In this document: positions 1 to 41,351 of the stretch, in pieces
Layout: the number at the start of each line of letters is the position of its first letter
How positions within the stretch are numbered: position 1 is the first letter of the stretch
Source of the DNA: a virus
Taxonomy: Duplodnaviria > Heunggongvirae > Uroviricota > Caudoviricetes
Direction: 5' to 3' (one strand)
IMG/VR virus record: IMGVR_UViG_2711768015_000005
DNA length: 41,351 bases
Notes under the pieces: generated by a model
The model's database searches: none
What the model was told of the DNA's origin: nothing
Seen by the model: only the letters and a program-made list of their open reading frames with translations
Made by a program: the position numbers and the translations under genes

Positions 1-1
1 G

Positions 2-103
2 GAATACATTGAGATTTTCTACAATCGTCAGCGTCGTCACTCTCGTCTGGGGAATATCTCCCCGGCAGCCTTCAGGGAAAAATATCATCAGATGGCTGCT
101 TAA
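2..103 (+). mobile_element. 3' fragment of an IS3-family transposase gene (OrfB C-terminus), running off the window start
   Basis: Frame-2 translation EYIEIFYNRQRRHSRLGNISPAAFREKYHQMAA* resembles the conserved C-terminal tail of IS3-family rve transposases; stop at 101-103. Confidence 0.55.
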
Positions 104-114
104 AAAAAGAACAA

Positions 115-345
115 ATGGTAGTGTCCGCTATTGCCAGTACACCTCAGCTATTACCTTCTTCAGAGAGCCCCCAGCTACTTCCTGTGACTCTCGATGCAGC
201 TGCCGAACAGCCAGAATCGCTCGCAGAGGACCCGAAAACCCTCAGTATCAGCTGTGAGGTAACGTTCCGGCACGGGACGCTCCGCTTCAATGGCAATGTC
301 AGCGAAAAGCTCCTGACTCTGCTGATACAGGAACTGAAGCGATGA
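115..345 (+). CDS. IS66-family orf1 accessory protein, probably 5'-truncated
   Basis: C-terminus ...GTLRFNGNVSEKLLTLLIQELKR; its stop overlaps the next ORF's start in an ATGA junction (342-345), the usual IS66 orf1-orf2 coupling; too short for a full orf1 and no room for a left IR after the IS3 fragment. Confidence 0.55.
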   Translation: MVVSAIASTPQLLPSSESPQLLPVTLDAAAEQPESLAEDPKTLSISCEVTFRHGTLRFNGNVSEKLLTLLIQELKR

Positions 346-665
346 TCCCGTTACCTTCCGGGATCAAAATTTGGCTGGTTGCCGGTATCACCGATATGAG
401 AAATGGCTTCAACGGCCTGGCTGCGAAAGTACAGACGGCGCTGAAAGACGATCCCATGTCCGGCCATGTTTTCATTTTCCGGGGCCGCAGCGGCAGTCAG
501 GTTAAACTGCTGTGGTCCACCAGTGACGGACTGTGCCTCCTGACCAAACGGCTGGAGCGTGGGCGCTTCGCCTGGCCGTCAGCCCGTGATGGCAAAGTGT
601 TCCTTACACAGGCGCAGCTGGCGATGCTGCTGGAAGGTATCGACTGGCGACATATAACCAGGTGA
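342..665 (+). CDS. tnpB: IS66-family TnpB (orf2)
   Basis: 107 aa MIPLPSGIKIWLVAGITDMRNGFNGLAAKVQ...; characteristic IS66 orf2 N-terminal motif and size. Confidence 0.85.
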   Translation: MIPLPSGIKIWLVAGITDMRNGFNGLAAKVQTALKDDPMSGHVFIFRGRSGSQVKLLWSTSDGLCLLTKRLERGRFAWPSARDGKVFLTQAQLAMLLEGIDWRHITR

Positions 666-830
666 ATCATTTGATACCGACAAGGGGTTTAGTGAAAGGA
701 GGTGAAATCACCTGTAAGATACTGAAATAAAACAGGTGATGGCTAGATGTGCGGATAAGGTCTATTTGATACCGATTGTGCAATAATTAGTCATTTATTA
801 TAAAATCGGCAACTCATTTGATACTGTGGT
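666..830. promoter_or_regulatory. Left prophage end (attL-like) with three repeated candidate transposase-binding sites
   Basis: ATTTGATACCGA at about 669-680 and 765-776, and ATTTGATACTG at 815-825; inverted copies at the right end. Confidence 0.6.
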
Positions 831-898
831 TTTAGTCTTTTAAGGCGTTCCAAACAATGCGAAATACTCGATATAGTGCAAAATGCGGGCTAATGCTA

Positions 899-1444
899 TT
901 AACCCGCTTTTGGTTCTACCGCGTTAGATTTGCGACTTCTCTCAGTTTCTTCCAAAATCTCTCTGACGCGTTCGTCAGACATACCTTCAAGCTGTAATGC
1001 AGCTATTCTTTTCCTTCCTTCTAAGCGGATTAGATCTTGATTTTCAGGCTCTAACAACCGAGCTAAGTACTTGGCTCCATTCAGAACCAAATTTTTCGAT
1101 AGCTGCTCTAAGTCTTTTTCATCAAGTGCGCTGATAATCGTCATAATTATCTTCTTGCTTTCATCTTGATTTTCCTTGATCTCACACCGATTCACTTGTG
1201 ATGCATCACTGAATCCACATAGCCACTCAACACTTACTCCTTCGATAGACGCAATCTGAAGGGCGACACTTAAGGATGGCTCAGTGCCACGAGACAGATA
1301 ATTGTTTAGTGTTGAAAATGAAAGCCCCCAATCTCTTGCTGCAGCTCTGACGCTGCGGGAGCCAATCAGCCTTTTCAGACGCTCAGCAATGCTTTCTTTT
1401 CTACCACCAGGAAAAGAAAGAGATGTTGTTGTTTGCTTGTTCAT
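899..1444 (-). CDS. Prophage repressor, CI-like with XRE-type HTH (Mu c position)
   Basis: 181 aa, leftward and divergent from ner/A/B; HTH-like segment VRAAARDWGLSFSTLNNYLSRGTEPSLSVALQIASIEGVSVEWLCGF. Confidence 0.6.
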   Translation of the reverse strand: MNKQTTTSLSFPGGRKESIAERLKRLIGSRSVRAAARDWGLSFSTLNNYLSRGTEPSLSVALQIASIEGVSVEWLCGFSDASQVNRCEIKENQDESKKIIMTIISALDEKDLEQLSKNLVLNGAKYLARLLEPENQDLIRLEGRKRIAALQLEGMSDERVREILEETERSRKSNAVEPKAG

Positions 1445-1629
1445 TTTCTTTTCTTCCTATCAATTTGAAATTATTAACTTTTAGTGTTGTCAGCAACCAT
1501 TGATCCACAATAGACAAAAGAAAGATGTTTTTTTTGCTTTACATGAAGCAGAAGTGGATCAATACTTATATCAAACTTGATAACTAAGTTTAGTTATCAA
1601 ATTTCGTAACTTTTTAGGATAGATGAATC
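1445..1629. promoter_or_regulatory. Divergent early promoter/operator region between repressor and ner
   Basis: Palindrome TTGATAACTAA-GT-TTAGTTATCAA at 1577-1600 containing the Ner-type CTAAGT core; GATC-containing inverted repeats ATTGATCCAC (1499-1508) and GTGGATCAAT (1554-1563). Confidence 0.55.
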
Positions 1630-1860
1630 ATGGCGAGAAATGAAGTTAAGCCTGATTGGCATCCTCAAAGAATTTTGGGGGAAGTCAGAGCCAGAGAAGG
1701 AAGCATGAGGGCGCTGGCCCGTAAAGCTGGCGTGGGTCAGAACAATCTGTACAACGCGGTATACCGCCATGTTCCCAAGTATGAGGGGATTATCGCGGAA
1801 TGCCTGGGGGTGCCGCCCGAGGAGATTTGGCCCAGCCGCTACATTCGTAAGGTCGCGTAA
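1630..1860 (+). CDS. ner: Ner-like DNA-binding protein (Ner/Nlp family)
   Basis: 76 aa; ...DWHPQRILGEVRAREGSMRALARKAGVGQNNLYNAVYRHVPKYEGIIAECLGVPPEEIWPSRY closely parallels Mu Ner (DWH...LS...AL...P.GE.IIA..L...PE.IWPSRY). Confidence 0.85.
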   Translation: MARNEVKPDWHPQRILGEVRAREGSMRALARKAGVGQNNLYNAVYRHVPKYEGIIAECLGVPPEEIWPSRYIRKVA

Positions 1861-1862
1861 TT

Positions 1863-3950
1863 ATGTTTGCTTCAGTTAAAGAACTGGTTGGATTACCGGG
1901 GATGCCGGGAACGGAGCAAGGCGTTCGCTATTCAATCAGGAAGTATGCAACCAGCGAAACCAGCAGACGCCGCAAGAAAGGCGCTAAAGGTTTTGAATAC
2001 AGCATTGACTGTTTACCTGAAGTGACACAGCAGGCATTACGCGAACGTTATGCCCTGCAACTGATGACGCAAAAAGCCGATGAATCACCGGCTCCGGTGG
2101 TGACAAAGGCCAGACGCTCGTCTGCCGTGGTTGATGCGGTGGAGGCATATCGCGGATCACCACAACTGATGGTCGAACGCCTCAATGCCCTGACTGAAAA
2201 CCAGCGCCAGGTGGCAGACGCACGCATTGCGATCGTCAGTGAGGTGCTGAAATTCACGCAACAACCCGGTTTCAGCTGCGCTAAAGCTATCCGGTTCCTC
2301 GTTAACAGCCTGGCACGATCACAACTGGACGAGCGCATTGTGGCAATGGTTGAGACGGCGAACGCCAAAAAGGGAAACAGCCGCGCGTTGAGTGAAATCA
2401 CGCTGAAACGCTGGATTGCGGCCTTTAACAAGGCACAGAACGCCGCTGAACGCCTGCTTTTACTGGCACCGGGTAAACGCCAGGAAATAAAAGCCGAAGA
2501 TATTAACTGGCTGCCCGAATTTCTGGCGCAGTATCGCCAGTCAAACGGCCGACCAATGACCGAGGCTTACGAGGATTTTGTTGCTGAATGGCAGCACCGG
2601 CACGCTGATGAGCCTTATATGCTCGATATCATGCCCTCTTATGACACCATTCGCCGCGCAATGAAGAAACTGCCGGAAGTGGTGAAACAAAAAGGCCGGG
2701 TAACTGGCAGTGAATACCGTCAGCTTGAGGGATTCACGCGCCGCGACTGGTCCAGAATGCCGGTGAATTATGTCTGGATTGGTGACGGTCACGGCATGAA
2801 GCTGAAATGCGCGCACCCGGTTCACGGGCGGCCATTCGCACCGGAAGTGACCTTTGTTATCGACGGTGGCACGCGCTTTGTGGTGGGCTGGAGCCTTGAC
2901 CTGGCTGAAAATGTTTTCGCCGTAGCCGGTGCCATACAGCACGGTATTCGCCATCATGGCAAACCGTTTCTGTATTACTCGGATAATGGCTCCGGGGAAA
3001 CCGCCGACGTCCTGGATAAGGAGATTGTGGGGATACTGCCACGACTGGGGATTAATCACCCGACAGGGATTGCCGGTAATCCGCAGGGACGGGGCATTAT
3101 CGAACGGCTTAACCGCACATTACCGATGCGCATAGCCCGTAAATACCGCACCTATTTCGGGAAAGGAGCAGATCGCGAGACGTTACGTAAAACCAACCGC
3201 GATTTACGCTCGGCATTCAGTGCCCTGCAACAGGGCAAACGGCTGAACGCCCGGCAGCAGTCAGCGATGCGTGATTTACCGTCCTGGTCTGAACTGATTG
3301 ATGCCATTCGTGACGGTGTTGAGTGGTACAACAACCGGCCGCACGATGAATTACCCATGAAGCCGAACGGTAAACATTACAGCCCGGCGGAGTTCAGAAA
3401 AAAACGCCTGGCGGAAGAGGACACGGAAATTGAATGGCTGTCCGATGTTGAACTGCGGGATATGTTCCGGCCGATGGTGGAGCGCCCTGTAAGACGCTGT
3501 GAAATACGCTGGCTGAATAATATTTACTACGCGCCCGAGCTGCGTGACGAGCATGGCCGTAAGGTACTTATCAGCTATGACATTCATGATGCCGAACGAA
3601 TTACCGTGCGCCGCCCGGATGGCAGCGTGATTTGCGAGGCGGTATGGGACGGCAATAAACGCGAAGCCTTCCCTGTCAGCGCGGAATACTACAAACAGCA
3701 GCAGCGCCTTAAAGGCATGCGTAAACGCGCAGAGGAAAAAATCCGTGATGCCGAGGATGAGGTTGTCAACGTGCTGGAGCACAAGCCGCAGGAGCCCTGG
3801 CTGGAAAACATATACCGCCCTGTGGGTAATACGGTGACCGTTCAGCAACCGGTCGCTGACGATGAACCTGATGAAGAATACGAGCGTAATTTCCAGCGGG
3901 GATTGCAACTGCTCGAAGCGAAATTAAAAGAAAGTGATCCGCTGGCCTGA
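1863..3950 (+). CDS. A: Mu-type DDE transposase A
   Basis: 695 aa immediately after ner; central rve-like core with acidic residues in VWIGDGHGMKL ... YYSDNGSGE; size and position as MuA. Confidence 0.9.
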   Translation: MFASVKELVGLPGMPGTEQGVRYSIRKYATSETSRRRKKGAKGFEYSIDCLPEVTQQALRERYALQLMTQKADESPAPVVTKARRSSAVVDAVEAYRGSPQLMVERLNALTENQRQVADARIAIVSEVLKFTQQPGFSCAKAIRFLVNSLARSQLDERIVAMVETANAKKGNSRALSEITLKRWIAAFNKAQNAAERLLLLAPGKRQEIKAEDINWLPEFLAQYRQSNGRPMTEAYEDFVAEWQHRHADEPYMLDIMPSYDTIRRAMKKLPEVVKQKGRVTGSEYRQLEGFTRRDWSRMPVNYVWIGDGHGMKLKCAHPVHGRPFAPEVTFVIDGGTRFVVGWSLDLAENVFAVAGAIQHGIRHHGKPFLYYSDNGSGETADVLDKEIVGILPRLGINHPTGIAGNPQGRGIIERLNRTLPMRIARKYRTYFGKGADRETLRKTNRDLRSAFSALQQGKRLNARQQSAMRDLPSWSELIDAIRDGVEWYNNRPHDELPMKPNGKHYSPAEFRKKRLAEEDTEIEWLSDVELRDMFRPMVERPVRRCEIRWLNNIYYAPELRDEHGRKVLISYDIHDAERITVRRPDGSVICEAVWDGNKREAFPVSAEYYKQQQRLKGMRKRAEEKIRDAEDEVVNVLEHKPQEPWLENIYRPVGNTVTVQQPVADDEPDEEYERNFQRGLQLLEAKLKESDPLA

Positions 3951-4023
3951 AATAAAAAAATAACCCGAGGGGTGACTCAGGTTATTTGAGGTTTCAGTCT
4001 CGGAGAATGCTGTCTCAAGCGAG

Positions 4024-4965
4024 GTGAATAATATGACCGATATTAACGATGTAATCAAGACCATTGATGAACTTATTGATGGCGGCGTACTGACGCAGTA
4101 TGCCATCGCCAGAGAGGCGGGAATTTCCGACGGCACATTATCGGCTTTCCGTAAGGGAAAATATAAAGGCGATAACGCTGCTGTGGCTGCTTCCCTGCGC
4201 TCCTGGTATGAGAACTGGAATAAACAAAGCGCACTGCCGGAACCGCCGCAGTTTGTGGAAACTCAGACAGTCCAGGAGCTGCGCGCACTGTTTCAGGCGG
4301 TTCGCCTGATGGGCTGTATTAACGTTATTGTGGGCGTACCGGGTGTGGGTAAAACGGCCACTGCCCGTAATTACTGCCAGGAGCAACCAAACACCTGGAT
4401 GATCACCCTGTCACCCGCGCACTCCAGCGTCACGGAGTGTCTGCTGGAGCTGGCCGATGCGCTGGGGATTGATTACACCCGCGCGAACAAAGGGGCATTA
4501 TCCCGCGCCATCCGCCGTCGCCTGATGGGAACGCGTGGACTGGTGATTGTGGATGAGGCGGATCATCTTGGTATTGACGGTCTGGAGCAACTCCGGGCAA
4601 TTCAGGACGCCACGGGGATCGGGATGGTGCTTATTGGTAACCCGCGCGGATTGTTTAAAGGTGGACGCCGCGCCTTTGATGATTTATCGCGCCTGTTCAG
4701 CCGTCTTGCCCGTACAAAACAACTTCGCAAGGCCAAAAAGGCGGATGTGCTGGCCATTGCCATGGCGTGGGGGATCAGTGGTGAGGCCGAGCTGGCCGTC
4801 ATGCAGGCTATCGCTGAAAAGCCGGGAGCGTTACGCGTTCTGACACATACGCTTAACCAGGCGTGGCTCACCGCCAGCGGTGAAGGCGCGGCGCTGACAG
4901 AAAAACATATTAATGCGGCCTTTAAAGAGGTTTATACCAACCCTGAATTACTCTCACAGGTGTGA
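4024..4965 (+). CDS. B: Mu B-like transposition ATPase / target DNA activator
   Basis: 313 aa; Walker A GVPGVGKT, Walker B LVIVDEADHL; near-colinear similarity to MuB (PEPPQFVETQTV, KPGALRVL). Confidence 0.9.
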   Translation: MNNMTDINDVIKTIDELIDGGVLTQYAIAREAGISDGTLSAFRKGKYKGDNAAVAASLRSWYENWNKQSALPEPPQFVETQTVQELRALFQAVRLMGCINVIVGVPGVGKTATARNYCQEQPNTWMITLSPAHSSVTECLLELADALGIDYTRANKGALSRAIRRRLMGTRGLVIVDEADHLGIDGLEQLRAIQDATGIGMVLIGNPRGLFKGGRRAFDDLSRLFSRLARTKQLRKAKKADVLAIAMAWGISGEAELAVMQAIAEKPGALRVLTHTLNQAWLTASGEGAALTEKHINAAFKEVYTNPELLSQV

Positions 4966-5189
4966 TTATGGCGGTATTTAATATTCCTGATATTTACGGA
5001 CGCTTTTACCTGGTTAATTTCGATAACGTGAAGGTGATTTCACTGGCCGAAAATAAAGAATGTGGCGATTTACTTTTTGAATTTAATGACCGCACACGAA
5101 TGGTGATATCTGCCGGACTTGATCGCGAAGGTGCGACAGAAGTTTACAGCGGAATATGCCGTTCTGTTGGTGCGAAACAAGTCAGCTAA
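4962..5189 (+). CDS. Small early protein in the Mu kil position
   Basis: 75 aa ORF with start overlapping B stop (GTGA); position matches kil; no recognisable motif. Confidence 0.4.
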   Translation: MIMAVFNIPDIYGRFYLVNFDNVKVISLAENKECGDLLFEFNDRTRMVISAGLDREGATEVYSGICRSVGAKQVS

Positions 5190-5456
5190 ATGAGGTGTTA
5201 TATGAATATGCAATCCTGCGGTAACAAAATGAATTTATTCGACTCCCTGAACAGCGCGCGCCGTCTGACCGAACTTGCCGGTGCGGTACTGGAACGCAGT
5301 AAGCGCTATCCGCAACGTTTTGCACTGAAAACCACGCCGCCGGTAGGCAACGTGCAGGGAACCGGTGAAATTGAAATCACCATACAGACCAACGGCCTGC
5401 GCCGCCGTGTGAAGGCCACCCGCATCAGCGGCTGCACGGTTTACTGGGAGGTGTGA
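5190..5456 (+). CDS. Hypothetical early protein
   Basis: 88 aa ORF translationally coupled (TAAATG) to the preceding ORF; start may be an internal ATG (5202 or 5229). Confidence 0.4.
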   Translation: MRCYMNMQSCGNKMNLFDSLNSARRLTELAGAVLERSKRYPQRFALKTTPPVGNVQGTGEIEITIQTNGLRRRVKATRISGCTVYWEV

Positions 5457-5457
5457 G

Positions 5458-5739
5458 GTGAAAAAAAATCTCATTGCATGGGCGTGGTCGAGTGGTCTTA
5501 TTGAGTTTGGTTACGTCCTGCCGGAAGGTGCATTGCCGATAGTTGCCGGAAAGCCTGCCACGGTACGGCATGTGATTGAGGTTATGGCGCGTCATGGACG
5601 TGATGAACAGGAGCAGTTACTGGTTCCGGGGATACCGGAAGCGGTGACGGAGGAAGAAGCCTTTAATGCCATGATTCGGTTCTGCCGTGAGGTTAGACGC
5701 CGGGTCAGTTATCCAAACAGAACGAGGACCAGAGGATGA
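5458..5739 (+). CDS. Hypothetical early protein
   Basis: 93 aa ORF, GTG start overlapping previous stop. Confidence 0.4.
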   Translation: MKKNLIAWAWSSGLIEFGYVLPEGALPIVAGKPATVRHVIEVMARHGRDEQEQLLVPGIPEAVTEEEAFNAMIRFCREVRRRVSYPNRTRTRG

Positions 5740-6008
5740 GTAAAGTCGTACGCATTATTTTCGAATACAAGGAAGATGTTATCTGCAAAAACTCTGATGG
5801 CAGCACGCACAGAGGGGTAAGTCTGGATATACGTTCAACCGGAATAAAGAAGAAAGATAATGGACCCGCCATGATTTTTGGGGTGGTTATGCTGGCAGAA
5901 AGCAGAAACTTCGCAGAGTTTGTGGCAATGAAAGCCAGTGCATTCATGAAAGACAGAGGCATGGCTTCCGGGGTTATTAACGGTAATGAATTTAATCAAC
6001 AGGGGTAA
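5736..6008 (+). CDS. Hypothetical early protein, tandem paralogue 1
   Basis: 90 aa, MSKVVRIIFEY...; SD-like AGAGGA upstream; N-terminus shared with the next ORF. Confidence 0.5.
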   Translation: MSKVVRIIFEYKEDVICKNSDGSTHRGVSLDIRSTGIKKKDNGPAMIFGVVMLAESRNFAEFVAMKASAFMKDRGMASGVINGNEFNQQG

Positions 6009-6012
6009 TTCC

Positions 6013-6306
6013 ATGAGCAAAGTACGCGTTATTTTTGAATTTAATCATGTTTCGCATGACGAAAAGTTGGCAGGCAATGACTGTGTTGAAGTGCATGAAA
6101 AGATTGGAGTGGATGTGAAAACAGAACGTGATACGGATAACAGGCCGACGTCACTCTGTGACGTTTATGCAAGTATTCTCCAGTATCACAGTCCTGCAAT
6201 TATTCAGTTTCTCTCAGCGGAATTTCAGGCATCTGCACAGTCTTTTGGAGCGGATGCCATCATTAAACGCCACCGCGTGCATAAAGCATCAGGCACACTG
6301 CAATAA
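6013..6306 (+). CDS. Hypothetical early protein, tandem paralogue 2
   Basis: 97 aa from ATG 6013, MSKVRVIFEF...; N-terminus shared with the preceding ORF. Confidence 0.5.
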   Translation: MSKVRVIFEFNHVSHDEKLAGNDCVEVHEKIGVDVKTERDTDNRPTSLCDVYASILQYHSPAIIQFLSAEFQASAQSFGADAIIKRHRVHKASGTLQ

Positions 6307-6317
6307 GGAAAAACAAA

Positions 6318-6848
6318 ATGGCTAAACGCGTTACAAAATTAAAGGCCGCAGCCGAGGCGGCACCGCAGACCCGGGAAGAAGTCAGCCGTGATATCCGCAC
6401 CCTGGGAGATATTCAGCGAGAGGCGCTGCGCCTGGAAACGGCGATGAATGACGAAGTGGCAGAAATCACCGCCCGTTATACGCCGCAGATTGAAAATCTT
6501 AAAAAGCAAATCAAAGTGCTTTTTAAAGGGATTCAGGACTGGTGCAAAACCAACCGTGATGAGCTGACGAACGGCGGCAAAACCAAAACAGCCAATCTGA
6601 CCACCGGAACGGTGTCATGGCGGCTGGGAACGCCATCATGCAGCGTCAGCCGTGATGTGGAAGGTGTGATTGAAATGCTGCGCCGTATGGGGCTTGAGCG
6701 TTTCATCCGCACGAAAGAGGAAGTGAACAAGGAAGCCGTCCTGGCGGAGCCGGATGCTGTGAAAGGCATTGCCGGTATCAAGGTGAATAAAGGCGCTGAA
6801 AGTTTTTATGTCGAGCCTTTTGAACAGGACGCCGGACTGAATAAATAA
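6318..6848 (+). CDS. gam: Gam-like host-nuclease inhibitor (Mu Gam, Ku-like DNA end-binding protein)
   Basis: 176 aa; QREALRLETAMNDEVAEIT, NRDELTNGGKTKTANLTTGTVSWR, RFIRTKEEVNKEA, PFEQDAG parallel Mu Gam. Confidence 0.9.
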   Translation: MAKRVTKLKAAAEAAPQTREEVSRDIRTLGDIQREALRLETAMNDEVAEITARYTPQIENLKKQIKVLFKGIQDWCKTNRDELTNGGKTKTANLTTGTVSWRLGTPSCSVSRDVEGVIEMLRRMGLERFIRTKEEVNKEAVLAEPDAVKGIAGIKVNKGAESFYVEPFEQDAGLNK

Positions 6849-6993
6849 CACCGCATTAATCAATTAAATATCACTTCATTTTAATTATGGCGCTCGCGTC
6901 AGGGGACTGCTTGCGCCTGAAAACAGAAAATAAGGGTTAAGAAATATGAAATACGTTTATATCGTCATTAATAATGTGGTGGGGAAATAAATC

Positions 6994-7527
6994 ATGATTG
7001 ATGCAAAAGTGCTTGAAGGGGTTAAAAACTGGCTGTGTATTTATGGCCGCCTGACCTGCGGTGTACTGGCTGAAAAAATGAATATGCCGCCATCCTCCAT
7101 GGTTTATTTTCTGCGTGATGCGGTTGATGCAGGCGTGCTGACGGAATGTAACGGTTTTTATGATATTCCGCGTCCCCGCCCGGTGCAGCCGGTTCGTCGC
7201 AAATGCAGCCAGGAATCTGCGGCTGATGATGTTCAGTGGTGCGGCTTCAGAAAATCCCTGCCATGGATTGAGGGGCATGATATTCCGTCGATGGCGTGGG
7301 AATTTGCTCAGGGCGTTCTGACCTGTGAAACCGTTTATGTGGTGGCTGAAGTTGATGAGCAGGCCATGAAAGAAGGCGTGCCCCAGTTTGTGATGGCGTA
7401 TATCGACATACGCCTGGGCGTCATTATCTGCGGTTTAAGCGGCTGGAATATCACTGAACATGTTCTGCGCTACCTGATTGTTGACCGGACAGCAGCGCCT
7501 GCCGGGATATCTGCGGAGGTGGCGTAA
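6994..7527 (+). CDS. Hypothetical early protein
   Basis: 177 aa ORF, co-directional; no recognised motif. Confidence 0.45.
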   Translation: MIDAKVLEGVKNWLCIYGRLTCGVLAEKMNMPPSSMVYFLRDAVDAGVLTECNGFYDIPRPRPVQPVRRKCSQESAADDVQWCGFRKSLPWIEGHDIPSMAWEFAQGVLTCETVYVVAEVDEQAMKEGVPQFVMAYIDIRLGVIICGLSGWNITEHVLRYLIVDRTAAPAGISAEVA

Positions 7528-8042
7528 TGTTCTTTAAAACATCAAACCCTTCCGCGCTGGCTGCGTGGCAAAAATACCAGCAGGACTGCCAGAAAGTTAA
7601 GGATGAGGCAAAACGCCTTGAGGCCGTGCTGAATGTTGCGTGCCGGTCGGTATTTGTATCCGGTATCAGTGGATTTTACTTTAAGGGACTGCGTTTTACG
7701 GAGGACAAATATCCTTTTCATCGCGACTTATGGCGAAAACCGACTGCGTCGAATGGCTGGAGCTGCACACCGCGCACATCACGTATCCCTAAAACCCTGC
7801 GTGTTGCCTCTGATGAACTGAACAGTCTGTGGCGTGAATATTCGCCCGTCACGTATGCCAGAACCGATGCGCTGTTGTTCTGGTTGGGTATTGATTTCTC
7901 GGCAATCCTGTTTGGCCCTGTGAAGTGGTTCTGCGTTGACGATGTGATTTACCTTCAGTGCGGCGTAAAACCCGCAAAACAGAAAATGACCGAAATACTG
8001 TCTGATGAGTTTTATGCTGCTGAAAAGCGAGTCAGGGGGTGA
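7527..8042 (+). CDS. Hypothetical early protein
   Basis: 171 aa ORF, start overlaps previous stop. Confidence 0.45.
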   Translation: MFFKTSNPSALAAWQKYQQDCQKVKDEAKRLEAVLNVACRSVFVSGISGFYFKGLRFTEDKYPFHRDLWRKPTASNGWSCTPRTSRIPKTLRVASDELNSLWREYSPVTYARTDALLFWLGIDFSAILFGPVKWFCVDDVIYLQCGVKPAKQKMTEILSDEFYAAEKRVRG

Positions 8043-8045
8043 TGC

Positions 8046-8597
8046 ATGATGAAATTACAACCCATGGGACTAAAAGGTCGCGCCCCCGCTCATGTCCGTC
8101 CGTGGACACCTGAAGAAGATGCGCTGCTGATTGCGCTTTATTCATCCACCCCGGTTAAGGATATTGCTGCCAGAATAAAAAGAACTGTCTGGGCTGTATA
8201 TAACCGGACTGGTGTATTGCGCAGTTCATACCCGGAGTTACTGAAATATAAACACCCAAGATTTACACCTGATGAAGATAAGTTTATTCGAAAAAATGCC
8301 AGAACAATGACCTGCCAGCAAATGGGAGAATATCTCGGACGTAATAAAGATTCTGTCAGATGTCGGGCAGGAATGATTGGTGCTGGATTAACAAAGTGCG
8401 GAGAGTTACGCCCCGGCACGCGCATATCTGATGATGATGTACGTCTTATACGTGAGCTGCGTGATTCCGATTACCCACGCCGTCTGTCATTCCGGGAAAT
8501 TGGCGAAAAGTTTGGAATATCTGAACATTCTGCTCACGCAGTTTATTACCGTCGCCGGACTGCCGAGGACGCTGTATTACGGGAGTTAACGCCATGA
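8046..8597 (+). CDS. DNA-binding protein with three tandem Myb/SANT-like helix-turn-helix repeats
   Basis: 183 aa; three ~55-aa repeats each opening with a W/F-T-P-E/D-E-D-x-x-L signature (WTPEEDALLIAL, FTPDEDKFIRKN, ISDDDVRLIREL). Confidence 0.5.
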   Translation: MMKLQPMGLKGRAPAHVRPWTPEEDALLIALYSSTPVKDIAARIKRTVWAVYNRTGVLRSSYPELLKYKHPRFTPDEDKFIRKNARTMTCQQMGEYLGRNKDSVRCRAGMIGAGLTKCGELRPGTRISDDDVRLIRELRDSDYPRRLSFREIGEKFGISEHSAHAVYYRRRTAEDAVLRELTP

Positions 8598-8926
8598 TAA
8601 CGACCTTATTTGTTGAATCAGATGAACCTCTTGTGTGTGCCGCCGGAATGCCGCTCTGTGGCGGAACGCTGACCGGCGTTTATTTCGGGGATTTGCGCGG
8701 TTATCCCTGGCATTCACTGGATGACGCATTTCCGCCTGATATGGAGGCTGTCGTGCTGATTGTTCAGTATGGTGACCAACAGGAACTGCGCATCGGCCAT
8801 ATGGGGTATGAAGGCTTTTTTATTGATGAAGAAACCGGAGCCTGCCTTGAAGATGAGGACGGACAGGTGACGCACTGGTGCCATCTTTCGGCCTTGCCGG
8901 AATTACAGGGGATACATAATGGATGA
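8594..8926 (+). CDS. Hypothetical early protein
   Basis: 110 aa ORF, start overlaps previous stop. Confidence 0.4.
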   Translation: MITTLFVESDEPLVCAAGMPLCGGTLTGVYFGDLRGYPWHSLDDAFPPDMEAVVLIVQYGDQQELRIGHMGYEGFFIDEETGACLEDEDGQVTHWCHLSALPELQGIHNG

Positions 8927-9062
8927 GCAAATTGTTGAATGTCCCACCTGTGGAAATGAGGACCCGGAGTATCTGAAAGAGTGCCCACATTGTGGTGAGA
9001 TAAAATGTAACCACTGCGATATGGGCGACGACACTGCATGTATAAATTGTGAGGATGAATAA
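8919..9062 (+). CDS. Small zinc-ribbon protein (four CxxC pairs)
   Basis: 47-aa ORF absent from the >=60 aa track: MDEQIVECPTCGNEDPEYLKECPHCGEIKCNHCDMGDDTACINCEDE; ATG 8919 overlaps the upstream stop. Confidence 0.45.
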   Translation: MDEQIVECPTCGNEDPEYLKECPHCGEIKCNHCDMGDDTACINCEDE

Positions 9063-9063
9063 T

Positions 9064-9351
9064 ATGGAAAAAGAAATCAAATTTGCGCCTAAATCTATCG
9101 ACGAAGAACTGGCTAAAATCGGCATGCTTGAACGTATGCGGGACATTATCGAATATGCGATAAAAGAAAATCTTGCAGCCAGAGAAGCCCTTTTGATAAT
9201 GGAGCGGGAGATTAACCTGATTAAGGATGCTGTATCTCTGGATAATAAAATAGCCCGCGAGGAATACGTTCGCCGTAGGCTCGGTGTTGATGGTTCAGCA
9301 ATTCTTACATCTGAACATTATGCAAAAATTTTTAATCTTTTTCAGCGGTAA
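9064..9351 (+). CDS. Hypothetical early protein
   Basis: 95 aa from ATG 9064 (MEKEIKF...), directly after the zinc-ribbon ORF stop. Confidence 0.45.
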   Translation: MEKEIKFAPKSIDEELAKIGMLERMRDIIEYAIKENLAAREALLIMEREINLIKDAVSLDNKIAREEYVRRRLGVDGSAILTSEHYAKIFNLFQR

Positions 9352-9571
9352 TCCCCATACAGGCCCGGAGATTGTCGAAATGCCAGTCGGTATTAATATA
9401 TGAGCCATCCTGGATATCTTCTGCATTTTCCGGGGTAGAGTTTTTTTGAGCGAGATTGATAATATGTATTGCCTCCTCACGGGAAATCAGCCCCTTATCG
9501 AACAGGGTTACCATAAGATTTCCAGCCATTGTGAATGCGGCAACATCAAGTGCATTTTTTATATCTGACAT
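9332..9571 (-). CDS. Hypothetical protein encoded antisense to the early operon
   Basis: 79 aa minus-strand ORF with AAGGA SD 7 nt upstream of ATG; convergent 20-bp overlap with the preceding + strand ORF. Confidence 0.45.
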   Translation of the reverse strand: MSDIKNALDVAAFTMAGNLMVTLFDKGLISREEAIHIINLAQKNSTPENAEDIQDGSYINTDWHFDNLRACMGITAEKD

Positions 9572-9599
9572 AGATTTTTCCTTTTATGTTAATTGACAT

Positions 9600-9629
9600 G
9601 GCGGTGCGGTAACACCGCCCATTTTTTAT
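9600..9629 (+). terminator. Rho-independent terminator-like hairpin upstream of gemA
   Basis: GGCGGTG-cggtaa-CACCGCC followed by CATTTTTTAT. Confidence 0.5.
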
Positions 9630-9641
9630 GGAGCCACGATA

Positions 9642-10154
9642 ATGAATCGCGCTTCCCTGATTACCTTAATACATGTCGCAAAACGCGATCTACAGCTTGA
9701 CCATGATACCTATACATCCGCGCTGCTGGCAGCCACCGGCAAATCCAGTTGCCGTGATATGTCACCCGGTGAGTTATCCCGCGTGCTGGATGTTTTCAAA
9801 AAACGCGGTTTTAAAGTGCGTCAGAAGCCGGTTAACCGGGCCTTAAAACCGGGTACGGTGACCGCCAAAATTCGCGCCATCTGGAAAGTGATGCACCGGC
9901 AGGGATTTATCTCTGATGGCGGGGAAACGGCCCTTAACCGCTGGGTGAAATCGCAGACGGCCGCGCAGAACGACGGCGAAGGTGTGGCTAACTGGCAGTG
10001 GCTGGAGCAACAACCCGCGCTGGCCTCTGATGTGCTGGAGCGTCTCAAACGCTGGCACCGCCGCAAAATGCTGGCAGCCCTGGATATGTCGGAACGTGCA
10101 GTGATGAGTTATGAGCGTGTTTGCAGGCTGTATGAAAAATCATTCCCCCGTTAA
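9642..10154 (+). CDS. gemA: GemA-like protein (Mu gp16, DUF1018 family)
   Basis: 170 aa; N-terminus MNRASLITLIHVAKRDLQLDHDTYTSALLAATGKSSC parallels Mu GemA. Confidence 0.75.
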   Translation: MNRASLITLIHVAKRDLQLDHDTYTSALLAATGKSSCRDMSPGELSRVLDVFKKRGFKVRQKPVNRALKPGTVTAKIRAIWKVMHRQGFISDGGETALNRWVKSQTAAQNDGEGVANWQWLEQQPALASDVLERLKRWHRRKMLAALDMSERAVMSYERVCRLYEKSFPR

Positions 10155-10158
10155 CCCC

Positions 10159-10190
10159 AAATCCCGCCACAGCGCGGGATTTTTATTTTA
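10159..10190 (+). terminator. Rho-independent terminator between gemA and the Mor/C-family gene
   Basis: ATCCCGC-cacag-GCGGGAT followed by TTTTATTTTA. Confidence 0.6.
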
Positions 10191-10224
10191 AACTTGCCCT
10201 GTGTAATGATGACCGGAGGCGGGT

Positions 10225-10647
10225 ATGGCTGAAACACAGATGAGCATGTTTGGTGACAGCGAACAGCTGCACGCGCTGATTGACCGTCTGGATGATATTC
10301 CTGATGATGAGCTGAAAAAGAACTGGCCCGGCACGCTGCGGGACCTGGTTGATGTGATCAGTGCTGAACTGCACCGTCAGGGGATTGAACCTGCTCAGGC
10401 GGGAATGCTTGCCCGTAAGGTTGCAGCCGCACAGGCCGGGTACATGGGCGGGCGTGGTTATTATCTCCCGGTCGGTGAATCCCTTTTCACCGAACTGCGC
10501 AATAATGAAATTTTTTCCCGCTGGAGCCAGGGCGAAAAAATTGAAACCCTGCGCCGCCACTACCAGATGTCAGAGACGCAGATTTACTCCGTTATCCGCA
10601 ACCAGCGTCGCCTGCATCAGGAACGCACGCAGCCACGGCTTTTCTGA
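10225..10647 (+). CDS. mor: Mor/C-family transcriptional activator
   Basis: 140 aa; C-terminal HTH region YYLPVGESLFTELRNNEIFSRWSQGEKIETLRRHYQMSETQIYSVIRNQRR resembles Mu Mor/C; it is the only family member in the window and sits directly before the lysis gene. Confidence 0.8.
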   Translation: MAETQMSMFGDSEQLHALIDRLDDIPDDELKKNWPGTLRDLVDVISAELHRQGIEPAQAGMLARKVAAAQAGYMGGRGYYLPVGESLFTELRNNEIFSRWSQGEKIETLRRHYQMSETQIYSVIRNQRRLHQERTQPRLF

Positions 10648-10718
10648 TATTCCGCAAATCCTGCCCCCTTTTCCTCACGGTTACGCTGACTCAGAGAACA
10701 CCATGAGACAGCGTAACA

Positions 10719-11219
10719 ATGCCAAAACTCCCCGCACCCCTGCGTAAAAAGCTGATTGCCCTTGTTCTGGCCGGAGCCGGGACGTTCACCATTGCCACGC
10801 ACTACACCGGCTACTGGGAAGGGAAAGAAAACACCACGTACATTGATCCCACCGGCACCCCCACCATCTGTTACGGCCATACCGGCCCGGATGTGAAACC
10901 GGGGATGACAAAAACTGATGAAGAGTGTCTGGAGCTGCTGGAAAAGGACATGAAATGGGCCTTTGCGGCTATCGATCGTCATGTTCAGGTGCCGCTTACC
11001 CGTGGTCAGACGGTGGCGCTGGCCTCCTGGATTTTCTGGGCCGGTGAAACGAACTTTCGCAACTCCACGCTCCTGCGCCTTATCAATGCCGGGCAGATGC
11101 CCGCGTCCTGTAAGCAGTATATCCGCTGGATTTATTCAAAGGGGGTAAAACTCCCCGGTCTTGAGGCCCGCCGTTCGGCGGATGAATGGTTATGTCGTTA
11201 CGATTTGCCGAAAGTCTGA
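10719..11219 (+). CDS. lys: Endolysin, phage lysozyme with N-terminal signal-arrest-release (SAR) segment
   Basis: 166 aa; hydrophobic LIALVLAGAGTFTIA followed by a lysozyme-type region YWEGKENTTYIDPTGTPTICYGHTG. Confidence 0.8.
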   Translation: MPKLPAPLRKKLIALVLAGAGTFTIATHYTGYWEGKENTTYIDPTGTPTICYGHTGPDVKPGMTKTDEECLELLEKDMKWAFAAIDRHVQVPLTRGQTVALASWIFWAGETNFRNSTLLRLINAGQMPASCKQYIRWIYSKGVKLPGLEARRSADEWLCRYDLPKV

Positions 11220-11292
11220 ACCGCTTCTGGCGACCGCTCATGATTGCGCTGCTGTGTGCCGTTGTGCTGCTGCGGGGTGTGCTGTGTCTGCG

Positions 11293-11682
11293 GTGAACAA
11301 TCCCTTACCGGCCCTGATTGCCGGAGGCTGTATGGCGGCGCTGGGGGTGATGAGCGTGCTGGCTGCCGTGGTATGGGGAATGCACCAGAAGACGCAGCGC
11401 CTTGAGGACAATAATCATGTGCTTGTGCGTGAACGGGACGAAGCCCGTCTGGTGCTGGCAAACCAGCAACGCACCCTGCAACTCATTTCACAAATCAGCA
11501 AGGCGGCCACGAATGAAAAACAGCAGAACATGCAGCACAGCGAGGAACAGCAGAGCATTGTCCGCCGGTCACTGGCAACGGTGCCTGCTGCCGCTGTGCC
11601 TGTGCCTGATGATGTGGCTGACCGGGTGCGGCGGGCCGTCTGTGAAATACGTGCCGGTGAAGCCGGTGCCGATCCCCGCTGA
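11293..11682 (+). CDS. Putative i-spanin (Rz-like); start uncertain
   Basis: N-terminal TM segment LPALIAGGCMAALGVMSVLAAVVWG then charged coiled-coil-like region; directly after the endolysin; the frame is open from 11161. Confidence 0.5.
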   Translation: MNNPLPALIAGGCMAALGVMSVLAAVVWGMHQKTQRLEDNNHVLVRERDEARLVLANQQRTLQLISQISKAATNEKQQNMQHSEEQQSIVRRSLATVPAAAVPVPDDVADRVRRAVCEIRAGEAGADPR

Positions 11683-11884
11683 ATGGCTGGCTGACTGCCT
11701 GGTCCCTCCCGCGCCGCAGCCGTTCACGTTTGGTGCATCGGTCACTTACAACCTGCAACTGCTGGCGGTGATTAAAAACTGCAACGTGGACAAGGCCAGC
11801 ATCCGCCGTCTGGAGACACAGCGACAGCATGAATTTACTGATATGGCCGGAACGACTGCTGTTCCGGCAGGAAAGACGAAGTAA
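11513..11884 (+). CDS. Putative o-spanin lipoprotein (Rz1-like), overlapping the i-spanin in another frame
   Basis: Lipobox-like LTGC after a hydrophobic stretch; proline-rich; begins inside the i-spanin frame and extends beyond it. Confidence 0.5.
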   Translation: MKNSRTCSTARNSRALSAGHWQRCLLPLCLCLMMWLTGCGGPSVKYVPVKPVPIPAEWLADCLVPPAPQPFTFGASVTYNLQLLAVIKNCNVDKASIRRLETQRQHEFTDMAGTTAVPAGKTK

Positions 11885-11894
11885 GGAAAAAGGT

Positions 11895-12122
11895 ATGGAT
11901 GATTCAGATTGTGCTCAGGCAGTCATGGAGCGTGCAACAGAACGCGCCCTTTGTGACCGGCTGACACGTAAGCGCCGGGTGGCGGAGACACCGGGCAGGC
12001 GTGTATGCGCGGACTGCGGGGGTGACATTCCGGCTGCCCGTCTGGTTGCCGTGCCGGATGCCATCCGTTGTGTGAACTGCCAGAACATCATGGAGGCCGG
12101 TCATGTGGGTCAGCATCGTTAA
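11895..12122 (+). CDS. TraR/DksA-family C4 zinc-finger protein
   Basis: 75 aa from ATG 11895; CADCGGDIPAARL...IRCVNCQ four-cysteine motif. Confidence 0.6.
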   Translation: MDDSDCAQAVMERATERALCDRLTRKRRVAETPGRRVCADCGGDIPAARLVAVPDAIRCVNCQNIMEAGHVGQHR

Positions 12123-12414
12123 AGATTATGTCGTGCCGATCCTGTCGGCAACGGCCACAGCCGGGGGGATCTTCATGGCGCTGATGCGCAAAACCTTTGT
12201 CCCCCGCGAGGCCTTTGAAAAACTCTCCGACCGGGTTGAGCGGGTGGAGAGCCGGATTTCCGGCCTGCCCACGCAGCAGGAGGTGAACAGACTCAATATC
12301 GAAATCACCACCCTGCGCGGTGAGCTTAAGGCCACCAATGCCACCCTGAAATCCGTCTCCCATCAGAACGAACTGCTGCTGGAGCAGGCTGTAAGGAAAA
12401 AACACAATGAGTGA
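12103..12414 (+). CDS. Membrane-anchored coiled-coil protein (Mu-like, DUF2730-type)
   Basis: 103 aa; N-terminal TM VVPILSATATAGGIFMAL then coiled-coil-like region. Confidence 0.5.
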   Translation: MWVSIVKDYVVPILSATATAGGIFMALMRKTFVPREAFEKLSDRVERVESRISGLPTQQEVNRLNIEITTLRGELKATNATLKSVSHQNELLLEQAVRKKHNE

Positions 12415-12697
12415 TTTCATTACTGAAGATCAGCGTCTTGTCATTCTGCGGTCGCTGGCGGATTACAACGGCGAACTGGGCGAATCCGTGCTTCAGGACT
12501 GCCTGGATGATTACGGTCACCGCGTGTCCCGCGACACCGTTCATACCCACATTGCCTGGCTTGCCGAGCAGGGACTGGTGCGTAAGCGCACGCTTGTTAA
12601 CGGTTATTTCATCGCTGAACTGACCGGCCGGGGTCAGGATGTGGCGGAAGGCCGCGCCACCGTTCCGGGTGTGAAGAAACCACGCGCAAGGGGGTAA
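12407..12697 (+). CDS. Hypothetical protein (Mu gp26 position)
   Basis: 96 aa ORF between the membrane protein and the gp27-like gene. Confidence 0.5.
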   Translation: MSDFITEDQRLVILRSLADYNGELGESVLQDCLDDYGHRVSRDTVHTHIAWLAEQGLVRKRTLVNGYFIAELTGRGQDVAEGRATVPGVKKPRARG

Positions 12698-12699
12698 CG

Positions 12700-13281
12700 A
12701 TGGATAAGCCAGCGCGTGGCCGTGTACGCAAGGTGGATTTGCTCCCCGACAGCATCCGTAAGCCGCTGCTGGAAATGCTGCGTGAAAAACGTCTGACGCA
12801 GGTCCAGATCCGCGAGGAAATCAACCGTCTGATCCGTGAAGCAGGTCTGCCGGAAGAGCAGCAGCTCTCACCGGCGGCCATCAGCCGGGAAGCCTCCCGT
12901 AATGAGCTGATTGCCCGTAATCTGCGTGATTTACGCGAGCAGACAAAAGCCATGATGGCCGAACTGGGGGATAAGCCGACCGGTGAAACCACGGCACTGA
13001 TTCTGGAGATGTCCCGTGCCCTGATGTACCGCCGTCTGCGTGCCGCCACCGAATCCCTGAACAGCGACAGCGATGTGGATATGCGCCTTATTAAGGACAT
13101 CCTCCTGTCGGCACAGCGTGCAGAAAGTGCCGCCGAGCGCAGCATTAAGCGTGAAAAAGAAATCCGGGCCGCATTTGCTGAAGAGATGGCGAATGCGGTC
13201 ACCGATGAGTTGCGCGGCGTGGATGGCATGAGCGAGCAGATCGAATTCCGTATCAGGCAGATGCTGCTGGGTAAGGCGTAG
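12700..13281 (+). CDS. Mu gp27-like protein, putative terminase small subunit (DUF3486-type)
   Basis: 193 aa immediately upstream of the terminase large-subunit region. Confidence 0.65.
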   Translation: MDKPARGRVRKVDLLPDSIRKPLLEMLREKRLTQVQIREEINRLIREAGLPEEQQLSPAAISREASRNELIARNLRDLREQTKAMMAELGDKPTGETTALILEMSRALMYRRLRAATESLNSDSDVDMRLIKDILLSAQRAESAAERSIKREKEIRAAFAEEMANAVTDELRGVDGMSEQIEFRIRQMLLGKA

Positions 13282-13291
13282 GAGGTGAATC

Positions 13292-13540
13292 ATGGCAACA
13301 GATAACCGCTCACTGATGAGCAGTGCCCATCAGAAAGCATTCAGTCTTGCAACACAGTTACCTCCTGAAACCATAAAGGTATGTCGTGAGTTGACTGAAC
13401 TCAGCATTGCCGGGGAAATATCCCTGGAACAACTGCATTCGCTGCTGGCAGAGGCTGCCACTGATGAGTTGAGCGGCGTGGACGTGATGACTGAAGAGCT
13501 TGAGTCCCGAATCAAAAGCATTCTGACAGGTAAAGCATGA
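13292..13540 (+). CDS. Small protein sharing the C-terminal tail of the gp27-like protein
   Basis: 82 aa; C-terminus ATDELSGVDVMTEELESRIKSILTGKA versus gp27-like VTDELRGVDGMSEQIEFRIRQMLLGKA; stop overlaps terminase start. Confidence 0.55.
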   Translation: MATDNRSLMSSAHQKAFSLATQLPPETIKVCRELTELSIAGEISLEQLHSLLAEAATDELSGVDVMTEELESRIKSILTGKA

Positions 13541-15204
13541 TGAACAAAGCCAGAGAAACGTCGCCTTCACTGATGCAAATGACGCCTCCCCGCAAAATTG
13601 ATCTGTCAGGTGAAAAAGCCCTGCTGGGCGTGGATGTGCCGGACAGCCTTGATTTGCCCGGTGATATGCCGGTGTTTCTGGATTATCAGGCCCGCTGGTT
13701 TGCAGATGAAAGTCAGGTCTGCATCGCGGAGAAATCCCGCCGCACCGGTCTTACCTGGGCGGAAGCCGGGCGTAACGTCATTACTGCTGCAAAACCGAAG
13801 CGTCGTGGTGGCCGCAATGTGTTTTATGTGGGATCAAAGCAGGAGATGGCGCTGGAATATATTTCTGCCTGCGCGCTGTTCTCCCGTGCCTTTAACCAGC
13901 TGGCAGATGCTGATGTGTATGAGCAGACATTCTGGGATCGGGATAAAAAAGAAGAAATTTTGACCTACATGATCCGCTTTCCGAACAGTGGATTCAAAAT
14001 TCAGGCATTGTCTTCCCGTCCGTCAAACCTGCGCGGCCTTCAGGGGGATGTGGTGATTGATGAAGCCGCGTTCCACGAGTCACTGGATGAGCTTCTCAAG
14101 GCGGCAATGGCGCTCACTATGTGGGGCGCGCGCGTGCGTATTATCTCCACGCATAACGGCGTCGATAATCTGTTTAATCAGTACATTCAGGAAGCCCGCG
14201 AGGGGCGCAAGGATTACAGCGTCCACCGCATAACCCTGGATGATGCCATTGCGGACGGGCTGTACCGTCGTATCTGTTACGTCACCGATCAGGAATGGTC
14301 ACCGGAAAGCGAGCAGAAATGGCGTGATGATCTCTACAAAAACGCCCCGACCCGTGAGGATGCCGACGAGGAATACGGCTGTATCCCGAAAAAATCCGGC
14401 GGTGCCTATATCCCCCACGCGCTTATTGAAATGGCGATGATCCGCGACATCCCGATTCTGACGTTTGAAGCCCCGGACAACTTCATCAGCCGTGCCGCAT
14501 GGCTGCGTGAATCGGAAGTTTTAACCTGGTGTGAAGAACATTTAAAACCGCTTTTAGAGAAATTAAATCCCCGTTCCCGCTTCAGCTTCGGGGAAGACTT
14601 TGCCCGCACCGGTGACCTGTCCTGCTTTGTGCTGCTGGAAATCACCGAATCCCTGGCAAAGCGCGAGGTGTTTCGCGTGGAGCTGCGCAACCTGCCGTAT
14701 GCCCAGCAGGAACAGGTGATGATGTACATCCTGACCCGCGTTCCGGCGCTGGTCGGTGCGGCGTTCGACGCCACCGGTAACGGCGGCTATCTGGCAGAGG
14801 CCGCACTGCTGGCCTTTGGCCCGGACATCATCGACTGCGTGATGTTGTCGCCGAAGTGGTACGGCGAGTGGATGCCAAAACTGAAAGCCGAGTTTGAAGA
14901 TCAGAATATCCTCGTCGCCCGCCATCAGACCACGCTTGATGATTTGCGCCATGTGAAGGTAGTGAATGGTATCCCGCAAATCGACAAGGGGCGCACGAAG
15001 GACCAGAACGCAACGGCTGCGAACGCCCGCCGCCATGGTGATTTTGCCGTGGCGCTCTGTATGGCAAACCGGGCGTCATACATGGAGGGCTTCATCCTGG
15101 ATGAATCAGCCTGTCAGGCGCTACAGGAGCGGTCGCGGGCAATGGAGGGCGGTTATCGTGATGACGATGAGGCATATCATGAATTTGATCGGGGGGGCTG
15201 GTAG
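13537..15204 (+). CDS. Terminase large subunit (Mu gp28-like)
   Basis: 555 aa; position and size as Mu gp28; VVIDEAAFHE motif. Confidence 0.85.
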   Translation: MMNKARETSPSLMQMTPPRKIDLSGEKALLGVDVPDSLDLPGDMPVFLDYQARWFADESQVCIAEKSRRTGLTWAEAGRNVITAAKPKRRGGRNVFYVGSKQEMALEYISACALFSRAFNQLADADVYEQTFWDRDKKEEILTYMIRFPNSGFKIQALSSRPSNLRGLQGDVVIDEAAFHESLDELLKAAMALTMWGARVRIISTHNGVDNLFNQYIQEAREGRKDYSVHRITLDDAIADGLYRRICYVTDQEWSPESEQKWRDDLYKNAPTREDADEEYGCIPKKSGGAYIPHALIEMAMIRDIPILTFEAPDNFISRAAWLRESEVLTWCEEHLKPLLEKLNPRSRFSFGEDFARTGDLSCFVLLEITESLAKREVFRVELRNLPYAQQEQVMMYILTRVPALVGAAFDATGNGGYLAEAALLAFGPDIIDCVMLSPKWYGEWMPKLKAEFEDQNILVARHQTTLDDLRHVKVVNGIPQIDKGRTKDQNATAANARRHGDFAVALCMANRASYMEGFILDESACQALQERSRAMEGGYRDDDEAYHEFDRGGW

Positions 15205-16793
15205 TGGGACGCATCATTGATACTGACGGAAAACCTTTCTCCTTTGACCCGGAGATGCAGAGTGCCGCGCTGGATATTCCGCAGATTGCCAGCCGTTATA
15301 TTGAACATCCGGCTTCGGGTATCACCCCGAACCGGGCGGCGCAGTGCCTTCGCGGGGCTGAACGTGGCGATCTGATTGCCCAGTCCGATCTGGCCGCTGA
15401 TATTGAAGAAAAGGACACCCACCTTTTTGCGGAGCTGGGCAAGCGACGTCTTGCCATTCAGGGGGTGCCATGGAGTATTGAGCCGCCACCGAACGCCAGC
15501 GCGAATGAGAAAAAGGACGCGGAAATGCTCGACGAATATCTGCATTCCGCAGACTGGTTTGATGCCATGCTGTTTGACGCCACGGATGCCATCCTGAAGG
15601 GCTATTCCTGCATGGAAATTGAGCACGGGATGCTCGGTAAAATGCACATCATCCGCGCCATCCGCTGGCGTGACAGCGGGCATTTCTGCCTTAACCCGGA
15701 TGATTTGAGCGAACTGCGGCTGCGTGACGGCAGCCATGCCGGGGTGGCGTTTCAGCCCTTTGGCTGGATAGTGCATCAGTCGCGTTCACGCACCGGCTAC
15801 GGTGGTGCGACGGGGCTTGTCAGAACGCTTATCTGGCCGTTCATTTTCAAAAACTATTCCGTGCGCGATCTGGCGGAATTTCTGGAGGTGTACGGCCTGC
15901 CAATGAAGGTCGGGAAATACCCGTCCGGGGCAACACCGGAGCAGAAAAGTGCCCTGATGCGGGCGGTGATGGATATCGGGCGACGTACAGGCGGGATCAT
16001 CCCGGCCGGGATGTCGCTGGAGTTTCAGGCGGCAGCGAACGGTCAGGCCGATCCGTTTGAAACCATGATTTCGTGGGGTGAGCGTTCCATCTCCAAAGCA
16101 ATACTCGGCGGCACGCTGACCACAGAAGCCGGAGACAAAGGCGCGCGCTCGCTGGGTGAGGTGCATAACGAGGTGCGCCGGGAAATCAGGGATTCTGATT
16201 TACGCCAGCTGGCTGCAACCCTGAACCGCGATCTGGTGTATCCGCTGTATGCCCTGAACACCGCCCACGCCATTGATATCCGTCGCCTGCCGCGTATCTG
16301 TTTCCAGACCAAAGAACCGGGGGATATCACCAAAATAGCCAGTGCGGTGATGCAACTCAGTGCGGGGATGGATATTCCTGATCCCTGGGTACGGGATCAG
16401 ACCGGTATTCCACAGCCCACGCCCGGTGAAGCCATATTCCGTGTCCGTCAGAGCAGTAATGAACCGGCCATGCCTGACAGGGAAACGCTACCGGAAAAAC
16501 AGGAAAAGACAGAACAGACGGCGCTTTCAGCCCGACTGCCGGAAGCGAAAAACACGCCGCGTGATGAACTGGACGACATGGGGGACGCGGTGCCTGCCCG
16601 CCGCTTACAGGAGGCCATCGATCCGGTGCTGGAGCCGGTCATTGATGTCATCAGAACGCGGGGGCTGGCGGAGGCACTGGCAGACCTGCCTGCCCTTTAC
16701 CGTGAAATGGATGATTCCCGCCTGATGACGCTGCTCAGTGATGCCATGTTTGCTGCGGAAATGAAGGGGATGCTGGATGGCTCAGGGGATTGA
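15204..16793 (+). CDS. Portal protein (Mu gp29-like, DUF935)
   Basis: 529 aa directly after terminase, acidic C-terminus. Confidence 0.85.
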   Translation: MGRIIDTDGKPFSFDPEMQSAALDIPQIASRYIEHPASGITPNRAAQCLRGAERGDLIAQSDLAADIEEKDTHLFAELGKRRLAIQGVPWSIEPPPNASANEKKDAEMLDEYLHSADWFDAMLFDATDAILKGYSCMEIEHGMLGKMHIIRAIRWRDSGHFCLNPDDLSELRLRDGSHAGVAFQPFGWIVHQSRSRTGYGGATGLVRTLIWPFIFKNYSVRDLAEFLEVYGLPMKVGKYPSGATPEQKSALMRAVMDIGRRTGGIIPAGMSLEFQAAANGQADPFETMISWGERSISKAILGGTLTTEAGDKGARSLGEVHNEVRREIRDSDLRQLAATLNRDLVYPLYALNTAHAIDIRRLPRICFQTKEPGDITKIASAVMQLSAGMDIPDPWVRDQTGIPQPTPGEAIFRVRQSSNEPAMPDRETLPEKQEKTEQTALSARLPEAKNTPRDELDDMGDAVPARRLQEAIDPVLEPVIDVIRTRGLAEALADLPALYREMDDSRLMTLLSDAMFAAEMKGMLDGSGD

Positions 16794-18108
16794 TTTAGGT
16801 TATGCCGCCACGCTTCCCTCAAAAGAGACGGTGGCATACTTCCGCGCCAAAGGGGCGCATATCAGCTGGAACTGGTTCGAAACAGACGCGGATGTTCATG
16901 CCCGCTCATTCACGGCAGCAAAAACGGCACGGCTGGATGTGGTAACCACATTACAGGCCGAAGTGCAGCGGGCCATTGATGAGGGGATTTCACAGAAAGA
17001 ATTTATCCGCACACTGACGCCACGCCTGCAAAAGCTGGGATGGTGGGGAAAGCAGATTGTGGTGGACAGCGACGGTAACGCGGAAGAAGTGCAGCAGGGC
17101 AGTCCCCGTCGTCTGGCGCTGATTTACAACGTGAACACCCGTGTGGCTTACAATGCCGGGCGTTACACGCAGATGATGAACAACACGGACACGCATCCGT
17201 TCTGGCAGTATGTGGCGGTCATGGACAGCCGTACCCGCCCGTCGCATTCCGCCCTTAACGGTCTGGTATTCCGCTATGACGATCCGTTCTGGAAAACACA
17301 CTACCCGCCCAATGGCTGGAACTGCCGCTGCCGTGTGCGGCCATTGTCTCAGGCCCGTCTGGATGCAATGGGGTTATCCGTTTCATCCGGTGAGGATCAT
17401 CTCTCCACCCGCAATGTTGAGGCTGGCGTGGATAAACAGACCGGAGAAGTCAGAGAAATGCCGGTGACCACATATTCAGATGGCGCCAGAACCATGACAC
17501 CGGATGTGGGCTGGTCATATAACCCCGGCTCGGCAGCGTTCGGCACAGACCAGGCGCTGATCCGCAAACTGATCGAGGTGAAAAGCCCGGCGTTACGGGA
17601 AATGGTGGTTCAGGAGATGAACAACAGCCCGGAGCGGCAGCTGGCGTTCCGCATCTGGGCAAAAAACATCATGCAGACCCGGCGAGGTGGTAACGATATC
17701 CGCACGCTGGGCTTTATGACTGAAAGCATTGCGCAGGCAGTGGAAAGCCGGACGGGAACGCCACCGGCCCGCCTGCTGGCGATGAGCGGTAAAAATGTGC
17801 TCCATGCGGACAGTGTGAAACATCAGAATGACGGCATCGCTCTGACGCCGGAGGACTTCGGGCGCTTACCGGCAATGCTGGCAAGGCCAAAAGCGGTACT
17901 GTGGGACAAACGGCACAACAATCTGATGTATATCGTGGAAAATCAGGATGGCAGTGTGCAGATTGCCGTTAATGCACCGTACAGTCTGAAACGTCAGCCC
18001 GACAAACTGGATGTGATTGTGAATGCTTACCGGGTTATCAATATGGATAAGCTGAAATCGGATATCCGGGGCGGAATGCTTGAGGTGCTGGAAGGACAAA
18101 TTGATTAA
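16777..18108 (+). CDS. Head morphogenesis protein (Mu F / gp30-like)
   Basis: 443 aa following portal with overlapping start. Confidence 0.75.
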   Translation: MAQGIDLGYAATLPSKETVAYFRAKGAHISWNWFETDADVHARSFTAAKTARLDVVTTLQAEVQRAIDEGISQKEFIRTLTPRLQKLGWWGKQIVVDSDGNAEEVQQGSPRRLALIYNVNTRVAYNAGRYTQMMNNTDTHPFWQYVAVMDSRTRPSHSALNGLVFRYDDPFWKTHYPPNGWNCRCRVRPLSQARLDAMGLSVSSGEDHLSTRNVEAGVDKQTGEVREMPVTTYSDGARTMTPDVGWSYNPGSAAFGTDQALIRKLIEVKSPALREMVVQEMNNSPERQLAFRIWAKNIMQTRRGGNDIRTLGFMTESIAQAVESRTGTPPARLLAMSGKNVLHADSVKHQNDGIALTPEDFGRLPAMLARPKAVLWDKRHNNLMYIVENQDGSVQIAVNAPYSLKRQPDKLDVIVNAYRVINMDKLKSDIRGGMLEVLEGQID

Positions 18109-18193
18109 CGGTCAGTGGCGGGGGTCGAACCCGCATACATGATCCACCCGGAGGCAGGCACCGACTTTACCAGTTAAGCGTACACTGACCGCC
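18109..18193. other. Structured intergenic element between head genes F and G
   Basis: 9-bp outer stem CGGTCAGTG/CACTGACCG enclosing hairpin GCGGG-GGTCGAA-CCCGC; on the minus strand the hairpin loop reads TTCGACC (T-loop-like); followed by TGTTTATTTTAT. Confidence 0.35.
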
Positions 18194-18229
18194 TGTTTAT
18201 TTTATATTCATCCTTTATGCGGAGGCAAT

Positions 18230-18703
18230 ATGTCATCCATTGATGCAGCTGTCGTTGTTGACGTTACGCGTCTCCAGCGAGTGTTTGCCCGGCTTCAGTT
18301 TGTGGGCGGCGGAAAAGACCTGGCCCGCAGTGTGGCGGCGAGTCTTCTGTCATCGTCAGAAATGGCGTTTGAGCAGGAAAAAGAGCCGGATGGTGAACGC
18401 TGGCATGACTGGTCAGATCCTTACCGTGAGTGGCGTACCCGTAAGGGATACACGCCCGGCAAAATCCTGACGCTGAACGGCGATCTGGCCCGCCGCCTGA
18501 CCACGGATTATGGCGATACCTGGGCGCTGATTGGATCAAATGAACCTTATGCAGCCATTCATCAGTGGGGTGGCCTGCCTGGTATGCCACCGGGACCGGC
18601 GGCCATTGGCGCACGTCCGTATATGGGCTTTGATCAGGTGGCAGAACAGGAGATCATGGACGAAATCAGAAAACGCTTTAAAAAGGCCACAGAAACGCCG
18701 TAA
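18230..18703 (+). CDS. Virion morphogenesis protein (Mu G-like)
   Basis: 157 aa; position between F and I. Confidence 0.7.
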   Translation: MSSIDAAVVVDVTRLQRVFARLQFVGGGKDLARSVAASLLSSSEMAFEQEKEPDGERWHDWSDPYREWRTRKGYTPGKILTLNGDLARRLTTDYGDTWALIGSNEPYAAIHQWGGLPGMPPGPAAIGARPYMGFDQVAEQEIMDEIRKRFKKATETP

Positions 18704-18880
18704 TGGTTTAAGGTATGCAAACGTATTACCTTACCCCCTTCAGGCGCGTGTCGTGATTTTCTAACCTGTATTTAACGGGCTTTAAAATCTGCGTGAAGCG
18801 CCTTTCTCATTCCCCCCCTGTCAGCACTTTCTGAAGTCCCGCAAAACCAGCCCCAAAAATACCCGGCTTATGCTGCCGGT

Positions 18881-20014
18881 ATGAAGACAGAAAATCACCC
18901 AAAAGACGCAAATCGCCCCTCCGGTTTAGCCGTGCTTTCAGCTTCGCTGACTGCATCCGGCGACGGATGGTGTCAGTTACTGCCAGCCGGTCGGGTAAAG
19001 GCCCGTGACGGTCGCCCGGAAAAACCGACTGAAGGCTGGCTGATTAACGAATCCGCCTGTAACCGGATGAAAGCCGGGCTTTCCGCCCTGCATCAGCCGT
19101 TACTGATTGATTATGACCATCACTCCGTGAATGCGCAGAAAAACGGATTCAAGGCTATTGCTGCAGGATGGGTTAAGCCGGAAAACATCGAATGGCGTGA
19201 GGGTCAGGGGATTTTCATTAAACCTGAATGGACACCACAGGCACAAAAACATATTGATGACCGTGAATATGCCTATCTGTCTGCATATATGCATTATTTC
19301 GCTGACACCGGGGAACCCTACCTGTTGCGCATGGCTTCCCTGACGAATGATCCGGGTATTACGGGTATGAACCCTGTCGCGGCACTCAGTGCTGATGATC
19401 TCTATGTCGTTTCCCCTTCTCAGGAGCAATCCCCCATGAATGAGCAATTACGCCAGTTGCTGACGGCGCTCGGTCTGACCGTGGCTGACGGTGACGAATT
19501 TACACCGGAACTGGGCACGGCGGCGCTGTCTGCCCTTACCGGGATCAAAACCCGTGCGGATGCGCACGACACCCTGAAAACGCAGGTTGCCAGCCTGTCG
19601 GCAGAACTGGAAACCGCAAAAGGCACACCAACTGGCGGCACTATTGATCTGACGAAATATGTGCCCGTTGAGACGTATAACGCCCTGCGTACCGAATATG
19701 CCGCGCTGTCGGCACAACACGGCAGCACCACGCTGGAGCAGTTGCTGGATAAGGCCGAGTCCGAAGGACGCATTTTCAAAAGCGAACGCGGATACATGGA
19801 AGGACTCGGACAACAGATTGGCGTCGCGGCACTTTCTGCACAGCTTGACGCCCGCCAGCCGGTTGCGGCTCTGACCACTCTTCAGACCGACACCGTAACC
19901 GTGCCGGATAAAAAGACCGCCACCGCTGTGCTGTCGGCTGAAGATATCGCCGCCGCACGTCTGTTGGGTAAAACCGAAGCCGAGTTCCTGAAAATGAAAG
20001 AGGAAATGCAATAA
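18881..20014 (+). CDS. Head protease/scaffold protein (Mu I-like)
   Basis: 377 aa directly upstream of the major head subunit; Ala-rich coiled-coil-like C-terminal half. Confidence 0.75.
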   Translation: MKTENHPKDANRPSGLAVLSASLTASGDGWCQLLPAGRVKARDGRPEKPTEGWLINESACNRMKAGLSALHQPLLIDYDHHSVNAQKNGFKAIAAGWVKPENIEWREGQGIFIKPEWTPQAQKHIDDREYAYLSAYMHYFADTGEPYLLRMASLTNDPGITGMNPVAALSADDLYVVSPSQEQSPMNEQLRQLLTALGLTVADGDEFTPELGTAALSALTGIKTRADAHDTLKTQVASLSAELETAKGTPTGGTIDLTKYVPVETYNALRTEYAALSAQHGSTTLEQLLDKAESEGRIFKSERGYMEGLGQQIGVAALSAQLDARQPVAALTTLQTDTVTVPDKKTATAVLSAEDIAAARLLGKTEAEFLKMKEEMQ

Positions 20015-20961
20015 TGCCTACCCCGATTACACCGGCGATGATCACCGCCCTGATGACGGGCTACCGTTCTGATTTTCAGGCCGGGATGTCCATGGCTCCG
20101 TCGCAGTACCAGAAAATTGCGATGACCGTGCCGTCCACCTCGAAATCCAACACCTACGGCTGGCTGGGGCAGTTCCCGCAGTTCCGTGAGTGGATCGGCT
20201 CCCGCGTCATCGAGAAGATGAAAGCCTATGGCTACGCCATCGTGAACAAAACCTTTGAAGGCACCGTTGCCATTAGCCGCGATGACTTTGAAGACGACAA
20301 TCTCGGCATCTACTCCCCGTTATTCCAGGAAATGGGTCGTGCCGCTGCGGCACAACCGGATGAACTGGTCTTTGCTGCACTGCGTGATGGTCTGAATGCG
20401 GCCTGCTATGACGGCCAGAACTTCTTTGATACCGAACACCCTGTTTACCCCAAAGTGGATGGCTCCGGTGATGCACAGATGGTCAGCAATATGTTTGTGG
20501 CAAAAACCGGCTCTGTCGGTGCACAGGCGGATTACAGCGGCCCGGCCTGGTATCTGCTTGACTGCTCCCGCGCGGTAAAACCGCTGATTTATCAGGATCG
20601 CCGCAAAGCCGAACTGGTTGCCCAGACAAAAGTCGATGAAGGCCGTGCGTTTACTGATAACGAGTTTGTGTTCGGTGCTTCCGCCCGTCGCAATGTGGGC
20701 TACGGCTTCTGGCAGATGGCCTACATGATGCAGTCACCGCTGACGCTGGATGCGCTGTGGCACGGCTGGTCAGCCATGCGTGACTTTAAGGCTGACGGTG
20801 GCCGCAAACTCGGCATCAAACCCACCCATATTGTTGTCCCCACCTCGCTGGAAAAACAGGCGGTGCAGCTGCTGGAGCGCGAGCTGTTCGCAGACGGTAA
20901 CGCCACAGTCTCTAACGAGATGAAGGGCAAGCTGGAGCTGGTTGTCGCGGATTATCTGTAA
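20014..20961 (+). CDS. Major head subunit (Mu T-like)
   Basis: 315 aa, start overlaps I stop; followed by a GC hairpin. Confidence 0.85.
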   Translation: MPTPITPAMITALMTGYRSDFQAGMSMAPSQYQKIAMTVPSTSKSNTYGWLGQFPQFREWIGSRVIEKMKAYGYAIVNKTFEGTVAISRDDFEDDNLGIYSPLFQEMGRAAAAQPDELVFAALRDGLNAACYDGQNFFDTEHPVYPKVDGSGDAQMVSNMFVAKTGSVGAQADYSGPAWYLLDCSRAVKPLIYQDRRKAELVAQTKVDEGRAFTDNEFVFGASARRNVGYGFWQMAYMMQSPLTLDALWHGWSAMRDFKADGGRKLGIKPTHIVVPTSLEKQAVQLLERELFADGNATVSNEMKGKLELVVADYL

Positions 20962-20965
20962 ACGG

Positions 20966-20989
20966 TGAGCCGGGCTTACGGCCCGGCCC
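20966..20989 (+). other. GC-rich stem-loop after the major head gene
   Basis: GCCGGGC-ttac-GGCCCGGC at about 20968-20987, no T-run. Confidence 0.4.
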
Positions 20990-21004
20990 CTGCGGAGGGC
21001 AAAT

Positions 21005-21364
21005 ATGAATGAACATCACACTGTGGCAGCAACAGATGATTCAGGCCTTCAGGTCAGTGGTGACAGTCCTGTCACGGTACTGGCAGAAGTGCGTTGCAGT
21101 CGTACGCATTTTCGTCGTGCGGGGTTCCTGTTCATGCGGGGACGCCAGCAGGTTGACGTCACCCCGGAGCAGCTTGCCCGACTGGAAGCGGAGCCATGCC
21201 TCACTGTACGAATACTACAGACGCCTGGTGATGATGCGGGAGCCGTGGCGGGTGTGGTTCATGCAGAGACCGGTGCAGATTTAGCCGAAGCCGAAACCGT
21301 ACAGGATGCTCCCCGGAAAAAGACCGGCAATAACGCCAGACAGGCGAAAAAGGCGCGCGCATGA
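21005..21364 (+). CDS. Hypothetical head-region protein
   Basis: 119 aa ORF after the major head gene, basic C-terminus. Confidence 0.5.
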   Translation: MNEHHTVAATDDSGLQVSGDSPVTVLAEVRCSRTHFRRAGFLFMRGRQQVDVTPEQLARLEAEPCLTVRILQTPGDDAGAVAGVVHAETGADLAEAETVQDAPRKKTGNNARQAKKARA

Positions 21365-21780
21365 ATTACGCCACCGAAACCGATATGCGGGCACGTTACC
21401 GCGAGGATTTGCTCAGGCCATTACTGGCCGTGCCCCGTTCGGATGAACCGGACACGCGCAAGCTGAACCGGGCACTGACGGACGCGTCTGCCCTTATCGA
21501 CAGCTATCTGTCTTCCCGTTACACGCTGCCGCTGGCGGTGGTTCCGGCGGTCCTTGTTCAGCATTGCTGCACGATTGCCTTTTATTACCTGTGCGATCAG
21601 CGGGCATCCGATCAGGCGCGTGACCGTTACCGTGAGGCGCTGGCCTGGCTGAAAGATGTCATGAACGGTAACGTGCCGGTCGGCGTGGATACAGACGGTG
21701 CGGCCCCTGAATCCGGGGATTTACCGCAGGTGCAGTCTGATGCGGCGGTGTTCGGGCGCAACCAGAAGGGCTTTATATGA
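21361..21780 (+). CDS. Mu-like gp36-type protein (DUF1320-like)
   Basis: 139 aa, start overlaps previous stop. Confidence 0.6.
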   Translation: MNYATETDMRARYREDLLRPLLAVPRSDEPDTRKLNRALTDASALIDSYLSSRYTLPLAVVPAVLVQHCCTIAFYYLCDQRASDQARDRYREALAWLKDVMNGNVPVGVDTDGAAPESGDLPQVQSDAAVFGRNQKGFI

Positions 21781-22340
21781 TTACGGAAACCGAGCAGGCG
21801 TACATCGCCCGTATCCGTGAGTATTTCGGGAATGAACTGGTGTCTGTTGACACACATCCCGGCGACTGGAGCGACAGCGTACTGCGCACCATGCTGATTA
21901 ACGCCCCGGCTATCTATGTTGCCTGGCTGGGTGCCGGTGAAGGGCGTACCCGTGGGCGTCTGGTCAGTCACTGGGTGTTCTACGTCATCGGCGACATGCT
22001 CAATGGCCGTGAGGTCAGCCGTCCCGGGCTTTATCAGATTGTGGCCCGCCTGATTACCGTGCTGGACGGCTTCAGAGCAGAAAAAACCTCACCGCTTTAC
22101 TTTGAAAAGGCGGTCAACGGTTACACCGAAACGCAGGCAGGCAGCGGTGCCGTGATGTACGCCCTGTATTTCTCATGCGAGGAAATGATCGACCCGCTGA
22201 CGGATATCAGCTCGCTGGATGATTTCCTGCGCCATTACGAAACCTTTACCGAACCGGAAGGCACGCCGGAATTTAAGGCACACATCCGTCTGCCTGGTGC
22301 AACTGCCGCCGGTGAAAACGCCGGACTGTCAGAGGAATAA
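21777..22340 (+). CDS. Mu-like gp37-type protein (DUF1834-like)
   Basis: 187 aa, start overlaps previous stop. Confidence 0.6.
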   Translation: MITETEQAYIARIREYFGNELVSVDTHPGDWSDSVLRTMLINAPAIYVAWLGAGEGRTRGRLVSHWVFYVIGDMLNGREVSRPGLYQIVARLITVLDGFRAEKTSPLYFEKAVNGYTETQAGSGAVMYALYFSCEEMIDPLTDISSLDDFLRHYETFTEPEGTPEFKAHIRLPGATAAGENAGLSEE

Positions 22341-22343
22341 CAG

Positions 22344-22622
22344 ATGACAACCATTTTTATTAAACCTGCGCCGGGATGCCTGATCCGCGATCCCGACACG
22401 ATGACTCCGCTCTCTCAGGACGGGGAAGAGAAACCCTTCACTCCGTTCTGGTGCCGCCGTCTTAATGATGGCGACGTCATTGTGGTGGATAAAACGGCGG
22501 AGCCTGCCCCGGCTGCCACAACTGCTAATACCGGCGCGGCGGCAAAACCAGCGGGAGCGGTAGCAGAAAAAACTGCGGCGGTGGCTGAAAAAACCGCAGC
22601 ATCAGATAAGGGGACGTCCTGA
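22344..22622 (+). CDS. Small protein preceding the tail sheath gene
   Basis: 92 aa with Ala/Thr-rich C-terminus. Confidence 0.5.
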   Translation: MTTIFIKPAPGCLIRDPDTMTPLSQDGEEKPFTPFWCRRLNDGDVIVVDKTAEPAPAATTANTGAAAKPAGAVAEKTAAVAEKTAASDKGTS

Positions 22623-24124
22623 TGATTAACTTTGATTATATCGGCGATAACAATCGCATTCCGCTGGTACAGATTGAAATCAATAATTCAATGGCCGTGA
22701 CCGGCACTCCACCACAGCGTCAGGCGGTACTGTTGTTTGGTCAGGCTGCAATGAAAGACACTACCATTCAGGGGCGCGGTCAGCTTGATGTACCAGTACG
22801 TATTACCCGAGCTTCACAAGCAAGAGAACTCTGGGGGCGAGGTTCCATGATTGCACTGATGGTAGAGGAATTTATCGCCATTAACCCTGACACAGAGTTA
22901 TATGCCATTGCACAGGGGGCTGGAACAGGTCAGTCCAGGGCATGCGTGATGAATATCATTGGAACAGCATTGGCAGACGGGGTGTTAAGTGTTTACATCG
23001 GCGGTCGCCGTTACCTCCTGCCCGTCAGTAAGGGGAAAAAAGGTAAAGAGCTTGTGGAAGAGCTGGCTAAGGTCATTAACGCTGACACTGATGCGCCATT
23101 CACTGCTATCGCAGCTGAAGTCAGTGGTGATAATGCTGAAGGACTTAAAGGCAGCATGGGGGTTAACGCCCGCTTTATCGGTGAATGCTCAGCTCATGAT
23201 TTACGGGTGAACTATTATGACGGTGAAACTACACCGGCCGGTCTTACGCTGGAGCTCGTCGCGCCAACACAGAAGGCAACAAACCCCGATATCACCCGTA
23301 GCGTCTCAGGGATGGGGAATCGTCAGTACAACTACATCGTCATGCCCTATAAGGATGCGGCAAATCTCAAAATTCTGGCGGATGAACTGCTGAAACGCTG
23401 GGGACCGGTAAAAATGTCGGACGGTATGGTCTGGATGGCGCATACCGGCACCTTCGGTACGGCAACCAGTTTTGGTGAATCCCGTAATGACTTCCTGTTT
23501 ACCTGCACTTCTATTCCTAAAGCACCAGAGCCGGATTATGTCTGGGCTGCCTCCATTTGTGCGGTCTGTGCGCCCTCCCTGTCAACGGATCCGGCCCGAC
23601 CATTACAGACACTGGCGCTGCCTGCCCGTATGGCACCTGAAGCACCGGATCGTCTGACGCGGGAAGAGCGAAACAGCCTGCTTTATACCGGCATGTCCAC
23701 GGTGACCGTCGCGGCCGCGGATGTGGTGCAGATTGAACGTCAGGTGACGATGTACCGTCAGAATGCATACGGCGAAATCGATCCCAGCTATCTGGATGTG
23801 GAAACCATCTACACCCTGTCATATCTGCGTTATTCCCTGCGCACCTTTATCACGCAGCGTTTTCCGCGCCATAAACTGGCTGATGACGGGACGCCCGTTC
23901 GTGCCGGTCAGAATATCGTGACACCGGAGATCATGAAACTTCAGTTAATTTCGCTGGGGGAAGAATGGGTGGATCTGGGACTGGTCGAAAATCTGGACAC
24001 CTTTAAAAAGAATCTGCTCGTGGAGCGCAACACAAAAGACCGTAACCGTCTGGATGTGATGTGTACACCGGATCTGGTTAACCAGTTCCGCTTCATGGCC
24101 GCGCAGATCCGTTTCATTTTGTGA
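22622..24124 (+). CDS. Tail sheath protein (Mu L-like)
   Basis: 500 aa immediately upstream of the tube gene. Confidence 0.8.
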   Translation: MINFDYIGDNNRIPLVQIEINNSMAVTGTPPQRQAVLLFGQAAMKDTTIQGRGQLDVPVRITRASQARELWGRGSMIALMVEEFIAINPDTELYAIAQGAGTGQSRACVMNIIGTALADGVLSVYIGGRRYLLPVSKGKKGKELVEELAKVINADTDAPFTAIAAEVSGDNAEGLKGSMGVNARFIGECSAHDLRVNYYDGETTPAGLTLELVAPTQKATNPDITRSVSGMGNRQYNYIVMPYKDAANLKILADELLKRWGPVKMSDGMVWMAHTGTFGTATSFGESRNDFLFTCTSIPKAPEPDYVWAASICAVCAPSLSTDPARPLQTLALPARMAPEAPDRLTREERNSLLYTGMSTVTVAAADVVQIERQVTMYRQNAYGEIDPSYLDVETIYTLSYLRYSLRTFITQRFPRHKLADDGTPVRAGQNIVTPEIMKLQLISLGEEWVDLGLVENLDTFKKNLLVERNTKDRNRLDVMCTPDLVNQFRFMAAQIRFIL

Positions 24125-24132
24125 GGTAAGGC

Positions 24133-24498
24133 ATGAGCGGAAAACAGTATCAGGGCACGGCCACCATCCGTGTGAACGGGCAGGAGTACGACACCCTTGA
24201 GGGGGCCACGTTCTCCCCGTCCGGCTTTGAGCGTGAAGTGGTGAAAGGCGCGAAAGTTTACGGCTATCGCGAGAAACCCCGTGAGGCGACGCTGGACTGT
24301 AAATTCCCGGCGGGCGGAGAAGGTTCACCGGCTGCCGATGAAATCAACACCTGGACTGCGGTCACGATTGAGTTCGTGGCCGATACCGGTGAAGTCCACA
24401 TGATGACGAAGGCCTGGAGCAGTGAACCGGCCTCGCTTGACGGTGGTGGTGATATCTCCGCGAAGTTCGCCAGCGCCACCAGTACCCGTGTCCAGTAA
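24133..24498 (+). CDS. Tail tube protein (Mu M-like)
   Basis: 121 aa directly after the sheath gene. Confidence 0.7.
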   Translation: MSGKQYQGTATIRVNGQEYDTLEGATFSPSGFEREVVKGAKVYGYREKPREATLDCKFPAGGEGSPAADEINTWTAVTIEFVADTGEVHMMTKAWSSEPASLDGGGDISAKFASATSTRVQ

Positions 24499-24512
24499 TC
24501 AGGAAAAATGTA

Positions 24513-24989
24513 ATGAGCACACGTAAGAAAAAAACGGCGGTTTCTGACGAGGCCGTGATGGAGGCTATCCGGGATGCACTTGAAGACGGCGATCCCCGCA
24601 CCGCCGGGCTGGCTGAACAACTGGCGAACGGCTATGTGGATCTGCTCGACGGTCTGCCGTTCGGGGAATCCCGTGAATACCGCGTCACCTTCCGCGAACT
24701 GACGGCAAAAGACAGCATTGATGCGGAGAGCGAGGCCGAGCGTCTTATGGAAACCCGAAACGGTCCGGTTCTTGTGGCCTCACCGGCACTGCGCGGCATT
24801 GCGCTGCTGCGCCGTCAGATTGCCGCTGTCGGCCAGATTGAGGGGCCATTGTCTCCGCGTCAGATAGGACAGCTCAGCGAGCGCGATCTCTCCCGACTGA
24901 TGGCGGCAGTAAGCCTGCTTGATTCCGCGATGGCCGGAAAGCTGGTCGCTGAACGGGGGCGACCAGATGCAGTGCCGGGATCAGATTGA
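24513..24989 (+). CDS. Putative tail assembly chaperone (Mu gp41 position)
   Basis: 158 aa between tube and tape measure genes. Confidence 0.6.
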   Translation: MSTRKKKTAVSDEAVMEAIRDALEDGDPRTAGLAEQLANGYVDLLDGLPFGESREYRVTFRELTAKDSIDAESEAERLMETRNGPVLVASPALRGIALLRRQIAAVGQIEGPLSPRQIGQLSERDLSRLMAAVSLLDSAMAGKLVAERGRPDAVPGSD

Positions 24990-25113
24990 AGAAGCCGCAA
25001 TTGTGCTGGGGATGGTGACAAAAAGCGGCCCGGAGTGGGCGCTTAACCTCCCCTTATCGCAGCTTTACCGGCACTGCCGACAGACCGAAAAAATTCTCAG
25101 AACGAAGCAGTAA
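24967..25113 (+). CDS. Small ORF overlapping the chaperone 3' end, upstream of the tape measure gene
   Basis: 48 aa from ATG 24967 in a different frame, G-rich SD-like sequence upstream; the frame is open from 24919. Confidence 0.3.
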   Translation: MQCRDQIEEAAIVLGMVTKSGPEWALNLPLSQLYRHCRQTEKILRTKQ

Positions 25114-25116
25114 CCC

Positions 25117-27174
25117 ATGGCAAAAAACCTGAAAGCCTCCCTGATTGTCGATTTACTCGGCAATATTTCTGCCAAATCCCGCCAGTGGTCACAGGAGCTG
25201 GGGGCATTCTCCCGTTCCGGCAGGACGGGGCTGGGTGGTCTTGGAAATGCAGCACGTCGTGCCGGTCAGGAGACAGAACTTGTCGGCTCCCGTATGCAGC
25301 GAACGCTTGCCGGTGTTCGTGGCAGTATCCGCACGGTGACGTCAGATTTTGACCGCCTTCAGGGCAGCATTACCGGCACCATCGGGCGGATAAGCAACCT
25401 TTACGGGATGCTGGCGGGAGGGGCTGCGGTCTACGGGTTTAATAAAGCCTTTATCCGCCCGGCCGCAGAGATGGAGAACTATATTCTGCGTCTCAACGCC
25501 ATTAATCATGGCGATACGGCAAAAACGGAAGCAGTGAAAGCCTGGGCGGTACAGAACGCCAAAGACACCACCTGGGGGCTGGCGGGGGTTATGCAGGAAT
25601 ACGCCTCCAGTCGCGGGTTCGGTATGAGTGACAGGGAAGCCCGTCGCTTTATTACCATGCTTCAGGATCAGGGCGGCTATCACGGCTGGTCACTGTCAGA
25701 TGCACAGGGTGCGTCCCTGCAACTCAAACAGATGTTTGCCCGCCAGAGTATCCAGGCAGCGGACGCCAATATTCTGACCGGATACGGGATTAACGTTTAC
25801 CAGTTGCTGGCCGATAAGCTGGGTGTAAACCAGAAGATCATCCGTGAGAAAGGCGAGAAAGGAAAACTGGGACCGGACAGCATTCGCCTGTTATTTCAGG
25901 TGATGGCCGAACAGGCAAAAGGTGCCCAGAAAAACGCCATGAATTCCTGGACGGGAATGACGTCCATGATGGGCGATGTCTGGGACGGATTTGCCCGCGA
26001 GGTGATGGCAAAGGGACCGTTTGACAGCCTGAAAAAGAGCCTGAAAGGCTTTCTGGATTATGCTGATGCGGCACAGAAAAGCGGCTTACAGGATAAGCTG
26101 GCCACACAGACGGCCTCAGCCCTGAATCAGGGATTTGAGTATGCCAGAGACGCTGCGACCGGCTTTTACCGGGTCATTCAGAAAGTCAGGGAAACGCTTC
26201 AGGCACTGCGCGACGCCGGTTATGGCGATGCGCTGGATCGCATTGGTCAGGGTGCGCAGACCGCCGCAAAGTACCTGATGTATATGTATCTCGCCTCCCG
26301 TGCGCTGAAGGTGCTCAGGTTTGCGGGGACGGGGGCATTACGTCTCGGCGCAACCCCCTTACGCTATGGCATGGCGATGACCTCCGTGCTGACGTCGCCC
26401 TTCCGCAAACCGCAGACCACTGTACCGGGAACGCAGCCCGGACGCGCTGGCCGGTTCCTGAATTTCCTTACCGGGGTAAATCCGGCTGCCGTTCAGCCCG
26501 TGCTGGTCACCAATTGGCCTGCGGGTGGCCTGGCCTCAGGTGGCGGGGATGTGGTGGTCAGCGGTGACGGCAAAACCGTGCGCGGCCGTAAAAAACGCGG
26601 CCCCGGACGTGGACGGGGTGTCACGACCGTCGTGACTGCCGGTGAGCAACTGGCGGAGAGTGCCGGTAAACAGGGCTTCTTCGGTCGTATGATGAGCCGT
26701 GCCGGTGGTCTGCTAACGGCGGCCGGAAACCGCATGGGGCTGGGGCGTTTTGCCGGGCTGTTCCGTGGTGCCGGTCGGCTGGGTGGTGGTGCCCTGTGGG
26801 CCGGTGCCATGGCGGCTCCTGTACTGCTGGACAGCAGCGCCAGTGCAGCCGATAAAGCCGGTGCCGTGGGTTCCCTTGCCGGAAGTATCGCCGGTGGCGC
26901 GCTGGGGGCGGCTGCCGGTCCGGTCGGGGTTGCCATTGGTTCCACGGTGGGCAGCTATCTCGGTGATTATCTGGGGGGCTGGCTGACGCAGGCCTGGCAG
27001 AAACTGCGTGGCGGCAGTGACGAAAACGGCGGACAGGCCACCGCGAAAACCGCCGCACGGGTGGAGCTTGTTGCCCCTGAAGGCTGGCGGGCGCGCAGTA
27101 TTGATGTGGATGATACCGCACAGCATGGCCTGGATGTGAACGTCTGGAACGGAGGGAACTATGGCCTCTACTGA
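25117..27174 (+). CDS. Tail tape measure protein
   Basis: 685 aa with Gly/Ala-rich C-terminal third, between chaperone and baseplate genes. Confidence 0.8.
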   Translation: MAKNLKASLIVDLLGNISAKSRQWSQELGAFSRSGRTGLGGLGNAARRAGQETELVGSRMQRTLAGVRGSIRTVTSDFDRLQGSITGTIGRISNLYGMLAGGAAVYGFNKAFIRPAAEMENYILRLNAINHGDTAKTEAVKAWAVQNAKDTTWGLAGVMQEYASSRGFGMSDREARRFITMLQDQGGYHGWSLSDAQGASLQLKQMFARQSIQAADANILTGYGINVYQLLADKLGVNQKIIREKGEKGKLGPDSIRLLFQVMAEQAKGAQKNAMNSWTGMTSMMGDVWDGFAREVMAKGPFDSLKKSLKGFLDYADAAQKSGLQDKLATQTASALNQGFEYARDAATGFYRVIQKVRETLQALRDAGYGDALDRIGQGAQTAAKYLMYMYLASRALKVLRFAGTGALRLGATPLRYGMAMTSVLTSPFRKPQTTVPGTQPGRAGRFLNFLTGVNPAAVQPVLVTNWPAGGLASGGGDVVVSGDGKTVRGRKKRGPGRGRGVTTVVTAGEQLAESAGKQGFFGRMMSRAGGLLTAAGNRMGLGRFAGLFRGAGRLGGGALWAGAMAAPVLLDSSASAADKAGAVGSLAGSIAGGALGAAAGPVGVAIGSTVGSYLGDYLGGWLTQAWQKLRGGSDENGGQATAKTAARVELVAPEGWRARSIDVDDTAQHGLDVNVWNGGNYGLY

Positions 27175-28519
27175 CACGCCGGGGCGTGGCTCCTTTCGTG
27201 GCGTACCGTTCCTGGTTTATCAGGAGCAGCGGGAACGGGGCGGACGTAACATTGTGCGCCGTGAATACCCACTGCGTGAAAGCGGCGGTGCGGATGATCT
27301 GGGGCCAAAACTCCCGGAGTTCACATTCACGGTTCTGGTGACCGGAGACGATCTTCAGACACAGCGAAGCCGCCTGCGTGATGCGCTGCGTGCACCCGGT
27401 GCCGGTGAACTGATGCACCCGGATTACGGCACGTTAAACGTGCTGATAAACAGCTTTGAAAGCCGTTATAACGCCAGCGAGCAGGGAACGGTTGAGTTCA
27501 CGATCAACGTGATCCCCGCCAGTGACGATACCGCCCCTGCGGTGGCAGAAGATACGGCAGCTGCGCTGGAGCAGAAAAGCGGCTCAGCAATGAATCAGCT
27601 GTTTAACACGCTTTCAGACGGCTGGACGGTGATTTCAGACGGTCTGCATGATGTACAGGCCATGACCGACACCATCAGCGATAAGATTGATGCACTGGAG
27701 AATGCCGTTTCGGGGATGGGGATTGTGCAGGATATCAGTGCCTTTACGGCCAGTTTTACTGCCCTGAAAGGCAATGCCGCCGCCCTGATTAATGCGCCCC
27801 GTCGCATGGCTGAATCGCTGGCCGGAATGTTTGCCGTGCTGACCGGGCTGCCCGGCGATCCTTCCCTGTCTCTGACCGGAAAAGCCGGAACGCCGTCCGG
27901 CAGCCTGACCACAAACCGTGACAGCATGGCAGAGCAGGCCATGCCGCAGCTGTACCGCACACTTTCCTCCCTGCGTTACACCCTCAGCGAACAGGATGAT
28001 CCACAGCGCCTGATTGGCCTGACGCCTGCGGCACAGAAAAATATCCGTCTGCTGCGGAGCGTGATGCAGAGTGCAACCCTGGTGTCGCAGGCACAGACGC
28101 TCGGAAAACTGCTGGATCAGGTCATCCGGCAGAATACGACGCACGTTCAGGATACTGACCGTTCGGGCGGACTGGCCTGGCTGGAAAGTTCTGCTGATGT
28201 GCAGCGTATCAACCGGGATTTGAGCGATGCCATGGAACAACAGGTGCTGGATCTGTCCGCACAGGGCTATACCGGGACTGCCCTTGCATTACGTGATGCA
28301 GGGCTTGCGCTGACAGAAGATTTAACCACACGGAGCGTGCATCTTCCCGGTGCTTTTCAGGTCATGGTTCGCACCACCGAACCGGCACTGGTCACGCTGT
28401 ACCGTGCCACCGGCAACAGCAGTCGCTGGCAGTATTTTGTCCGCAGAAACAATATCCCCGATCCGGTTTTTGTTCCGGGTGGCCGCAGCGTGGAGGTGAT
28501 CAGTGAGCAGCAGGATTGA
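27161..28519 (+). CDS. DNA circularisation protein (Mu N-like)
   Basis: 452 aa; N-terminus GRGSFRGVPFLVYQEQRERGGRNIVRREYP fits the DNA_circ_N-type region; position after tape measure. Confidence 0.7.
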   Translation: MASTDTPGRGSFRGVPFLVYQEQRERGGRNIVRREYPLRESGGADDLGPKLPEFTFTVLVTGDDLQTQRSRLRDALRAPGAGELMHPDYGTLNVLINSFESRYNASEQGTVEFTINVIPASDDTAPAVAEDTAAALEQKSGSAMNQLFNTLSDGWTVISDGLHDVQAMTDTISDKIDALENAVSGMGIVQDISAFTASFTALKGNAAALINAPRRMAESLAGMFAVLTGLPGDPSLSLTGKAGTPSGSLTTNRDSMAEQAMPQLYRTLSSLRYTLSEQDDPQRLIGLTPAAQKNIRLLRSVMQSATLVSQAQTLGKLLDQVIRQNTTHVQDTDRSGGLAWLESSADVQRINRDLSDAMEQQVLDLSAQGYTGTALALRDAGLALTEDLTTRSVHLPGAFQVMVRTTEPALVTLYRATGNSSRWQYFVRRNNIPDPVFVPGGRSVEVISEQQD

Positions 28520-29627
28520 ACTGTATATCGGTGGCAGTATTTTTTCCGGCTGGCTGACGGTCAGCGTCCGTCGCTCGCTGGAGCATCTGGCCGGGTCGTT
28601 TGAACTGGGGCTGATGCTGCCCGGTGAGCGCATCCCCTCAGCCCTGCGAACCGGTCAGTCCCTGACGCTCAGAATTAACGGGCAGACGGTCATCAGTGGC
28701 TGGCTGGATCAGGTCAGTCAGCGGATCAGTGCAACCCGTCATCAGATCAGCATCAGCGGTCGGGATAAAACCGGCGACCTGGTGGACTGTGCCGCCATCC
28801 ATCCCGGCAGCCAGTGGCGCAACCGGACGCTGGCACAGATTGCCGCAGATTTATGTGCGCCCTTCGGGATAGCCGTGCGCTGGCAGGTTAACGACGACAC
28901 GGCTGCACGCCCCTTCAGCTCTTTTACGCTGGAAAACTCAGAAACCGTGGCGGATGCGCTGACCCGTGCTGCCCGGCATCGCGGGGTGCTGGTGACCAGT
29001 AATGCTGACGGCGATCTGGTGTTCACCCAGGCAGGAAGCCAGCAGACGGACAGACTGGTGCTGGGAGATAACCTGCTTGATGCCGATTACAACACGGACT
29101 GGCGAGGACGATACAGCGAATACCGTGTCCGGGGACACGGGCGCGGTGGTGGCAAACGGGGAGACAGCGAATCCGCCGCCCGTCTGGCAGCACCTGTGGG
29201 CGTCATCAGTGATGAGCAGATCGGCCGCTACCGGTCGAAAATCATCCTCGCCGATCAACAGACAGACACCACCGGTGCACGGCAGCGTGCCCTGCGTGAA
29301 ATGCGCCGTGCGATTGCCCGTTCAGAACGGTTTTCTGCCACCGTGCGTGGCTGGTTCCGGGATGATGGCCGGTTATGGGATGTCAATCTGCTGACCGGTG
29401 TTTCAGCCCTGCGTTTCGGTATAGAACAGACTGAACTGCTGGTCTGTCAGGTGGAGTTTTTACTTGATGAACATAACGGGGAAGTCACCCGGCTGGTACT
29501 GGCACCGCGTGACGGCTTTATCGTTCCGGCAGAGCCGGACAGTAAGGGCCGGGGTGGTTCCGGTGACGATGTTGATGCCTTTATTCGCCAGCAGATGAAA
29601 AAACAGGGGATCAGCTTTGATGAATGA
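28503..29627 (+). CDS. Tail/baseplate hub protein (Mu P-like, P2 gpD-like)
   Basis: 374 aa, position as Mu P. Confidence 0.7.
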   Translation: MSSRIELYIGGSIFSGWLTVSVRRSLEHLAGSFELGLMLPGERIPSALRTGQSLTLRINGQTVISGWLDQVSQRISATRHQISISGRDKTGDLVDCAAIHPGSQWRNRTLAQIAADLCAPFGIAVRWQVNDDTAARPFSSFTLENSETVADALTRAARHRGVLVTSNADGDLVFTQAGSQQTDRLVLGDNLLDADYNTDWRGRYSEYRVRGHGRGGGKRGDSESAARLAAPVGVISDEQIGRYRSKIILADQQTDTTGARQRALREMRRAIARSERFSATVRGWFRDDGRLWDVNLLTGVSALRFGIEQTELLVCQVEFLLDEHNGEVTRLVLAPRDGFIVPAEPDSKGRGGSGDDVDAFIRQQMKKQGISFDE

Positions 29628-30231
29628 TGAAGTGTTCAGCCGCCTGATTGCCCCGGTAACGCGCGGTATTCGCCTGTTGTTTGGCCGGGGCGTTCTGACC
29701 GGCACACATGACGAACTGAAAATGCAGAATGTGCAGCTCACCGGCATGGACGGCGAAACCTTTGATGATGTGGAGCGTCCCCAGCAGTACGGGCAGATCA
29801 GCGTTCCCCTGCCGGGTGCGGAAACCTTTTTTGCCTGTCTGGGCGGACAGCGGGATCAGACTGTGGTGCTTGTGGTGGAAGACCGGCGCAGCCGCCCGAC
29901 CGGACTCACAGCCGGAGATACGGGGGTGTATCACCATGAGGGGCACCGGATACGGTTAACAAAGGATGGTCGCATTATTGTGACATGCAAAATGCTGGAG
30001 ATTTACGCCGATGAGGGGATGCGGGTGGATACGCCGGAGGCCACCTTTACGGGCAATGTGACGGTGGATAAAAACCTGCATGTTAAGGGTAATTTCGTGC
30101 TTGATGGTACAGGTAAATCAGACGGGCTGTTCACGATGTCTGATGCCGTTATTGCCGGGATCACCTATTCCGGCCATGTGCATCAGGATAACGGCAAAGG
30201 CAGTAAGACAGGAGCGCCGGAGAATGGCTGA
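29617..30231 (+). CDS. Baseplate assembly protein V (central spike)
   Basis: 204 aa; GPV-like region; position in baseplate cluster. Confidence 0.7.
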   Translation: MMNDEVFSRLIAPVTRGIRLLFGRGVLTGTHDELKMQNVQLTGMDGETFDDVERPQQYGQISVPLPGAETFFACLGGQRDQTVVLVVEDRRSRPTGLTAGDTGVYHHEGHRIRLTKDGRIIVTCKMLEIYADEGMRVDTPEATFTGNVTVDKNLHVKGNFVLDGTGKSDGLFTMSDAVIAGITYSGHVHQDNGKGSKTGAPENG

Positions 30232-30661
30232 TATTGCAATTGTATGGGATCAGGGGTGCGGTTCGCTGCAACTGAACGGTGCCGACTTGCTGACGGATGA
30301 CAGTCTGCTGACGGCCGTTCTGATTTCGCTGTTTACTGACCGCCGGGCGCTGGCATCGGATGAAATCCCTGACGGTACGCGCGACCGCCGGGGATGGTGG
30401 GGAGACAGTTTTCGCCCGCGCCCCATTGGCTCCCGTCTGTGGCTTCTCAGCCGGGAAAAAACGCTGGCCTCGGTGATAAGCCGTGCCCGTGCTTACGCGG
30501 ATGAGGCGCTGGGCTGGCTCAGTCAGGATGGCGTGGCGTCATCCGTGGTCTGTCATGCAGAACGTGTGGGACACGCGCGGCTGGCGCTTTCGGTGCGCAT
30601 AACCCTGCCTGATGGTTCAGTGAGGCCCATGATTTTTTATGCTGATCTTAAGGGGGAGTAA
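30224..30661 (+). CDS. Baseplate protein (gpW/gp25-like, Mu gp46 position)
   Basis: 145 aa from ATG 30224 (MADIAIVWDQG...), overlapping V stop. Confidence 0.65.
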   Translation: MADIAIVWDQGCGSLQLNGADLLTDDSLLTAVLISLFTDRRALASDEIPDGTRDRRGWWGDSFRPRPIGSRLWLLSREKTLASVISRARAYADEALGWLSQDGVASSVVCHAERVGHARLALSVRITLPDGSVRPMIFYADLKGE

Positions 30662-31743
30662 TGCCTTATCAGCCTTTACCGCTGGCACAGTTAATCACGC
30701 AGACACAGCAGGATATCAGCCAGCGCCTGCCCGGCTCGCAGCCGGGTGTGAATGAAACCACCCTGAATGCCATTGCTTACGCTCAGGCAGGGTTATCTGC
30801 TCAGGAGCATGAGCATCTGGCCTGGATTGCGCGTCAGATCATCCCGACCGAAGCCGATGAAGCCGAACTGCTGAAACACTGTGCATTCTGGGGCGTCATG
30901 CGTAAGCCTGCCTCTCGGGGGGACGGGCCGGTTCAGCTGATGCTGACCACGGATGCGGGGATCAAGGAAGGTGTGCTTCTCCAGCGAAGTGATGGCGTGG
31001 TTTACCGTATCACCACCTCCCTGACCGGTAAGGCCGGTACGCTGAATGTCAGTGTGGAAGCCGAAAGTGCCGGTCGTGCGGGGAATGCCCCGGCAGGGAC
31101 AAAACTGACATTTATCACACCGCAGGCGGGGATCAACCAGACGGCCACGGTGACCGGAACGGGGATCACCGGTGGTGCGGATGTGGAAACCGTGCCGGAG
31201 CTGCTTTCCCGTCTGGTTTTCCGGGTGCAGAATCCACCGTCCGGCGGCACGCAGTATGATTTTGAACGCTGGGCGCGTGAAGTGCCGGGCGTGACGCGGG
31301 CATGGTGCCGCCCGGAATGGCCGCAGGCGGGCAGCGTGGGGGTAACGTTTGTTCAGGATAATAACCCGGATATTTTCCCCGGTGACGGTGATGTTCAGCG
31401 GGTGGCGGATTATATCCGCAGTCATGATGATCCGGCGACCGGCCAGCCTGTCGGACAGCCTCTGGGGCCGACGGTGACCGTGTTTAAACTGACCAATAAG
31501 CCGGTGCCCTTCAGCATCAGGATCATCCCGAAAACACCGGAGAATCAGGCGGCCGTAAAACAGGCGCTGACCGACCTGTTGTATAACGAATCCCGGCCCG
31601 GCGGTCTGGTTCTGCCGTCGTCTTTCTGGCGGGCGGTGGCAGGGGTGAAAAATCTGGAGGATTTTGAAGTGCGCAGTCCGCTGACGTCAGTTCAGGCGGG
31701 AGACAGTGAGCTGCTGACGGTAGGAGAAATCACATGGCTGTAA
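30661..31743 (+). CDS. Baseplate J-like protein (Mu gp47 position)
   Basis: 360 aa in baseplate cluster. Confidence 0.75.
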   Translation: MPYQPLPLAQLITQTQQDISQRLPGSQPGVNETTLNAIAYAQAGLSAQEHEHLAWIARQIIPTEADEAELLKHCAFWGVMRKPASRGDGPVQLMLTTDAGIKEGVLLQRSDGVVYRITTSLTGKAGTLNVSVEAESAGRAGNAPAGTKLTFITPQAGINQTATVTGTGITGGADVETVPELLSRLVFRVQNPPSGGTQYDFERWAREVPGVTRAWCRPEWPQAGSVGVTFVQDNNPDIFPGDGDVQRVADYIRSHDDPATGQPVGQPLGPTVTVFKLTNKPVPFSIRIIPKTPENQAAVKQALTDLLYNESRPGGLVLPSSFWRAVAGVKNLEDFEVRSPLTSVQAGDSELLTVGEITWL

Positions 31744-32294
31744 CCCTGACCCCGCATCAGCGCGCCCTGTTGCAGTTACTGCCTGACGGGCTGGCATGGG
31801 ACAAGCGTCCGTCATCCGTACTGGCATCATTATGTCTGGGCCTCAGTCATTCGACAGCGCGTGTATCCTGGACGGGTAAACAGCTGCTTGCCGAGCGTTT
31901 CCCTGACACGTCGCGCCTGCTGCTGGAAGACTGGGAGCGTTATCTCGGGCTTCCCGAGTGTGATATGGCCGGAGCCACCCTCACGGAGCGACAGCGTTAT
32001 GCCGGAAATAAATACCGGATGAAGCCCTCGCTGAACCGTGAATTTTATATCCGGTTTGCGGCGGAGTTTGGTTATCAGATTGACATTCAGCCCTCACCGG
32101 ATTCGCAGTGGGTCAGTATTGTCACGATTAACAGTGAAACCGGCTACCGGAATATGAATGTGCTGGATGATATTCTCACGCCGCTGCGTATTTATGAAGG
32201 CGGTGCGCTGGAATGTATTCTGAACCGTTATAAGCCTGCATGGCAGACGTTTATTTACGTTTATGCAAACAGCCATGAAGAGGAGACTATTTAA
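31734..32294 (+). CDS. Tail protein (Mu gp48-like, DUF2313-type)
   Basis: 186 aa directly upstream of the tail fibre gene. Confidence 0.65.
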
Positions 32295-33175
32295 TGTTTC
32301 ATGTTGATAATAATTCCGGCGTGGCGAATATGCCTGCGCTGGCACCGGCGCAGAGTAATACCACCACCTGGTTTACCGAAGGTGACGGACAAAAAGGTAT
32401 CAGCTGGATTGGTCAGGACTGGCTGAATATTCTCCAGGCCGAACTGCTGAATATTCTGGCTGAAGCCAGTATTCAGCCGGATAAGGCGCAGTTAAACCAG
32501 CTTACGCTGTCCATTAAAGCCATTATCGCTGCGAATGCCTTTTCCCGGAAAAATAACCTGAAAGAAATTGCTGATGCCGGTGCGGAGGCCCAGCGTCTGG
32601 CCCGTGGTTATCTTGGTCTGGGGACGCTTGCCACAAAAAACAGTCTTGGTCCCGCTGACGTTAATGCCCTGGCGAAGGATCAGAATCTCGCCGACCTGGA
32701 GAATAAGGGAACCGCCCGTAATAATCTGGATGTTTACAGCAAAAGCGAAGGTGATAACCGTTACCTGCGCAGGGAGCAGAACGGCGCAGACATTCCGGAT
32801 AAAGGGGCTTTTATCGATAACGTCGGTTTACGGGAAACGGTAAACAGGGCGGCGAATGCCCTGCCATCGGACGGCACCGCCGTTGCCGCGAACAGGCTGG
32901 CAAATGCCCACACAATTAATGGTGTTCCCTTTGACGGGACGCAGGATATCACTATCTCATCAGGAACAGTAACCGCCATAAGACTGGGGTCGGTGACCGC
33001 ACATATGCCCGGAACATGGGAAAGCTGGGATCTGAATCTGGGGGGCGGCAATGTTCTTACCGGAATTAAAGTACAGGATGTCGGTAAGAATACGGCAGAT
33101 AACGTCGGCGGCGTGTATTACCGGCCGTTGCAGTATCTGTTAAATGGAGCATGGGTGACGGCTGCAAGTATATAA
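32294..33175 (+). CDS. Tail fibre protein S: constant N-terminal part plus currently joined variable C-terminus
   Basis: 293 aa; crosses the left gix-like site at 32810-32835; residues after GLRETVNR... differ from the inverted cassette. Confidence 0.8.
32810..32835 (+). promoter_or_regulatory. Left gix/hix-like invertase crossover site inside the tail fibre gene
   Basis: TTATCGATAACG-TC-GGTTTACGGGAA; resembles Gin/Hin recombination sites (AAAACC..GGTTT half-sites around a central dinucleotide). Confidence 0.65.
32825..32892 (+). repeat. Left inverted repeat of the invertible tail-fibre segment (68 bp)
   Basis: Reverse complement of 34073-34139 with one mismatch. Confidence 0.85.
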
Positions 33176-33184
33176 TGATATTCA

Positions 33185-33208
33185 GAAGGCCTTCCGGCCT
33201 TCTTTATT
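33185..33208. terminator. Hairpin terminator between convergent S and tail-fibre assembly genes
   Basis: GAAGGCC-ttcc-GGCCTTC followed by TTTATT. Confidence 0.6.
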
Positions 33209-33728
33209 ACTGTGGCTGCTCAGGCCATTTAATGGCGTTAAATTCAGCTTCTGTTTTAATGGCGGGTAGTTCCATTTTCTTCACCTGACTGATGTATGCC
33301 ATCCATTGGGTAAGTGCTGCTCTGTCTTCATCGCTGATGGTGCCCAGTTGTAGCTCCGTTCTCCAGTCATTAATTTTTTCATATGCCTGATTAAGATATG
33401 ACTGGCGCATTGCTTCCAGTTTTCTTGCGTAGTTAACCGGAATACGGGAGATTATGCCATTATCAAACTTCCAGTTTCCTGAAATATCCGTGCCTTCAGG
33501 GAGTTCATCGACCTCAACCACAGAAAACCCCGCAGGATACAGCGCCGAGGCGTCCTGTGATATTGAGCAGATAACGCCGCTGTCAGGTGTTATGCAAAGT
33601 TTATATTTTTTGGTGAATAATGGCAGGGATTCGTAGAAATCCTTACCATCTTCACTCTGGAAATACTGAACATTATTACCATATGGCATATTTTCAGGAT
33701 AATAACGGGTTATATTTTTTAGTTCCAT
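33207..33728 (-). CDS. Tail fibre assembly protein (Tfa/U-like) in the inverted cassette
   Basis: 173 aa minus-strand ORF directly downstream (on the minus strand) of the alternative fibre C-terminus. Confidence 0.75.
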   Translation of the reverse strand: MELKNITRYYPENMPYGNNVQYFQSEDGKDFYESLPLFTKKYKLCITPDSGVICSISQDASALYPAGFSVVEVDELPEGTDISGNWKFDNGIISRIPVNYARKLEAMRQSYLNQAYEKINDWRTELQLGTISDEDRAALTQWMAYISQVKKMELPAIKTEAEFNAIKWPEQPQ

Positions 33729-33779
33729 AAAATCCTCCTGGAAATAAATCTGTTTTAAAATATATTATTTACTGACTAT

Positions 33780-34145
33780 TTATAACTGAGATACCGTAAT
33801 CCATGTACCTCCGACTAATTTTTGCAGGGGTCTGAATGCTATAAAATCGTTTGAAGCATCAACTTTACTGTCAATCTGCAGGCCTGCCATAACATTACCG
33901 TACGCAGAGTAATATGCCCCACCGTACATTACCTGCCTGTTCTCTGCTCCCAGCCTGATATCCTGGATATATCGGGAATCCGCATCCTGCTGTGTTATAC
34001 CAGAAGTGATGTTTATGTCCTGCGTCCCGTCAAAGGGAACCCCATTAATATTTCTTGGGGTGGCGAGTCTATTCGCGGCAACGGCGGTGCCGTCCGATGG
34101 CAGAGCATTCGCCGCCCTGTTTACCGTTTCCCGTAAACCGAGGTT
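33780..34145 (-). other. Alternative tail-fibre variable C-terminal cassette, inverted and without its own start codon
   Basis: Minus-strand frame open from 34145 encodes [49 protein letters not shown]...GGTWITVSQL*; first ~22 aa identical to S at the repeat, then divergent. Confidence 0.75.
34073..34139 (-). repeat. Right inverted repeat of the invertible segment
   Basis: Reverse complement matches 32825-32892. Confidence 0.85.
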
Positions 34146-34153
34146 TTCAGGAA
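34128..34153 (-). promoter_or_regulatory. Right gix/hix-like crossover site
   Basis: Minus strand reads TTCCTGAAAACC-TC-GGTTTACGGGAA. Confidence 0.65.
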
Positions 34154-34218
34154 AGCCAGGATTAACTCTGTTTTATTCCTCATGCGACAATTCCGGCTTT
34201 TTATAATAAGGAAATCGT

Positions 34219-34847
34219 ATGCTGATTGGGTATATCAGGGTGTCAACAAATGACCAGAATACGGCGCTACAAAGAAATGNNNNNNNNNNNNNNNNNNNNN
34301 NNNNNNNNNNNNNNNNNNNNNNNNNNNNNNNNNNNNNNNNNNNNNNNNNNNNNNNNNGCTGTTTTTCGAAGACAGAATAAGCGGTAAGACAAGGGAGCGT
34401 CCCGGACTTAAACGCGCATTAAAGCGACTCCGGCCAGGGGATACCCTGCTGGTCTGGAAACTGGATCGCCTTGGACGCAGTATGCAGCACCTTGTCCTTT
34501 TAACAGAAGAACTCCGGCAACGCGGCGTTAACTTCCGCAGCATTACGGACAATATTGATACATCCACTCCCATGGGACGTTTCTTTTTCCATATAATGGG
34601 CGCGCTGGCGGAAATGGAGCGGGAACTCATTATTGAACGTACACGCGCGGGTCTTGCTGCTGCCCGTGCTCAGGGGCGTCATGGCGGCAGACCTCAGAAA
34701 CTGACAGAGAAAGAGCGGGAGCAAATCGCCCGTTTGCTGGCTAATGGCGAGTCCCGTAAACAAATCGCACTGATATTTGATATTGGCCTTTCCACCCTTT
34801 ATCGTTATTTTCCTGCCTCACCAGCTCCGTCACCAAAAGTACCGTGA
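34219..34847 (+). CDS. gin: Gin/Hin/Pin/Cin-family serine DNA invertase, interrupted by an assembly gap (Ns at 34280-34357)
   Basis: MLIGYIRVSTNDQNTALQRN...[gap]...LFFEDRISGKTRERPGLKRALKRLRPGDTLLVWKLDRLGRSMQHL...GRFFFHIMGALAEMERELIIERT closely parallels Mu Gin; the N-run changes the reading frame, so its length is not the real gap. Confidence 0.9.
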
Positions 34848-34932
34848 CGCTTTTTTGAATTTCCGCAAAACACATATTTTTCAGCGGTCGCTATTCTGAC
34901 TCTGTTTAATTCAGAAACAGGCAGAAAAGACG

Positions 34933-36987
34933 ATGTCAGACTCCAAGTGGAAAATGCTCTCCGCCATGCCCGGAGAGTTTTCAGTCAAGGTTGCCGGTGG
35001 CACGGTGGCATTTATTGAAAGCCCTTTCCGCCCTTCGGGTAATAAAGGGGGGATCACCTTCGCAGACTGCGTGATCCGCTTCAGCACGAAAGAGCCATTA
35101 TGGGTAATGCCGGTATCCGGTAATCCCAGTGCAGAAATCACCAGTTCAGGCGTGACTGGCATCATTCCAATCACATCTGACGTGGCCGGAACGCTCACGC
35201 CCTCCGACTGGAATGCACCGGATAACGCCGGGCCTTCCGGTAGCACGAATGGCAGCAGTTCAGAGCCGGAATATTACTTTGTTGTCATTCTCGCGGGTCA
35301 GTCAAATGGCATGGCCTACGGCGAGGGGCTGCCGTTACCGGATTCGTTTGACCGCCCGGACCCACGCATTAAGCAACTGGCACGCCGCAGTACGGTAACG
35401 CCCAACGGTACGTCGTGTACATACAACGACATCATTCCGGCAGACCACTGCCTGCATGATGTTCAGGATATGAGCGGGATAAACCACCCGAAAGCTGATC
35501 TGGCAAAAGGCCAGTACGGGACTGTCGGTCAGGGGTTGCATATTGCCAAAAAACTGCTTCCCTATATCCCACAGAATGCCGGGATACTTCTGGTGCCCTG
35601 TTGTCGTGGCGGGTCAGCATTCACCACTGGAGCCGACGGCTCATTCAGTGAGGCCAGCGGTGCTTCCGCTGATTCTTCACGCTGGGGGGCCGGTAAACCT
35701 CTGTATCAGGACCTGGTAAGCCGCACCAAAGTCGCGCTGGCGAAAAACCCGAAAAACAAACTTCTGGCTGTGGTCTGGATGCAGGGAGAGGCAGACCTTG
35801 CCTCAGGAAGCCAGCAGCATAATAGTTTATTCACGGCCATGGTTCAGCAGTTCAGAACTGACCTGGCTCCGCTTGCTGCGCAGTGCGTGAGTGGAAATGC
35901 CACCACGGTGCCGTGGATTTGCGGTGATACCACGTATTACTGGAAAAACGCTGGCACCGATAAATATGAGGCAGTATACGGTGGCTACAAAGGCAAGGAA
36001 GCACAGAAAATTTTCTTTGTACCGTTCCTGACGGATGAGAATGGACAGAGCACGCCAACGAATGCTCCGGCGGAAGACCCGGATATTGTGGCTGTCGGGT
36101 ATTACGGTGCAGCATCCCGAACCCAGGGCAGTTTTGTTTCGACACAGCGTGACAGCCATTTCAGCTCATGGGCACGCAGGGGCGTCATTTCAGACCGTCT
36201 GGCCTCAGCTATTATGCTCCATGCAGGGCGCACGGCTGAACTGATGCGTGGGCAGACCGTGACACCACCGGATGAGAAGCCGTCACCTGATACACCATCA
36301 AAACCGTCCACGCCACCCGCAGACACCACGACGATGAGTACGCTATTTGCTTACCGGGCATCTGAGTCTGAAGGACGGTTGACACCACAGGGTTGGGCTG
36401 CCGGAGGTGGCAAGGCTCAAATCGTGGATGATGCCGGAGCCAGCGGGGGTAAGGCAATGAAACTGACCAAGGAAACAGGAAGAGCCCCCTGGTACCTTGA
36501 GCATGATGCTGGTAATGGTGCGGACCTGCTGGGTAAAGGTGGTCTTGTCAGTTGTCGTTTTAAACTCGATGGCGCGCTTACGGCTAATCAGTACGCACTG
36601 GCGCTGTACTGGCCGGTTTCTGCCCTGCCGCAAGGGGTTACTCTGGAAGGAAATGCCGGTCATAACCTGCTGGCATCGTTCTACGTACAGAGCGATGCCA
36701 CAGACCTTAACGTGATGTATCACAAAGGAAACACGGCGCAGAACACGAAGCTGGGGTCATTCGGCGCATTTAATAACGAATGGCATACGCTGGGCTTCCG
36801 TTTTGCCGGTAACAACAGTATTGAGGTGACGCCGGTCATTGATGGTAAGGACGGGACACCATTCATGCTGTCGCAGTCTCCGGTCGGCACGTTTACGGCA
36901 GACAAGTTGCGCGTGACCGATATCACTAAAAATGCGACTTACCCGGTACTGATTGACAGTATCGTGGTGGAAGTGAATAACGCGTAA
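34933..36987 (+). CDS. Cargo protein: SGNH/sialate-O-acetylesterase-like domain, Pro/Thr-rich linker, lectin-like C-terminal domain
   Basis: 684 aa; esterase-type GQSN motif in VVILAGQSNGMAYGEG; linker PPDEKPSPDTPSKPSTPPADTTT; ~210-aa C-terminal domain; no signal peptide; located where Mu carries only com-mom. Confidence 0.55.
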   Translation: MSDSKWKMLSAMPGEFSVKVAGGTVAFIESPFRPSGNKGGITFADCVIRFSTKEPLWVMPVSGNPSAEITSSGVTGIIPITSDVAGTLTPSDWNAPDNAGPSGSTNGSSSEPEYYFVVILAGQSNGMAYGEGLPLPDSFDRPDPRIKQLARRSTVTPNGTSCTYNDIIPADHCLHDVQDMSGINHPKADLAKGQYGTVGQGLHIAKKLLPYIPQNAGILLVPCCRGGSAFTTGADGSFSEASGASADSSRWGAGKPLYQDLVSRTKVALAKNPKNKLLAVVWMQGEADLASGSQQHNSLFTAMVQQFRTDLAPLAAQCVSGNATTVPWICGDTTYYWKNAGTDKYEAVYGGYKGKEAQKIFFVPFLTDENGQSTPTNAPAEDPDIVAVGYYGAASRTQGSFVSTQRDSHFSSWARRGVISDRLASAIMLHAGRTAELMRGQTVTPPDEKPSPDTPSKPSTPPADTTTMSTLFAYRASESEGRLTPQGWAAGGGKAQIVDDAGASGGKAMKLTKETGRAPWYLEHDAGNGADLLGKGGLVSCRFKLDGALTANQYALALYWPVSALPQGVTLEGNAGHNLLASFYVQSDATDLNVMYHKGNTAQNTKLGSFGAFNNEWHTLGFRFAGNNSIEVTPVIDGKDGTPFMLSQSPVGTFTADKLRVTDITKNATYPVLIDSIVVEVNNA

Positions 36988-37002
36988 GCAGGATAAAAAA
37001 AT

Positions 37003-37035
37003 GCCGCCGGTAAGGGAAAACAAGAAACCGGCGGC
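37003..37035. terminator. Terminator-like hairpin after the esterase gene
   Basis: GCCGCCGGT-(15 nt)-ACCGGCGGC flanked by A-runs on the + strand, so T-runs on the minus strand. Confidence 0.45.
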
Positions 37036-37131
37036 AAAAAGATCGTTATATCCAAAGCAAAAAATGCAGTGCACCTTTTTACCTAACAGATATTACCGGT
37101 GTCAACACCATGTCAATAATTGGGAGGGATA

Positions 37132-37314
37132 ATGACATTTTTACAGCTTATTTTATTGTATTTCTGCACGGCAGTATGTGCGTTATATCTGGTGAGTGGT
37201 GGTTATAAGGCCATCAGAAATTATGTTCGCCGCAAAATTGAGGACGCAGCAGCTGAAAAACTCAGTAAAACAGCGCAGGTAACTCCGCTCCCAAAAGACC
37301 CGACCCAGCCCTGA
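37132..37314 (+). CDS. Small single-pass membrane protein
   Basis: 60 aa from ATG 37132 with GGGAGGG SD; TM helix FLQLILLYFCTAVCALYLVSGG then basic tail. Confidence 0.45.
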   Translation: MTFLQLILLYFCTAVCALYLVSGGYKAIRNYVRRKIEDAAAEKLSKTAQVTPLPKDPTQP

Positions 37315-37349
37315 TTGCAGGGCTTTATTCCCGCATAAGGAGGATATAC

Positions 37350-37604
37350 ATGCCAGAAATTAAAGGCACCGTCACTGAAGACCTGGTAAAACAGGCACTG
37401 TATTCCGGTGAAGTAAATAAGTTGCTGAAAGCGCAGGTCCGCAAGGATTTTGAGGCACAAATCGACACTTACGTTGATGAAGTGCTGGCAAAACTTATTG
37501 GGCCAGCAGTTGCGGCCAGTGATGCTGATAATGAGCCGAAAACCGACGCGCAGCCAGAGCAACCAGACCCGGCTCAGCCCGGAACTGACAGTACCATGAT
37601 GTAA
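37350..37604 (+). CDS. Small acidic protein
   Basis: 84 aa with strong SD AAGGAGG 8 nt upstream; acidic Pro/Gln-rich C-terminus. Confidence 0.5.
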   Translation: MPEIKGTVTEDLVKQALYSGEVNKLLKAQVRKDFEAQIDTYVDEVLAKLIGPAVAASDADNEPKTDAQPEQPDPAQPGTDSTMM

Positions 37605-37771
37605 CAATACAAACCGGTGGTGTCCTCTGCCGGTTTGACACTAATGAAAACATCTTTGCCGCTATCCAGCCATATGTAATCGCTGGATAGTATTTCGTAT
37701 TCAGAAATATAGCTGCTTATGGAGCAGTCAATCCTGCTTCCCCATCCGGGCAGGCAAATGAACCGGTATCA

Positions 37772-38065
37772 TTAGTCCGATTCACGCTTTTGTAGAATCG
37801 TTCCCAGAATGCTATACAGCTCATTAGCCTGTTGCTCCATCATTGAGACGGAGGCTATACGGTGCAAAGTGATTTCAGGAGGTGGCACACCTCCATCTTC
37901 TTGCTGTGGAGGAAAAACATAAGATTTAATAAAAAAGTTGAAGCATATGAACTCTCCCGCACTCGAACTGTATTTGCAGGCATCTGAATAATCGGAAAAA
38001 TAATCATTATAGATTTCCGCATTTTCAATCATTTTTCGATTTCTCGTCGTTACATGATTGTCCAT
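37772..38065 (-). CDS. Hypothetical protein, divergent from com-mom, in an AT-rich segment
   Basis: 97 aa minus-strand ORF with AAGAGG SD 6 nt upstream of ATG. Confidence 0.45.
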   Translation of the reverse strand: MDNHVTTRNRKMIENAEIYNDYFSDYSDACKYSSSAGEFICFNFFIKSYVFPPQQEDGGVPPPEITLHRIASVSMMEQQANELYSILGTILQKRESD

Positions 38066-38249
38066 AGCAGCCTCTTACGCTGGCAATTAACCAATTGACT
38101 TCTATAAATTAGTTGATTTGTTTGCTTTGCGGTATTCAAATGTACAATCATTCAGCACTTATGCGTTACAGCACCGTTTAAAATTAGTGATCAAACTCAT
38201 AAATTTTCGCTAATGACATTTCGTGTTATTTGTTGTATCAATTAAATAA

Positions 38250-38280
38250 ATCAAATCGATCGTTTTTGTCGATCGATTGA
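38250..38280. promoter_or_regulatory. GATC-containing palindrome upstream of com-mom
   Basis: AATCGATCG-TTTTTGT-CGATCGATT, a perfect inverted repeat carrying two GATC sites (38258-38261, 38271-38274). Confidence 0.5.
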
Positions 38281-38321
38281 GTGATAAAGATATCAACAAC
38301 AAAGCAGGAGGTTATGCGGCC

Positions 38322-38522
38322 ATGTATCGAAACATACGGTGCCGACATTGTAACAAGCTACTGGCACGAGCCAGCTTCAGTTATCTGGAAGTTAAATGTC
38401 CGCGCTGTAAAACCCTCAATCAAATCACATCTCAGAGCGCCACAGAGCACCCCACATACACAAGGAAATCCTGTCGTGGGGAACAGAAAGCAAGTTACAT
38501 CCCGTATCATCAGCACGCCTGA
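38322..38522 (+). CDS. com: Com-like zinc-finger translational activator of mom
   Basis: 66 aa [35 protein letters not shown]... parallels Mu Com (IRCKNCNKLL...IEIRCPRCK); AGGAGG SD upstream. Confidence 0.8.
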
Positions 38523-39213
38523 ACTTATTCACTATAACGACAATATCGTCGGTTATGGCTCCCGTGAGTTACGGGTTGAGACAATAAGTTGCTGGCTGGC
38601 CCGGCTGGTCGTCGTCAATAAACATTACAGCCATCGTTTCGTAAATAATTCCTACCTTCATCTGGGCATATTTTCAGAACGGGAGCTGGTTGGCGTAATG
38701 CAATGGGGTTATGCCCTTAATCCAAACAATGGTGCACGCGTCGTAACTGGCACGCAGAACCGCGAATATATGGAGCTTAACCGGTTATGGCTGCATGACT
38801 GTATGCCGAGAAACTCCGAATCAAGGGCAATCAGTTACGCGCTCAAACTAATCAGACAACTTTATCCGCAGGTGCAGTGGGTTCAGTCGTTTGCAGATGA
38901 GCGTTGTGGCTGTCTTGGTGTCGTGTACCAGGCAAGCAATTTTGATTATGTAGGCAGTCATGAAACAACATTCTATGAACTTGATGGCGAGTGGTATCAC
39001 GAGATTTGCAAGAATGCAATCAAACGAGGAGGACAGCGAGGTGAACATCTGCGGGCTAATATCGACAGAGCCAGTGTTCATAAATTCCGTCAGTTTCGTT
39101 ACATCCGGTTTCTGGACAAGAGAGCCAGAAAACGCCTTAACACAAAGCTATTCAAAGTCCAGCCTTACCCAAAACCACAAACAGTTAAAACTGGTTTGAA
39201 AGAGAGTGAATGA
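38476..39213 (+). CDS. mom: Mom-like DNA modification enzyme; start uncertain
   Basis: Overlaps the 3' end of com in another frame as in Mu; the frame is open from 38281 and GTG 38476 is a plausible start giving ~245 aa; last gene before the right prophage end. Confidence 0.65.
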
Positions 39214-39249
39214 ACGCTTAAAAACTCATTCTAAAACTCAAAAGAAAAG

Positions 39250-39345
39250 CGCCGATTTAGTATCAAATAAGTTGCGTATCGGCGTTTTTCAGCGGTATCA
39301 AATGAAATGCAAATCGGTATCAAAAAAATCGCCGCGCTATAGACA
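39250..39345. promoter_or_regulatory. Right prophage end (attR-like) with three inverted copies of the end repeat
   Basis: TAGTATCAAAT (39259-39269), CGGTATCAAAT (39293-39303), TCGGTATCAAA (39323-39333), inverse of the left-end sites. Confidence 0.6.
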
Positions 39346-39371
39346 GCCTAAGCGGCTGCTGACCTCCCTGA

Positions 39372-39890
39372 CCATGCTGTAAATCTCTTTATCCTGGTTG
39401 TCACAGAATAAGCCCGGTAAAATACGGGCTTATGAACGACATCTCTTCTGACGACATCTTCCTGCTGAAACAGCGCCTTGCCGAACGTCAGTTGAAAACG
39501 AAACCGCTGCTGAAATCCCTGGAAAGCTGGCTGCGTGAAAAGATGAAAACCCTGTCGCGACACTCAGAACTGGCGAAAGCGTTCGCATACGCCCTGAACC
39601 AGTGGCCGGCGCTGACGTACTATGCAGATGATGGCTGGGCTGAGGCGGACAATAACATCGCTGAAAATGCGTTGCGGATGGTCAGTCTGGGCCGCAAAAA
39701 CTACCTGTTCTTCGGTTCGGATCATGGAGGAGAGCGGGGAGCGCTGCTGTACAGCCTGATCGGGACGTGCAAACTGAACGGAGTGGAGCCAGAAAGCTAC
39801 CTCCGCTATGTCCTTGACGTCATAGCCGACTGGCCGATAAACCGGGTCGGCGAACTGCTCCCCTGGCGCGTAGCACTGCCGACTGAATAA
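39372..39890 (+). pseudogene. tnpC: 3' fragment of IS66-family transposase tnpC (C-terminal ~150-170 aa only)
   Basis: ...WPALTYYADDGWAEADNNIAENALRMVSLGRKNYLFFGSDHGGERGALLYSLIGTCKLNGVEPESYLRYVLDVIADWPINRVGELLPWR matches the conserved IS66 TnpC C-terminus; in-frame stop at 39369-39371 and no N-terminal region. Confidence 0.85.
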
Positions 39891-39930
39891 CACATTCCCG
39901 TCAATACGGTTCTTGCTGCACGCTTACGGT
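39891..39930. mobile_element. Right terminal region of the IS66-family element
   Basis: ACGGTTCTTGCTGCACGCTTAC, the reverse complement of a GTAAGCG-type IS66 terminus, directly after the tnpC stop. Confidence 0.55.
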
Positions 39931-39943
39931 AAACACCCCGGAA

Positions 39944-41116
39944 GTGGTGATGCACACTGTTGCTGATGTGATGACAGGAAACGATGGTGAATACTGTTTC
40001 CATGCGCGGACTGGAAAATATGGTGTGTATCTGAAACCGGGCTGGCACAACGAGTACAACGTTGGCGACATTGCTGTATACGACGACTCAAAGCCCGGCA
40101 CGCTGAATGACTTTCTGATTGCTCCTGATGAGGGCGACCTGAAACCGGATGTCGTCAAACGCTTTGAGGAAATGGTGGCGCAGGCGCAGCAGAGCGCCGG
40201 GGCCGCAGCCGGAAACGCACAGCAGACGGCGCAGGATGTGGCGGCAGCCGCAGGTTATGCCCGCGCAGCAGAGCAGGCCAAAAATGACATTGATGCTGCG
40301 CTGACCGGCACTCTGAAAACGGCTAACCATCTGTCTGAAATCGCAGCAGCAGGCGAAAAGGCACAACAGAAGTCCCGGGATAATCTGGGGCTGAAAAGTG
40401 CGGCCACGATGGAAGCACAGAGCGACATTTACGACCGGACAAAAGGCCGTCTGGCGATACCCGGCGCATTCGGCTTTGGGTGTGCTTTTCTGCCTGAAGA
40501 TGTTATCCGTTTTGACACTAAGAGTGATTTCCTGGCCTGGGTAAGGAATGCGCTGCCAGGTGAATATTCCGTTGCTGGCCCCTACGACATCATCATACCC
40601 GACACACGGTTTGAAGGGGTGCTCAGCATCCGGTGGACTGATGCACGCCCTGAGACAACAGAACCGAGGTACAGAGCCAAATCCCTTACTTTTTACGGCA
40701 TTAACGGCCCCATTTATCACACCCGCTACTGCTACTGGCCCATATCCAGACTGACTGGCTGGGTGAAAATAAATATAACCACAGAAGATATTATTTACAG
40801 AATCGTGGCGAGCTCTGTCTGCAACAGATGGGGAGACCCTGACATTGGCGGGCTGATTATTGCTGCGTACCAGGGAGAAGCTGACGGTGATAAAGTCATC
40901 AGACTTGTCAGGGGGCAGTCATACAGAGGCTCACGACTGGGACCGGTGGGGATTTCAGTGCCCAGTACTCCCACCGGAACGTATATAGCATCCCCACAAT
41001 TTTTCATTACGGGATGTTCAGAGCATTCATTACCGGGGTCATATAGCGCCCTGTCCGGGGTGCCGGATGCTCATGTCTCTGGCGCAATGCCCGGGCTTTT
41101 TATTCGCACATCGTGA
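39944..41116 (+). CDS. Tail-fibre protein C-terminal region from a different prophage, 5' part cut off by the IS66 end
   Basis: 390-aa ORF with Ala/Gln-rich coiled segment then Gly-rich C-terminal domain, followed by a tail-fibre-assembly-like gene; the frame is open back to the IS66 boundary with no credible start. Confidence 0.5.
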   Translation: MVMHTVADVMTGNDGEYCFHARTGKYGVYLKPGWHNEYNVGDIAVYDDSKPGTLNDFLIAPDEGDLKPDVVKRFEEMVAQAQQSAGAAAGNAQQTAQDVAAAAGYARAAEQAKNDIDAALTGTLKTANHLSEIAAAGEKAQQKSRDNLGLKSAATMEAQSDIYDRTKGRLAIPGAFGFGCAFLPEDVIRFDTKSDFLAWVRNALPGEYSVAGPYDIIIPDTRFEGVLSIRWTDARPETTEPRYRAKSLTFYGINGPIYHTRYCYWPISRLTGWVKINITTEDIIYRIVASSVCNRWGDPDIGGLIIAAYQGEADGDKVIRLVRGQSYRGSRLGPVGISVPSTPTGTYIASPQFFITGCSEHSLPGSYSALSGVPDAHVSGAMPGLFIRTS

Positions 41117-41126
41117 GGAATGCACC

Positions 41127-41351
41127 GTGGAAATTAAAAAAATCATTAATCCCCGTTATACCGAAAGTGGCGCAGTAGACTGTGACGTTTTTTTTGACGA
41201 CAGGGACCAGGCAGTCCCCTACACAGCCACCGCTGATGATGTCGCACCGACGGGTCAGCGAATCTGGCAGGAACTGCAAAGTGGCAAATGGGGTGAGATA
41301 GCCCCATTCACTGTGACACCAGAAATGCTGGAAGCGGCCAGAGAGGCCAGA
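41127..41351 (+). CDS. Putative tail fibre assembly protein, 5' part, running off the window end
   Basis: GTG 41127: VEIKKIINPRYTESGAVDCDVFFDDRDQAVPYTATADDVAPTGQRIWQELQSGKWGEIAPFTVTPEMLEAAR; no stop before window end. Confidence 0.45.
   Translation, partial: MEIKKIINPRYTESGAVDCDVFFDDRDQAVPYTATADDVAPTGQRIWQELQSGKWGEIAPFTVTPEMLEAAREAR

Follow-up and report, generated by a model that had tools for sequence, protein, structure and literature searches.

The question raised by the open reading frame at positions 8046–8597 is what kind of protein its 183-aa product is and what this product does. The window, that is, the whole stretch of DNA analyzed here (41,351 nucleotides; IMG/VR record IMGVR_UViG_2711768015_000005), is a Mu-like prophage of E. 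coli. The earlier note, made from the sequence alone, described an early-region protein whose three tandem repeats of ~55 residues recall Myb-type three-repeat DNA-binding domains. The RefSeq name of the protein (WP_000977059.1) is "SANT/Myb-like DNA-binding domain-containing protein", and many close homologs are named "AsnC family protein" by RefSeq/NCBI.

The stretch 8046–8597 is a real gene under purifying selection overall, with a dN/dS of 0.23–0.30 between two E. coli allele classes. It matches an annotated coding sequence of E. coli strain 600029 (NZ_CM128582.1) with 100% identity, and the gene is found in about 200 of the 5,426 complete E. coli genomes. The Shine-Dalgarno-like AGGGGG is spaced 6 nt from the ATG at 8046 and 9 nt from a second ATG at 8049. 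The preceding gene ends with a TGA at 8040–8042, leaving a stop-to-start gap of 3 nt, and the stop codon of the gene shares bases with the start codon of the next gene (ATGA, 8594–8597). The encoded protein is basic, with a pI of 9.9. An open reading frame on the minus strand (8138–8425) was dismissed as spurious, since substitutions follow the pattern of the plus frame. The features of the gene are collected in Table 1.

Table 1. Positions of the gene, its modules and its allelic block in the window.
Feature	Position	Strand	Description
CDS, D5-like three-module HTH protein, 183 aa	8046..8597	+	ORF list; identical to WP_000977059.1
Shine-Dalgarno-like AGGGGG	8034..8039	+	Read directly from sequence
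N-terminal tail, residues 1–19 (MMKLQPMGLKGRAPAHVRP)	8046..8102	+	Basic (4 K/R, no D/E), predicted disordered
Module R1, residues 20–62 (W20-TPEEDALL...)	8103..8231	+	Myb-like; helices 22–31, 37–43, 48–59
R1 putative recognition helix	8187..8222	+	AlphaFold2
Module R2, residues 74–113 (F74-TPDEDKFI...)	8265..8384	+	Myb-like or sigma-r4-like; helices 75–84, 90–97, 101–110
R2 putative recognition helix	8346..8375	+	AlphaFold2
R2–R3 linker, residues 114–126	8385..8423	+	Invariant K117-x-G119 (KCGE/D) and T125 in alignments A1 and A2
Module R3, residues 127–171 (ISDDDVRLIRELRD...FREIGEKF...)	8424..8558	+	Divergent, sigma-70 region 4-like; helices 129–140, 149–156, 160–169
R3 variable helix 3, residues 160–169	8523..8552	+	
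C-terminal helix, residues 172–183 (TAEDAVLRELTP)	8559..8594	+	Conserved R-x-T-A-x-D-x-x-x-R-E-x-L-P
Allelic mosaic block	8180..8600	+	100-nt identity profiles against L021, L026 and L027

The AlphaFold2 model of the 183-aa protein, built with 19 homologs (pLDDT 84.3), consists of three consecutive three-helix bundles of ~53 residues each (modules R1, R2 and R3). The bundles are preceded by a disordered N-terminal tail (residues 1–15, pLDDT below 50) and followed by a C-terminal helix (residues 173–181). All three modules retain the HTH geometry and a G-R-[ST] turn. The pTM of the model is only 0.55, and the relative orientation of the three bundles is thus undefined. Because the domain orientations are undefined, the whole model finds no significant match in the PDB by Foldseek (best E value of 0.045). 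In the N-terminal tail, the L4, P6, G11 and H16 columns are conserved in alignment A1, and the consensus is also present in alignment A2. The pattern M-x-L-x-P-M-G-x-P-G-K-C-P-A-H (residues 1–16; 8046–8093) is kept across Mu-like and P2-like homologs at ~40% identity. This conserved, predicted-disordered tail may function as a short linear motif or as a DNA-contacting arm.

The module starts recur with a period of 53–54 residues, as W20-TPEEDALL in R1, F74-TPDEDKFI in R2 and the looser I127-SDDDVRLI in R3. The W/F-T-P-E/D-E-D signature that the earlier note had assigned to each repeat is therefore found in R1 and R2 but not in R3. The repeats were assessed by hhalign on profiles of 23 diverse orthologs obtained by 50% clustering, with 100 column-shuffled controls. 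R1 and R2 align with a probability of 98.9% and a score of 70.8. R2 and R3 align with 93.4% and 33.2 over 40 columns in register across all three helices, and R1 and R3 align with 85.8% and 27.7 in the HTH core only. The top score of the shuffled controls was 16, and none of the 100 controls reached any of the three repeat scores. The repeat test was weak with a single sequence (Smith-Waterman), and the profile links to R3 were weak when a narrower alignment was used. Profile comparison and the three HTH-type bundles of the model together bear out the three tandem repeats. The three-repeat structure is confirmed as real, with R3 being clearly more divergent and devoid of the W/F-T-P signature.

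The resemblance to Myb/SANT domains is confined to part of the protein. The Pfam Myb_DNA-binding profile scores 19.7 bits (gathering score of 24.4), and the second profile of the Myb/SANT pair (PF00249 and PF13921) scores 16.5 bits (gathering score of 22.9). Indeed, every Pfam match of the 183-aa protein is under its gathering score. Among the 23 orthologs, 11–12 match Myb at E ≤ 0.01 and 16 match Sigma70_r4. The R1 consensus reaches 25.5 bits with Myb_DNA-binding, although on a 13-residue stretch only. In a profile search against the PDB, the best match is c-Myb R2R3 (1h88, E value of 3.5e-6), which covers residues 19–109 and keeps the two repeats in register. Of the three tryptophans typical of Myb, the protein retains the first alone (W20 in R1 and F74/W in R2), and the second and third are replaced by aliphatic residues. 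The helix 2-turn-helix 3 segments of R1 and R2 score equally well as sigma-70 region 4. The R3 consensus matches Sigma70_r4 (21.5 bits), followed by HTH_23 and the AsnC-type HTH, and displays no Myb signal in Pfam. The protein thus has the tandem ~50-residue three-helix repeats and the spacing of Myb but lacks a match above the gathering threshold, the three-tryptophan core and an all-Myb R1R2R3 architecture. Given the sub-threshold Pfam scores, the single conserved tryptophan and the non-Myb R3 module, the comparison with eukaryotic R1R2R3 Myb proteins is only an analogy. The Myb-type three-repeat reading survives for R1–R2, which is Myb-like by sequence in the PDB profile search, but fails for R3.

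Other named families were rejected. The AsnC/Lrp family is represented by an HTH_AsnC-type match on R3 of only 18.8 bits, which is sub-threshold; a RAM domain was not detected, and the modeled fold is entirely helical. Because the RAM domain is lacking, the name "AsnC family" is a misnomer. GcrA (PF07750) yields no Pfam match, and its sigma-70-interacting C-terminal domain is absent. The matches to the sigma-70 family are sub-threshold and region 4-like only, with no region 2. An NCBIfam search with the 183-aa protein returned nothing useful.

A far stronger match is obtained with PHROG 323, annotated as 'transcriptional regulator, D5-like' (E value of 5.3e-53), in which residues 2–182 align to profile positions 80–256 of 319. 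The same profile recognizes T5 D5 (1.2e-71), a P2-like homolog (5.6e-41), Mu gp9 (5.2e-29) and phiEco32 gp99 (2.6e-23), the last of which is a two-module R1–R2 version. T5 D5 (T5.118, YP_006946.1) aligns with the window protein by hhalign with a probability of 97.4% over 162 columns and all three modules. In an hmmsearch over the T5 open reading frames (30 kb), D5 was the sole match (50.6 bits, E value of 8e-13). Mu gp9 (Mup09, formerly E8; 99 aa; L115, 1483–1779) aligns to R2 and R3 with 29% identity and an hhalign probability of 98.3%. The PHROG 323 profile, the homology to D5 and the early position near replication functions all place the protein in the D5-like family. The defining activity of the family, dsDNA binding with an effect on replication or transcription, would be expected from the HTH fold and the pI, which support it indirectly. 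As judged from these alignments, Myb is an analogy, and the family is that of the D5-like phage HTH-repeat proteins (PHROG 323). On the same basis, T5 D5 and Mu gp9 are closer and more informative relatives than eukaryotic Myb, and the link to D5 is a remote one.

Related repeat proteins extend well beyond these phages. An exhaustive profile search yielded 11,538 cluster representatives, including many long bacterial proteins with 4–10 tandem R1–R2 units. The BFVD structure library contains many uncharacterized phage multi-HTH proteins of a similar kind. A scan of genome contigs found distant multi-repeat relatives only (Sphingomonads, Verrucomicrobia and others) and no orthologs. Helicase proteins also contain this Myb-like repeat. 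T5.108 (L114, 4546–7332; 'replication origin binding') is annotated with SANT/Myb and helicase domains, and in the metagenomic protein P0031, 9 tandem Myb-like repeats come after an N-terminal helicase, which points to a recurrent DNA-targeting module for phage replication enzymes. No literature linking Myb-like proteins to Mu-like prophages was found.

In strain 600029, the annotated neighbors of the gene are a repressor, a Ner-like HTH protein, Mu transposase, a MuB-like ATPase, Gam, gp16/GemA and Mor; lysis and morphogenesis genes follow, and Com and Mom are located at the far end. The gene belongs to the semi-essential early region: homologs of Mu gp11 (Pfam Gp11_C) and gp12 precede it, with gam further upstream, and gemA and mor follow. 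The early-region placement proposed in the earlier note is therefore correct. Its suggestion of an anti-defense setting found no support, as nothing links the gene to such functions and PADLOC (E ≤ 0.1) assigned no family to the 183-aa protein or to three neighboring proteins. Full-length three-module orthologs are found in other Mu-like prophages with conserved synteny, for example with 59% (L042) and 39% (L054) identity.

Several further features of the window were observed. An IS66 Orf2/TnpB gene (PF05717, E value of 1e-37; 342–662, plus strand) abuts the Mu-like left end (about 663–830), which contains three CATTTGATACCGA-like copies. Beyond the right end, 39432–39890 (plus strand) encodes an apparent C-terminal part of the IS66 TnpC transposase. 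The IS66 pieces at both ends place the prophage in or beside an IS66 element in the window genome; in strain 600029, the identical prophage interrupts sgrR. A run of 78 N (34280–34357), standing for masked or unresolved bases, is located in the tail-fiber and invertible-segment part. A 47-aa open reading frame (8919–9062, plus strand) contains two CxxC pairs and matches PHROG 5584 (E value of 3e-26), and strain 600029 has no RefSeq coding sequence there. A 79-aa open reading frame with no Pfam match (9332–9571, minus strand) lies in the early operon on the opposite strand, where Mu has gp15. Terminator-like GC-rich hairpins with T runs (9600–9619 and 10159–10182, plus strand) are located immediately before and after gemA, inside a region that is usually drawn as one early transcript.

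Fold, repeats, homology, context and evolutionary pattern were established directly by the analysis. For the DNA binding of the 183-aa protein, its targets and its effect, we infer the following, with fair confidence. The product would be a small, basic, probably monomeric D5-like protein that binds duplex DNA and modulates early transcription and/or replication. To judge from its position and the overlapping stop and start codons, the gene would be transcribed with the Mu-like early operon. The third helix of each module would be placed in the major groove. Contacts to the backbone or the minor groove would come from the basic N-terminal tail and the conserved K-x-G linker. With these major-groove helices and the tail and linker contacts, a single molecule is proposed to cover about two helical turns. 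If T5 D5 is a guide, such binding would modulate transcription and/or replication in early lytic development. In the T5 record, D5 is annotated as a DNA-binding protein that replication and late transcription require and that takes part in shutoff. The primary publication on D5 is McCorquodale et al. 1979 (J Virol 29:322), as cited in PMC12630848. According to a 2026 preprint (PMC13405049), D5 is a 26-kDa monomer whose HTH is predicted to bind DNA; D5 alone is toxic in E. coli, and it acts as a trigger of the type IX retron-Kva2, apparently through HTH binding to msDNA.

The evolution of the gene reveals where specificity may reside. Two E. coli allele classes are distinguished, with at least 96% versus about 72–75% amino acid identity to the window protein. 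The mosaic block has 63–82% DNA identity between Mu-like prophages whose remaining backbones are 93–100% identical, and nearly all differences between the two classes fall in helix 3 of each module. Sequence entropy is 1.74 bits in helix 3 versus 0.89 bits in helices 1–2 (p of 2e-5), and in R3 it amounts to 0.49, 0.22 and 1.98 bits for helices 1, 2 and 3, respectively. Between the allele classes, pN/pS is 0.73 in helix 3 and 0.19 in helices 1–2, and the helix-3 excess of replacements in R2 and R3 is supported by Fisher's test (p of 0.005). Within the classes, the helix-3 pN/pS is 0.07 in class A, to which the window protein belongs and in which helix 3 is conserved, and 0.59 in the heterogeneous class B (for example, P0004). 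The most conserved elements are R3 helices 1–2, the K-x-G linker and the disordered N-terminal tail. Positive selection was considered for R1 helix 3, where alone pN/pS exceeds 1, and was rejected, as the counts (8–9 nonsynonymous versus 1–2 synonymous changes) are too few to claim it. Helix 3 is the main site of replacement between alleles, and this sequence pattern suggests that the helix-3 segments carry recognition specificity for a DNA sequence or a partner. Their fast evolution is also compatible with relaxed constraint.

Such a pattern would also be expected from a sequence-specific transcription factor of the true Myb type, which is the best-surviving alternative and is regarded as rather unlikely. 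R1–R2, helped by R3, would recognize a defined operator of 12–20 bp, either in phage DNA or in that of the host, and act as a repressor or activator of particular promoters, and the allele classes would represent different operator specificities. The register of R1–R2 with c-Myb R2R3, the constraint on helix 3 within class A together with its heavy replacement between classes, the replacement-rich R1 helix 3 and the PHROG and RefSeq labels, which denote transcriptional regulators, are all in line with this view. However, no co-varying non-coding DNA accompanies the allelic block, whose flanks are 93–100% identical between classes, and no repeated candidate operator occurs in 7400–9700, where the search for tandem repeats, inverted repeats and candidate operators returned short chance-level pairs only. 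A scan for promoters and terminators (6000–10800) stays at the level of the shuffled background around the gene. No DNA-level repeats are found within the gene either. The CCGCAAA copy that the earlier note pointed out 68 bp upstream of the start is present (7972–7978), but it is neither a distinctive motif nor tied to the gene. CCGCAAA occurs 21 times in the window versus about 10–13.5 expected copies and ranks 17th among 7-mers (z of 3.5). The excess on the plus strand is expected because nearly all genes are on that strand, and the copies in the window have no flanking consensus. As one of many mildly over-represented 7-mers, it was rejected as a gene-tied site. Moreover, D5, the biochemistry of which dates from 1979–83, binds duplex DNA cooperatively and is not known to be sequence-specific.

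P2-like (Peduoviridae) prophages of Salmonella and Citrobacter carry homologs with 38–47% identity, which lie within the early operon and precede the replication gene A. Comparison of these loci (L044–L064 and L107–L110) revealed a D12 adenine methyltransferase 0.9–1.6 kb upstream of the homolog in 23 of 24 cases, often with DUF4406 in between. These enzymes form two lineages (49–100% identity). In eight loci, a C5 methyltransferase follows directly downstream, with overlapping stop and start codons. In Omegavirus mycobacteriophages, the R1–R2 unit is embedded in genes that bear the annotation DNA methylase or HNH endonuclease. These arrangements, and a multi-repeat relative that scores above the Pfam GcrA threshold, would suit a protein that works with phage DNA methyltransferases as their DNA-binding partner, regulator or reader, in the manner of GcrA, which reads m6A-marked promoters, or of methylase-fused HTH targeting domains. 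Such a role is nevertheless considered improbable for the window protein. No methyltransferase is adjacent to its gene in the Mu-like window, with Com and Mom about 30 kb away, and Citrobacter phage Shae_phiSM carries the homolog without a neighboring methylase. Synteny inherited among the P2-like loci, which are related, may account for the linkage, and the GcrA profile and the sigma-interacting domain of GcrA are missing from the protein. It is equally improbable that the protein works chiefly through contacts with other proteins, as a host-takeover factor on an HTH scaffold with DNA binding as a secondary property (for example, with R3 mimicking sigma region 4 or the N-terminal tail binding a host protein such as RNA polymerase or a replication factor), since the protein is basic overall, retains its HTH geometry and turn in every module and matches no known anti-sigma or appropriator protein (Pfam, NCBIfam and PADLOC), even though conservation peaks in R3 helices 1–2 (DDDVRLIRELRD and FREIGEKF) and the N-terminal tail rather than in the putative recognition helices, Sigma70_r4 is matched by most orthologs and D5 is toxic on its own.

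The reading as a D5-like duplex-DNA-binding modulator is thus preferred, with two additions. First, the conservation of exposed R3 helices 1–2 and of the N-terminal tail could mean that protein–protein contacts are as important as DNA binding. Second, Mu has its two-module version in another slot and a homolog is found in the P2-like early operon, which indicates a modular accessory function rather than a core one; as an accessory gene, it moves between temperate phages of the Mu-like and P2-like kinds. A more speculative idea, which we hold to be doubtful, is that the third helices of temperate-phage D5-like proteins diversify under conflict. Because a type IX retron reportedly detects D5 via its HTH and the alleles differ in helix 3 in otherwise identical backbones, the alleles might be variants that escape a host sensor or switched DNA specificities, similar to immunity types. 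If so, they would form a tractable natural series for studying how defense systems recognize phage DNA-binding proteins.

The analysis replaces two vague or wrong names with a defined architecture and a family, D5/gp9, that is common to transposable (Mu-like) and P2-like temperate phages of enterobacteria. It ties the uncharacterized Mu gp9/E8 and its larger relatives to D5, the only biochemically studied member and a recently reported retron trigger, and it marks three short helices as the variable elements that probably bear specificity. The protein was already publicly annotated and its kind was already known, so the result overturns nothing and is useful for annotation and the design of experiments, to which the helix-3 allele series and the D5 retron report add appeal.

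Among known systems, c-Myb R2R3 (1h88 and 1mse) and SANT domains share ~50-residue three-helix repeats that start with W-T-x-E-E-D, and R1–R2 is in register with Myb R2–R3 with equal spacing. Unlike in c-Myb, the helix 2-turn-helix 3 resembles a bacterial sigma-r4/LuxR-type HTH, and the third module is not Myb-like. The GcrA DNA-binding domain of Caulobacter (5yiu) differs in having one module instead of three. The top Foldseek matches, namely, the bipartite domain of Tc3 transposase (1u78), a Sulfolobus CRISPR-repeat-binding protein (2lvs) and the DUX4 double homeodomain, are likewise tandem HTH structures with short basic linkers. Their probabilities are 0.75–0.93 with E values above 0.04, and they have no sequence relationship, so the resemblance is one of architecture only. 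Among the prokaryotic tandem 'WTxEED...IAxxLGRT' repeat proteins, one multi-repeat relative scores above the Pfam thresholds of Myb as well as GcrA.

Mu gp9 belongs to PHROG 323 and, like the window gene, to the semi-essential early region of a transposable phage. It differs in having two modules only, no R1, no N-terminal tail and a shorter R2–R3 linker, and its gene is located just upstream of gam, whereas the window gene follows the gp12 homolog. The window phage has no gp9 homolog in the slot upstream of gam. T5 D5 is about 25% identical to the window protein. At 255 aa it is longer, having one more module at the N terminus as well as a tail rich in Ala and Lys, and it lacks the conserved N-terminal tail, the KCGD linker and the FREIGEKF helix. 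D5 is essential for replication and late transcription in a virulent phage, whereas the Mu family as a whole can do without the window gene. The function of D5 need not transfer to a temperate transposable phage in which the late switch is already run by Mor and C. The two proteins share a mixed Pfam pattern, in which the WTPE module gives a weak Myb match and the final module a sigma-70 region 4 match (Sigma70_r4_2 in D5). Both are small HTH proteins, D5 being monomeric and the window protein probably so, and both are encoded by phage genes at an early position beside replication functions, D5 being located between the ligase and the D6 helicase.

What the first reader, a model, noticed from the sequence alone, without database searches (positions are those of the whole stretch)
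9332..9571. Minus-strand gene embedded in the otherwise unidirectional early operon
A 79-aa ORF with a good SD (AAGGA) runs opposite to all neighbouring early genes, overlaps the 3' end of the upstream + strand ORF by 20 bp, and is followed on the + strand by a terminator-like hairpin (9600-9629). Mu has no counterpart at this position. It could be an accessory insertion or an antisense regulator of early-to-middle read-through.
Basis: partly seen in the sequence, partly recalled or inferred. Interest (0 to 1): 0.45.

Follow-up and report, generated by a model that had tools for sequence, protein, structure and literature searches.

The report
Overlooked leftward gene in Mu-like prophages
The backward-facing 79-codon ORF is a real, conserved small phage gene that phage Mu and its relatives also carry at the same spot, paired tail-to-tail with the neighbouring early gene and ending at its own terminator hidden inside that neighbour's codons; its function is still unknown and natural deletion phages live without it.

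Summary
The ORF at 9332-9571(-), its AAGGA ribosome-binding site, the 20-bp overlap and the 9600-9629 hairpin are all there. The ORF is a real gene. It matches PHROG 32893 over its full length. It belongs to a family of 67-119-aa three-helix proteins, and RefSeq already calls it "hypothetical protein".

"Mu has no counterpart" is wrong. Mu (88 aa), SfMu (SfMu_16) and D108 (119 aa) carry diverged homologues in the same slot and orientation. The Mu reference record instead annotates a + strand ORF (gp15/Mu_54) there, which is not conserved.

In every locus examined the gene converges on, and overlaps, a gp14-family gene (PHROG 6075). The two vary together as one mosaic cassette, independently of gemA.

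After the stop codon, inside gp14's codons, lies a hairpin plus U-tract on the small gene's strand. It is kept by compensatory changes and by codon choice, which points to a separate leftward transcription unit. No promoter could be identified.

The 9600-9619 hairpin is invariant upstream of gemA, even in phages that lack the small gene.

Function is unknown. vB_YpM_3 and vB_YpM_23 lack the gene and still lyse and lysogenise, so it is accessory. My best guess, which is inferred, is a prophage-phase modulator paired with gp14.

The parts
9332..9571 (-). Small gene: 79 aa, 8.8 kDa, pI 4.5. Predicted three helices (2-25, 31-44, 62-71).
   Evidence: PHROG 32893, E = 1.3e-45; family and alignment A4; AF2 pLDDT 80, pTM 0.67; RefSeq WP_001280088.1, hypothetical protein.
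9579..9583 (-). Shine-Dalgarno AAGGA, 7 nt before the ATG.
   Evidence: Read. AAGGA/GAGG-type motifs sit at the same place in the homologous loci (sequences).
9243..9281 (-). Intrinsic-terminator-like element of the small gene, embedded in gp14 codons (I-A-R-E-E-Y-V-R-R-R-L). The hairpin is at 9281-9252 and the U-tract AUUUUAUUA at 9251-9243. It starts 50 nt after the stop codon. The window's copy has one A.C mismatch and is the weakest of the family (-9.7 kcal/mol).
   Evidence: present in 15 loci, 11 distinct sequences; 88.8% of cells paired against 39-49% when the partner is slid; 3 compensatory pairs; 127/143 cells pair on the minus strand against 111/143 on the plus strand; synonymous-codon shuffles: z = -2.5 to -5.5 in 11/11.
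9064..9351 (+). Convergent partner gene of the Mu gp14 (E15) family, PHROG 6075. Its last 20 bp overlap the small gene's 3' end.
   Evidence: the partner is PHROG 6075 in all loci tested, including the distant L022, L023 and L026; the two genes co-vary as one cassette.
9600..9629 (+). Hairpin GGCGGTG-N6-CACCGCC plus T6, 12 nt before the gemA start codon. The stem is invariant in Mu, D108, SfMu, vB_YpM_3 and the Klebsiella-type loci. It marks the right edge of the variable cassette. A good T-tract is present only in this prophage type.
   Evidence: a single exact copy in the window.
9642..10154 (+). gemA (context). It is divergent from the small gene; the two start codons are 70 bp apart.
   Evidence: PF06252, E = 1.8e-28; same arrangement elsewhere.
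9441..9447 (-). A7 run in codons 42-44. Database variants shifted here read on in the alternative open frame (9295-9480).
9703..9732 (-). The only sigma-70-like match upstream of the small gene (CTGCCA-18-TATCAT, 9/12), inside gemA codons. It is weak and not conserved as a promoter in relatives.

Best explanation
SHOWN. 9332-9571(-) is a real protein-coding gene. It is this prophage's allele of a small-protein family (67-119 aa). The family has an N-terminal helical hairpin with the motif fD(V/I)AaF.lAGNl..L..KG.I..eEA..II and a C-terminal helix (WHLDNL type). Mu, SfMu, D108 and many enterobacterial Mu-like prophages carry it at the same position and in the same leftward orientation. It always converges on, and overlaps by 4-98 bp, a gp14-family early gene. 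The two genes are exchanged together as a roughly 0.5-kb mosaic cassette. The cassette runs from just inside gp14's 5' end to an invariant hairpin upstream of gemA. The small gene has its own ribosome-binding site. About 20-80 nt past its stop it has a hairpin plus U-tract on its own strand, written into gp14's codons and maintained by codon choice. This indicates a separate leftward transcription unit whose RNA is antisense to the last 100 nt or so of gp14 mRNA.

INFERRED. (1) It is transcribed leftward mainly when rightward early transcription is repressed, that is in the prophage, and is opposed by head-on early transcription after induction. (2) The acidic three-helix protein acts by binding another protein. 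The most likely partner is its co-varying neighbour gp14, or whatever gp14 acts on. It would then be a non-essential modulator with an allele-specific antagonist/partner pair, not a core part of the early-to-middle switch. (3) Its RNA may also damp leaky early transcripts that head for gemA-mor.
For: Coding:
- Full-length PHROG hit.
- 26 representatives at <=50% identity with conserved motifs in both helical regions.
- AF2 confidence rises from pLDDT 64 to 80 with the family alignment.
- Mu versus L011 dN/dS is 0.31 in this frame, the lowest of the six frames.
- AT and GC skew flip sign across the gene.
- PGAP, the SfMu annotation and the Mu_3F6 annotation all call it.

Same slot in Mu and D108.

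Constant context:
- 19 fetched or annotated loci (L028).
- The partner is always PHROG 6075.

Cassette behaviour:
- Mu and D108 flanks are 92-100% identical, while the cassette is 26-56% identical.
- Small-protein identity tracks gp14 identity (Spearman 0.42) and not GemA identity (-0.07).
- Of 32 gemA loci from other species, only one has gp14, and only that one has the small gene and the hairpin.

Terminator:
- Present in all 11 distinct sequences.
- Compensatory pairs and 88.8% pairing against 39-49% for slid controls.
- More pairs on the minus strand, with 23 G-U pairs that become A.C mismatches on the plus strand.
- The fold is more stable on the minus strand in 10 of 11 sequences.
- Hairpins are far more stable than synonymous recodings of the same gp14 peptide (mean z = -4.35 minus strand, -2.87 plus strand).
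- The Mu copy coincides with the TransTermHP 'terminator' annotated inside gp14 in AF083977.

Dispensability:
- vB_YpM_3 has a clean deletion between TGAT repeats that removes the ribosome-binding site and the first 68 codons or so.
- All four Yersinia Mu-like phages lyse at 37 C and lysogenise at 26 C (PMC10434027, abstract).
Against: - No promoter could be identified. There is only one weak 9/12 match inside gemA codons in the window, and nothing is positionally conserved.
- No expression data of any kind were available, so prophage-phase expression is pure inference from orientation.
- The proposed gp14 partnership rests on linkage and co-variation, which simple physical linkage inside one recombination block would also produce.
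- The terminator lies in a conserved gp14 peptide motif. In the shuffle control the covariation score was reached in 10 of 500 shuffles, which is modest.
- The window's own hairpin is the weakest (-9.7 kcal/mol) and folds equally well on the + strand.
- Frameshifted variants are frequent among database clusters. They could be decay or sequencing error.
Confidence: 0.55

Rival explanations
1. A prophage-expressed 'moron'-type accessory protein that benefits the lysogen, for example by superinfection exclusion or anti-phage defence. In this reading gp14 is either unrelated or is the early-expressed escape factor that protects the phage's own lytic growth, as with sieB/esc.
For: - The gene is opposite to the lytic operon and has its own terminator.
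- It is dispensable in natural deletion phages (PMC10434027).
- Alleles diverge very fast between phages that are otherwise 92-100% identical.
- Close alleles show more nonsynonymous than synonymous codon changes (11 versus 5), clustered in the linker.
- GC is 39-42% against 51-61% in gemA.
- In the Pseudomonas transposable phage Fc02, overlapping opposite-strand genes near the repressor both confer exclusion (PMC9936078, abstract).
Against: - No PADLOC hit for any of 18 family members.
- No membrane segment is apparent: helix 1 carries charged and polar residues (D9, N18), by my own reading of the sequence.
- The protein has no recognisable effector domain.
- The position is fixed next to gp14 in all loci, which is unlike typical morons that come and go singly.
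- gp13 and gp14 share the low GC.
Confidence: 0.2
2. The act of leftward transcription, or the antisense RNA, is the function. Convergent transcription and pairing with the 3' end of gp14 mRNA would attenuate or process early transcripts before gemA-mor. This would set the timing of the early-to-middle switch or silence leaky early transcripts in lysogens.
For: - The gene lies head-on to the early operon immediately before gemA-mor in most loci.
- The terminator guarantees roughly 70-130 nt of antisense overlap with gp14 mRNA.
- In this prophage a + strand terminator-like hairpin precedes gemA and another follows it.
- Low-level Pe transcription in Mu lysogens is documented (PMC3820752).
Against: - The protein sequence is conserved under purifying selection across DNA that no longer aligns, so the RNA alone does not explain the locus.
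- In L023 and L026 other genes separate it from gemA, while gp14 stays adjacent.
- Deletion phages still switch between lysis and lysogeny (PMC10434027).
- No promoter was found.
Confidence: 0.15
3. The ORF is a chance or shadow ORF and the region is non-coding leader DNA, or the real gene is on the + strand as annotated for Mu gp15.
For: The Mu reference records annotate a + strand 55-aa gp15 (Mu_54) antisense to the Mu homologue. The gp15 frame shows dN/dS of 0.50 between Mu and L011, second lowest of the six frames, as expected for the frame whose third codon positions coincide with those of the minus-strand gene.
Against: - The window has no + strand ORF over 46 aa here, and none with an ATG start.
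- gp15 hits no PHROG, whereas the minus-strand proteins of Mu, D108 and the window hit PHROGs 8747, 38610 and 32893 and cross-hit each other.
- Family-wide conservation, a confident fold, a ribosome-binding site and a terminator all lie on the minus strand.
Confidence: 0.04

Closest known systems
Mu 'F-134' putative ORF (AAA32405.1 / Q38493 in M64097), SfMu_16 (AIY32315.1), Mu_3F6 VUD37876.1; PHROGs 8747, 38610 and 32893
   Same: Same slot between gp14 and gemA. Same leftward orientation. Same N-terminal motif and three-helix prediction. Same tail overlap with gp14 and the same downstream hairpin.
   Different: Only 19-29% identical to the window protein. Lengths are 88, 119 and 134 aa as annotated. 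PHROGs splits them into three families. None has a described function or any expression data.
Mu gp15 (Mu_54, AAF01092.2), the + strand gene annotated at this position in AF083977 / NC_000929
   Same: Occupies the same DNA interval in Mu.
   Different: Opposite strand. No counterpart in the window or in D108. No PHROG hit. Weaker purifying-selection signal than the minus frame. It is probably the shadow of the minus-strand gene.
Lambda OOP RNA / cII and other convergent antisense units in temperate phages (from general knowledge, not tested here)
   Same: A short leftward transcript ending at an intrinsic terminator and overlapping the 3' end of a rightward early gene.
   Different: OOP is non-coding and about 77 nt long. 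Here the transcript encodes a conserved protein. RNase III cleavage and any effect on gp14 are untested.
Morons of temperate phages (Hendrix-type, from general knowledge) and the olg1 / gene 10 opposite-strand exclusion genes of the Pseudomonas transposable phage Fc02 (PMC9936078)
   Same: A small gene set against the lytic operon with its own terminator. It is dispensable, fast-evolving and lower in GC.
   Different: Fixed position and fixed partner gene in all loci. No promoter found. No sequence similarity to olg1 or gene 10 was tested. No exclusion phenotype is known.
SHOCT / SHOCT-like helical hairpin (PF22746, PF20612)
   Same: The L..L..KG.I(S/T)..E(A)..I helix-turn-helix hairpin pattern. 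Two of 18 family members give weak Pfam hits (best E = 0.0014).
   Different: The window protein itself gives no hit. The hits are sub-threshold. The SHOCT domain has no defined function.

Membership tests
PHROG 32893 / Mu-family leftward small protein (with PHROGs 8747 and 38610) | Full-length profile match | tested here: met
   E = 1.3e-45, residues 1-79 against profile positions 1-82 of 82; the Mu and D108 proteins cross-hit PHROG 32893 (E = 6e-4 and 5e-7).
PHROG 32893 / Mu-family leftward small protein (with PHROGs 8747 and 38610) | N-terminal motif D(V/I)AaF..AGNl..L..KG.I..eEA..II and C-terminal helix (WHLDNL type) | tested here: met
   Alignment A4. The window has LDVAAFTMAGNLMVTLFDKGLISREEAIHII and DWHFDNLRACM.
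PHROG 32893 / Mu-family leftward small protein (with PHROGs 8747 and 38610) | Position: opposite to the early operon, 3' end overlapping a gp14-family (PHROG 6075) gene | tested here: met
   Window. Relatives.
PHROG 32893 / Mu-family leftward small protein (with PHROGs 8747 and 38610) | Hairpin plus U-tract after the stop codon, inside gp14 codons | tested here: met
   The window copy is the weakest (-9.7 kcal/mol, one mismatch).
Moron (autonomous accessory gene in a prophage) | Own promoter | tested here: inconclusive
   Only one weak 9/12 match in the window, and none conserved in relatives.
Moron (autonomous accessory gene in a prophage) | Own terminator | tested here: met
Moron (autonomous accessory gene in a prophage) | Present or absent between otherwise similar phages | tested here: met
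   vB_YpM_3 and vB_YpM_23 lack it; Mu, SfMu and vB_YpM_5/6 have it.
Moron (autonomous accessory gene in a prophage) | Expressed from the repressed prophage | not testable with these tools
   No transcript data were available.
cis-antisense regulatory RNA (lambda OOP type) | Non-coding transcript | tested here: not met
   It encodes a conserved protein under purifying selection.
cis-antisense regulatory RNA (lambda OOP type) | Overlaps the 3' end of a convergent mRNA and ends at an intrinsic terminator | tested here: met
   20-bp CDS overlap, with the terminator 50-88 nt further into gp14.
cis-antisense regulatory RNA (lambda OOP type) | Antisense-dependent cleavage or repression of the target | not testable with these tools
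   This needs RNA work.
Mu gp15 (Mu_54), + strand | Homologous + strand ORF between gp14 and gemA | tested here: not met
   No + strand ORF over 46 aa and none with an ATG start in 9352-9641. gp15 has no PHROG family.
SHOCT-like domain (PF22746 / PF20612) | Pfam match above the gathering score | tested here: not met
   The window protein has no hit. Two of 18 relatives have weak hits (best E = 0.0014).
Known anti-phage defence or toxin-antitoxin proteins | Match to a PADLOC or NCBIfam model | tested here: not met
   none for any of the 18 members.

The most novel reading that the evidence does not exclude
gp14 and the leftward small gene form a previously undescribed, allele-specific two-gene module of Mu-like phages. 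One member would be made from the rightward early transcript and the other from a leftward, prophage-phase transcript. The two proteins would antagonise each other, for example as an exclusion or abortive factor and its early-expressed antidote, or as a lytic effector and its lysogenic inhibitor. Their mRNAs would pair tail-to-tail. The terminator of one gene is encoded in the conserved peptide motif of the other, which locks them together through recombination. A corollary is that the reference annotation of phage Mu carries a wrong-strand gene (gp15) at this locus.
Probability: 0.2. Interest if true: 0.65.

Novelty: new member of a known kind. Interest (0 to 1): 0.42.

Why it matters
Mu is a textbook phage whose early region is described as one rightward operon. 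The comparative evidence here points to a conserved leftward gene with its own terminator inside that operon. The Mu reference record appears to annotate the wrong strand at this locus (gp15). The locus also shows a terminator maintained inside another gene's codons by codon choice, and a fast-evolving two-gene cassette of the kind often tied to phage-phage or phage-host conflict. It gives a concrete experiment in a tractable system: mutate the start codon (the ATG lies in DNA that is intergenic for the + strand), then do strand-specific RNA-seq on Mu cts lysogens. On the other side, the gene is already called 'hypothetical protein' by PGAP and PHROGs, it is dispensable, and nothing found here reveals its activity.

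Tried and rejected
Searches that gave nothing usable:
- Pfam, NCBIfam and PADLOC scans of the window protein and of all 18 family members gave nothing above threshold.
- A profile search of PDB sequences had a best E of 0.12.
- Foldseek against BFVD gave no hit with E <= 0.001. The second-ranked hit was the Mu F-134 ORF itself.
- The afdb50 fold library was unavailable.
- Rfam on 9000-10300 gave nothing relevant.

Ideas tested and dropped:
- Small gene as a paralogue of gp14: hhalign probability 1%. Rejected.
- Sigma-70 promoter upstream of the small gene: scanned in 8 loci with no conserved site. Hand inspection for extended -10 elements was also inconclusive.
- The GGCGGTG-N6-CACCGCC hairpin as a repeated operator: there is a single exact copy in the window. 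Its stem never varies, so covariation cannot say whether it acts as RNA or DNA, or on which strand.
- Membrane helix for residues 7-25: rejected on my own hydropathy estimate and because relatives carry charged residues there.

Tool and library limits:
A narrower GemA alignment worked.
- Literature searches found no paper that discusses this gene.
- The paper cited in the Mu record for the 'semi-early promoter' (PMID 9454718) is not held.
- P0037, from a 2-kb contig next to an HTH_3 gene, is a marginal hit (E = 8.5e-4) and was not used as evidence.

Full report
**Setting.** The window is a Mu-like prophage of E. coli. Genes from about 6994 to 12697 run rightward. They include a Mu gp11-like gene, a gp14-family gene (9064-9351, PHROG 6075), gemA (9642-10154, PF06252), mor (10225-10647, PF08765) and a lysozyme. 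The same sequence occurs at 93-100% identity in 14 of 5,426 complete E. coli genomes and in a Mu-like insert of an Stx1a phage record.

**Observation.**
These are ORF 9332-9571(-) of 79 aa, AAGGA 7 nt before its ATG, a 20-bp overlap with the + strand gene ending at 9351, and a 7-bp GC-rich hairpin at 9600-9619 followed by T6.
- Seventy-nine open codons at 40% GC have a chance probability of about 0.006 per frame.
- AT and GC skew change sign across the ORF, as expected if the coding strand switches.

**It is a real gene, with relatives in Mu.**
- The protein matches PHROG 32893 end to end (E = 1.3e-45). RefSeq calls it hypothetical protein WP_001280088.1.
- Reading the same slot in Mu and D108 showed leftward ORFs of 88 and 119 aa with the same N-terminal motif.
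- The Mu ORF was listed as putative 'F-134' in the old left-end record M64097. It is annotated in SfMu (SfMu_16) and in Mu_3F6.
- The current Mu records instead annotate a 55-aa + strand ORF, gp15/Mu_54, antisense to it.
- A profile of window-, Mu- and D108-type proteins found 26 representatives at <=50% identity in 1.84 billion proteins. They share the N-terminal helical hairpin and a C-terminal WHLDNL-type helix.
- With that alignment AlphaFold2 gives a three-helix model: pLDDT 80, pTM 0.67, helices 2-25, 31-44 and 62-71.
- PHROGs splits the family into 32893, 8747 (Mu type) and 38610 (D108 type). These cross-hit each other, while Mu gp15 hits nothing.
- Between Mu and a 66%-identical relative (L011), dN/dS is 0.31 in the leftward frame. 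That is the lowest of the six frames; the gp15 frame gives 0.50.
- The window and D108 have no gp15-like + strand ORF.
- The statement that Mu has no counterpart is therefore wrong, and gp15 is probably a shadow ORF.

**Constant partner, variable cassette.**
- In every locus fetched for six family members, the small gene is the only leftward gene in the early region. Its 3' end overlaps, by 4-98 bp, a gene of about 90-120 codons.
- That partner is always PHROG 6075 (gp14). This holds even in the distant L022, L023 and L026; in L023 and L026 other genes lie between the small gene and gemA.
- Mu and D108 are 92-100% identical on both sides. They are only 26-56% identical from about 30 nt inside gp14 to the hairpin before gemA.
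- Across 11 loci, small-protein identity correlates with gp14 identity (Spearman 0.42) and not with GemA identity (-0.07). Phages with >= 93% identical GemA have small proteins only 19-28% identical.
- Among 32 gemA-bearing prophages from other species, one (a Klebsiella record) has gp14. Only that one also has the small gene and the GGCGGTG hairpin.
- The unit is therefore a two-gene convergent cassette that is accessory within Mu-like phages.

**A terminator written into gp14's codons.**
- On the small gene's strand, 19-77 nt past its stop, 14 of the 15 loci examined have the same hairpin followed by a U-rich run (L022 has a different hairpin 84 nt downstream). These give 11 distinct sequences, with folds of -9.7 to -20.3 kcal/mol.
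- In the window this is the hairpin at 9281-9252 plus AUUUUAUUA at 9251-9243.
- The Mu copy is the 'terminator predicted by TransTermHP' that the Mu record places inside gp14.
- The stem lies in the gp14 peptide motif A-R-(D/E)-x-(I/F/Y)-(V/I)-R-R-(E/R)-L. It is kept even where the peptide changes, as in D108 (A-H-N-N-I-V-C-R-E-L).
- 88.8% of cells pair, against 39-49% when the 3' partner is slid. Three pairs show compensatory double changes.
- As minus-strand RNA 127/143 cells pair, including 23 G-U pairs that are A.C mismatches on the plus strand. As plus-strand RNA 111/143 pair. The minus-strand fold is the more stable one in 10 of 11 sequences.
- I recoded the same gp14 peptide with random synonymous codons, 2,000 times per sequence. 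The real minus-strand hairpins are more stable than these recodings in all 11 cases: z = -2.5 to -5.5, mean -4.35, against -2.87 for the plus strand.
- Codon choice in gp14 is thus tuned to keep a hairpin that works best on the small gene's strand, where the U-tract lies.
- Caveats: the sequences are related, the shuffles used uniform codon choice, and the window's own copy is the weakest.

**The 9600-9629 hairpin.**
- Its stem GGCGGTG/CACCGCC is invariant in the window, Mu, D108, SfMu and the Klebsiella-type loci. It is also present in vB_YpM_3, which lacks the small gene.
- It sits just before gemA's ribosome-binding site. It coincides with the right edge of the variable cassette. In Mu it lies inside the interval annotated as the 'semi-early promoter'.
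- Only the window type, and the distant L023, has a good T-run after it.
- It therefore belongs to the gemA leader and not to the small gene. Because the stem never varies, I cannot tell whether it acts as RNA or DNA, or how.

**What could not be found.**
- No promoter: there is one weak match inside gemA codons in the window and nothing positionally conserved.
- No paper discusses the gene.

**Dispensability.**
- vB_YpM_3 and vB_YpM_23 lack the gene.
- In vB_YpM_3 the sequence jumps from the TGAT at gp14's stop to a second TGAT just before the hairpin. This removes the ribosome-binding site and the first 68 codons or so.
- The paper describing these phages reports that all four, with or without the gene, lyse at 37 C and lysogenise at 26 C (PMC10434027, abstract).
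- The gene is therefore not needed for plaque formation, for lysogeny or for the switch between them in that host.

**Mechanism.**
- Shown: a conserved protein-coding gene with a ribosome-binding site and terminator of its own. It is convergent with gp14, overlaps it, and is inherited together with it.
- Inferred from orientation: it is transcribed when rightward early transcription is low, that is in the prophage, and is opposed by it after induction. Its RNA is antisense to the end of gp14 mRNA.
- Inferred from co-variation, small size, acidity (pI 4.5) and lack of any catalytic or DNA-binding signature: the protein works by binding a partner, most plausibly gp14 or gp14's target, as a non-essential modulator.
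- Rivals:
  - a moron-like exclusion or defence factor. This fits the rapid diversification, including 11 nonsynonymous against 5 synonymous codon changes between close alleles, clustered in the linker;
  - a mainly RNA-level brake on read-through into gemA-mor;
  - a shadow ORF, which the comparative data essentially exclude.

**Verdict.** The gene is a member of an already catalogued but uncharacterised phage family. The new points are the unification of the Mu, D108 and window types into one family, the fixed convergent pairing with gp14, the terminator embedded in gp14's codons, and the likely wrong-strand annotation of Mu gp15.

Noticed in passing
window 10159-10192 (+): A strong terminator-like hairpin (AAATCCCGC-CACAGC-GCGGGATTT plus TTATTTT; the 10155-10195 stretch that contains it folds to -13.5 kcal/mol) sits in a 70-bp gap between gemA and mor. 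In Mu the two genes overlap. Together with the hairpin plus T6 before gemA, rightward transcripts in this prophage meet two terminator-like sites before mor.
   Followed up: partly
window 9441-9447 (A7 on the minus strand); alternative frame ORF 9295-9480(-): Several database variants of the small protein (P0005, P0008, P0009, P0010; also truncated or shifted variants of other alleles: P0016, P0020, P0021, P0026, P0031) are frameshifted. Some shift at the A7 run or a nearby C run and read on in a second open frame to 88-92 aa. This could be sequencing error, prophage decay or slippage.
   Followed up: partly
L001 2867-3034 (+) = Mu record AF083977 7960-8127 (gp15 / Mu_54): The annotated Mu gp15 lies antisense to the conserved 88-aa leftward ORF (L001 2803-3069). 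It has no PHROG family and no counterpart in D108 or the window. It is probably a wrong-strand call in the reference Mu records.
   Followed up: yes
L007 about 1440-1570 (vB_YpM_3, MT374852) compared with L001 2860-3090: vB_YpM_3 carries a clean deletion of about 220 bp between two TGAT repeats. It removes the small gene's ribosome-binding site and most of its codons, and leaves gp14 and the gemA hairpin intact. vB_YpM_23 appears to be the same.
   Followed up: yes
L001 about 2590-3095 compared with L002 (Mu versus D108): Identity falls abruptly from 92-100% to 26-56% and returns exactly at the GGCGGTG hairpin. The hairpin may therefore serve as a recombination boundary for cassette exchange.
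   Followed up: partly
P0017 (4,745 aa) and P0035 (276 aa): A very long protein matches the N-terminal motif of the family 23 times. A 276-aa secreted-looking protein repeats L..LV.KG(V/I)(L/I)(T/S)QEQADQ(I/L)K. The helical hairpin motif is therefore a widespread SHOCT-like repeat unit outside phages.
   Followed up: no
window 8046-8597 (+) and 8919-9062 (+): The early region carries a 183-aa protein with weak Myb/SANT-like and HTH hits (PGAP: SANT/Myb-like DNA-binding domain-containing protein), and a 47-aa four-cysteine zinc-ribbon protein (PHROG 5584) directly upstream of gp14.
   Followed up: no

Follow-up and report, generated by a model that had tools for sequence, protein, structure and literature searches.

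We propose that the heptamer CCGCAAA is the promoter-proximal half of a binding site for the only Mor/C-family protein of a Mu-like E. coli prophage, a C orthologue, and that this site marks three late promoters: Plys before lys, PI before I and Pest before a gene for a NanS-p-like esterase. We consider this reading likely. The prophage lies at about 653-39341 of the window, the whole stretch of 41,351 nucleotides that was analysed here. It belongs to a common E. coli/Shigella prophage type that is kin to the Mu-like phages inserted in Stx phages of O157.

The Prophage and Its Late Activator

The gene for the activator (Table 1) is located immediately 5' of lys, the same arrangement as in Mu, and its product shows 40% identity to Mu C (136 aa compared) and 28% to Mu Mor. 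A tblastn search for Mor/C proteins over the window gave this gene as the sole significant match, and it is present in a single copy. The gene order is gemA, terminator and C, and Pfam, a terminator scan and tblastn revealed neither a Mor orthologue nor a middle operon in the window. The transcription cascade is probably two-step, not three-step as with Mu Mor and Pm. A near-match to the 16-mer that Plys and PI share, at 10155-10170, was rejected as a site; these nucleotides make up the stem of the terminator that follows gemA.

Table 1. Activator gene, predicted promoter elements and cargo features in the window (PWM, position weight matrix)
Feature	Position	Strand	Evidence
Mor/C-family late activator gene (C orthologue, 140 aa)	10225..10647	+	Pfam PF08765, E = 6.7e-31
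Plys putative activator box CTTTTCTGATATTCCGCAAAT	10639..10659	+	PWM 31.7 bits; other-phage matrix 24.0 bits
Plys predicted -10 hexamer TACGCT	10682..10687	+	23 nt after heptamer
PI putative activator box ACTTTCTGAAGTCCCGCAAAA, then CCAGCCCC	18826..18846	+	PWM 30.3 bits
PI predicted -10 hexamer TATGCT	18869..18874	+	23 nt after heptamer, 6 nt before I ATG (18881)
Pest putative activator box CTTTTTTGAATTTCCGCAAAA	34850..34870	+	PWM 31.8 bits; other-phage matrix 22.5 bits
Pest predicted -10 hexamer TATTCT	34892..34897	+	22 nt after heptamer
NanS-p-family sialate O-acetylesterase, 684 aa	34933..36987	+	Pfam SASA (PF03629) and DUF6645 (PF20350)
DUF1378 (37132-37314) and DUF826 (37350-37604) genes	37132..37604	+	Pfam
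CCGCAAA copy upstream of divergent ORF 37772-38065	38126..38132	-	PWM <8 bits

Architecture of the Three Predicted Promoters

The heptamer is part of a longer signal, an imperfect dyad of 19-21 bp, yTTT(a/c)CTGA-N5-CGCAAA, followed after 22-23 nt by a TAnnnT -10 hexamer and without a -35. Box and -10 occur together in exactly three places in the window, before lys (10639-10687), I (18826-18874) and the esterase gene (34850-34897), each intergenic, oriented toward the downstream gene and with its own version of the hexamer (Table 1). Likewise, TTTYTGAWNTYCCGCAAA occurs exactly three times. The pattern CCGCAAA-N21-24-TANNNT has three occurrences versus 0.27 expected, and a looser regular expression for box plus -10 gave three matches versus a mean of 0.087 over 300 shuffles, with a maximum of one; the lys, I and esterase sites account for every match of these extended patterns. 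The three sites agree at 15-16 of 19 positions, which is beyond chance. Their PWM scores of 30-32 bits come from matrices that, like the regular expression, were partly built from the sites scored, and the scores of the cross-validation matrix, made from other phages only, are to be read against shuffled windows that occasionally reach 21 bits. In a scan for consensus sigma-70 promoters, none of the three sites showed a -35/-10 pair. The dyad, in the form TTTnCnG-N5-CnGnAAA, is centred at about -45/-44 relative to the starts predicted from the -10. No fourth site scored at least 15 bits in the window by PWM except one at 4271 (-) inside B, which was rejected as it is without a -10 and is weaker in the O157-type lineage (L010).

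At Plys, the imperfect dyad spans 10640-10658 (centre about -45) and its distal half overlaps the stop codon of C. The transcript is predicted to start at about 10693-10695, so that the leader before the lys ATG (10719) would be 25 nt long, and the -10 region aligns with that of Mu Plys, TAGACTGCCATCAGAG. A 16-mer, CCGCAAAWCCWGCCCC, is identical in Plys and PI. The I mRNA is predicted to be leaderless; the I start codon is fixed by alignment of the N-terminus, and all group-1 relatives have the same PI -10, with 6-7 nt between it and the ATG. A C-rich tract directly 3' of the box is found at both lys and I (CCTGCCCC and CCAGCCCC, respectively). Of the CCCCCTT copies that the sequence-only reading had reported before lys and I, the one at 18734-18740 lies some 100 nt 5' of the PI box and is irrelevant.

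Conservation and Covariation with the Activator

Both after C and before I, the box is found again across relatives with a C of 42-100% identity, Haemophilus prophages among them; at 42-84% identity it is present after C, and before I where the fetched DNA extends that far. The spacer sequences vary among relatives and the spacing is fixed. The Plys box is kept in L006, L010, L011 and L014, with equivalents in L013, L131-136, L129/130 and the Haemophilus loci L124/L166. Plys is aberrant in L004, a relative from Salmonella. A homologous box precedes I in L010, L004, L013, L130, L131, L132, L135 and L136. Because the O157-type Plys and PI are closely homologous to those in the window, only the boxes of L013, L131-137, L129/130, L004 (PI) and the Haemophilus loci count as truly independent. 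Of two scans of genome contigs with C, one found nothing and the other only two Pasteurellaceae loci, and no intermediate relatives were found in the phage GenBank collection.

Mu C contacts DNA with positions 73, 98, 116 and 120 in the structure of the C transcription complex (bioRxiv 10.1101/2025.05.02.651988). Across 15 proteins the difference in the box tracks the C contact positions 73, 98, 116, 119 and 120: a C recognition helix of the type I(I/V)R(E/N/A/V)Q together with a non-Arg at Mu position 98 goes with CGCAAA-type boxes, and the Mu-type IIARQRK with R98 goes with CC(A/G)(T/G)AATCC boxes. Since the box changes with the contact positions, the box of the window is, judged by sequence, a different specificity class within the Mor/C family and not a Mu C site. 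Neither the window nor L010/L126 nor another group-1 lineage, L195/L196, has a box before com-mom. The idea that the cargo captured Pmom was dropped, as there is no ancestral Pmom box upstream of com-mom.

The Predicted Esterase Promoter and Its Cargo

The Pest box is located directly 3' of the gin stop codon (34847) and is identical in the gin-less variants L007-L009. Speaking against our main reading, its distal half in the window is TTGA, not CTGA, and the C-rich tract is missing. Transcription is predicted to start at about 34903-34905, leaving a 29-nt leader. In the O157-type lineage (L010), which also carries the esterase and is the second of the only two lineages that the comparison of Pest spans, the box is kept as CTTTACTGAATTAACGCAAAA (17 of 21 positions identical), though the region there is only about 68% identical; the -10 is still TAnnnT (TATGAT, likewise 22 nt from the heptamer), behind a spacer of scrambled sequence.

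The gene behind Pest encodes both a SASA/SGNH catalytic domain and the NanS-p C-terminal domain, with matches in the PDB to NanS (3pt5, E = 1.8e-117) and NanS-p (6yp6, E = 7e-98). Its N-terminal 110 aa are lineage-specific, and similarity to lambdoid nanS-p starts sharply at 35263 (codon 111). Residues 1-112 have no Pfam or PHROG match, even at E = 5, and DUF1737 is absent; a homologue search with the N-terminus returned E. coli/Shigella fragments only, and its AlphaFold model (pLDDT 34) is too low in confidence to use. Because the DUF1378 and DUF826 genes are on the same strand and no convincing terminator is present between 36987 and 37604, both are probably co-transcribed from Pest.

It had been suggested from the sequence that the cargo genes are under lytic-cycle control. 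For the esterase this agrees with the box in its promoter, from which we infer the dependence; it does not extend to the divergent ORF, where the heptamer lacks both box and spacing. Because the activator box marks its promoter, the esterase is probably made only in lytic growth and not expressed in the lysogen. Alternatively, the box could be real but serve another factor or process (a host nucleoid protein, a repressor/Ner or the scar of a duplicated Plys), with the esterase constitutive in the lysogen like classical lysogenic-conversion genes. Pest indeed has no C-rich tract after its box, unlike Plys and PI. In addition, TATTCTGACTC in Pest resembles the Plys core TACGCTGACTC, which could reflect duplication, and NanS-type esterases are usually discussed as lysogen fitness factors. 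However, no -35 is suitably spaced from TATTCT, the sigma-70 scan gave no match at this position, and the second lineage retains box and -10 around a scrambled spacer, which argues for selection rather than a scar. The covariation with contact residues points to C, and nanS-p is located in the late region of Stx phages (PMC10462455). For phi24B, the NanS-p protein is reported as part of the virion. We therefore regard this alternative as improbable and prefer a C-dependent Pest.

The esterase could further be a late virion-associated protein of a Mu-like phage, with the 110-aa N-terminus replacing the DUF1737 capsid anchor, a C-type promoter supplying the enzyme at assembly, and the covariation of helix and box acting as a Mor/C specificity code. 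We put this forward as a speculation that is rather unlikely to hold as a whole. If true, it would add a second and independent example of phages whose particles are decorated with a mucin-sugar esterase, and the covariation (Mu 73/98/116/119/120 versus CGCAAA or ATAAT) would be a readable Mor/C specificity code. A literature search found nothing specific on nanS-p in Mu-like phages.

The Heptamer Outside the Three Promoters

CCGCAAA lies at 10652-10658, 18839-18845 and 34863-34869 (+) and at 38126-38132 (-), at 61, 36, 64 and 61 nt from the start codons of lys, I, the esterase and the divergent ORF; the coordinates given in the sequence-only reading are correct. It could be that all four copies are activator-dependent late promoters and that both cargo transcription units are under lytic control. 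The copy at 38126 is, as at lys, 61 nt before an ATG; TTTGAAT stands in front of it, as at Pest, and the copy is conserved in the close relatives L007-L009. Still, it scores far below the three promoter sites (Table 1), its half-sites are 4 nt apart versus 5 nt at all other sites, and the nearest -10-like hexamer, TATAGA, follows after 19 nt versus 22-23 nt at the real sites. The ORF and its upstream region are absent from the O157-type lineage (L010). About 0.6-1.3 intergenic heptamers are expected by chance anyway (2 x 2,605 intergenic nt x shuffle or observed frequency). An activator-dependent promoter for the divergent ORF thus finds no distal half-site at 5 nt and no -10 at 22-23 nt; the idea that it joins the other three seems hardly probable, and we judge this copy to be a chance occurrence outside the promoter system.

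The spacing of 61-64 bp to the start codon, which had been taken as conserved, follows from leaders of similar length and is not a constraint. What is constant is the 22-23 nt from the heptamer to the -10 hexamer: the I site keeps this distance and breaks that to the ATG, so the latter is not the rule. A test for heptamers at 55-70 nt upstream of starts gave four matches versus 0.23 expected, in a range that was picked after the fact, and one of the four is the copy at 7972, which is intragenic and without other promoter features. Over the whole window there are 21 copies versus 10.05 +/- 3.07 in dinucleotide shuffles. This two-fold excess is real but mostly coding, and was therefore rejected as a signal: coding sequence holds 16 of the 20 copies within the prophage, mostly on the sense strand and in one reading frame, and the other four are in the 6.7% that is intergenic (binomial P = 0.04). 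The heptamer by itself is weak evidence. That CCGCAAA is simply a common word of codon usage, with functionless upstream copies, would fit this coding bias and the small intergenic enrichment, but is very improbable given the extended agreement of the three sites with a -10 at fixed distance, the box at homologous positions as far off as Haemophilus phages and its covariation with the activator helix. Chance is thus contradicted for the three sites and stands for the other 18 copies.

Proposed Late Transcription Programme

The C orthologue would be made after induction and, by analogy with Mu C, would bind the dyad where a -35 would be and recruit or activate host sigma-70 RNA polymerase. Plys would then drive the lysis and head-packaging genes, and PI, through a leaderless mRNA, the protease/scaffold, the capsid and probably downstream genes. 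Pest, just after gin, would drive the esterase and probably DUF1378 and DUF826. A shared activator-dependent late promoter, as first suggested from the heptamer, is thus well supported at lys, I and the esterase by architecture, genome position, conservation and covariation, and not at the divergent ORF. We infer binding, transcription starts, activator dependence and late timing from these features; a literature search turned up neither transcripts nor binding studies of this prophage type, and nothing specific on late promoters of Mu-like prophages. This is an expected kind of phage regulation with a known promoter class and no new regulatory principle. It does provide a testable map of late transcription units for a common Mu-like prophage type of E. 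coli and Shigella, and predicts that the late activator of the phage itself turns on a mucin-sugar esterase. The covariation is also a natural data set on DNA recognition by Mor/C-family activators.

Comparison with Known Systems

The target of Mu C is an imperfect dyad with its centre at -43.5, which overlaps the -35 region in promoters that have a -10 and lack a -35 (PMC2582627). The predicted promoters in the window resemble these in several respects. Firstly, a Mor/C-family gene lies just upstream of lys. Secondly, a -10 is present without a -35, and the imperfect dyad would be centred at about -44/-45, going by the predicted starts. Thirdly, promoters are predicted after C, before I and directly after gin. 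In the four Mu late promoters the conserved CCATAAC begins 30 nt before the -10, and CCGCAAA has the same offset here. The box itself differs, as it is CTGA-N5-CGCAAA (19 bp) here versus TTAT-N6-ATAA / CCATAAC (16 bp) in Mu, and 5 of 11 DNA-contact residues of Mu C differ in the activator. The predicted PI transcript has no leader, that of Mu has one of 26 nt, and the promoter after gin would serve the esterase instead of com-mom. Since neither the PWM nor the cross-validation matrix found a Mu PP-like site inside N in the window, and no box precedes com-mom, the parallel with Mu is incomplete. Mor belongs to the same protein family and Mu Pm has an architecture of the same class (PMC2582627), but the window is without a Mor orthologue or middle operon and its activator is closer to C than to Mor.

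The lambdoid NanS-p proteins (933W, phi24B gp84) have the SASA catalytic and C-terminal domains in common with the esterase, and the DNA similarity of their loci with the window spans the esterase into DUF1378. Their expression is linked with the late programme of the phage (PMC10462455), as would be that of the esterase if its late timing is inferred correctly. Lambdoid nanS-p is read from a Q-antiterminated late operon, and its product has an N-terminal DUF1737 capsid-binding domain, whereas the esterase of the window has a putative dedicated promoter of the activator type and an unrelated N-terminus of 110 aa, joined at the sharp junction at 35263.

Gene Order and Activator

The Mu-like E. 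coli prophage spans about 653 to 39341 of the window, and a RefSeq genome carries an almost identical copy whose annotation transfers gene by gene. The left part reads repressor, ner, A, B, early genes, gam, gemA, a Mor/C-family gene, lysozyme (lys), packaging and head genes, G and I; T, tail genes, an invertible-segment remnant, gin, an esterase gene, DUF1378, DUF826, a divergent ORF, com and mom follow. The nearest deposited phages are Mu-like phages inserted in Stx phages (92-93% identity across the late region), and Mu itself is about 72% identical, in patches only. In gin, a masked run of 78 N (34280-34357) stands in for 22 nt, and the gene is intact in the RefSeq copy. A 'tRNA-OTHER' in the RefSeq annotation (L003 19174-19253) corresponds to about 18110-18189 on the minus strand; ARAGORN found no tRNA over the whole window.

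Features of the prophage and of its predicted late promoters
Feature	Position	Strand	Remark
gemA	9642-10154		
Terminator	10159-10182		strong; between gemA and C
C	10225-10647	+	Mor/C-family gene
Box of Plys	10639-10659	+	
lys	10719-11219		lysozyme
Box of PI	18826-18846	+	
I	18881-20014		
gin	34219-34847		
Box of Pest	34850-34870	+	
Esterase	34933-36987		684 aa
Divergent ORF	37772-38065	-	small
com	38322-		
mom	38476-39213		

The Mor/C-family gene product, called C after the late activator of Mu, has no second family member beside it in the window. Its identity to Mu C, along the full protein, is 40%, and that to Mor 28%. Neither Mor nor a middle operon is present (9642-10647), and the regulatory cascade probably has two steps.

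A Shared Element at Three Predicted Promoters

The sequence-only reading had noted the heptamer CCGCAAA 61-64 bp upstream of lys, the esterase and the divergent ORF, with a further copy before I, and had proposed common late promoters under a Mor/C-family activator. Its coordinates were all correct on re-check and it guessed the class of regulator correctly, but on its own the heptamer is weak evidence. The window has 21 copies versus 10.05 +/- 3.07 in shuffles. Within the prophage 16 of 20 copies fall inside coding regions, most of them in a single reading frame, and the four intergenic copies, in the 6.7% of DNA that is intergenic, give only P = 0.04. Enrichment 55-70 nt upstream of starts did emerge (four copies versus 0.23 expected), but this range was chosen after the data had been seen and one of the four, at 7972, is just another copy within a coding region.

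Alignment of the upstream regions revealed a common element much longer than the heptamer, which marks it through its seven most conserved bases. This box is an imperfect dyad, TTTnCnG-N5-CnGnAAA; relative to the start that the -10 predicts, its midpoint falls at about -45. The argument from a conserved 61-64 bp spacing fails, as the constant gap across sites is 22-23 nt to a TAnnnT hexamer. Both the 18-mer TTTYTGAWNTYCCGCAAA and CCGCAAA-N21-24-TANNNT (0.27 expected) were found at three places and no more. A looser expression for box and -10 also gave three matches versus 0.087 in 300 dinucleotide shuffles, which never held more than one. A position matrix scored the lys, I and esterase sites at 30-32 bits (next best 14.6), and a matrix built from sites of other phages only ranked the same three first (24.0, 22.5 and 20.3 bits). 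No ordinary sigma-70 -35/-10 pair was found at any of the three. At lys and I the heptamer is followed at once by CCnGCCCC; the esterase site lacks this C-rich tract, and its distal half has TTGA instead of CTGA.

Predicted late-promoter sites in the window and in relatives
Site	C identity	Box	Further nt to -10	nt from CCGCAAA to -10	-10
lys		CTTTTCTGATATTCCGCAAAT	22	23	TACGCT
I		ACTTTCTGAAGTCCCGCAAAA	22	23	TATGCT
Esterase		CTTTTTTGAATTTCCGCAAAA	21	22	TATTCT
L013, lys region	50%	GTTACTGAGTCGCCGCAAAC	22	23	TACTCT
L131-136, lys region	55%	GTTACTGAACTACCGCAAAT	21	22	TACTCT
Haemophilus L124/L166, lys region	42-44%	CTCTAATTTTCCGCAAAC	21	22	TACACT

We exclude the heptamer upstream of the divergent ORF from this system. 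Its matrix score is under 8 bits, TTGA and CGCAAA are separated by 4 nt versus 5 nt at every other site, and a -10-like hexamer comes no nearer than 19 nt. The ORF and its upstream DNA are wholly absent from the O157-type relative, and at the frequency of the heptamer the 2 x 2.6 kb of intergenic sequence should contain about one copy by chance. Off target, the strongest match to the box, ACTGTCTGAGTTTCCACAAAC (4251-4271, minus strand, inside B; 14.6-17 bits), has no -10 at the right distance, is weaker in the O157-type locus L010 and is probably due to chance.

Covariation of Activator and Box

Homologues of C and their flanks were gathered from public contigs and IMG/VR. Where C is 42-84% identical to that of the window, the box recurs immediately after C and, where the locus extends far enough, again just before I. 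The gap to TAnnnT stays at 22-23 nt while spacer sequences diverge, and a regular expression found only the expected sites in these loci, bar one stray match in about 290 kb. In a Salmonella relative (L004, C 67% identical) the box before I is canonical; upstream of lys (about 10424-10520) there is CCGCAGA, with no CTGA half at the proper spacing.

The C proteins split into two groups, each with its own box type. In the CGCAAA-type group the recognition helix reads I(I/V)R(E/N/A/V)Q, with a residue other than Arg at Mu position 98 and a small residue at 73; in the Mu-type group it reads IIARQRK, with R98 and Q73, and the box is CCATAATCC, CCGGAATCC or AATAACC. Positions 73, 98, 116 and 120 of Mu C are among the DNA-contacting residues in the structure of the C transcription complex (bioRxiv 10.1101/2025.05.02.651988). 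This covariation between protein and site speaks more strongly than any other argument for the box as the putative operator of the activator. Within the Mu-type group (L138-L144, L145/146, L167 and Mu, L147), Q, D or K at residue 116 pairs with CCATAATCC, CCGGAATCC and AATAATAACC, a second layer of covariation.

The Esterase and Its Predicted Promoter

Residues 110-428 of the esterase match E. coli NanS (3pt5, E = 1.8e-117) and residues 469-683 the C-terminal domain of NanS-p (6yp6, E = 7e-98). DNA similarity to many lambdoid nanS-p loci sets in abruptly at 35263 (codon 111) and extends into DUF1378. The esterase is a chimera with its junction at this point, and the promoter and first 110 codons are therefore specific to these Mu-like lineages. 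The first 110 amino acids (34933-35262) were seen in two Mu-like lineages of E. coli and nowhere else; they had no Pfam or PHROG match and no distant homologues in a protein search, and single-sequence AlphaFold gave no fold (pLDDT 34).

An esterase behind gin likewise occurs in two lineages only, the window type and the O157 type (L010, L070-L075, L096, L126), about 68% identical across the gin-esterase region. The O157-type intergenic box (CTTTACTGAATTAACGCAAAA) is identical at 17 of 21 positions and has its TAnnnT at the same 22-nt distance behind a scrambled spacer. Variants missing most of gin keep the esterase promoter intact. Descent of this promoter from Pmom was rejected; the upstream region of com-mom is without the box in the window, L010 and L126, and another lineage of the CGCAAA-type group (L195 and L196), which lacks the esterase, has none within 5 kb upstream of mom. 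The com-mom upstream region (38213-38321) contains GATC sites in a palindromic cluster (38254-38278), which is homologous to the Dam/OxyR region of Mu mom.

Proposed Working and Comparison With Known Systems

From the architecture present at the three sites we infer the following course. Upon induction, early transcription would reach C, either past the terminator by read-through or from a promoter that escaped recognition. Like its Mu counterpart, C would then occupy the dyad (about -55 to -35) at each of the three promoters and let sigma-70 polymerase initiate without a -35. Leaders of 25 nt from the lys promoter and 29 nt from the esterase promoter are predicted. At I (18869-18883), only 6 nt separate the -10 from the ATG, and a Shine-Dalgarno sequence is absent; the mRNA of this protease/scaffold gene is therefore predicted to be leaderless, whereas the Mu I transcript has a 26-nt leader. 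Every CGCAAA-box relative keeps this geometry, with the -10 ending 6-7 nt before I and no Shine-Dalgarno sequence (for example L004 about 18590-18640, L013 about 10620-10650, and the I-gene sites of L130-L136). The spacer between G and PI (18704-18826) is highly conserved throughout in L006 and L010, and GATTTTCTAACCTGTATTTAACGG within it (18745-18775) resembles Mu sequence beside the strong gyrase site (Mu about 17905-17931).

Late control of the esterase would be in character, since nanS-p of Stx phages lies in the late region (PMC10462455) and NanS-p of phi24B decorates the capsid, anchored via an N-terminal DUF1737 domain (bioRxiv 10.64898/2026.04.10.717836). The esterase of the window has the 110-aa N-terminus in place of this anchor, and this N-terminus may have a virion role.

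Mu C activates Plys, PI, PP and Pmom, which have -10 hexamers and no -35, and binds an imperfect dyad centred at -43.5, with bases -52 to -34 required (PMC2582627). In an alignment of the four annotated late promoters of Mu, a conserved CCATAAC begins 30 nt ahead of the -10; in the window, CCGCAAA has precisely this offset from TACGCT and TATGCT. As in Mu, one site lies directly after C and one directly before I; a third directly follows gin, where it would serve the esterase, and no site turned up inside N or before com. The element probably belongs to the known class of Mu C-dependent late promoters, with a different specificity; it is useful and testable, and would not surprise a specialist.

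Follow-up and report, generated by a model that had tools for sequence, protein, structure and literature searches.

An accessory ORF ending in a gp27-like tail between gp27 and gp28 of a Mu-like Escherichia coli prophage

The gp27-gp28 junction and its extra ORF

The window, i.e. the whole stretch of 41,351 nucleotides that was analysed, carries a Mu-like E. coli prophage. An ORF of 82 codons (ORF82; 13292-13540, + strand) is located in its late operon, between gp27 and gp28. On the upstream side lie a gp25-like gene (DUF2730; 12103-12414), a gp26-like gene (12407-12697) and gp27 itself (12700-13281, + strand), which codes for a 193-aa protein, the candidate small subunit of the terminase, and matches both Pfam PF11985 (Phage_Mu_Gp27; 116 bits, E = 3.1e-33) and phrog_426, annotated as 'terminase small subunit' (E = 1.8e-54). 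On the downstream side, gp28 (13537/13540-15204, + strand) codes for the large terminase subunit (phrog_2 TerL, E = 5.2e-43) and is followed by the gene for a Mu-type portal (15204-16793).

ORF82 is tightly packed between its two neighbours. The TAG stop codon of gp27 (13279-13281) opens a short joint (13279-13294, + strand), visible in the sequence, which also contains a Shine-Dalgarno motif, GGAGG (13281-13285), six nucleotides ahead of the ORF82 ATG at 13292; ORF82 is probably translated. At the other end, within the sequence ATGATG (13537-13542, + strand), the TGA stop codon of ORF82 (13538-13540) overlaps the gp28 ATG at 13540. This ATG is the gp28 start in the relatives, and the window has an additional in-frame ATG at 13537. 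As for regulatory signals, no sigma-70-like promoters, convincing plus-strand terminators or Rfam families were found between positions 12000 and 14500, and, having neither promoter nor terminator of its own, ORF82 is considered a cistron internal to the late operon. The GC content drops to 45-49% across the first part of ORF82, vs. 56-60% in the flanks.

Two parts were distinguished in ORF82. The head (aa 1-55; 13292-13456, + strand) corresponds to a predicted three-helix body common to the family of slot ORFs described below, the slot being the position between gp27 and gp28. The tail (copy B, aa 52-82, LAEAATDELSGVDVMTEELESRIKSILTGKA; 13445-13537, + strand) aligns with the C-terminal tail of gp27 (copy A, aa 163-193, MANAVTDELRGVDGMSEQIEFRIRQMLLGKA; 13186-13278, + strand). 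In BLASTP the alignment is ungapped, with 18 identical and 24 positive residues out of 31 (E = 3e-10), and the two copies are identical at 62 of 93 nucleotides. When the profiles of both families were compared (hhalign), residues 50-82 of ORF82 aligned with residues 161-193 of gp27 (probability 95%, E = 2.5e-8), and no other segment did. The Smith-Waterman score was 90, vs. a mean of 32 and a maximum of 63 for 5,000 shuffles of ORF82, and none of 20,000 shuffles of the tail alone reached it (maximum 43). The second tail copy in ORF82 is thus real and not a composition effect. A sequence-only reading of the same DNA had noticed that the 82-aa ORF ends in a copy of the gp27-like C-terminus, and this observation is upheld: the shuffle tests rule out a similarity due to chance or confined to low-complexity residues, and the similarity extends a few residues upstream of the 27-residue strings in which it was originally seen.

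The conservation of the tail was examined with the gp27 pattern A.A[VI][TS][DE]ELRG.DG[MI]SE.LE..I...L.GKA. Of the 15 positions that are invariant in gp27 of E. coli, Salmonella and Mu, ORF82 keeps 12; the altered ones are V167 (in the window allele), G176V and S178T. The nearly invariant R172 is also changed (R172S), and some ORF82 alleles carry in addition G173S, or a proline in place of leucine within the terminal helix.

ORF82 nevertheless lies outside the gp27/TerS family, with which it has the tail alone in common: its last 31-33 residues are homologous to the gp27 C-terminus, whereas hmmscan against Pfam gave no PF11985 match at E <= 0.1, and residues 1-50 show no similarity to the HTH-like N-terminal region of gp27 or to its central helical oligomerisation region. 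A derivation of the head from gp27 was considered and ruled out, as both BLASTP and hhalign match the tail only.

At the structural level, AlphaFold2 predicted for ORF82 (pLDDT 69) helices at residues 3-22, 25-39 and 45-60, and, for the tail, a loop at 60-65 with a pLDDT below 50 and a terminal helix at 68-79. In the gp27 model (pLDDT 56), a long helix (128-171) runs into the corresponding tail, where a loop leads to a terminal helix (179-189). Confidence being low for both models, no conclusions were drawn from the fold. The comparison of the ORF82 model with the PDB by Foldseek returned nothing significant (E > 1), and a PDB search by sequence found no relatives of gp27 or ORF82 with a solved structure.

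Distribution of ORF82 and of the slot-ORF family

The only database family matching ORF82 is phrog_30922 (PHROGs v4), which has no assigned function and covers the full length of the protein (residues 2-82 on profile positions 2-82 of 82, E = 6.9e-52). Pfam, NCBIfam and PADLOC gave no matches for ORF82 or for the other slot ORFs. Beyond phrog_30922, ORF82 was found in a library of 5.8 billion proteins in E. coli only, at identities of at least 79%, and when 1.84 billion cluster representatives were scanned exhaustively with HMMER, the one further relative obtained was P0012.

This 67-aa relative, which shares 57% identity with ORF82 along residues 1-56 (E = 2.2e-7), occupies the same position in another Mu-like prophage, L012, where the gp27 tail, stop codon, Shine-Dalgarno and start codon that precede it are identical to those of the window. 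It ends without a gp27-like tail, about 120 bp from gp28. Judging by such similarities, residues 1-55 of ORF82 belong to a family of slot ORFs of 56-69 aa between gp27 and gp28, carried by a subset of the Mu-like phages from E. coli, Salmonella, Citrobacter and Yersinia. In Salmonella, a 69-aa ORF follows gp27 in loci L023 and L024 (phrog_30922, E = 4.5e-5), and slot ORFs of 65 and 87 aa occur in L020 and L017, respectively. Further members were found in Citrobacter braakii (L025), in the Mu-clade viral contigs L056, L060, L062 and L068, and in Yersinia phage Tongde, whose slot ORF (L003, 2371-2547) is unannotated.

The heads of these ORFs are colinear in the alignment and display the motif …L.SAH.KAF … C … QL. 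An ordinary member ends 7-10 residues past the head, whereas ORF82 alone adds 27-31 residues of gp27 tail. A tblastn search for a second tail copy in about 80 gp27-gp28 loci found one only in the carriers of ORF82. In the 87-aa ORF of Salmonella L017, a degenerate gp27-like tail (…AEGLRGAE…VGKTS) was picked out by eye, and was rejected when BLASTP gave no alignment.

Each sampled clade comprises many loci with an empty slot, besides others in which it is filled. In L031 and L036, the slot ORF is reduced to a Shine-Dalgarno and four codons fused to a gp28 start of the L012 type, and the joint comprising the gp27 stop, Shine-Dalgarno and start of the window is identical in L012 and in these two loci. 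On the strength of this sequence arrangement, the remnant is a deletion scar, and the slot is dynamic.

The gp27-gp28 type of the window was present in 230 of 5,426 complete E. coli genomes. ORF82 is present in 25 of these carriers, at 29 places and up to three times per genome, and is lacking in the other 205 (ca. 89%); the slot-less E. coli loci are exactly 259 bp shorter. It is also missing in Mu, D108 and SfMu, as well as in the Mu-like inserts of two Stx phages. Absence of the small ORF from related functional phages, which the sequence-only reading had named as counting against its idea, was thus observed. With Mu, D108 and SfMu, all functional phages, and most E. coli carriers doing without it, ORF82 is dispensable for Mu-type packaging. 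Concerning metagenomes, they yielded a frameshifted copy of ORF82 (P0010) and two in-frame deletions at the joint between head and tail (P0003 and P0004).

Constraint on ORF82 and origin of its tail

Selection was assessed on five allele classes, namely the window, L004, L005, L006 and L007. The whole gp27 gene showed 30 synonymous and 2 nonsynonymous changes (ω = 0.02), and its tail 6 and 0 (ω = 0); for gp28, the corresponding numbers were 51 and 14 (ω = 0.08). ORF82 as a whole had 16 synonymous and 24 nonsynonymous changes (ω = 0.46; p = 0.015 against neutrality), of which 5 and 6, respectively, fall in its tail (ω = 0.39). Taken separately, neither the tail nor the head departs significantly from neutral (p = 0.1-0.16). 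The synonymous to nonsynonymous ratio differs between ORF82 and gp27 both for the whole genes (Fisher p = 1.2e-6) and for the tails (p = 0.037), evolution at nonsynonymous sites being about 20-fold faster in ORF82. By codon position, the variable sites are distributed 8/13/18 in ORF82 vs. 2/0/29 in gp27, and within codons 17-82 of ORF82 the substitutions are nearly even (3/7/7). Compared with gp27 tails, the ORF82 tail gave a dN/dS of 0.1-0.35, at a saturated dS. The frame is open in all five allele classes, with ATG or GTG as start codon depending on the allele. ORF82 is thus weakly constrained, and its tail is clearly not maintained like that of gp27. Given an ω below 1 and the 12 invariant positions retained out of 15, some selection on the ORF82 peptide is conceivable, possibly for the binding of a partner.

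The region from 13200 to 13590 forms a hypervariable island, the flanks of which share 94-98% identity across all loci of the E. coli type. Between the window and L012, identity is 95-100% from position 13200 through the gp27 tail and 90% over the stop/Shine-Dalgarno/start joint; it falls to about 75% in the head, and the next 180 nucleotides or so are unrelated (ca. 45%), before identity returns to 97-100% from around codon 20 of gp28. The first 20 or so codons of gp28 (13540-13599, + strand) are thus part of the island: over its first 60 nucleotides, gp28 is 65% identical to its slot-less relatives, vs. 94-98% farther downstream.

The two tails of the window have different affinities. The last 13 residues of the gp27 tail, IEFRIRQMLLGKA, are of an unusual type, otherwise found only in the L012, L031 and L036 lineages. 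The ORF82 tail, followed by TGATG and the gp28 N-terminus MNKA.E.SPSL, has its colinear counterpart in slot-less relatives, where the gp27 tail is followed by TGATG and MNNAEELSPLL; the junction GGTAAAGCNTGATG, located here between ORF82 and gp28, is found directly after gp27 in those relatives. In terms of identity, the ORF82 tail shares 72 of 93 nucleotides and 22 of 31 amino acids with the slot-less gp27 tail, vs. 62 and 18 with its own neighbour. The synonymous divergence (dS) is about 0.6 between the ORF82 tail and the slot-less tail and about 1.6 between the two tails of the window, while the flanking genes range from 0.08 to 0.25 across the clade. As the dS of the tails is far above that of the flanks, a recent in-situ duplication is unlikely, and recombination between diverged lineages fits the divergence of the tails better.

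On balance, we lean towards ORF82 being both a recombination chimera and a real accessory gene, to which the translation of TerL would be coupled and whose tail drifts under weak selection. A single recombination would have joined a phage bearing a slot gene, like L012, with a slot-less phage, like L001, although the slot-less parent would probably belong to a more distant, unsampled lineage. The right-hand joint would lie in frame at an A-x-A microhomology around codons 52-56, where ORF82 reads L-A-E-A, P0012 V-A-H-A and gp27 M-A-N-A. No gp27 tail closer to the ORF82 tail than 22/31 was found in the libraries of 5.8 billion and 1.84 billion proteins; hence, either the donor is unsampled or much divergence of the tail has taken place since the event. 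Either of the two forms, of 67 and 82 aa, may have been derived from the other.

With regard to expression, ribosomes loaded on ORF82 at its strong Shine-Dalgarno would terminate at the gp28 start codon, and the UGAUG overlap suggests that TerL translation would be coupled to ORF82 in place of gp27. The in-frame joint would have survived because this stop/start arrangement was preserved. The tail peptide would then persist chiefly as the sequence that natively precedes gp28, and would drift under weak purifying selection instead of being kept as a second TerS tail. Coupling in itself does not require a gp27-like tail, since the slot ORFs of Salmonella L020 (65 aa) and L017 (87 aa) overlap the gp28 start without a significant one.

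Other origins have to be set against this recombination. A partial tandem duplication of the gp27 3' end in situ, with a head that subsequently evolved de novo, would account for two direct 93-nt copies lying 259 bp apart and each followed by a start codon. The dS of the copies relative to that of the flanking genes, the homology of the head with tail-less slot ORFs of Salmonella, Citrobacter, Yersinia and Mu-clade contigs, and the lack of any head-gp27 similarity in hhalign make it, however, highly improbable. Among the two interpretations offered by the sequence-only reading, that of a remnant of partial gene duplication was the closer one, in that the tail does represent the gp27 3' end; its origin in situ is contradicted by the synonymous divergence (ca. 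1.6 vs. 0.08-0.25), and the head stems from an independent, tail-less slot family. The polarity could also be reversed, the ORF82 form being ancestral in the E. coli clade and the slot-less loci resulting from an in-register deletion between the tail repeats. The 259 bp missing from the slot-less forms do equal the repeat period (13278 to 13537), the slot-less tail protein matches copy A in its first 17 residues and copy B in 12 of its last 14, and slot deletions are known from L031 and L036. Yet the slot-less tail (…LESRIKGILLGKA) is of the family-consensus type, which is also found in Salmonella and makes a chimera unnecessary. At the nucleotide level no clear switch is seen (42 matches to A vs. 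40 to B in the first 51 nt, 30 vs. 32 in the last 42 nt), the repeats, just 67% identical, are a poor substrate for homologous recombination, and slot-less forms exist in every clade, Mu included. We hold this reversal to be quite unlikely and rate it below recombination between slot-bearing and slot-less phages. The question of polarity bears on the direction of the event alone, and not on the chimeric nature of ORF82. It seems about equally doubtful that ORF82 is no functional protein at all, its frame being open by youth or for the passage of ribosomes to the gp28 start: the even spread of substitutions over codons 17-82 (3/7/7), the near-neutral behaviour of tail and head taken alone (p = 0.1-0.16), the very narrow range (confined to E. 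coli, at identities of at least 79%) and the metagenomic frameshift (P0010) and in-frame deletions (P0003, P0004) would all agree with this, but the ω of the whole ORF (0.46, p = 0.015), the conservation across genera of the position and motif of the head family (SAHxKAF … C … QL), and the maintenance of a Shine-Dalgarno and a start codon speak against it.

A possible role in packaging and comparison with known systems

The other interpretation of the sequence-only reading was that the shared tail lets both proteins bind the same partner, so that the small one could modulate packaging. In phages lambda and P22, the C-terminus of TerS binds TerL, the site in P22 being the first 23 residues of TerL (PMC9611059). 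By analogy, the gp27 tail may be a TerL-docking element, and the ORF82 tail would, as a mimic of it, bind the partner of gp27 and tune or disturb the assembly of the packaging complex; this partner would be the N-terminal 20 or so residues of the large terminase or, alternatively, the gp27 oligomer. Such a mimic is a minority reading, to which we give some weight while thinking it rather unlikely. It is consistent with the 12 of 15 invariant positions and the predicted loop and terminal helix kept in the ORF82 tail, with a dN/dS of 0.1-0.35 relative to gp27 tails over saturated dS, with a frame that is open in all alleles behind a strong Shine-Dalgarno and has an ω below 1, and with the location of the tail and the gp28 N-terminus in one hypervariable island. 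On the other hand, in the same genomes the ORF82 tail has accumulated 6 nonsynonymous and 5 synonymous changes vs. 0 and 6 in the gp27 tail; R172, G176 and S178 have been lost (R172S, G176V, S178T), with G173S or L to P in some alleles; the tail occurs in no other slot ORF; and ORF82 itself is missing from Mu, D108, SfMu and 205 of the 230 E. coli carriers. The weak constraint on the tail, the changes at invariant positions and its uniqueness among slot ORFs thus weaken the idea of packaging modulation. Experiments addressing the gp27 tail did not turn up in a search of the literature on Mu gp27 and terminase.

A narrower version, in which the ORF82 tail would act as a decoy by occupying the TerS-docking site on the large terminase, seems less probable still. 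Its effect could concern the phage itself, through a re-tuned TerS:TerL ratio, or its rivals, through the sabotage of co-resident or superinfecting Mu-like phages with the consensus tail. Docking on TerL could be envisaged because the ORF82 tail is nearer to the consensus gp27 tail (22/31) than to its own gp27 (18/31). If this were true, it would represent a novel means by which a phage manipulates packaging, and a form of phage-vs-phage interference based on 31 captured residues of a rival's small terminase. Concerning the interface itself, no covariation between the type of gp27 tail and the type of gp28 N-terminus was evident in the loci compared, and the same gp27 tail is paired with two different gp28 N-termini in the window and in L012.

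The chimeric origin of ORF82, the slot-ORF family and the hypervariable island formed by the gp27 tail and the gp28 N-terminus appear to be previously undescribed, and all three are instances of the well-known mosaicism of phages. If the origin by recombination that we favour is correct, ORF82 provides a clean and datable case of mosaicism creating a chimeric ORF at a gene junction, and shows that a stop/start overlap is able to keep such an ORF open. The analysis also reveals a small, fast-evolving family in the slot between TerS and TerL of Mu-like phages, mostly left unannotated or labelled 'hypothetical'. Moreover, as the island coincides with the site of the TerS-TerL interface in lambda and P22, its natural variants could help to map the terminase interface of Mu.

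Lambda (gpNu1-gpA) and P22 (gp3-gp2) offer a first comparison, as the segments coding for the TerS C-terminus and the TerL N-terminus abut in both phages (PMC9611059). The present locus resembles them in that the gp27 tail and the first 20 or so codons of gp28 make up one hypervariable island; it differs in its extra ORF with a second tail, which neither phage possesses. As for interference with packaging, the proteins Ppi of SaPIs and Rpp of PICIs are small satellite proteins that bind a terminase subunit and alter packaging. Their resemblance to ORF82 is a functional analogy that applies to the decoy only, with no sequence similarity and no PADLOC match to ORF82; furthermore, they are encoded by satellites, whereas ORF82 is encoded by a phage and its binding to terminase is putative.

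The closest parallels concern the build-up of the locus, and are found in the morons and the novel joints of mosaic phage genomes described by Hendrix, Juhala and colleagues. ORF82 resembles a moron in being present or absent between conserved genes and in having a GC content below that of its flanks, but it departs from a moron in the strict sense by lacking a promoter and a terminator of its own, by lying inside the late operon and by overlapping the start of the next gene. With the mosaic joints it shares sharp breakpoints of identity and a chimeric ORF at the joint.

The gp27 tail and its reading frame

The last 13 codons of gp27, the candidate small terminase subunit gene (window 13240-13278), encode the atypical ending IEFRIRQMLLGKA instead of the gp27 family consensus LE[AS]RI[KR]G[IV]LLGKA. 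Consequently, over the last 13 residues, it is the tail of the upstream gp27, and not that of ORF82 (the 82-aa chimeric ORF that follows it), which departs most from the consensus. This atypical ending is confined to loci having the slot-gene joint, i.e. the window type, L012 (another Mu-like prophage whose slot, the place between gp27 and the large terminase gene gp28, holds the 67-aa ORF P0012), L031 and L036.

Two further observations concern gp27 in relatives. In P0016, a 291-aa protein encoded on a contig of 34 kb, gp26 and gp27 are fused through loss of the stop that separates the two genes, showing that the gp26-gp27 junction is variable too. In the slot-less prophage of E. coli 2012EL-2448 (L008, 2001-2582), gp27 is marked as a pseudogene with an internal stop, which points to the decay of some members of this prophage clade. 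As for the 206-aa Ser- and Arg-rich antisense ORF found inside gp27 (window 12609-13229, minus strand), which is also open in the slot-less locus L001 and in L012, it is most likely a codon-usage by-product of the plus-strand gene rather than a gene.

The gp28 start region

Codons 1 to ~20 of gp28 (window 13540-13599), up to the conserved PPRKIDL motif, are hypervariable among lineages, with 65% nucleotide identity vs. 94-98% downstream. The window has a double ATG at the gp28 start (13537 and 13540), of which the relatives have the second only. The final Gly-Lys-Ala codons of gp27/ORF82, GGTAAAGCN (window 13529-13537 and equivalents), lie 3-11 nt 5' of this start and look like a Shine-Dalgarno-type element for gp28. 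Since comparable GGG[TG]AAAACAT sequences also terminate the Salmonella 87-aa ORF and P0012, the recurrent "…GK[AT]" ending may reflect a constraint at the RNA level.

ORF82 alleles and their carriers

In some alleles (L004, 2511-2560; P0005 and P0006), the first ~16 codons of ORF82 form a different patch (MEKNIRALIISARHEAF vs. MATDNRSLMSSAHQKAF). L005 and L006 begin the ORF with GTG in place of ATG. The chromosome of E. coli JE86-ST05 (NZ_AP022815) carries the ORF82-bearing prophage at three places, 711093 and 833839 among them, and JE86-ST02 and strain 48 each carry it at two. These multiple places per genome suggest that ORF82 carriers are still able to transpose or re-infect.

Small genes between gp27 and gp28 in other phages

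A deletion scar is present in L031 (3579-3625) and L036 (2473-2520), where the slot ORF is reduced to its Shine-Dalgarno site and four initial codons, ATGGCAACAGAC, joined to the sequence immediately 5' of an L012-type gp28 start. This scar shows that the slot gene is not only gained but also lost.

A family of 56-87-aa ORFs fills the slot in phages of Salmonella and Citrobacter and in the Mu clade (in this set, L017, L020, L023, L025, L047, L050, L051, L056, L060, L062 and L068). The reverse strand carries a 72-aa slot gene in L023 and L024 (3429-3647) and an ORF of ~160 aa in L060. Every one of these slot genes, on either strand, is unannotated or "hypothetical".

Directly 3' of gp27, Yersinia phage vB_YpM_Tongde (L003, MT591577) has an unannotated 58-aa ORF (2371-2547), whose N-terminus, MKNNYRAQLISAHKKAF, is similar to the ORF82 head (9/21, E 7e-5). 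This ORF (E 0.001) and the 69-aa ORF of L023 (E 0.006) weakly matched phrog_220 ("minor head protein and DNA pilot") over the same region, positions ~917-970, possibly by chance. In the Yersinia phage, an annotated 64-aa ORF comes next after the 58-aa one, and both make up a 409-bp insert compared to Mu.

What the first reader, a model, noticed from the sequence alone, without database searches (positions are those of the whole stretch)
32810..34847. Compact Gin-type tail-fibre inversion switch with asymmetric content and an assembly gap in the invertase gene
Two gix/hix-like sites (32810-32835 and, inverted, 34128-34153) and adjoining 68-bp inverted repeats flank a ~1.3 kb segment. In the current orientation the fibre gene ends with one variable C-terminus and is followed only by a terminator. 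The inverted cassette carries an alternative C-terminus (33780-34145, no start codon) followed by a tail-fibre assembly gene (33207-33728). So only one of the two orientations supplies a co-oriented assembly chaperone, unlike the symmetric Mu G segment. The adjacent gin gene contains a run of Ns (34280-34357) whose length breaks the frame, marking an assembly gap.
Basis: partly seen in the sequence, partly recalled or inferred. Interest (0 to 1): 0.6.

Follow-up and report, generated by a model that had tools for sequence, protein, structure and literature searches.

The report
Mu-like prophage tail-fibre inversion switch
This is a working DNA-flipping switch in a Mu-like E. coli prophage that swaps the tip of the phage's tail fibre to change which bacteria it can infect; it is a known kind of switch, unusual only in carrying one fibre-folding helper gene instead of two.

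Summary
Two 26-bp gix sites (32811-32836 and 34128-34153), followed inward by about 150 bp of inverted repeat, bracket a 1,319-bp segment inside the tail-fibre gene of an intact-looking Mu-like prophage (window 653-39341).

- **Invertase and the N run.** The adjacent gene is a close Gin homologue. The 78 Ns stand in for 22 real bases. Near-identical complete E. coli genomes have an intact 190-aa invertase there.
- **Inversion is real.** Strains FORC_029 and NCCP 13983 are identical over 8.5 kb except for an exact inversion bounded by the two gix core dinucleotides. Both orientations recur in other genomes.
- **The asymmetry is real and conserved.** Every relative of this prophage family that I could score has a compact segment with a single tfa gene. 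Mu/SfMu-type loci have two. The slot not co-transcribed with tfa always holds a "class A" tip. Elsewhere, class A-like tips always have a co-oriented tfa directly downstream.
- **Open point.** How the class A tip is chaperoned when tfa is antisense is unresolved. I favour a shared, independently expressed Tfa, but I found no promoter for it.

The family corresponds to the Sp18-like prophages, and Sp18's invertible host-specificity region has already been noted in print. Verdict: an ordinary and functional switch that is a modest architectural variant. Interest 0.3.

The parts
32294..33175 (+). Tail-fibre gene S in its current form (293 aa): constant part Sc fused to the class A1 tip
   Evidence: ORF. 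Residues 1-191 align to Mu tail fibre protein S (5YVQ_A E 9e-46; 8JU3_A E 9e-47), including the crossover motif GL(R/Q)ETVNRA. Full-length match to phrog_1833, tail fiber protein.
32811..32836 (.). Left gix-type recombination site, TTATCGATAACG-TC-GGTTTACGGGAA, with core TC at 32823-32824
   Evidence: The left boundary of the inversion observed between FORC_029 and NCCP 13983 falls within 32823-32842.
32823..34141 (.). Invertible segment, 1,319 bp counted core to core
   Evidence: This is the largest interval whose reverse complement converts NCCP 13983 into FORC_029, with 0 mismatches elsewhere in 8,473 nt.
32816..32964 (.). Left inverted-repeat arm, encoding the shared start of both tips (...[23 protein letters not shown]...[12 protein letters not shown])
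32837..33175 (+). Class A1 variable tip, motif [26 protein letters not shown]. It is expressed in the current orientation and has no co-oriented tfa.
33184..33203 (.). GC-rich hairpin between the two convergent stop codons. It is terminator-like and followed by a T-run on the plus strand.
   Evidence: The fold has dG -21.9 kcal/mol in a 66-nt context, z -2.3.
33207..33728 (-). The only tail-fibre assembly (Tfa) gene, 173 aa
   Evidence: PF02413 at 4.8e-19. Mu protein U, 5YVQ_B, at 4e-16. phrog_136 at 5e-56.
33780..34127 (-). Class B1 alternative tip. It has no start codon and is fused to Sc only after inversion.
   Evidence: The flipped form is annotated as a 296-aa protein in NCCP 13983.
34000..34148 (.). 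Right inverted-repeat arm
34128..34153 (.). Right gix-type site, TTCCCGTAAACC-GA-GGTTTTCAGGAA, with core GA at 34140-34141
34219..34847 (+). gin-type serine DNA invertase gene, interrupted in the window by the N run. The real gene is 573 nt and encodes 190 aa.
   Evidence: Resolvase plus HTH_7 domains. Intact in L001. Mu Gin 4M6F/3UJ3 at E about 1e-88. phrog_125, DNA invertase.
34280..34357 (.). Run of 78 N that replaces 22 real bases. It is an artefact, not biology.

Best explanation
This is the host-range switch of a Mu-like transposable prophage of E. coli, of the kind represented by Sp18 of O157 Sakai.

**What the switch does (shown).** A Gin-family serine invertase, encoded just outside the segment, recombines two inverted 26-bp gix sites. 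One site lies inside the tail-fibre gene at the boundary between the constant and variable parts. The other lies 1.3 kb downstream. Inversion replaces the last 110 or so codons of the fibre. The current orientation makes Sc plus a class A1 tip and ends at a hairpin terminator. The flipped orientation makes Sc plus a class B1 tip and co-transcribes the single tfa gene. The sites, the invertase identity, exact inversion between natural near-isogenic genomes, both fibre reading frames, and the family-wide conservation of the one-tfa layout are all shown here.

**What is inferred from Mu, not tested here.** The two tips are assumed to confer different receptor specificity. Fis and an enhancer in the 5' part of gin are assumed to assist inversion.

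**How the single Tfa works (inferred, about 0.45).** I think one Tfa serves both tips and is made in both orientations. In the flipped state it would come from the late operon. In the current state it would come from an unidentified promoter on the minus strand.
For: **Invertase.**
- It matches Mu Gin structures 4M6F and 3UJ3 at E about 1e-88 over residues 1-184.
- It is intact in near-identical genomes.

**Recombination sites.**
- The two sites are unique in the window, inverted, share the core dinucleotide, and match SfMu gix.

**Inversion seen in nature.**
- FORC_029 and NCCP 13983 show 0 mismatches in 8,473 nt apart from an exact inversion of at most 32823-34141.
- 18 complete genomes have the window's arrangement and 6 have the flipped junction.
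- Among IMG/VR contigs that also carry the invertase gene, 12 are in the window's orientation and 4 are flipped.

**Fibre and prophage identity.**
- The fibre N-terminus is the Mu S constant part, and tfa is a Mu U homologue.
- The prophage is Mu-like: transposase, MuB-like ATPase, Gam, Mor, Com and Mom.
- All tail ORFs in the window are intact.

**One-tfa layout.**
- It is conserved across three or more cassette combinations.

**Support for a shared Tfa.**
- In IMG/VR, 58 class A-like tip loci have a co-oriented tfa 0-18 nt after the stop. The other 15 scorable loci belong to this family and have the convergent tfa. None lacks an adjacent tfa.
- The nearest phage relative of this Tfa's N-terminal half is Rac-SA53 tail2, at 64-69% identity. 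That gene follows a tip 65% identical to class A2.
- Similar Tfa alleles sit next to B1, B2 and B3 tips and to both A1 and A2 tips.
- tfa is an intact 173-codon ORF in all 10 'locked' relatives that lost the B tip and the invertase. These relatives express only an A tip. They sit at three or more different chromosomal insertion sites.

**Literature.**
Against: **No promoter for tfa in the current orientation.**
- No sigma-70-like site was found on the minus strand between 33729 and 34300.
- The phage's own late-promoter motif has exact copies before the lysozyme, protease and esterase genes. It is absent upstream of tfa on the minus strand.
- The spacers upstream of tfa differ between subfamilies and show no obvious shared promoter.

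**The selection argument is weak.**
- Purifying selection on tfa in the locked lineage (dN/dS 0.10-0.23) cannot be assigned to the locked state. The deletion junction is much less diverged than tfa, so tfa alleles were probably swapped in by recombination.

**Other gaps.**
- The Fis enhancer could not be confirmed. Candidate sites are spaced 46 bp apart, and the N run hides part of the region.
- No read-level data exist for this particular strain.
Confidence: 0.85

Rival explanations
1. The class A tip folds and trimerises without any Tfa. Under this view tfa serves only the B tip. The asymmetry then simply pairs a chaperone-dependent cassette with a chaperone-independent one.
For: - The slot not linked to tfa always holds a class A tip, which ends directly at a terminator.
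- No promoter for tfa is detectable in that orientation.
- A Pantoea relative (L013) also has an asymmetric segment. Its unlinked slot holds a collar-type tip with no tfa.
Against: - All 58 class A-like tips found outside this family have a co-oriented tfa 0-18 nt downstream, and none lacks one.
- The same holds for the annotated phages P2 variant, P1 variant, SfMu S', POP15 and Rac-SA53.
- tfa remains intact in 10 of 10 locked relatives that can express only an A tip.
- The closest Tfa relative is partnered with a class A2-like tip.
Confidence: 0.2
2. The current orientation is a non-productive or helper-dependent state. Without co-transcribed Tfa the A-tip fibres would misfold. The switch would then act as fibre ON/OFF, or would depend on a Tfa supplied by another resident prophage.
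For: - There is no co-oriented tfa and no detectable promoter.
- E. coli genomes carry related tfa genes in other prophages, for example Rac-SA53 tail2, which is 64-69% identical in the N-terminal half.
Against: - This orientation is the commoner one in natural lysogens: 18 against 6 complete genomes, and 12 against 4 IMG/VR contigs.
- Relatives locked in this orientation occur at three or more different insertion sites that disrupt different genes (flgL, citF region, xdhA). That is what Mu-type transposition after infection would produce.
- The A tip ORF is intact and conserved in every locus examined.
Confidence: 0.12
3. The segment is a decaying relic of a symmetric Mu-type G segment that lost one tfa by deletion and no longer works. 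Alternatively, the arrangement is an assembly artefact tied to the N run.
For: - An N run lies 130 bp from the right repeat.
- Deletion derivatives of the region do exist.
Against: - The segment, both gix sites and the first 61 nt of gin lie on one uninterrupted stretch to the left of the N run.
- The same sequence, at 100% identity, is present in gap-free complete genomes.
- All ORFs are intact, and the layout is conserved across diverged cassettes.
- An exact inversion is seen between near-identical genomes.
Confidence: 0.03

Closest known systems
Bacteriophage Mu G segment with Gin (and the near-identical SfMu)
   Same: - Both sit in a Mu-like transposable phage.
- The invertase is a close homologue of Mu Gin (4M6F, E 2.5e-88).
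- The 26-bp gix sites share the same half-site and the same core.
- The crossover falls at the same point of the fibre gene (GLQETVNRA).
- gin lies just outside the segment, with com and mom further downstream.
- Tfa is a homologue of Mu U.
   Different: - The segment is 1.3 kb here, against about 3.0 kb in SfMu.
- The variable tips are about 113-116 aa here. Mu S is 504 aa in total, with about 190 aa constant.
- There is one tfa instead of two (U and U').
- The two tips are separated by a terminator and a convergent tfa.
- An extra late gene, a SASA esterase with a DUF6645 domain, follows gin.
Sp18 of E. coli O157:H7 Sakai and related Mu-like prophages of STEC
   Same: - It appears to be the same prophage family. 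O157:H7 and other STEC genomes match the fibre constant part at about 90% identity.
- The STEC relative I inspected (strain 2014C-3011) shows the same one-tfa layout.
[quoted passage not shown] It also reports detecting packaged Sp18 DNA.
   Different: - The STEC relative I inspected carries other cassettes (A2 and B2 tips, and a tfa only 61% identical).
- I did not fetch Sp18 itself.
- The papers I read do not describe the single-tfa layout.
P1 C segment/Cin, e14 P segment/Pin, p15B Min
   Same: These use the same invertase family and the same logic of swapping fibre C-termini. This is from my own knowledge. A P1 variant shows an invertase next to convergent fibre and tfa pairs.
   Different: Those segments carry a tfa for each alternative tip. 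The P1 variant has two, in opposite orientation. They sit in other phage backbones.
Carotovoricin Er tail-fibre inversion (Pectobacterium tailocin)
   Same: It is a compact invertible fragment inside a fibre gene that switches killing range. This is recalled from Nguyen et al. 2001, which I saw only as a citation in PMC4272514.
   Different: It is a tailocin, not a Mu-like phage. I could not read the paper, so its chaperone content is unchecked.

Membership tests
Gin/Hin/Cin/Pin serine DNA invertase systems | Small serine recombinase with an N-terminal catalytic domain and a C-terminal HTH | tested here: met
   PF00239 at 3e-41 and PF02796 at 5e-15. The full 190-aa protein from the near-identical L001 matches Mu Gin 4M6F at E 2.5e-88, including the RVSTNDQ serine motif.
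Gin/Hin/Cin/Pin serine DNA invertase systems | Two 26-bp sites in inverted orientation, each made of 12-bp half-sites around an identical 2-bp core | tested here: met
   Sites at 32811-32836 and 34128-34153. The inner half-sites are identical (GGTTTACGGGAA) and the core is TC/GA. They closely match the SfMu gix sites.
Gin/Hin/Cin/Pin serine DNA invertase systems | The segment is found in both orientations, with exchange at the core | tested here: met
   Exact inversion between FORC_029 and NCCP 13983, with boundaries inside 32823-32842 and 34122-34141. Both junctions recur in other genomes. This is evidence from public genomes, not from reads of this strain.
Gin/Hin/Cin/Pin serine DNA invertase systems | Cis-acting enhancer with two Fis sites, usually in the 5' part of the invertase gene | tested here: inconclusive
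   Loose Fis-like 15-mers are centred at +55, +101 and +147 of gin, spaced 46 bp apart. The 48-bp spacing I recall for Hin and Gin is not matched. The N run covers gin nt 62-83 in the window.
Mu G-segment type tail-fibre host-range switch | Crossover inside the fibre gene at the junction of the constant and variable parts, giving two alternative C-termini | tested here: met
   Alignment to Mu S residues 1-191 ends at GLRETVNRA. The two reading frames give fibres of 293 aa and 296 aa.
Mu G-segment type tail-fibre host-range switch | Each alternative tip is followed by its own co-oriented assembly gene (S-U and S'-U') | tested here: not met
   There is one Caudo_TAP gene in the segment and none elsewhere in the prophage. 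Mu/SfMu-type loci in the same survey have two.
Mu G-segment type tail-fibre host-range switch | The two orientations confer different host ranges | not testable with these tools
   The A1 and B1 tips differ in sequence after the shared repeat. Receptor specificity needs adsorption assays.
Tail fibre assembly proteins (Caudo_TAP, Mu U / P2 G / lambda Tfa) | Sequence membership, and position next to the fibre tip it serves | tested here: met
   PF02413 at 69 bits against a cut-off of 22.1. 5YVQ_B at 4e-16. The gene is adjacent to both tips: 51 nt after B1 and co-oriented, and 31 nt from A1 and convergent.

The most novel reading that the evidence does not exclude
The single Tfa is a generalist chaperone, and by sequence it looks like the natural partner of the convergent class A tip. 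It would be made in both orientations from an unrecognised promoter that does not depend on the late operon.

If so, this prophage family has reduced the Mu G segment to two tips and one shared chaperone. That would make it a natural system for testing how specific Tfa-fibre recognition really is. The mirror-image reading is also not excluded: a tip family that is otherwise always paired with a Tfa has become Tfa-independent here.
Probability: 0.4. Interest if true: 0.45.

Novelty: new variant of a known kind. Interest (0 to 1): 0.3.

Why it matters
Tail-fibre inversion switches are textbook material, and this one adds no new principle.

Its value is practical. The one-chaperone layout is conserved across hundreds of E. 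coli genomes, including STEC. It raises a concrete and testable question: how is a fibre tip that normally comes with its own Tfa assembled when the only tfa gene points the wrong way? The answer bears on how promiscuous Tfa chaperones are. That matters when phage or tailocin host range is re-engineered by swapping tips.

The case also shows that an N run next to an invertible segment should not be read as gene damage.

Tried and rejected
**Promoter for tfa on the minus strand.**
- A sigma-70 consensus scan of 32200-35000 found none on that strand.
- The hits in relatives L003 and L004 were within chance expectation.

**Late-promoter motifs.**
- The C-binding pattern I recalled for Mu (TTAT-N6-ATAA) gave one irrelevant hit.
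- A motif I derived from the phage's own late promoters (TGAWDTYCCGCAAAW) has exact copies before the lysozyme, protease and esterase genes. It has none upstream of tfa on the minus strand.

**dN/dS of tfa in the locked lineage.**
- I used this to ask whether tfa is under selection while antisense. The values are low, 0.10-0.23.
- The result is uninformative. The deletion junction is far less diverged than tfa, which implies allele exchange by recombination.

**Covariation of tfa alleles with tip types.**
- There is none. Window-like tfa alleles occur with A1 and A2 tips and with B1, B2 and B3 tips.

**Database searches that gave little.**
- The search for related loci in genome contigs with the Sc alignment returned a single locus.
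- The search for homologous proteins with the 69-aa tip returned only 4 near-identical fragments.
- Rfam found nothing in 32000-35200.

**Literature.**
- I could not read North et al. 2019 or Nguyen et al. 2001.
- I could not establish whether the EPEC E2348/69 'Mu prophage', shown to be phase-variable in PMC4272514, belongs to this family.

**Considered and rejected.**
- Misassembly of the segment. It lies on one gap-free stretch and is identical in complete genomes.
- A second tfa elsewhere in the prophage. None is annotated or found by tblastn.
Full report
**What is in the sequence**

The region lies near the right end of a Mu-like prophage. The window aligns from 653 to 39341 with a prophage of E. 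coli JE86-ST05, at 98.9-99.9% identity. That prophage is annotated with a Mu transposase, a MuB-like ATPase, Gam, Mor, Mu-type head and tail genes, Com and Mom. In the window, all large head and tail ORFs are open.

The fibre gene at 32294-33175 encodes 293 aa. Residues 1-191 align with the constant part of Mu tail fibre protein S (5YVQ_A, E 9e-46). The alignment ends at the motif GLRETVNRA, which is where the Mu G segment begins.

The inverted repeats are real. Arms 32816-32901 and 34063-34148 are 86 nt and 93% complementary. They continue into 32915-32964 and 34000-34049, which are 50 nt and 84% complementary. At the outer ends sit two 26-bp sites:
- left, 32811-32836: TTATCGATAACG-TC-GGTTTACGGGAA
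- right, 34128-34153: TTCCCGTAAACC-GA-GGTTTTCAGGAA

Their 14-mer TTCCCGTAAACCGA occurs exactly twice in the window, against 0.22 expected. Both sites match the gix sites of SfMu.

Between the sites, in order, lie:
- the current tip, followed by a hairpin terminator at 33184-33203;
- one tfa gene on the minus strand, 33207-33728 (PF02413, and a homologue of Mu U);
- a second tip on the minus strand with no start codon, 33780-34127.

Flipping 32823-34141 in silico gives a 296-aa fibre followed 51 nt later by tfa.

**The invertase and the N run**

The gene at 34219-34847 has Resolvase and HTH_7 domains. The window's only N run, 34280-34357 (78 N), replaces 22 bases that are present in JE86-ST05. 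With those bases the protein is an intact 190-aa close homologue of Mu Gin (4M6F, E 2.5e-88). The run is therefore an artefact of arbitrary length.

The first 43 nt of the gene are 95% identical to an Erwinia phage sequence. My inference is that the contig broke in sequence shared among several invertase genes. The segment, both gix sites and the first 61 nt of gin lie to the left of the gap on uninterrupted sequence. The orientation seen in the window is therefore not a scaffolding choice.

**Evidence that the segment inverts**

- E. coli FORC_029 and NCCP 13983 are identical at every one of 8,473 compared positions outside one interval. Reverse-complementing that interval makes them identical inside it too.
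- The boundaries of that interval fall within 32823-32842 and 34122-34141. The largest possible interval is bounded by the two core dinucleotides.
- Among complete E. coli genomes, 18 carry the window's arrangement including gin, and 6 carry the flipped junction. Some strains hold two copies in opposite states.
- Among IMG/VR contigs that also carry the invertase gene, 12 are in the window's state and 4 are flipped.
- About 17 of 73 such contigs end within about 150 nt of the crossover site. This is what a repeat-flanked, possibly mixed, segment would do to short-read assemblies, but it is not proof of a mixed population.

**The asymmetry is a family trait**

In a survey of loci encoding relatives of the constant part, two architectures separate cleanly.

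| Feature | Relatives 63-100% identical to this Sc | Mu/SfMu-type relatives (46-48% identical) |
|---|---|---|
| Segment | compact | about 3 kb |
| tfa genes | one | two, convergent |
| Start of the invertase gene (gin) after the end of the constant part (Sc) | 1.4-1.5 kb | 2.7-3.3 kb |
| SASA/DUF6645 esterase gene downstream | present | absent |

Typing the tips shows a rule. The slot that is not co-transcribed with tfa always holds a class A tip. This is either A1 (116 aa) or A2 (126 aa), with the motif ADN[IV]GGVYYRP. The tfa-linked slot holds one of three unrelated-looking types, B1, B2 or B3.

A derivative lineage has a deletion running from the 3' end of the B tip to the last 67 nt of gin. 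It is fixed with an A tip and an antisense tfa. It occurs in 7 IMG/VR contigs and in several complete genomes. In three of those genomes the prophage disrupts different host loci: flgL/laf in strain M3, the citF region in JE86-ST02, and xdhA in CI5.

**How the A tip might be chaperoned**

Class A-like tips are not chaperone-free elsewhere.
- In 74 IMG/VR loci scored with a class A alignment, 73 had enough downstream sequence. Of these, 58 have a co-oriented tfa starting 0-18 nt after the stop. The other 15 belong to this family and have the convergent tfa. None lacks an adjacent tfa.
- Annotated phages show the same pattern: a P2 variant, a P1 variant, SfMu S', POP15 and Rac-SA53.
- The closest phage relative of this Tfa's N-terminal half is Rac-SA53 tail2, at 64-69% identity. 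That gene follows a tip 65% identical to A2.
- From my memory of the abstract of North et al. 2019, the N-terminal half of Tfa is the fibre-binding part.
- Nearly the same Tfa follows an A-like tip in one P2 variant and a B1-like tip in phage pro147.
- tfa is intact in 10 of 10 locked loci.

Together these points favour one generalist Tfa that serves both tips.

The weak point is expression. I found no sigma-70-like site on the minus strand upstream of tfa. The phage's own late-promoter motif is also absent there. That motif is TGAWDTYCCGCAAAW with a -10 element 22-23 nt downstream. It has exact copies before the lysozyme, protease and esterase genes. The low dN/dS of tfa among locked loci (0.10-0.23) cannot be credited to the locked state, because the deletion junction is far less diverged than tfa. 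I therefore put the shared-Tfa model at about 0.45, Tfa independence of the A tip at about 0.2, and a non-productive or helper-dependent A state at about 0.12.

**Comparison with what is known, and verdict**

In mechanism and ancestry this is a Gin/gix switch of the Mu G-segment type. The site structure, the invertase, the crossover position and observed inversion all pass the membership test. The one defining feature of the Mu, P1 and e14 segments that it fails is having an assembly gene for each tip.

The prophage family appears to be the one that includes Sp18 of O157 Sakai. STEC genomes match at about 90% identity, and one STEC relative I inspected (strain 2014C-3011) has the same layout. 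I did not fetch Sp18 itself. [quoted passage not shown] PMC4272514 reports experimental phase variation in a Mu prophage of EPEC, but I could not link that prophage to this family.

The element is functional-looking and widespread, and it is a modest architectural variant of a textbook system. The unanswered question about the chaperone gives it some experimental interest, but not much surprise. Interest 0.3.

Noticed in passing
window 34856-34870 and 34933-36987; also 10645-10659 and 18832-18846: The motif TGAWDTYCCGCAAAW, with a -10-like hexamer 22-23 nt downstream, has exact copies in front of three genes: the lysozyme gene, the head protease gene, and the 684-aa SASA esterase/DUF6645 gene just after gin. 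The esterase therefore looks like a late gene and may be a virion protein. It accompanies every compact one-tfa locus I could score downstream and is absent from Mu/SfMu-type loci.
   Followed up: partly
L003 (M3), L006 (JE86-ST02), L089 (CI5); IMG/VR loci L019-L021, L029, L037, L039, L042: A 'locked' lineage has a deletion from the 3' end of the B tip to the last 67 nt of gin. It keeps an A tip facing an intact antisense tfa. It is found at three or more different chromosomal insertion sites that disrupt different genes.
   Followed up: yes
L013 7001-9900 (Candidatus Pantoea persica): Another asymmetric invertible segment of about 1.57 kb, with repeats at 7626-7652 and 9195-9221. The current 576-aa fibre ORF ends in a Tfa-like sequence. 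The inverted alternative is a 149-aa collar-like tip with no tfa of its own. A gin homologue follows.
   Followed up: partly
IMG/VR loci L016, L022, L027, L030, L035, L036, L040, L043, L044, L049, L054, L055, L059, L062, L064, L070, L072: About 17 of 73 viral contigs encoding this fibre's constant part end within about 150 nt of the crossover site. Draft assemblies seem to break habitually at the invertible segment.
   Followed up: no
window 38126-38132 (minus strand) and minus-strand ORF 37772-38032: The late-promoter core CCGCAAA, in the context TTGAATACCGCAAAG, lies on the minus strand upstream of a small minus-strand ORF. That ORF sits between the DUF826 gene and com, and is annotated as WP_000571916.1 in relatives. 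It may be a late gene transcribed against the flow of its neighbours.
   Followed up: no
L008 (JE86-ST05 copy) versus window 22622-28519: The near-identical prophage in JE86-ST05 is annotated with frameshifts in the sheath, tube, tape-measure and DNA-circularisation genes. The window has full-length ORFs for all four. Either that copy is decaying or its assembly contains indel errors.
   Followed up: no
window about 18105-18184: PGAP annotates a 'tRNA-OTHER' at the corresponding place in JE86-ST05, between the minor head protein gene and the virion morphogenesis gene. ARAGORN finds no tRNA anywhere in the window.
   Followed up: partly
window 34006-34206 (plus strand): A 66-aa ORF runs antisense to the B tip and across the right gix site. 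Equivalent ORFs are annotated as 'hypothetical protein' in several RefSeq genomes. It is most likely a spurious call created by the repeat.
   Followed up: no
window 1-652 and 39342-41351: The flanks do not match those of the JE86-ST05 prophage, which sits in an rhs element. The same phage is therefore inserted at a different chromosomal site in the window's host, as expected for a transposable phage.
   Followed up: no

Follow-up and report, generated by a model that had tools for sequence, protein, structure and literature searches.

A NanS-p esterase block between gin and com-mom of a Mu-like prophage, probably a late operon, with a distinct N-terminal domain

The window analysed here, a DNA stretch of 41,351 nucleotides, contains a Mu-like prophage in which about 3.4 kb lie between the invertase gene gin and com-mom. 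We consider with fair confidence that three genes of this block (nanS-p, DUF1378 and DUF826) make up a late operon, which is followed by a small variable slot with an orphan gene. As the first-pass annotation had noted, gin of Mu almost directly precedes com-mom, with 95 nt between the end of gin and com. [quoted passage not shown] About 4% of complete E. coli genomes contain this lineage, to which the O157:H7 Sp18-type Mu-like prophages with their diverged copy of the same nanS-p block also belong. Comparison with related Mu-like prophages shows that the trio is not variable cargo but a conserved operon of this lineage, apparently of late type; variation is confined to the ~0.6-kb slot with a 97-aa ORF.

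The four ORFs proposed earlier were borne out by an ORF check, in coordinates and in strand. The description of the block as an AT-rich island holds only for its last ~0.6 kb and not for the block overall: the GC content of nanS-p is 54.9%, against 53.8% for the prophage, and the only AT-rich portions are the spacer/DUF1378 stretch (~44% GC) and the slot (39.4% GC). The sharp GC drop was seen again, with values of 0.34-0.44 over about 37800-38400. To our knowledge, NanS-p has been discussed almost entirely as an accessory of Shiga-toxin and other lambdoid phages. Here the same esterase-lectin cassette and its two small partner genes form a fixed, probably late operon in a Mu-like lineage, with a different N-terminal domain, and the nanS-p allele counts per strain given in EHEC studies should add this Mu-like copy.

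An esterase of the NanS-p family with an exchangeable catalytic and lectin part

Judged by its sequence, the 684-aa protein belongs to the NanS-p sialate O-acetylesterases, known phage enzymes that deacetylate the sialic acids of gut mucus, and carries a novel N-terminal domain variant. It had been offered as possibly part of an uncharacterised module, yet this family has been studied, and DUF1378 and DUF826 are its usual partners. On the other hand, the earlier reading of its domains, an SGNH/SASA esterase followed by a Pro/Thr linker and a lectin-like C-terminal domain, was confirmed by Pfam and by solved structures. After the N-terminal domain, a first linker rich in Gly, Ser and Asn (residues 99-112; 35227-35268, plus strand; pLDDT below 50) leads to the catalytic domain (35269-36222, plus strand), which matches Pfam SASA (E = 1.5e-13) and, over residues 110-428, the NanS structure PDB 3PT5 (E = 1.8e-117). 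The GQSN motif was located at residues 122-125 and the other SGNH/SASA blocks are intact (GGSAF 226-230, QGE 284-286 and DSH 407-409). In the aligned catalytic domain these signature blocks are identical to those of chromosomal E. coli NanS (YjhS; 9-O-acetyl-N-acetylneuraminate esterase), but NanS is a single-domain chain of 337 aa that has neither the N-terminal nor the lectin domain and is not phage-borne. The end of the catalytic region and the second linker, seen in the sequence as a Pro/Thr/Ser-rich stretch at about residues 440-465, occupy 36223-36336 (plus strand). They are followed by a lectin-like jelly-roll carbohydrate-binding domain of about 215 aa (36337-36987, plus strand), matching Pfam DUF6645 (E = 7e-68) and PDB 6YP6 (E = 7e-98). 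This domain is 69% identical to the solved C-terminal domain of phi24B NanS-p (6YP6) and retains the aromatic residues of the proposed sugar site (PMC10462455), Y554, Y559, Y584 and F654 corresponding to Y510, Y515, Y540 and F611.

The Mu-type gene is a mosaic. Its relation to the nanS-p genes of EHEC and Stx phages (933W z1466, phi24B vb_24B_21/gp84) starts, at the DNA level, exactly at residue 112 (window position 35266). From there on, identity to lambdoid alleles is 79-93% for the SASA domain, up to 100% for the second linker, where many alleles are fully identical, and 81-95% for the C-terminal domain. By these sequence comparisons, the esterase and lectin domains form a cassette that is freely exchanged by recombination with the alleles of lambdoid prophages. 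From the 79-93% identity of the catalytic domain, we infer that the Mu-type enzyme would remove O-acetyl groups from sialic acids (Neu5,9Ac2, mucin O-glycans), with the lectin-like sugar-binding domain assisting the esterase. Indeed, the tested NanS-p alleles are active on Neu5,9Ac2 and mucin glycans (PMC8065619); experiments on any Mu-type allele were not found in the literature that could be searched.

A bacterial rather than a mucin target has also to be considered. The gene adjoins the tail-fibre/G-segment module and has a similar level of divergence between two lineages, and its lectin domain could bind bacterial glycans. A virion-borne enzyme might then de-O-acetylate surface polysaccharide (O-antigen or K1 polysialic acid), opening the receptor to the Mu-like tail fibres, a possibility raised for NanS-p in a review (PMC8065619). 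This seems unlikely to us, given that the catalytic and lectin parts can be exchanged for those of lambdoid phages, whose receptors differ, and that the solved or tested relatives act on sialic acids (PMC8065619). Furthermore, neither Pfam and PHROG nor comparison within the prophage revealed any tail-fibre or baseplate-attachment homology of the esterase.

The N-terminal domain and the destination of the enzyme

Residues 1-98 (34933-35226, plus strand) constitute an all-beta, near-orphan domain that takes the place of DUF1737, the capsid-docking domain of lambdoid NanS-p. The earlier claim that the protein has no N-terminal anchor was too strong, since a conserved domain is present at this end. 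No DUF1737 (PF08410) match was obtained there with Pfam, and BLASTP of the domain against a lambdoid NanS-p N-terminus found nothing. The predicted fold is all-beta, whereas DUF1737 consists of one helix and three strands (phi24B preprint, bioRxiv 10.64898/2026.04.10.717836). In phi24B, the homologue gp84 decorates the capsid as a virion protein and has its capsid-docking domain at the corresponding N-terminal position, and it was shown in April 2026 that this DUF1737 fixes the enzyme on the capsid (bioRxiv 10.64898/2026.04.10.717836). The Mu-type domain that replaces it appears undescribed in the literature that could be searched.

Conservation of this domain differs from that of the remaining protein. 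Among the 22 Mu-type protein clusters that carry it, 20 keep it 97-100% constant; the other two start 15 residues later, thus lacking the first 15 residues, and are 87-88% identical in this domain. In the same clusters, identity ranges from 81 to 100% for SASA and likewise for the C-terminal domain. The N-terminal domain is under strong purifying selection, and in a very different Mu-like prophage a SASA protein encoded downstream of the invertase begins with a version that is 30% identical. By analogy with gp84, we take the Mu-type domain to be the lineage-specific docking or oligomerisation module, which would most likely tether the esterase to the Mu-like virion. Decoration proteins such as phi24B gp84 and T4 Hoc (the latter according to the phi24B preprint) provide a possible parallel: a carbohydrate-active module that is made late and exposed on the virion surface, in which a flexible linker follows a small N-terminal domain. 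However, the Mu-type domain showed no similarity in sequence or structure to known decoration proteins.

Several observations suit a soluble enzyme better than a tethered one. A fold search with the N-terminal domain gave nothing virion-like, and no paralogue was found in the prophage. The domain was found only fused to SASA and never as a stand-alone decoration protein, unlike DUF1737, which is also known in that form (phi24B preprint, bioRxiv 10.64898/2026.04.10.717836). The major head proteins of the two Mu-like lineages are 98% identical, against only 62% for their N-terminal domains, which gives no sign of co-variation with a head partner. A DUF1737-type NanS-p is also present in a P2-like myophage, so the type of N-terminal domain does not simply track the type of virion. 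As already read from the sequence in the first pass, the esterase has no signal peptide, and it would for this reason leave the cell only at phage lysis. It is quite possible, though at less than even chances, that the esterase is a free, lysis-released enzyme acting as a public good for surviving sister lysogens on O-acetylated sialic acids. The published role of lambdoid NanS-p is of this kind, as these enzymes allow lysogens to use O-acetylated sialic acids and to grow better on Neu5,9Ac2 and mucin (PMC8065619). The N-terminal domain would then serve not as a virion anchor but maybe in oligomerisation, stability or substrate targeting, or it could be the fused remnant of an older gene. Such a role fits poorly with a domain that stays near invariant under strong purifying selection while the remainder recombines, that stands at the homologous position of a capsid-docking domain in phi24B gp84, and whose gene appears to be part of a late regulon with lysis and head genes.

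Tethering to the virion could also be given a wider meaning. In that case, the N-terminal domain would be a new virion-docking module on a contractile-tailed transposable phage, with DUF1378 and DUF826 as dedicated assembly, processing or release partners; NanS-p would be a plug-in cassette that unrelated temperate E. coli phages have each provided with their own anchor, and mucus targeting would be general instead of Stx-only. We regard this whole scheme as rather doubtful. The Mu-type and lambdoid N-terminal domains amount to a domain swap made by nature. Docking of the new domain on the Mu-like virion would mean that the combination of anchor and cassette is a general design; without such docking, the enzyme would be mainly a lysis-released public good.

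A putative late promoter and the partner genes

Upstream of the esterase gene, a putative activator box of the C/Mor type, TTTTTGAATTTCCGCAAAAC (20 nt; 34852-34871, plus strand), begins 81 nt before the coding sequence. The same box is found upstream of lys (10641) and of the head protease gene I (18828). When the pattern was built from the lys and I sites alone, the nanS-p site was the sole extra match in the window, with 0.16 expected, and the core TGAnnTnnCGCAAA has exactly three occurrences there. In the diverged O157 prophage, this core is also present three times, at equivalent positions, and the box is preserved within an otherwise diverged spacer. A -10-like hexamer, TATTCT (34892-34897, plus strand), lies 20 nt after the box, without a -35 match; its counterparts, TACGCT for lys and TATGCT for I, lie 21 nt after their boxes, and TATGAT takes the place of TATTCT in the O157-type phage. 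This arrangement is that of Mu-type late promoters, with a box 20-21 nt before the -10 element, no -35 and conserved late-operon positions. Indeed, the three sites lie where Plys, PI and Pmom are annotated in Mu, while no box was seen at the position of the fourth Mu late promoter (PP) or upstream of com. The putative activator is a C homologue encoded just before lys (10225-10647). Further downstream, the 5' UTR contains a conserved inverted repeat, CTGTTT-AATTCAG-AAACAG (34902-34920, plus strand), kept in the O157-type spacer despite differing flanks.

Since the box and the -10 element are located at the position of Mu's Pmom, expression of the nanS-p operon is probably late: after induction, the phage C-type activator would turn on this promoter just downstream of gin. 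Both promoter elements appear undescribed upstream of nanS-p in the literature that could be searched. As in Mu, a putative activator-dependent promoter directly follows gin, and com and mom homologues are present, with a GATC cluster upstream of com. However, the Mu promoter is 9 nt from com, whereas here the promoter is separated from com by 3.4 kb of other genes and no box was seen in front of com; the core TGAnnTnnCGCAAA also differs in sequence from the Mu C site, TTAT-N6-ATAA. Apparent late-gene status is shared with lambdoid nanS-p, which ranks with the most strongly upregulated genes once the phage is induced (PMC8065619). The genetic setting differs: the Mu-type gene belongs to a transposable myophage, under a C-type box between gin and com-mom and ~24 kb from the lysis genes, unlike the lambdoid gene, which lies under pR' between Q/stx and holin.

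The two small genes behind the esterase were described correctly in the first pass. DUF1378 (37132-37314, plus strand; Pfam E = 1e-31) is a single-pass membrane protein of 60 aa with one N-terminal hydrophobic helix and a pI of 9.3, preceded by a strong SD, GGGAGGG. In Mu-like loci that extend far enough, it almost always comes after the esterase. Phage records with DUF1378 number 309 and those with the esterase 347, and the two sets share one taxon profile. DUF826 (37350-37604, plus strand; Pfam E = 6e-16, PHROG 311) is an acidic protein of 84 aa (pI 4.2), also with a strong SD, AAGGAGG, and its place in the block is likewise conserved in almost all Mu-like loci of sufficient length. The dN/dS values of DUF1378 and DUF826, 0.30 and 0.16, indicate purifying selection. 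The order esterase-DUF1378-DUF826 is identical in a lambdoid prophage, and both genes are also found behind nanS-p in Stx/lambdoid phages. As these membrane and acidic proteins accompany the esterase in both phage types, they probably work together with it, which argues for a functional tie to the esterase rather than to the lysis cassette that they adjoin in lambdoid phages. The spacer between nanS-p and DUF1378 contains a GC-rich hairpin (37003-37035), with A7 before it on the plus strand, that is, U7 after it on the minus strand. Its minus-strand fold has z = -4.3, its Rfam match to Esr41 is weak only, and the diverged L003 carries a hairpin with a different stem at the same place.

Timing could nevertheless be different, because the stretch from gin to the esterase gene showed no terminator and read-through from gin is thus possible. 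The block might be expressed in this way from the resting prophage and have a role in lysogenic conversion, defence or superinfection exclusion; many exclusion proteins are small membrane proteins, as DUF1378 is, and the 97-aa ORF is divergent, with its own SD, in an AT-rich variable slot typical of 'moron' genes. This appears very unlikely to us. The trio carries the late-promoter box, lambdoid nanS-p responds strongly to induction, and an esterase kept in the cytoplasm by the lack of an export signal would have no access to sialoglycans as long as the lysogen is intact. Moreover, the four proteins and five alternative ORFs of the slot had no significant PADLOC match, the only one listed, DUF826 to PbeC, being marginal and sub-threshold (E = 0.0076, 12.9 bits). 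Among the roles first offered, defence or exclusion is therefore unsupported, whereas lysogenic conversion and virion association match the published roles of the family. A late operon, switched on after induction, remains our preferred reading of the trio.

The variable slot and the com-mom end

Between DUF826 and the com regulatory region, homology is interrupted over 37634-38212: the similarity to FORC_069 and to the O157-type prophage ends at ~37633-37636 and restarts at 38213. Different orphan ORFs occupy this slot in other prophages. Here it contains the divergent ORF of 97 aa, lying, as proposed earlier, on the minus strand (37772-38065; 86 aa from 38032 in RefSeq) with the SD AAGAGG. 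No match to it was found in Pfam, PHROG, NCBIfam or PADLOC, and its AF2 model was unusable (pLDDT 53). Its homologues come from E. coli and Shigella only and lie in the slot at each locus examined; a dN/dS of 0.37 against a 79%-identical allele indicates purifying selection.

The last segment (38213-39341, plus strand) comprises the com regulatory region with the GATC cluster, com (38322-38522) and mom (38476-39213), assigned by Pfam Zn_ribbon_Com and Mom, and the right end of the prophage. Up to this end, its identity to the O157 prophage is 94.6%, and past ~39341 the host DNA differs in other genomes.

A NanS-p module between gin and com-mom

The four ORFs that the first-pass annotation had placed between gin and com-mom are all present in the six-frame ORF list: the 684-aa esterase gene (34933-36987, plus strand), a 60-aa gene assigned by Pfam to DUF1378 (37132-37314, plus strand, with a possible alternative TTG start at 37120), an 84-aa gene assigned to DUF826 (37350-37604, plus strand) and a 97-aa ORF on the minus strand (37772-38065). 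The gin gene lies upstream of this block, and com and mom, both recognized by Pfam, lie downstream. A masked run of 78 N (34280-34357) falls within gin, whose product is an intact 190-aa recombinase in identical prophages. The view that com-mom follows the invertase almost directly in Mu holds: in AF083977, the annotated late promoter Pmom (35693-35759) lies between the end of gin (35673) and the start of com (35768). The block had also been described as an AT-rich island, which is true of 37634-38212, the only truly AT-rich stretch (39.4% GC), but not of the esterase gene (54.9% GC, prophage average 53.8%); the stretch covering the spacer and DUF1378 has about 44%.

The proposed SASA/SGNH esterase and lectin-like C-terminal domain were both borne out by profile and structure matches. 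Pfam detects SASA at residues 117-312 and DUF6645 at residues 533-650 of the 684-aa protein, PHROG 143 matches end to end from residue 71, and the SGNH/SASA blocks are intact. Residues 110-428 match the solved NanS/YjhS, the 9-O-acetyl-N-acetylneuraminate esterase of E. coli (3PT5, E 1.8e-117), and residues 469-683 match the solved C-terminal domain of phage NanS-p (6YP6, E 7e-98, 69% identity). The four aromatics proposed as the sugar site in phi24B (PMC10462455) are conserved in the window's lectin domain. In lambdoid prophages, DUF1378 and DUF826 likewise follow nanS-p, right before the holin (PMC10462455). Given these two families and the esterase-lectin matches, three of the four ORFs correspond to the well-known NanS-p module of Stx and lambdoid phages. 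The enzyme family, its lectin domain and the two small neighbours are already known; what is new is a NanS-p domain variant in a new genomic and regulatory setting, and the literature searched gave no paper on NanS-p in a Mu-like phage or on NanS-p without DUF1737. The earlier idea of a defence or superinfection-exclusion module was rejected for the trio, as PADLOC and NCBIfam searches gave no significant match for the four proteins or for five alternative ORFs of the variable slot downstream of DUF826. Defence or conversion exerted from the resting prophage is, in our estimate, very improbable.

Conservation of the block and its variable slot

At a coverage of at least 80%, the entire 3.47-kb block is present in 27 of the 5426 complete E. 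coli genomes searched, and in the three of these that were examined it lies within a Mu-like prophage at a different chromosomal site each time. A lower-stringency search detected the gin-to-esterase junction in 225 of the 5426 genomes, and the com-mom right end is present in 226. These near-equal numbers, compared as counts and not as sets of genomes, suggest that the block is essentially universal in this Mu-like lineage. It was absent from the cultured Mu-like phages of a 50,697-record phage collection. The order esterase-DUF1378-DUF826-com is found in nearly all sufficiently long loci (34 from IMG/VR and 10 others), and the block is kept in variants without gin. There are two exceptions, L011, a related locus with only a diverged DUF1378 detected downstream, and L016 (IMGVR_UViG_2617270962_000005), which is rearranged. 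In the latter, a lambdoid-like DUF1378 (57% identity) comes after the Mu-type esterase, and DUF826, the 97-aa ORF, com and mom lie ~5-7 kb off in the opposite orientation; the arrangement resembles the product of recombination or inversion between two nanS-p copies, one from a Mu-like and one from a lambdoid prophage. Furthermore, a DUF1737-type NanS-p gene follows the lysis genes of a P2-like myophage (PV468777, a P88-like P2-family phage, 3791-5254), which brings the esterase cassette to at least three temperate phage types of E. coli.

Diverged copies of the same arrangement occur in the O157:H7 Sp18-type Mu-like prophage and in a Mu-like phage integrated into Stx phages (LC727881). Gene-by-gene comparison of protein identities between the window and the O157 type revealed a mosaic backbone: major head (98%), portal (96%), com (95%) and mom (97%) are nearly identical, whereas gin (74%), the N-terminal domain (62%), SASA (69%) and lectin (72%) domains of the esterase, DUF1378 (74%) and DUF826 (72%) are clearly diverged. 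This pattern points to two old alleles of the block within an otherwise close backbone. All parts of the block are under purifying selection, with pN 0.25 and a saturated pS of 0.77 for the N-terminal domain, and dN/dS of 0.30 for DUF1378 and 0.16 for DUF826. DUF1378 co-occurs with the esterase in the phage collection (309 versus 347 records, same taxon profile), and both small genes accompany the esterase into a genome whose lysis genes are ~24 kb away. The co-occurrence of DUF1378, the move of both genes away from the lysis genes and the purifying selection on both tie them to the esterase, and we would tentatively assign them a part in the handling or release of the enzyme.

The notion that the block is variable cargo holds for the slot with the 97-aa ORF but not for the esterase. 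Indeed, homology between prophages ends just past DUF826 (~37633-37636) and picks up again at 38213, and different prophages carry different small orphan ORFs in between, with no Pfam or PADLOC match to any slot ORF. The 97-aa ORF is known only from E. coli and Shigella and lies in the slot at every locus examined. Its dN/dS of 0.37, calculated against a 79%-identical allele, suggests that it is probably a real gene; its AF2 model (pLDDT 53) was too poor for use. The com-mom end varies as well: in four related loci, L003 (LC727881, 5051-6302), L034, L039 and H109, the gene behind com is not mom but encodes a C-5 cytosine DNA methyltransferase of 350 aa (Pfam DNA_methylase, E 2e-42). It appears that a different DNA-modification gene was swapped in behind the Com regulator in some Mu-like prophages.

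The N-terminal domain and recombination of the esterase cassette

The first 98 residues of the esterase take the place of the DUF1737 (PF08410) of lambdoid NanS-p; they have no Pfam hit and show no similarity to the N-terminus of a lambdoid protein. When 1.84 billion representatives were searched exhaustively with HMMER, the only hits were fragments of the same protein, a single true relative with 30% identity and a marginal 150-aa match (E 7e-4) that was judged spurious. A word-indexed search returned fragments only, no relatives were present in GTDB species-representative genomes, and no paralogue was detected in the window. The 34 IMG/VR loci with this domain are all of two E. coli allele types. 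The distant relative has the same architecture, with the N-terminal domain, a Pro-rich linker and SASA, and its gene lies downstream of the invertase in a Mu-like prophage that differs greatly from this one.

When the full protein was used as the query, the family separated cleanly into two groups according to the N-terminus. [quoted passage not shown] In 20 of these 22 clusters the N-terminal domain shows 97-100% identity, the remaining two falling to 87-88% because of a start 15 residues later, whereas the SASA and lectin domains vary between 81 and 100%. Lambdoid alleles are equally close to the window's protein in SASA (79-93%), the lectin domain (81-95%) and the second linker (up to 100%), and DNA homology to lambdoid genes begins at 35266, corresponding to residue 112. 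The constancy of the N-terminal domain next to varying SASA and lectin domains, together with lambdoid homology from residue 112, argues that the esterase-lectin part is a cassette recombining between prophage types, with the N-terminal domain staying with the Mu-like backbone.

By its position and behaviour, the N-terminal domain looks like a lineage-specific adaptor. The gp84 protein of phi24B decorates the capsid, and its N-terminal DUF1737 forms hexamers on the central hexons (2026 preprint, bioRxiv 10.64898/2026.04.10.717836). By analogy with phi24B and from the conservation pattern, the N-terminal domain could tether the enzyme to the virion, a possibility that we advance tentatively; a free enzyme with no tether is about equally likely. 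The domain shows no co-variation with the head protein, although a mosaic backbone with a head 98% identical between lineages leaves little signal for a comparison with head or tail proteins, and the presence of the DUF1737 form in a P2-like myophage implies that the type of N-terminal domain does not simply track virion type. The Mu-like NanS-p variant raises a testable question of virion display.

A putative late promoter and the proposed role of the enzyme

The regions upstream of lys, the head protease gene I and the esterase share TTTnTGAnnTnCCGCAAAnC, followed 20-21 nt further by a TAnnCT hexamer (TACGCT, TATGCT and TATTCT, respectively), with no -35 hexamer at any of the three sites. 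When a 17-base pattern derived solely from the lys and I sites was searched on both strands with up to three mismatches, the esterase site was the one other match in the 41-kb window (0.16 expected). The window and the diverged O157 prophage each contain precisely three copies of the 10-base core (0.15-0.18 expected), which in both phages lie on the gene strand in front of the genes for lysozyme, protease and esterase. Moreover, the box and the -10 element form conserved islands in an otherwise diverged gin-esterase spacer. Each of the three boxes lies where Mu has an annotated C-dependent promoter (Plys, PI and Pmom), and lys is immediately preceded by a homologue of C, at 10225-10647. The box sequence is unlike the TTAT-N6-ATAA site of Mu, which fits with divergence of the activator. 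These data place the esterase operon behind a putative promoter that corresponds to Pmom, and it is probably a late operon; transcription may instead come from read-through from gin. No box is found upstream of com.

The Mu C-site dyad itself was considered as a promoter element. Its only match in the window, the perfect TTATTCCCGCATAA (37325-37338), lies between DUF1378 and DUF826, with 0.4 expected; it is wrongly placed for a promoter and probably due to chance. Upstream of com, the GATC cluster that marks the Dam/OxyR-type region of Mu Pmom is kept (38240-38325), its last GATC being ~40 nt from the com ATG, and this region contains neither the Mu C site nor the window's late box. The esterase 5' UTR carries an inverted repeat, CTGTTT-AATTCAG-AAACAG (34902-34920), just ahead of a weak ribosome-binding region; the O157-type phage retains this repeat, which recalls the Com-controlled hairpin of mom mRNA.

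We consider it probable that the block is an induced late operon whose enzyme is released by lysis and de-O-acetylates mucus sialic acids. Upon induction, a C-type activator would turn on the esterase operon along with the lysis and head genes. Since it has no export signal, the esterase would exit the cell at lysis, and would then strip O-acetyl groups from the sialic acids of mucus glycans, the lectin domain serving for targeting. NanS-p enzymes have been shown to remove O-acetyl groups from Neu5,9Ac2 and from mucin glycans, and nanS-p ranks among the most strongly upregulated genes following induction (PMC8065619). A role in adsorption, with a bacterial polysaccharide as the de-O-acetylated substrate, is less likely, and we rate it as unlikely.

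The nanS-p/DUF1378 spacer (36990-37116) may encode a minus-strand small RNA of ~90 nt. Its minus strand carries TTGACA (37116-37111), then, after 15 nt, TAATAT (37095-37090), and a 9-10-bp GC-rich hairpin (37035-37003) followed by U7; the predicted fold has an MFE of -30.9 kcal/mol (z = -4.3). In the diverged L003, a hairpin with a different stem occupies the same place. An Esr41-like sRNA was rejected, since the Rfam score of 22 bits falls far short of the 102-bit threshold and the corresponding spacers elsewhere show no match.

The surrounding Mu-like prophage of E. coli seems complete, with repressor, transposase A and B, C-like activator, lysis genes, terminase, portal, head, tail, G segment, gin, com and mom, and its right end is at ~39341. 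Beyond it come a fragment of an IS66-family transposase (39432-39890) and, at 39944-41116, a lambdoid tail-fibre gene, so the Mu-like phage lies within or next to another prophage, itself degraded; strain AST46 has the same phage integrated into a P2-like capsid gene. The G-segment region (32294-34210) encodes a 293-aa fibre protein (plus strand), a partial alternative fibre end (minus strand) and one tail-fibre assembly gene (33207-33728, minus strand), that is, two fibre ends and a single chaperone gene, and contains inverted repeats at 32806-32949 and 34015-34157 with ~87% identity. Related loci carry the assembly gene in either orientation, so G-segment inversion is active.

Follow-up and report, generated by a model that had tools for sequence, protein, structure and literature searches.

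The stretch of DNA analysed here (41,351 nucleotides, hereafter the window) carries near its right end two overlapping reading frames that the original prediction had likened to com and mom of phage Mu, preceded by a palindrome with two Dam sites. The question that this locus raises is whether the pair is a true DNA-modification module under Mu-type translational control, and how the palindrome might act on it. Nearly all of a Mu-like E. coli prophage was found in the window: ISEc8 matches were located at positions 147–652 and again from 39342 (39342–39486), setting the prophage bounds at 653–39341. An apparent 4-bp duplication (GACA) marks the insertion in ISEc8; the Mu duplication is 5 bp as opposed to the 4 bp seen here, and 4 bp has also been annotated for Mu_JNE122137 (L010). 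Both termini of the prophage read 5'-TATA, compared with TG...CA in Mu, and each end contains three TTTGATAC(C/T) repeats, the first of which lies 18 nt in from the terminus.

The com-mom pair sits at the prophage's right end, the position that it occupies in Mu. Other E. coli chromosomes carry this right-end sequence at 99–100% identity, and the RefSeq labels there ('Com family...' and 'tRNA(Gly)-dependent adenine aminoacyltransferase Mom') have the same coordinates as those derived in this work (Table 1). When positions 38200–39230 alone were used as the query, 233 of the 5,426 complete E. coli genomes searched proved to carry the module, among them O157:H7 Sakai, in which it belongs to prophage Sp18 (ECs_4997/ECs_4998) and shows 94.5% nucleotide identity. 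Sp18 has been cited as a Mu-like phage possessing Mom and its regulator (PMC3299994); in our literature search no paper naming either ECs4997 or ECs4998 was found. The module is the same in Sp18 and has the same place in the genome, with an identical palindrome, whereas the upstream divergent ORF and the 15 bp 3' of the palindrome are different, and the insertion site is sorM for Sakai Sp18 versus ISEc8 for the window prophage. The region is hence the ordinary anti-restriction com-mom operon of an Sp18-type Mu-like E. coli prophage. As for its control, we consider it likely that this is a com-mom of the Sp18-type prophage with a Mu-type Com/hairpin lock and an inherited OxyR/Dam operator that is probably situated on the core promoter.

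Table 1. Features of the com-mom region and its surroundings (positions are those of the window)
Feature	Positions	Strand	Description
Divergent orphan ORF	37772-38065	-	97 aa from ATG 38065; RefSeq 86 aa from ATG 38032
Regulatory cassette	38227-38485	+	Operator, com, Com-target hairpin, start-sequestering hairpin and first ~3 payload codons
OxyR tetramer operator (predicted)	38237-38273		37 bp; left half-site 38237-38251 weak; right half-site 38259-38273
Perfect palindrome	38254-38278		AATCGATCG-TTTTTGT-CGATCGATT; 9-nt arms, 7-nt spacer
Dam site GATC-a	38258-38261		Equals Mu GATC2 and agn43 GATC-II
Dam site GATC-b	38271-38274		Equals Mu GATC3 and agn43 GATC-III; 13 bp from GATC-a
com Shine-Dalgarno (SD)	38304-38311	+	GCAGGAGG; read from sequence
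com	38322-38522	+	ATG start; 66-aa CxxC...CxxC zinc-ribbon translational activator (Pfam, PHROG, Mu alignment)
Com-target hairpin	38437-38450	+	GCGC[CACAGA]GCAC; CC-N3-GAG (CC-ACA-GAG) motif at 38440-38447; position homologous to Mu
Translation-inhibition hairpin	38450-38481	+	CCCCAC (38450-55) pairs with GUGGGG (38476-81); RNAfold MFE
mom	38476-39213	+	GTG start; 245 aa; GNAT-fold tRNA(Gly)-dependent adenine aminoacyltransferase (Pfam PF25680, Mu Mom, 8bv8)

The product of com matched the Pfam family PF10122 (Zn_ribbon_Com) at 7.5e-13 and the PHROG family 'gpCom control of modification' at 2.9e-13, and it shares 44% identity with Mu Com, the four zinc Cys residues all being aligned. These residues (C7, C10, C26 and C29) equal the cysteines of Mu Com, and the N-terminal CxxC-N(15-16)-CxxC zinc ribbon is present. 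The SD of com was kept in all lineages compared. The RefSeq protein WP_014334043.1 is com at identical coordinates; the name given to it there is 'DNA-binding transcriptional regulator', and in the experimental literature Com is an RNA-binding translational activator.

Mom of phage Mu transfers glycine from Gly-tRNA(Gly) to adenine N6 in double-stranded DNA; the resulting base, N6-carbamoylmethyl-adenine, blocks many restriction enzymes. The product of mom in the window is predicted from its sequence to be a GNAT-fold enzyme forming this same base. It matched the Pfam Mom family PF25680 over the full length of the profile (1.6e-77, positions 1–202 of 202), shares 78% identity with Mu Mom and hit PDB entry 8bv8, the solved structure of Mu Mom, at 2.4e-123. 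Residues needed for the activity of Mu Mom have been listed (PMC7261163, PMC13219725): H58, Y59, R111, S124, D149 and Y159 (Mu, 241-residue numbering) are all six identical in the protein studied here, and W48, R151 and W181 are also identical in the alignment of the two Mom proteins. The HTH-like insertion of Mu Mom (residues ~175–209), which is essential for activity (PMC13219725), aligned without gaps and is highly conserved. The conserved catalytic region is thus present, every activity residue being kept, and the alignments with Mu Com and Mom identified both proteins as true homologues, in which the zinc cysteines and every catalytic residue tested are intact. The original prediction of a Com-like zinc-finger ORF overlapping a Mom-like ORF in the Mu arrangement was therefore upheld by the Pfam matches and by the identities of 44% and 78%; the overlap is 47 nt here versus 50 nt in Mu. 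One detail required correction. The mom reading frame is open over positions 38281–39213 and the identity assigned to it was right, but translation starts at GTG 38476, in agreement with RefSeq, instead of at the start of the long ORF. On the 3' side of mom, at 39250–39293, CGCCGAT...ATCGGCG followed by TTTTT forms a possible terminator with a 21-nt loop, overlapping the right-end TTTGATAC transposase-site repeats.

Translational control was addressed at the com-mom junction. In the mRNA of Mu, a Com hairpin is followed directly by a CCCAC...GUGGG hairpin with the GUG start in its stem, and the motif recognized by Com, defined by SELEX, is CC(N)2-3GAG, placed in or at the loop, with a closing C-G pair (PMC6483171). 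The Mu hairpin at the position homologous to the Com-target hairpin of the window is AUGC[CUGCGA]GCAU, with 4 bp; here three of the four stem pairs can form, with one C.A mismatch, RNAfold gives the hairpin only 2 bp, and the fold z-score is unremarkable (-1.1). Small-hairpin stems at other Mom loci read GGGC/GCCC, AGGC/GCCU, ACGC/GCGU and GCGC/GUGC. Since the stems covary across Mom loci, the structure of the Com-target hairpin is supported. The second, translation-inhibition hairpin holds the mom SD, AAGGA (38462–66), in its loop and the GUG start in its stem, and the CCCAC...GUGGG stem also occurs in Mu and Scandinavium. RNA folding of the junction gave the start-codon-sequestering hairpin that the Mu-like arrangement had led the original prediction to look for, and a Mu-type Com-target hairpin is present as well. 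By analogy with Mu, Com would bind the first hairpin and melt the second, so that Mom translation would be permitted.

Upstream of com, the arms of the palindrome (38254–38262 and 38270–38278) are 100% complementary, and GATC is present at 38258 and 38271; the perfect palindrome with two Dam sites is accordingly there as first described. The arrangement CGATCG-N(3-12)-CGATCG occurs once in the window versus 0.03 occurrences expected, and GATC itself is under-represented, with 122 sites compared with 161 expected. An 8-nt perfect inverted repeat, TTTGTTGT/ACAACAAA (38229–38236 and 38296–38303), lies on either side of the operator, its end falling at the com SD; it was kept in all E. coli lineages, yet its presence is about what chance would give for an 8-mer in 300 AT-rich bases. 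A search of Rfam gave nothing meaningful, with one sub-threshold match to IS102 (E = 0.81).

The proposed likeness to the control region of Mu mom was borne out by alignment. The two Dam sites fall on Mu GATC2 and GATC3 with the 13-bp spacing preserved: Mu has AATCGATCG-GTAATAC-AGATCGATT, an 8/9 palindrome, at this place, the sequence upstream of its com reads cGATCgaatcaattaaatcGATCggtaatacaGATCgatta, and the flanking AATCAATTAAAT aligns with the window too. The core preceding agn43 (flu), TATCGATCG-TTTATAT-CGATCGATA, equals that of the window at 21 of 23 positions, again with a GATC pair 13 bp apart and in the same OxyR register. The Mu GATC1 position reads TATC in the window and is displaced by 4 bp, and the cluster of three GATC (18 + 13 bp) is absent; the GATC at 38189 was considered as an equivalent of Mu GATC1 and rejected, being 69 bp away.

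Scoring against the OxyR consensus placed a 37-bp operator over the palindrome. Positions 38237–38273 are the best match in the window to ATAGnTnnnAnCTAT-N7-ATAGnTnnnAnCTAT, agreeing at 13 of 20 positions, a value reached by only 3 of 41,315 positions, and the best sites of the window (13/20), Mu (13/20) and agn43 (14/20) share one register. The right half-site, ATCG-TTTTTGT-CGAT, is an OxyR dyad of the ATAG-N7-CTAT kind and holds the GATC sites; the left half-site agrees at 6 of its 10 specified positions and is conserved in the E. coli lineages, against an AT-rich background. Because the region is AT-rich, matches to the OxyR consensus are inflated and several neighboring offsets reach 12/20; the score by itself is hence weak, and it is homology that carries the argument for the operator. 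A ATCGATCG-N7-CGATCGAT core precedes com in Mu, in the window prophage and in phage Chuche, and it precedes agn43 as well. The dyad was also found ahead of com in loci of Symbiopectobacterium, Pantoea and Edwardsiella; in Endobugula, Parathalassolituus and a deltaproteobacterial MAG, neither GATC arrays nor the dyad precede com. Since the core is common to elements whose activators are unrelated or diverged, and to agn43, which has none, a shared host factor, namely OxyR plus Dam, is indicated. By homology, we infer that the palindrome is an inherited methylation-sensitive OxyR/Dam operator of the Mu/agn43 type. In such an operator, the palindrome would supply one OxyR-dimer half-site (ATCG-N7-CGAT) containing both Dam sites, and a second, weaker one would lie 22 bp upstream. 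OxyR in its reduced form would bind the operator when it is unmethylated or hemimethylated and repress com-mom, and Dam methylation of both GATC sites would exclude OxyR and permit transcription.

The 25-bp palindrome was unchanged in five E. coli lineages, whereas 10 of the 15 aligned columns directly 3' of it vary and 6 bp are inserted there in CI5; identity among the E. coli copies is 92–100%, and the power of this conservation is therefore limited. That same closeness lends something to the view that a defective prophage here carries the module as a silent relic, with the palindrome kept only through recent common descent, as does the location of the prophage in a broken ISEc8 that is itself contained in another prophage remnant; moreover, many O157 prophages are defective. 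We nevertheless regard this view as very improbable. The com and mom ORFs are intact with the catalytic residues kept, and the mom genes of the window and Sakai Sp18 differ by 31 synonymous and 7 nonsynonymous codon changes, a ratio indicative of purifying selection on mom. The contrast between the palindrome and the variable columns beside it also speaks against a relic, and the dyad is common to distant elements.

A sigma-70 scan of the + strand gave no convincing promoter. Two candidates were picked by hand: TTGTCG-N19-TATCAA, which would start transcription near 38303 and have the operator on its -35 as in gtr, and ATGACA-N17-TATCAA, which would start it near 38248 and have the operator just downstream as in agn43. 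Both are without T at the last -10 position; the -35-like ATGACA persists in the Sakai lineage, in the form ATGACT, though the upstream sequence diverges. With either candidate, OxyR would occlude the core promoter. In P22 gtr, GATC pairs 13 bp apart lie inside single OxyR half-sites and their methylation abolishes OxyR binding, and the promoter-proximal pair overlaps the -35, with transcription starting 33 bp 3' of the last GATC (PMC2909390). The gtr spacing of 33 bp, when applied to the window, would put the start at about 38304. Across the loci surveyed, short (42–54 bp) and long (78–93 bp) distances from operator to com both recur.

The second candidate has a bearing on another explanation, namely that the palindrome works as a hairpin in RNA or DNA, either as a minus-strand terminator shielding the divergent ORF from antisense read-through or as a hairpin in the 5'-UTR of com-mom. 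A start near 38248 (ATGACA-N17-TATCAA) would put the palindrome in the leader, where it folds, and a terminator scan did flag a minus-strand hairpin (9 pairs, loop of 7) followed by TGATTTATTT. The stem has only 4 G-C pairs, though, its folding energy is no better than that of shuffled sequences (z = -1.0), the com SD is not occluded, and the counterparts in Mu and agn43 are without a T-run on that strand. Taken together, a hairpin function is extremely doubtful, and the OxyR/Dam operator remains the preferred reading.

The identity of the activator was also considered. The prophage has a single Mor/C-family activator (10225–10647), with 41% identity to C and 31% identity to Mor, unlike Mu, which has two (Mor and C). 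The late promoters of lys (10651–10687) and of the head genes (18838–18875) share the box CCGCAAAnCCnGCCCC-N12-GGyTTAyGCTG, with a weaker version at 25040–25075, and it is presumably to this box that the single Mor/C-type activator binds. CCCCCTT as a late-promoter motif was rejected, as it showed no enrichment. Upstream of com, neither a recognizable TTAT-N6-ATAA site nor a copy of the late-promoter box of the prophage was found, a result that does not establish independence from the activator; GGTTATGCGGCC at 38310–38321, between the SD and the ATG, was judged a coincidental resemblance to an activator box. With no other activator box visible there, the palindrome could itself be the binding site of the dimeric Mor/C-type activator, its GATC sites being incidental or modulating activator binding. 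Mor/C proteins do bind dyad-symmetric sites overlapping the -35, and the palindrome would lie at the position of an activator site if the -10 were near 38285–38296. We attach very little probability to this explanation in view of where the dyad does and does not occur. The lys and head-gene promoters share the different, C-rich box CCGCAAAnCCnGCCCC, and neither has a CGATCG dyad; the dyad is also present in Mu, where C binds an adjacent TTAT-N6-ATAA instead; and it recurs both in Chuche, a non-Mu phage, and in agn43, for which there is no phage activator. For the OxyR/Dam operator, then, its distance of only 51–64 bp from the com ATG and the lack of a detectable activator box suggest that its position probably overlaps that of the core promoter, like those of the agn43 and P22 gtr operators, whereas in Mu the operator lies upstream of an activator site; this is the least certain step of our reading.

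The operator, com and the two hairpins form a cassette that can be combined with other genes (Table 1). On the upstream side, megablast homology with about 200 E. coli genomes that have different upstream cargo begins at 38227. On the downstream side, the cassette of strain SW070917 (L033:3001-4302) is 92% identical through GTGGGGAAC, after which a 350-aa DNA cytosine methyltransferase follows and mom is absent. The cassette is demonstrably modular: its junction with this other DNA methyltransferase falls at the start-codon hairpin, where payloads are swapped. If it is indeed a portable safety lock, it would be reused for other toxic DNA-modifying enzymes, of which the SW070917 cytosine methyltransferase is an example.

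Mom genes without com are known as well (loci L003, L021, L022, L023, L024 and L027), for instance in Aeromonas phage pAEv1818, where mom lies 3' of the antiterminator Q. They share a conserved leader, located ~130 nt upstream of mom in L003, L021, L023 and L027, with a hairpin, CCCCGGAaagttgccgctcTCCGGGG, a possible ORF of ~34 codons (MGAPES...) and a CACGAGCAC stretch recalling the Com-target motif. This leader may be an alternative control element.

The divergent ORF that the original prediction had described as cargo sharing the intergenic region does exist; RefSeq starts it at 38032, and it is an orphan in a variable slot. It had no match in Pfam, PHROG or NCBIfam, its homologs amount to only 14 clusters, all from E. 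coli/Shigella and all 'hypothetical', and unrelated ORFs occupy its position in other lineages. Farther upstream, between the tail-fiber/invertase region and com, a cargo block (34933–37604) encodes a 684-aa SASA-esterase + DUF6645 protein, followed by DUF1378 and DUF826; we take this block to resemble the NanS-p esterase module located 3' of stx in Stx phages.

A bolder version of the preferred reading can be put forward. According to it, the Sp18-type com-mom would have lost its activator site and carry the OxyR/Dam operator directly on the core promoter like agn43 and gtr, Mom would be set by a heritable ON/OFF state of methylation or by titration of OxyR during phage replication in place of a C-type late activator, a minority of lysogens would be momylated, and positions 38227–38485 would constitute a portable safety lock, both epigenetic and translational. 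We think it rather unlikely that all of this holds. Whether mom expression phase-varies has been called an open question (PMC2909390), and the compact two-GATC operator of Sp18, without a visible activator box, would offer a clean natural test of it. Otherwise, the value of the present analysis beyond annotation is small, the module having been annotated in hundreds of E. coli genomes already.

Comparison with known systems defines what is shared and what is particular to this locus. Mu has in common with the window the AATCGATCG-N7-(C/A)GATCGATT dyad, the overlapping com/mom pair and a right-end location in a transposable phage. Transcription of Mu mom is governed by Dam, OxyR and the activator C (PMC3378877). 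Mu differs in having a third GATC 18 bp upstream, where the window has lost GATC1 and retains two GATC. The distance from GATC to the com ATG is -51 here versus -78 in Mu, the operator being ~27 bp nearer to com, and the elements found between GATC3 and the -10 of Mu, namely the C site TTATgccccaATAA, the -35 ACCACA and a T6 run, are without counterpart in the window, as is the -10 itself; in Mu the weak -35 and -10 stand 19 bp apart. At agn43, a third GATC lies 19 bp upstream, the operator is at or after the transcription start, and the gene controlled encodes an autotransporter, with no phage gene involved. The gtr operators of P22 and Salmonella comprise two GATC pairs and three half-sites with alternative activating and repressing positions of OxyR, in contrast to the single pair of the window. 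Chuche is an integrase-bearing, non-Mu phage in which com is coupled to a DNA methyltransferase and the GATC spacing is 18 + 13 bp. A Com zinc ribbon upstream of and overlapping a toxic DNA-modification gene has been described for FluMu (hin1523), Pnm1 (nma1821) and B3 (ORF47/48) (PMC3299994); in these com-linked modules, as in Chuche, the payload is an adenine methyltransferase, as opposed to Mom in the window. Overall, the locus is an ordinary member of a known system, and its genes, translational control and Dam/OxyR operator are textbook features of Mu.
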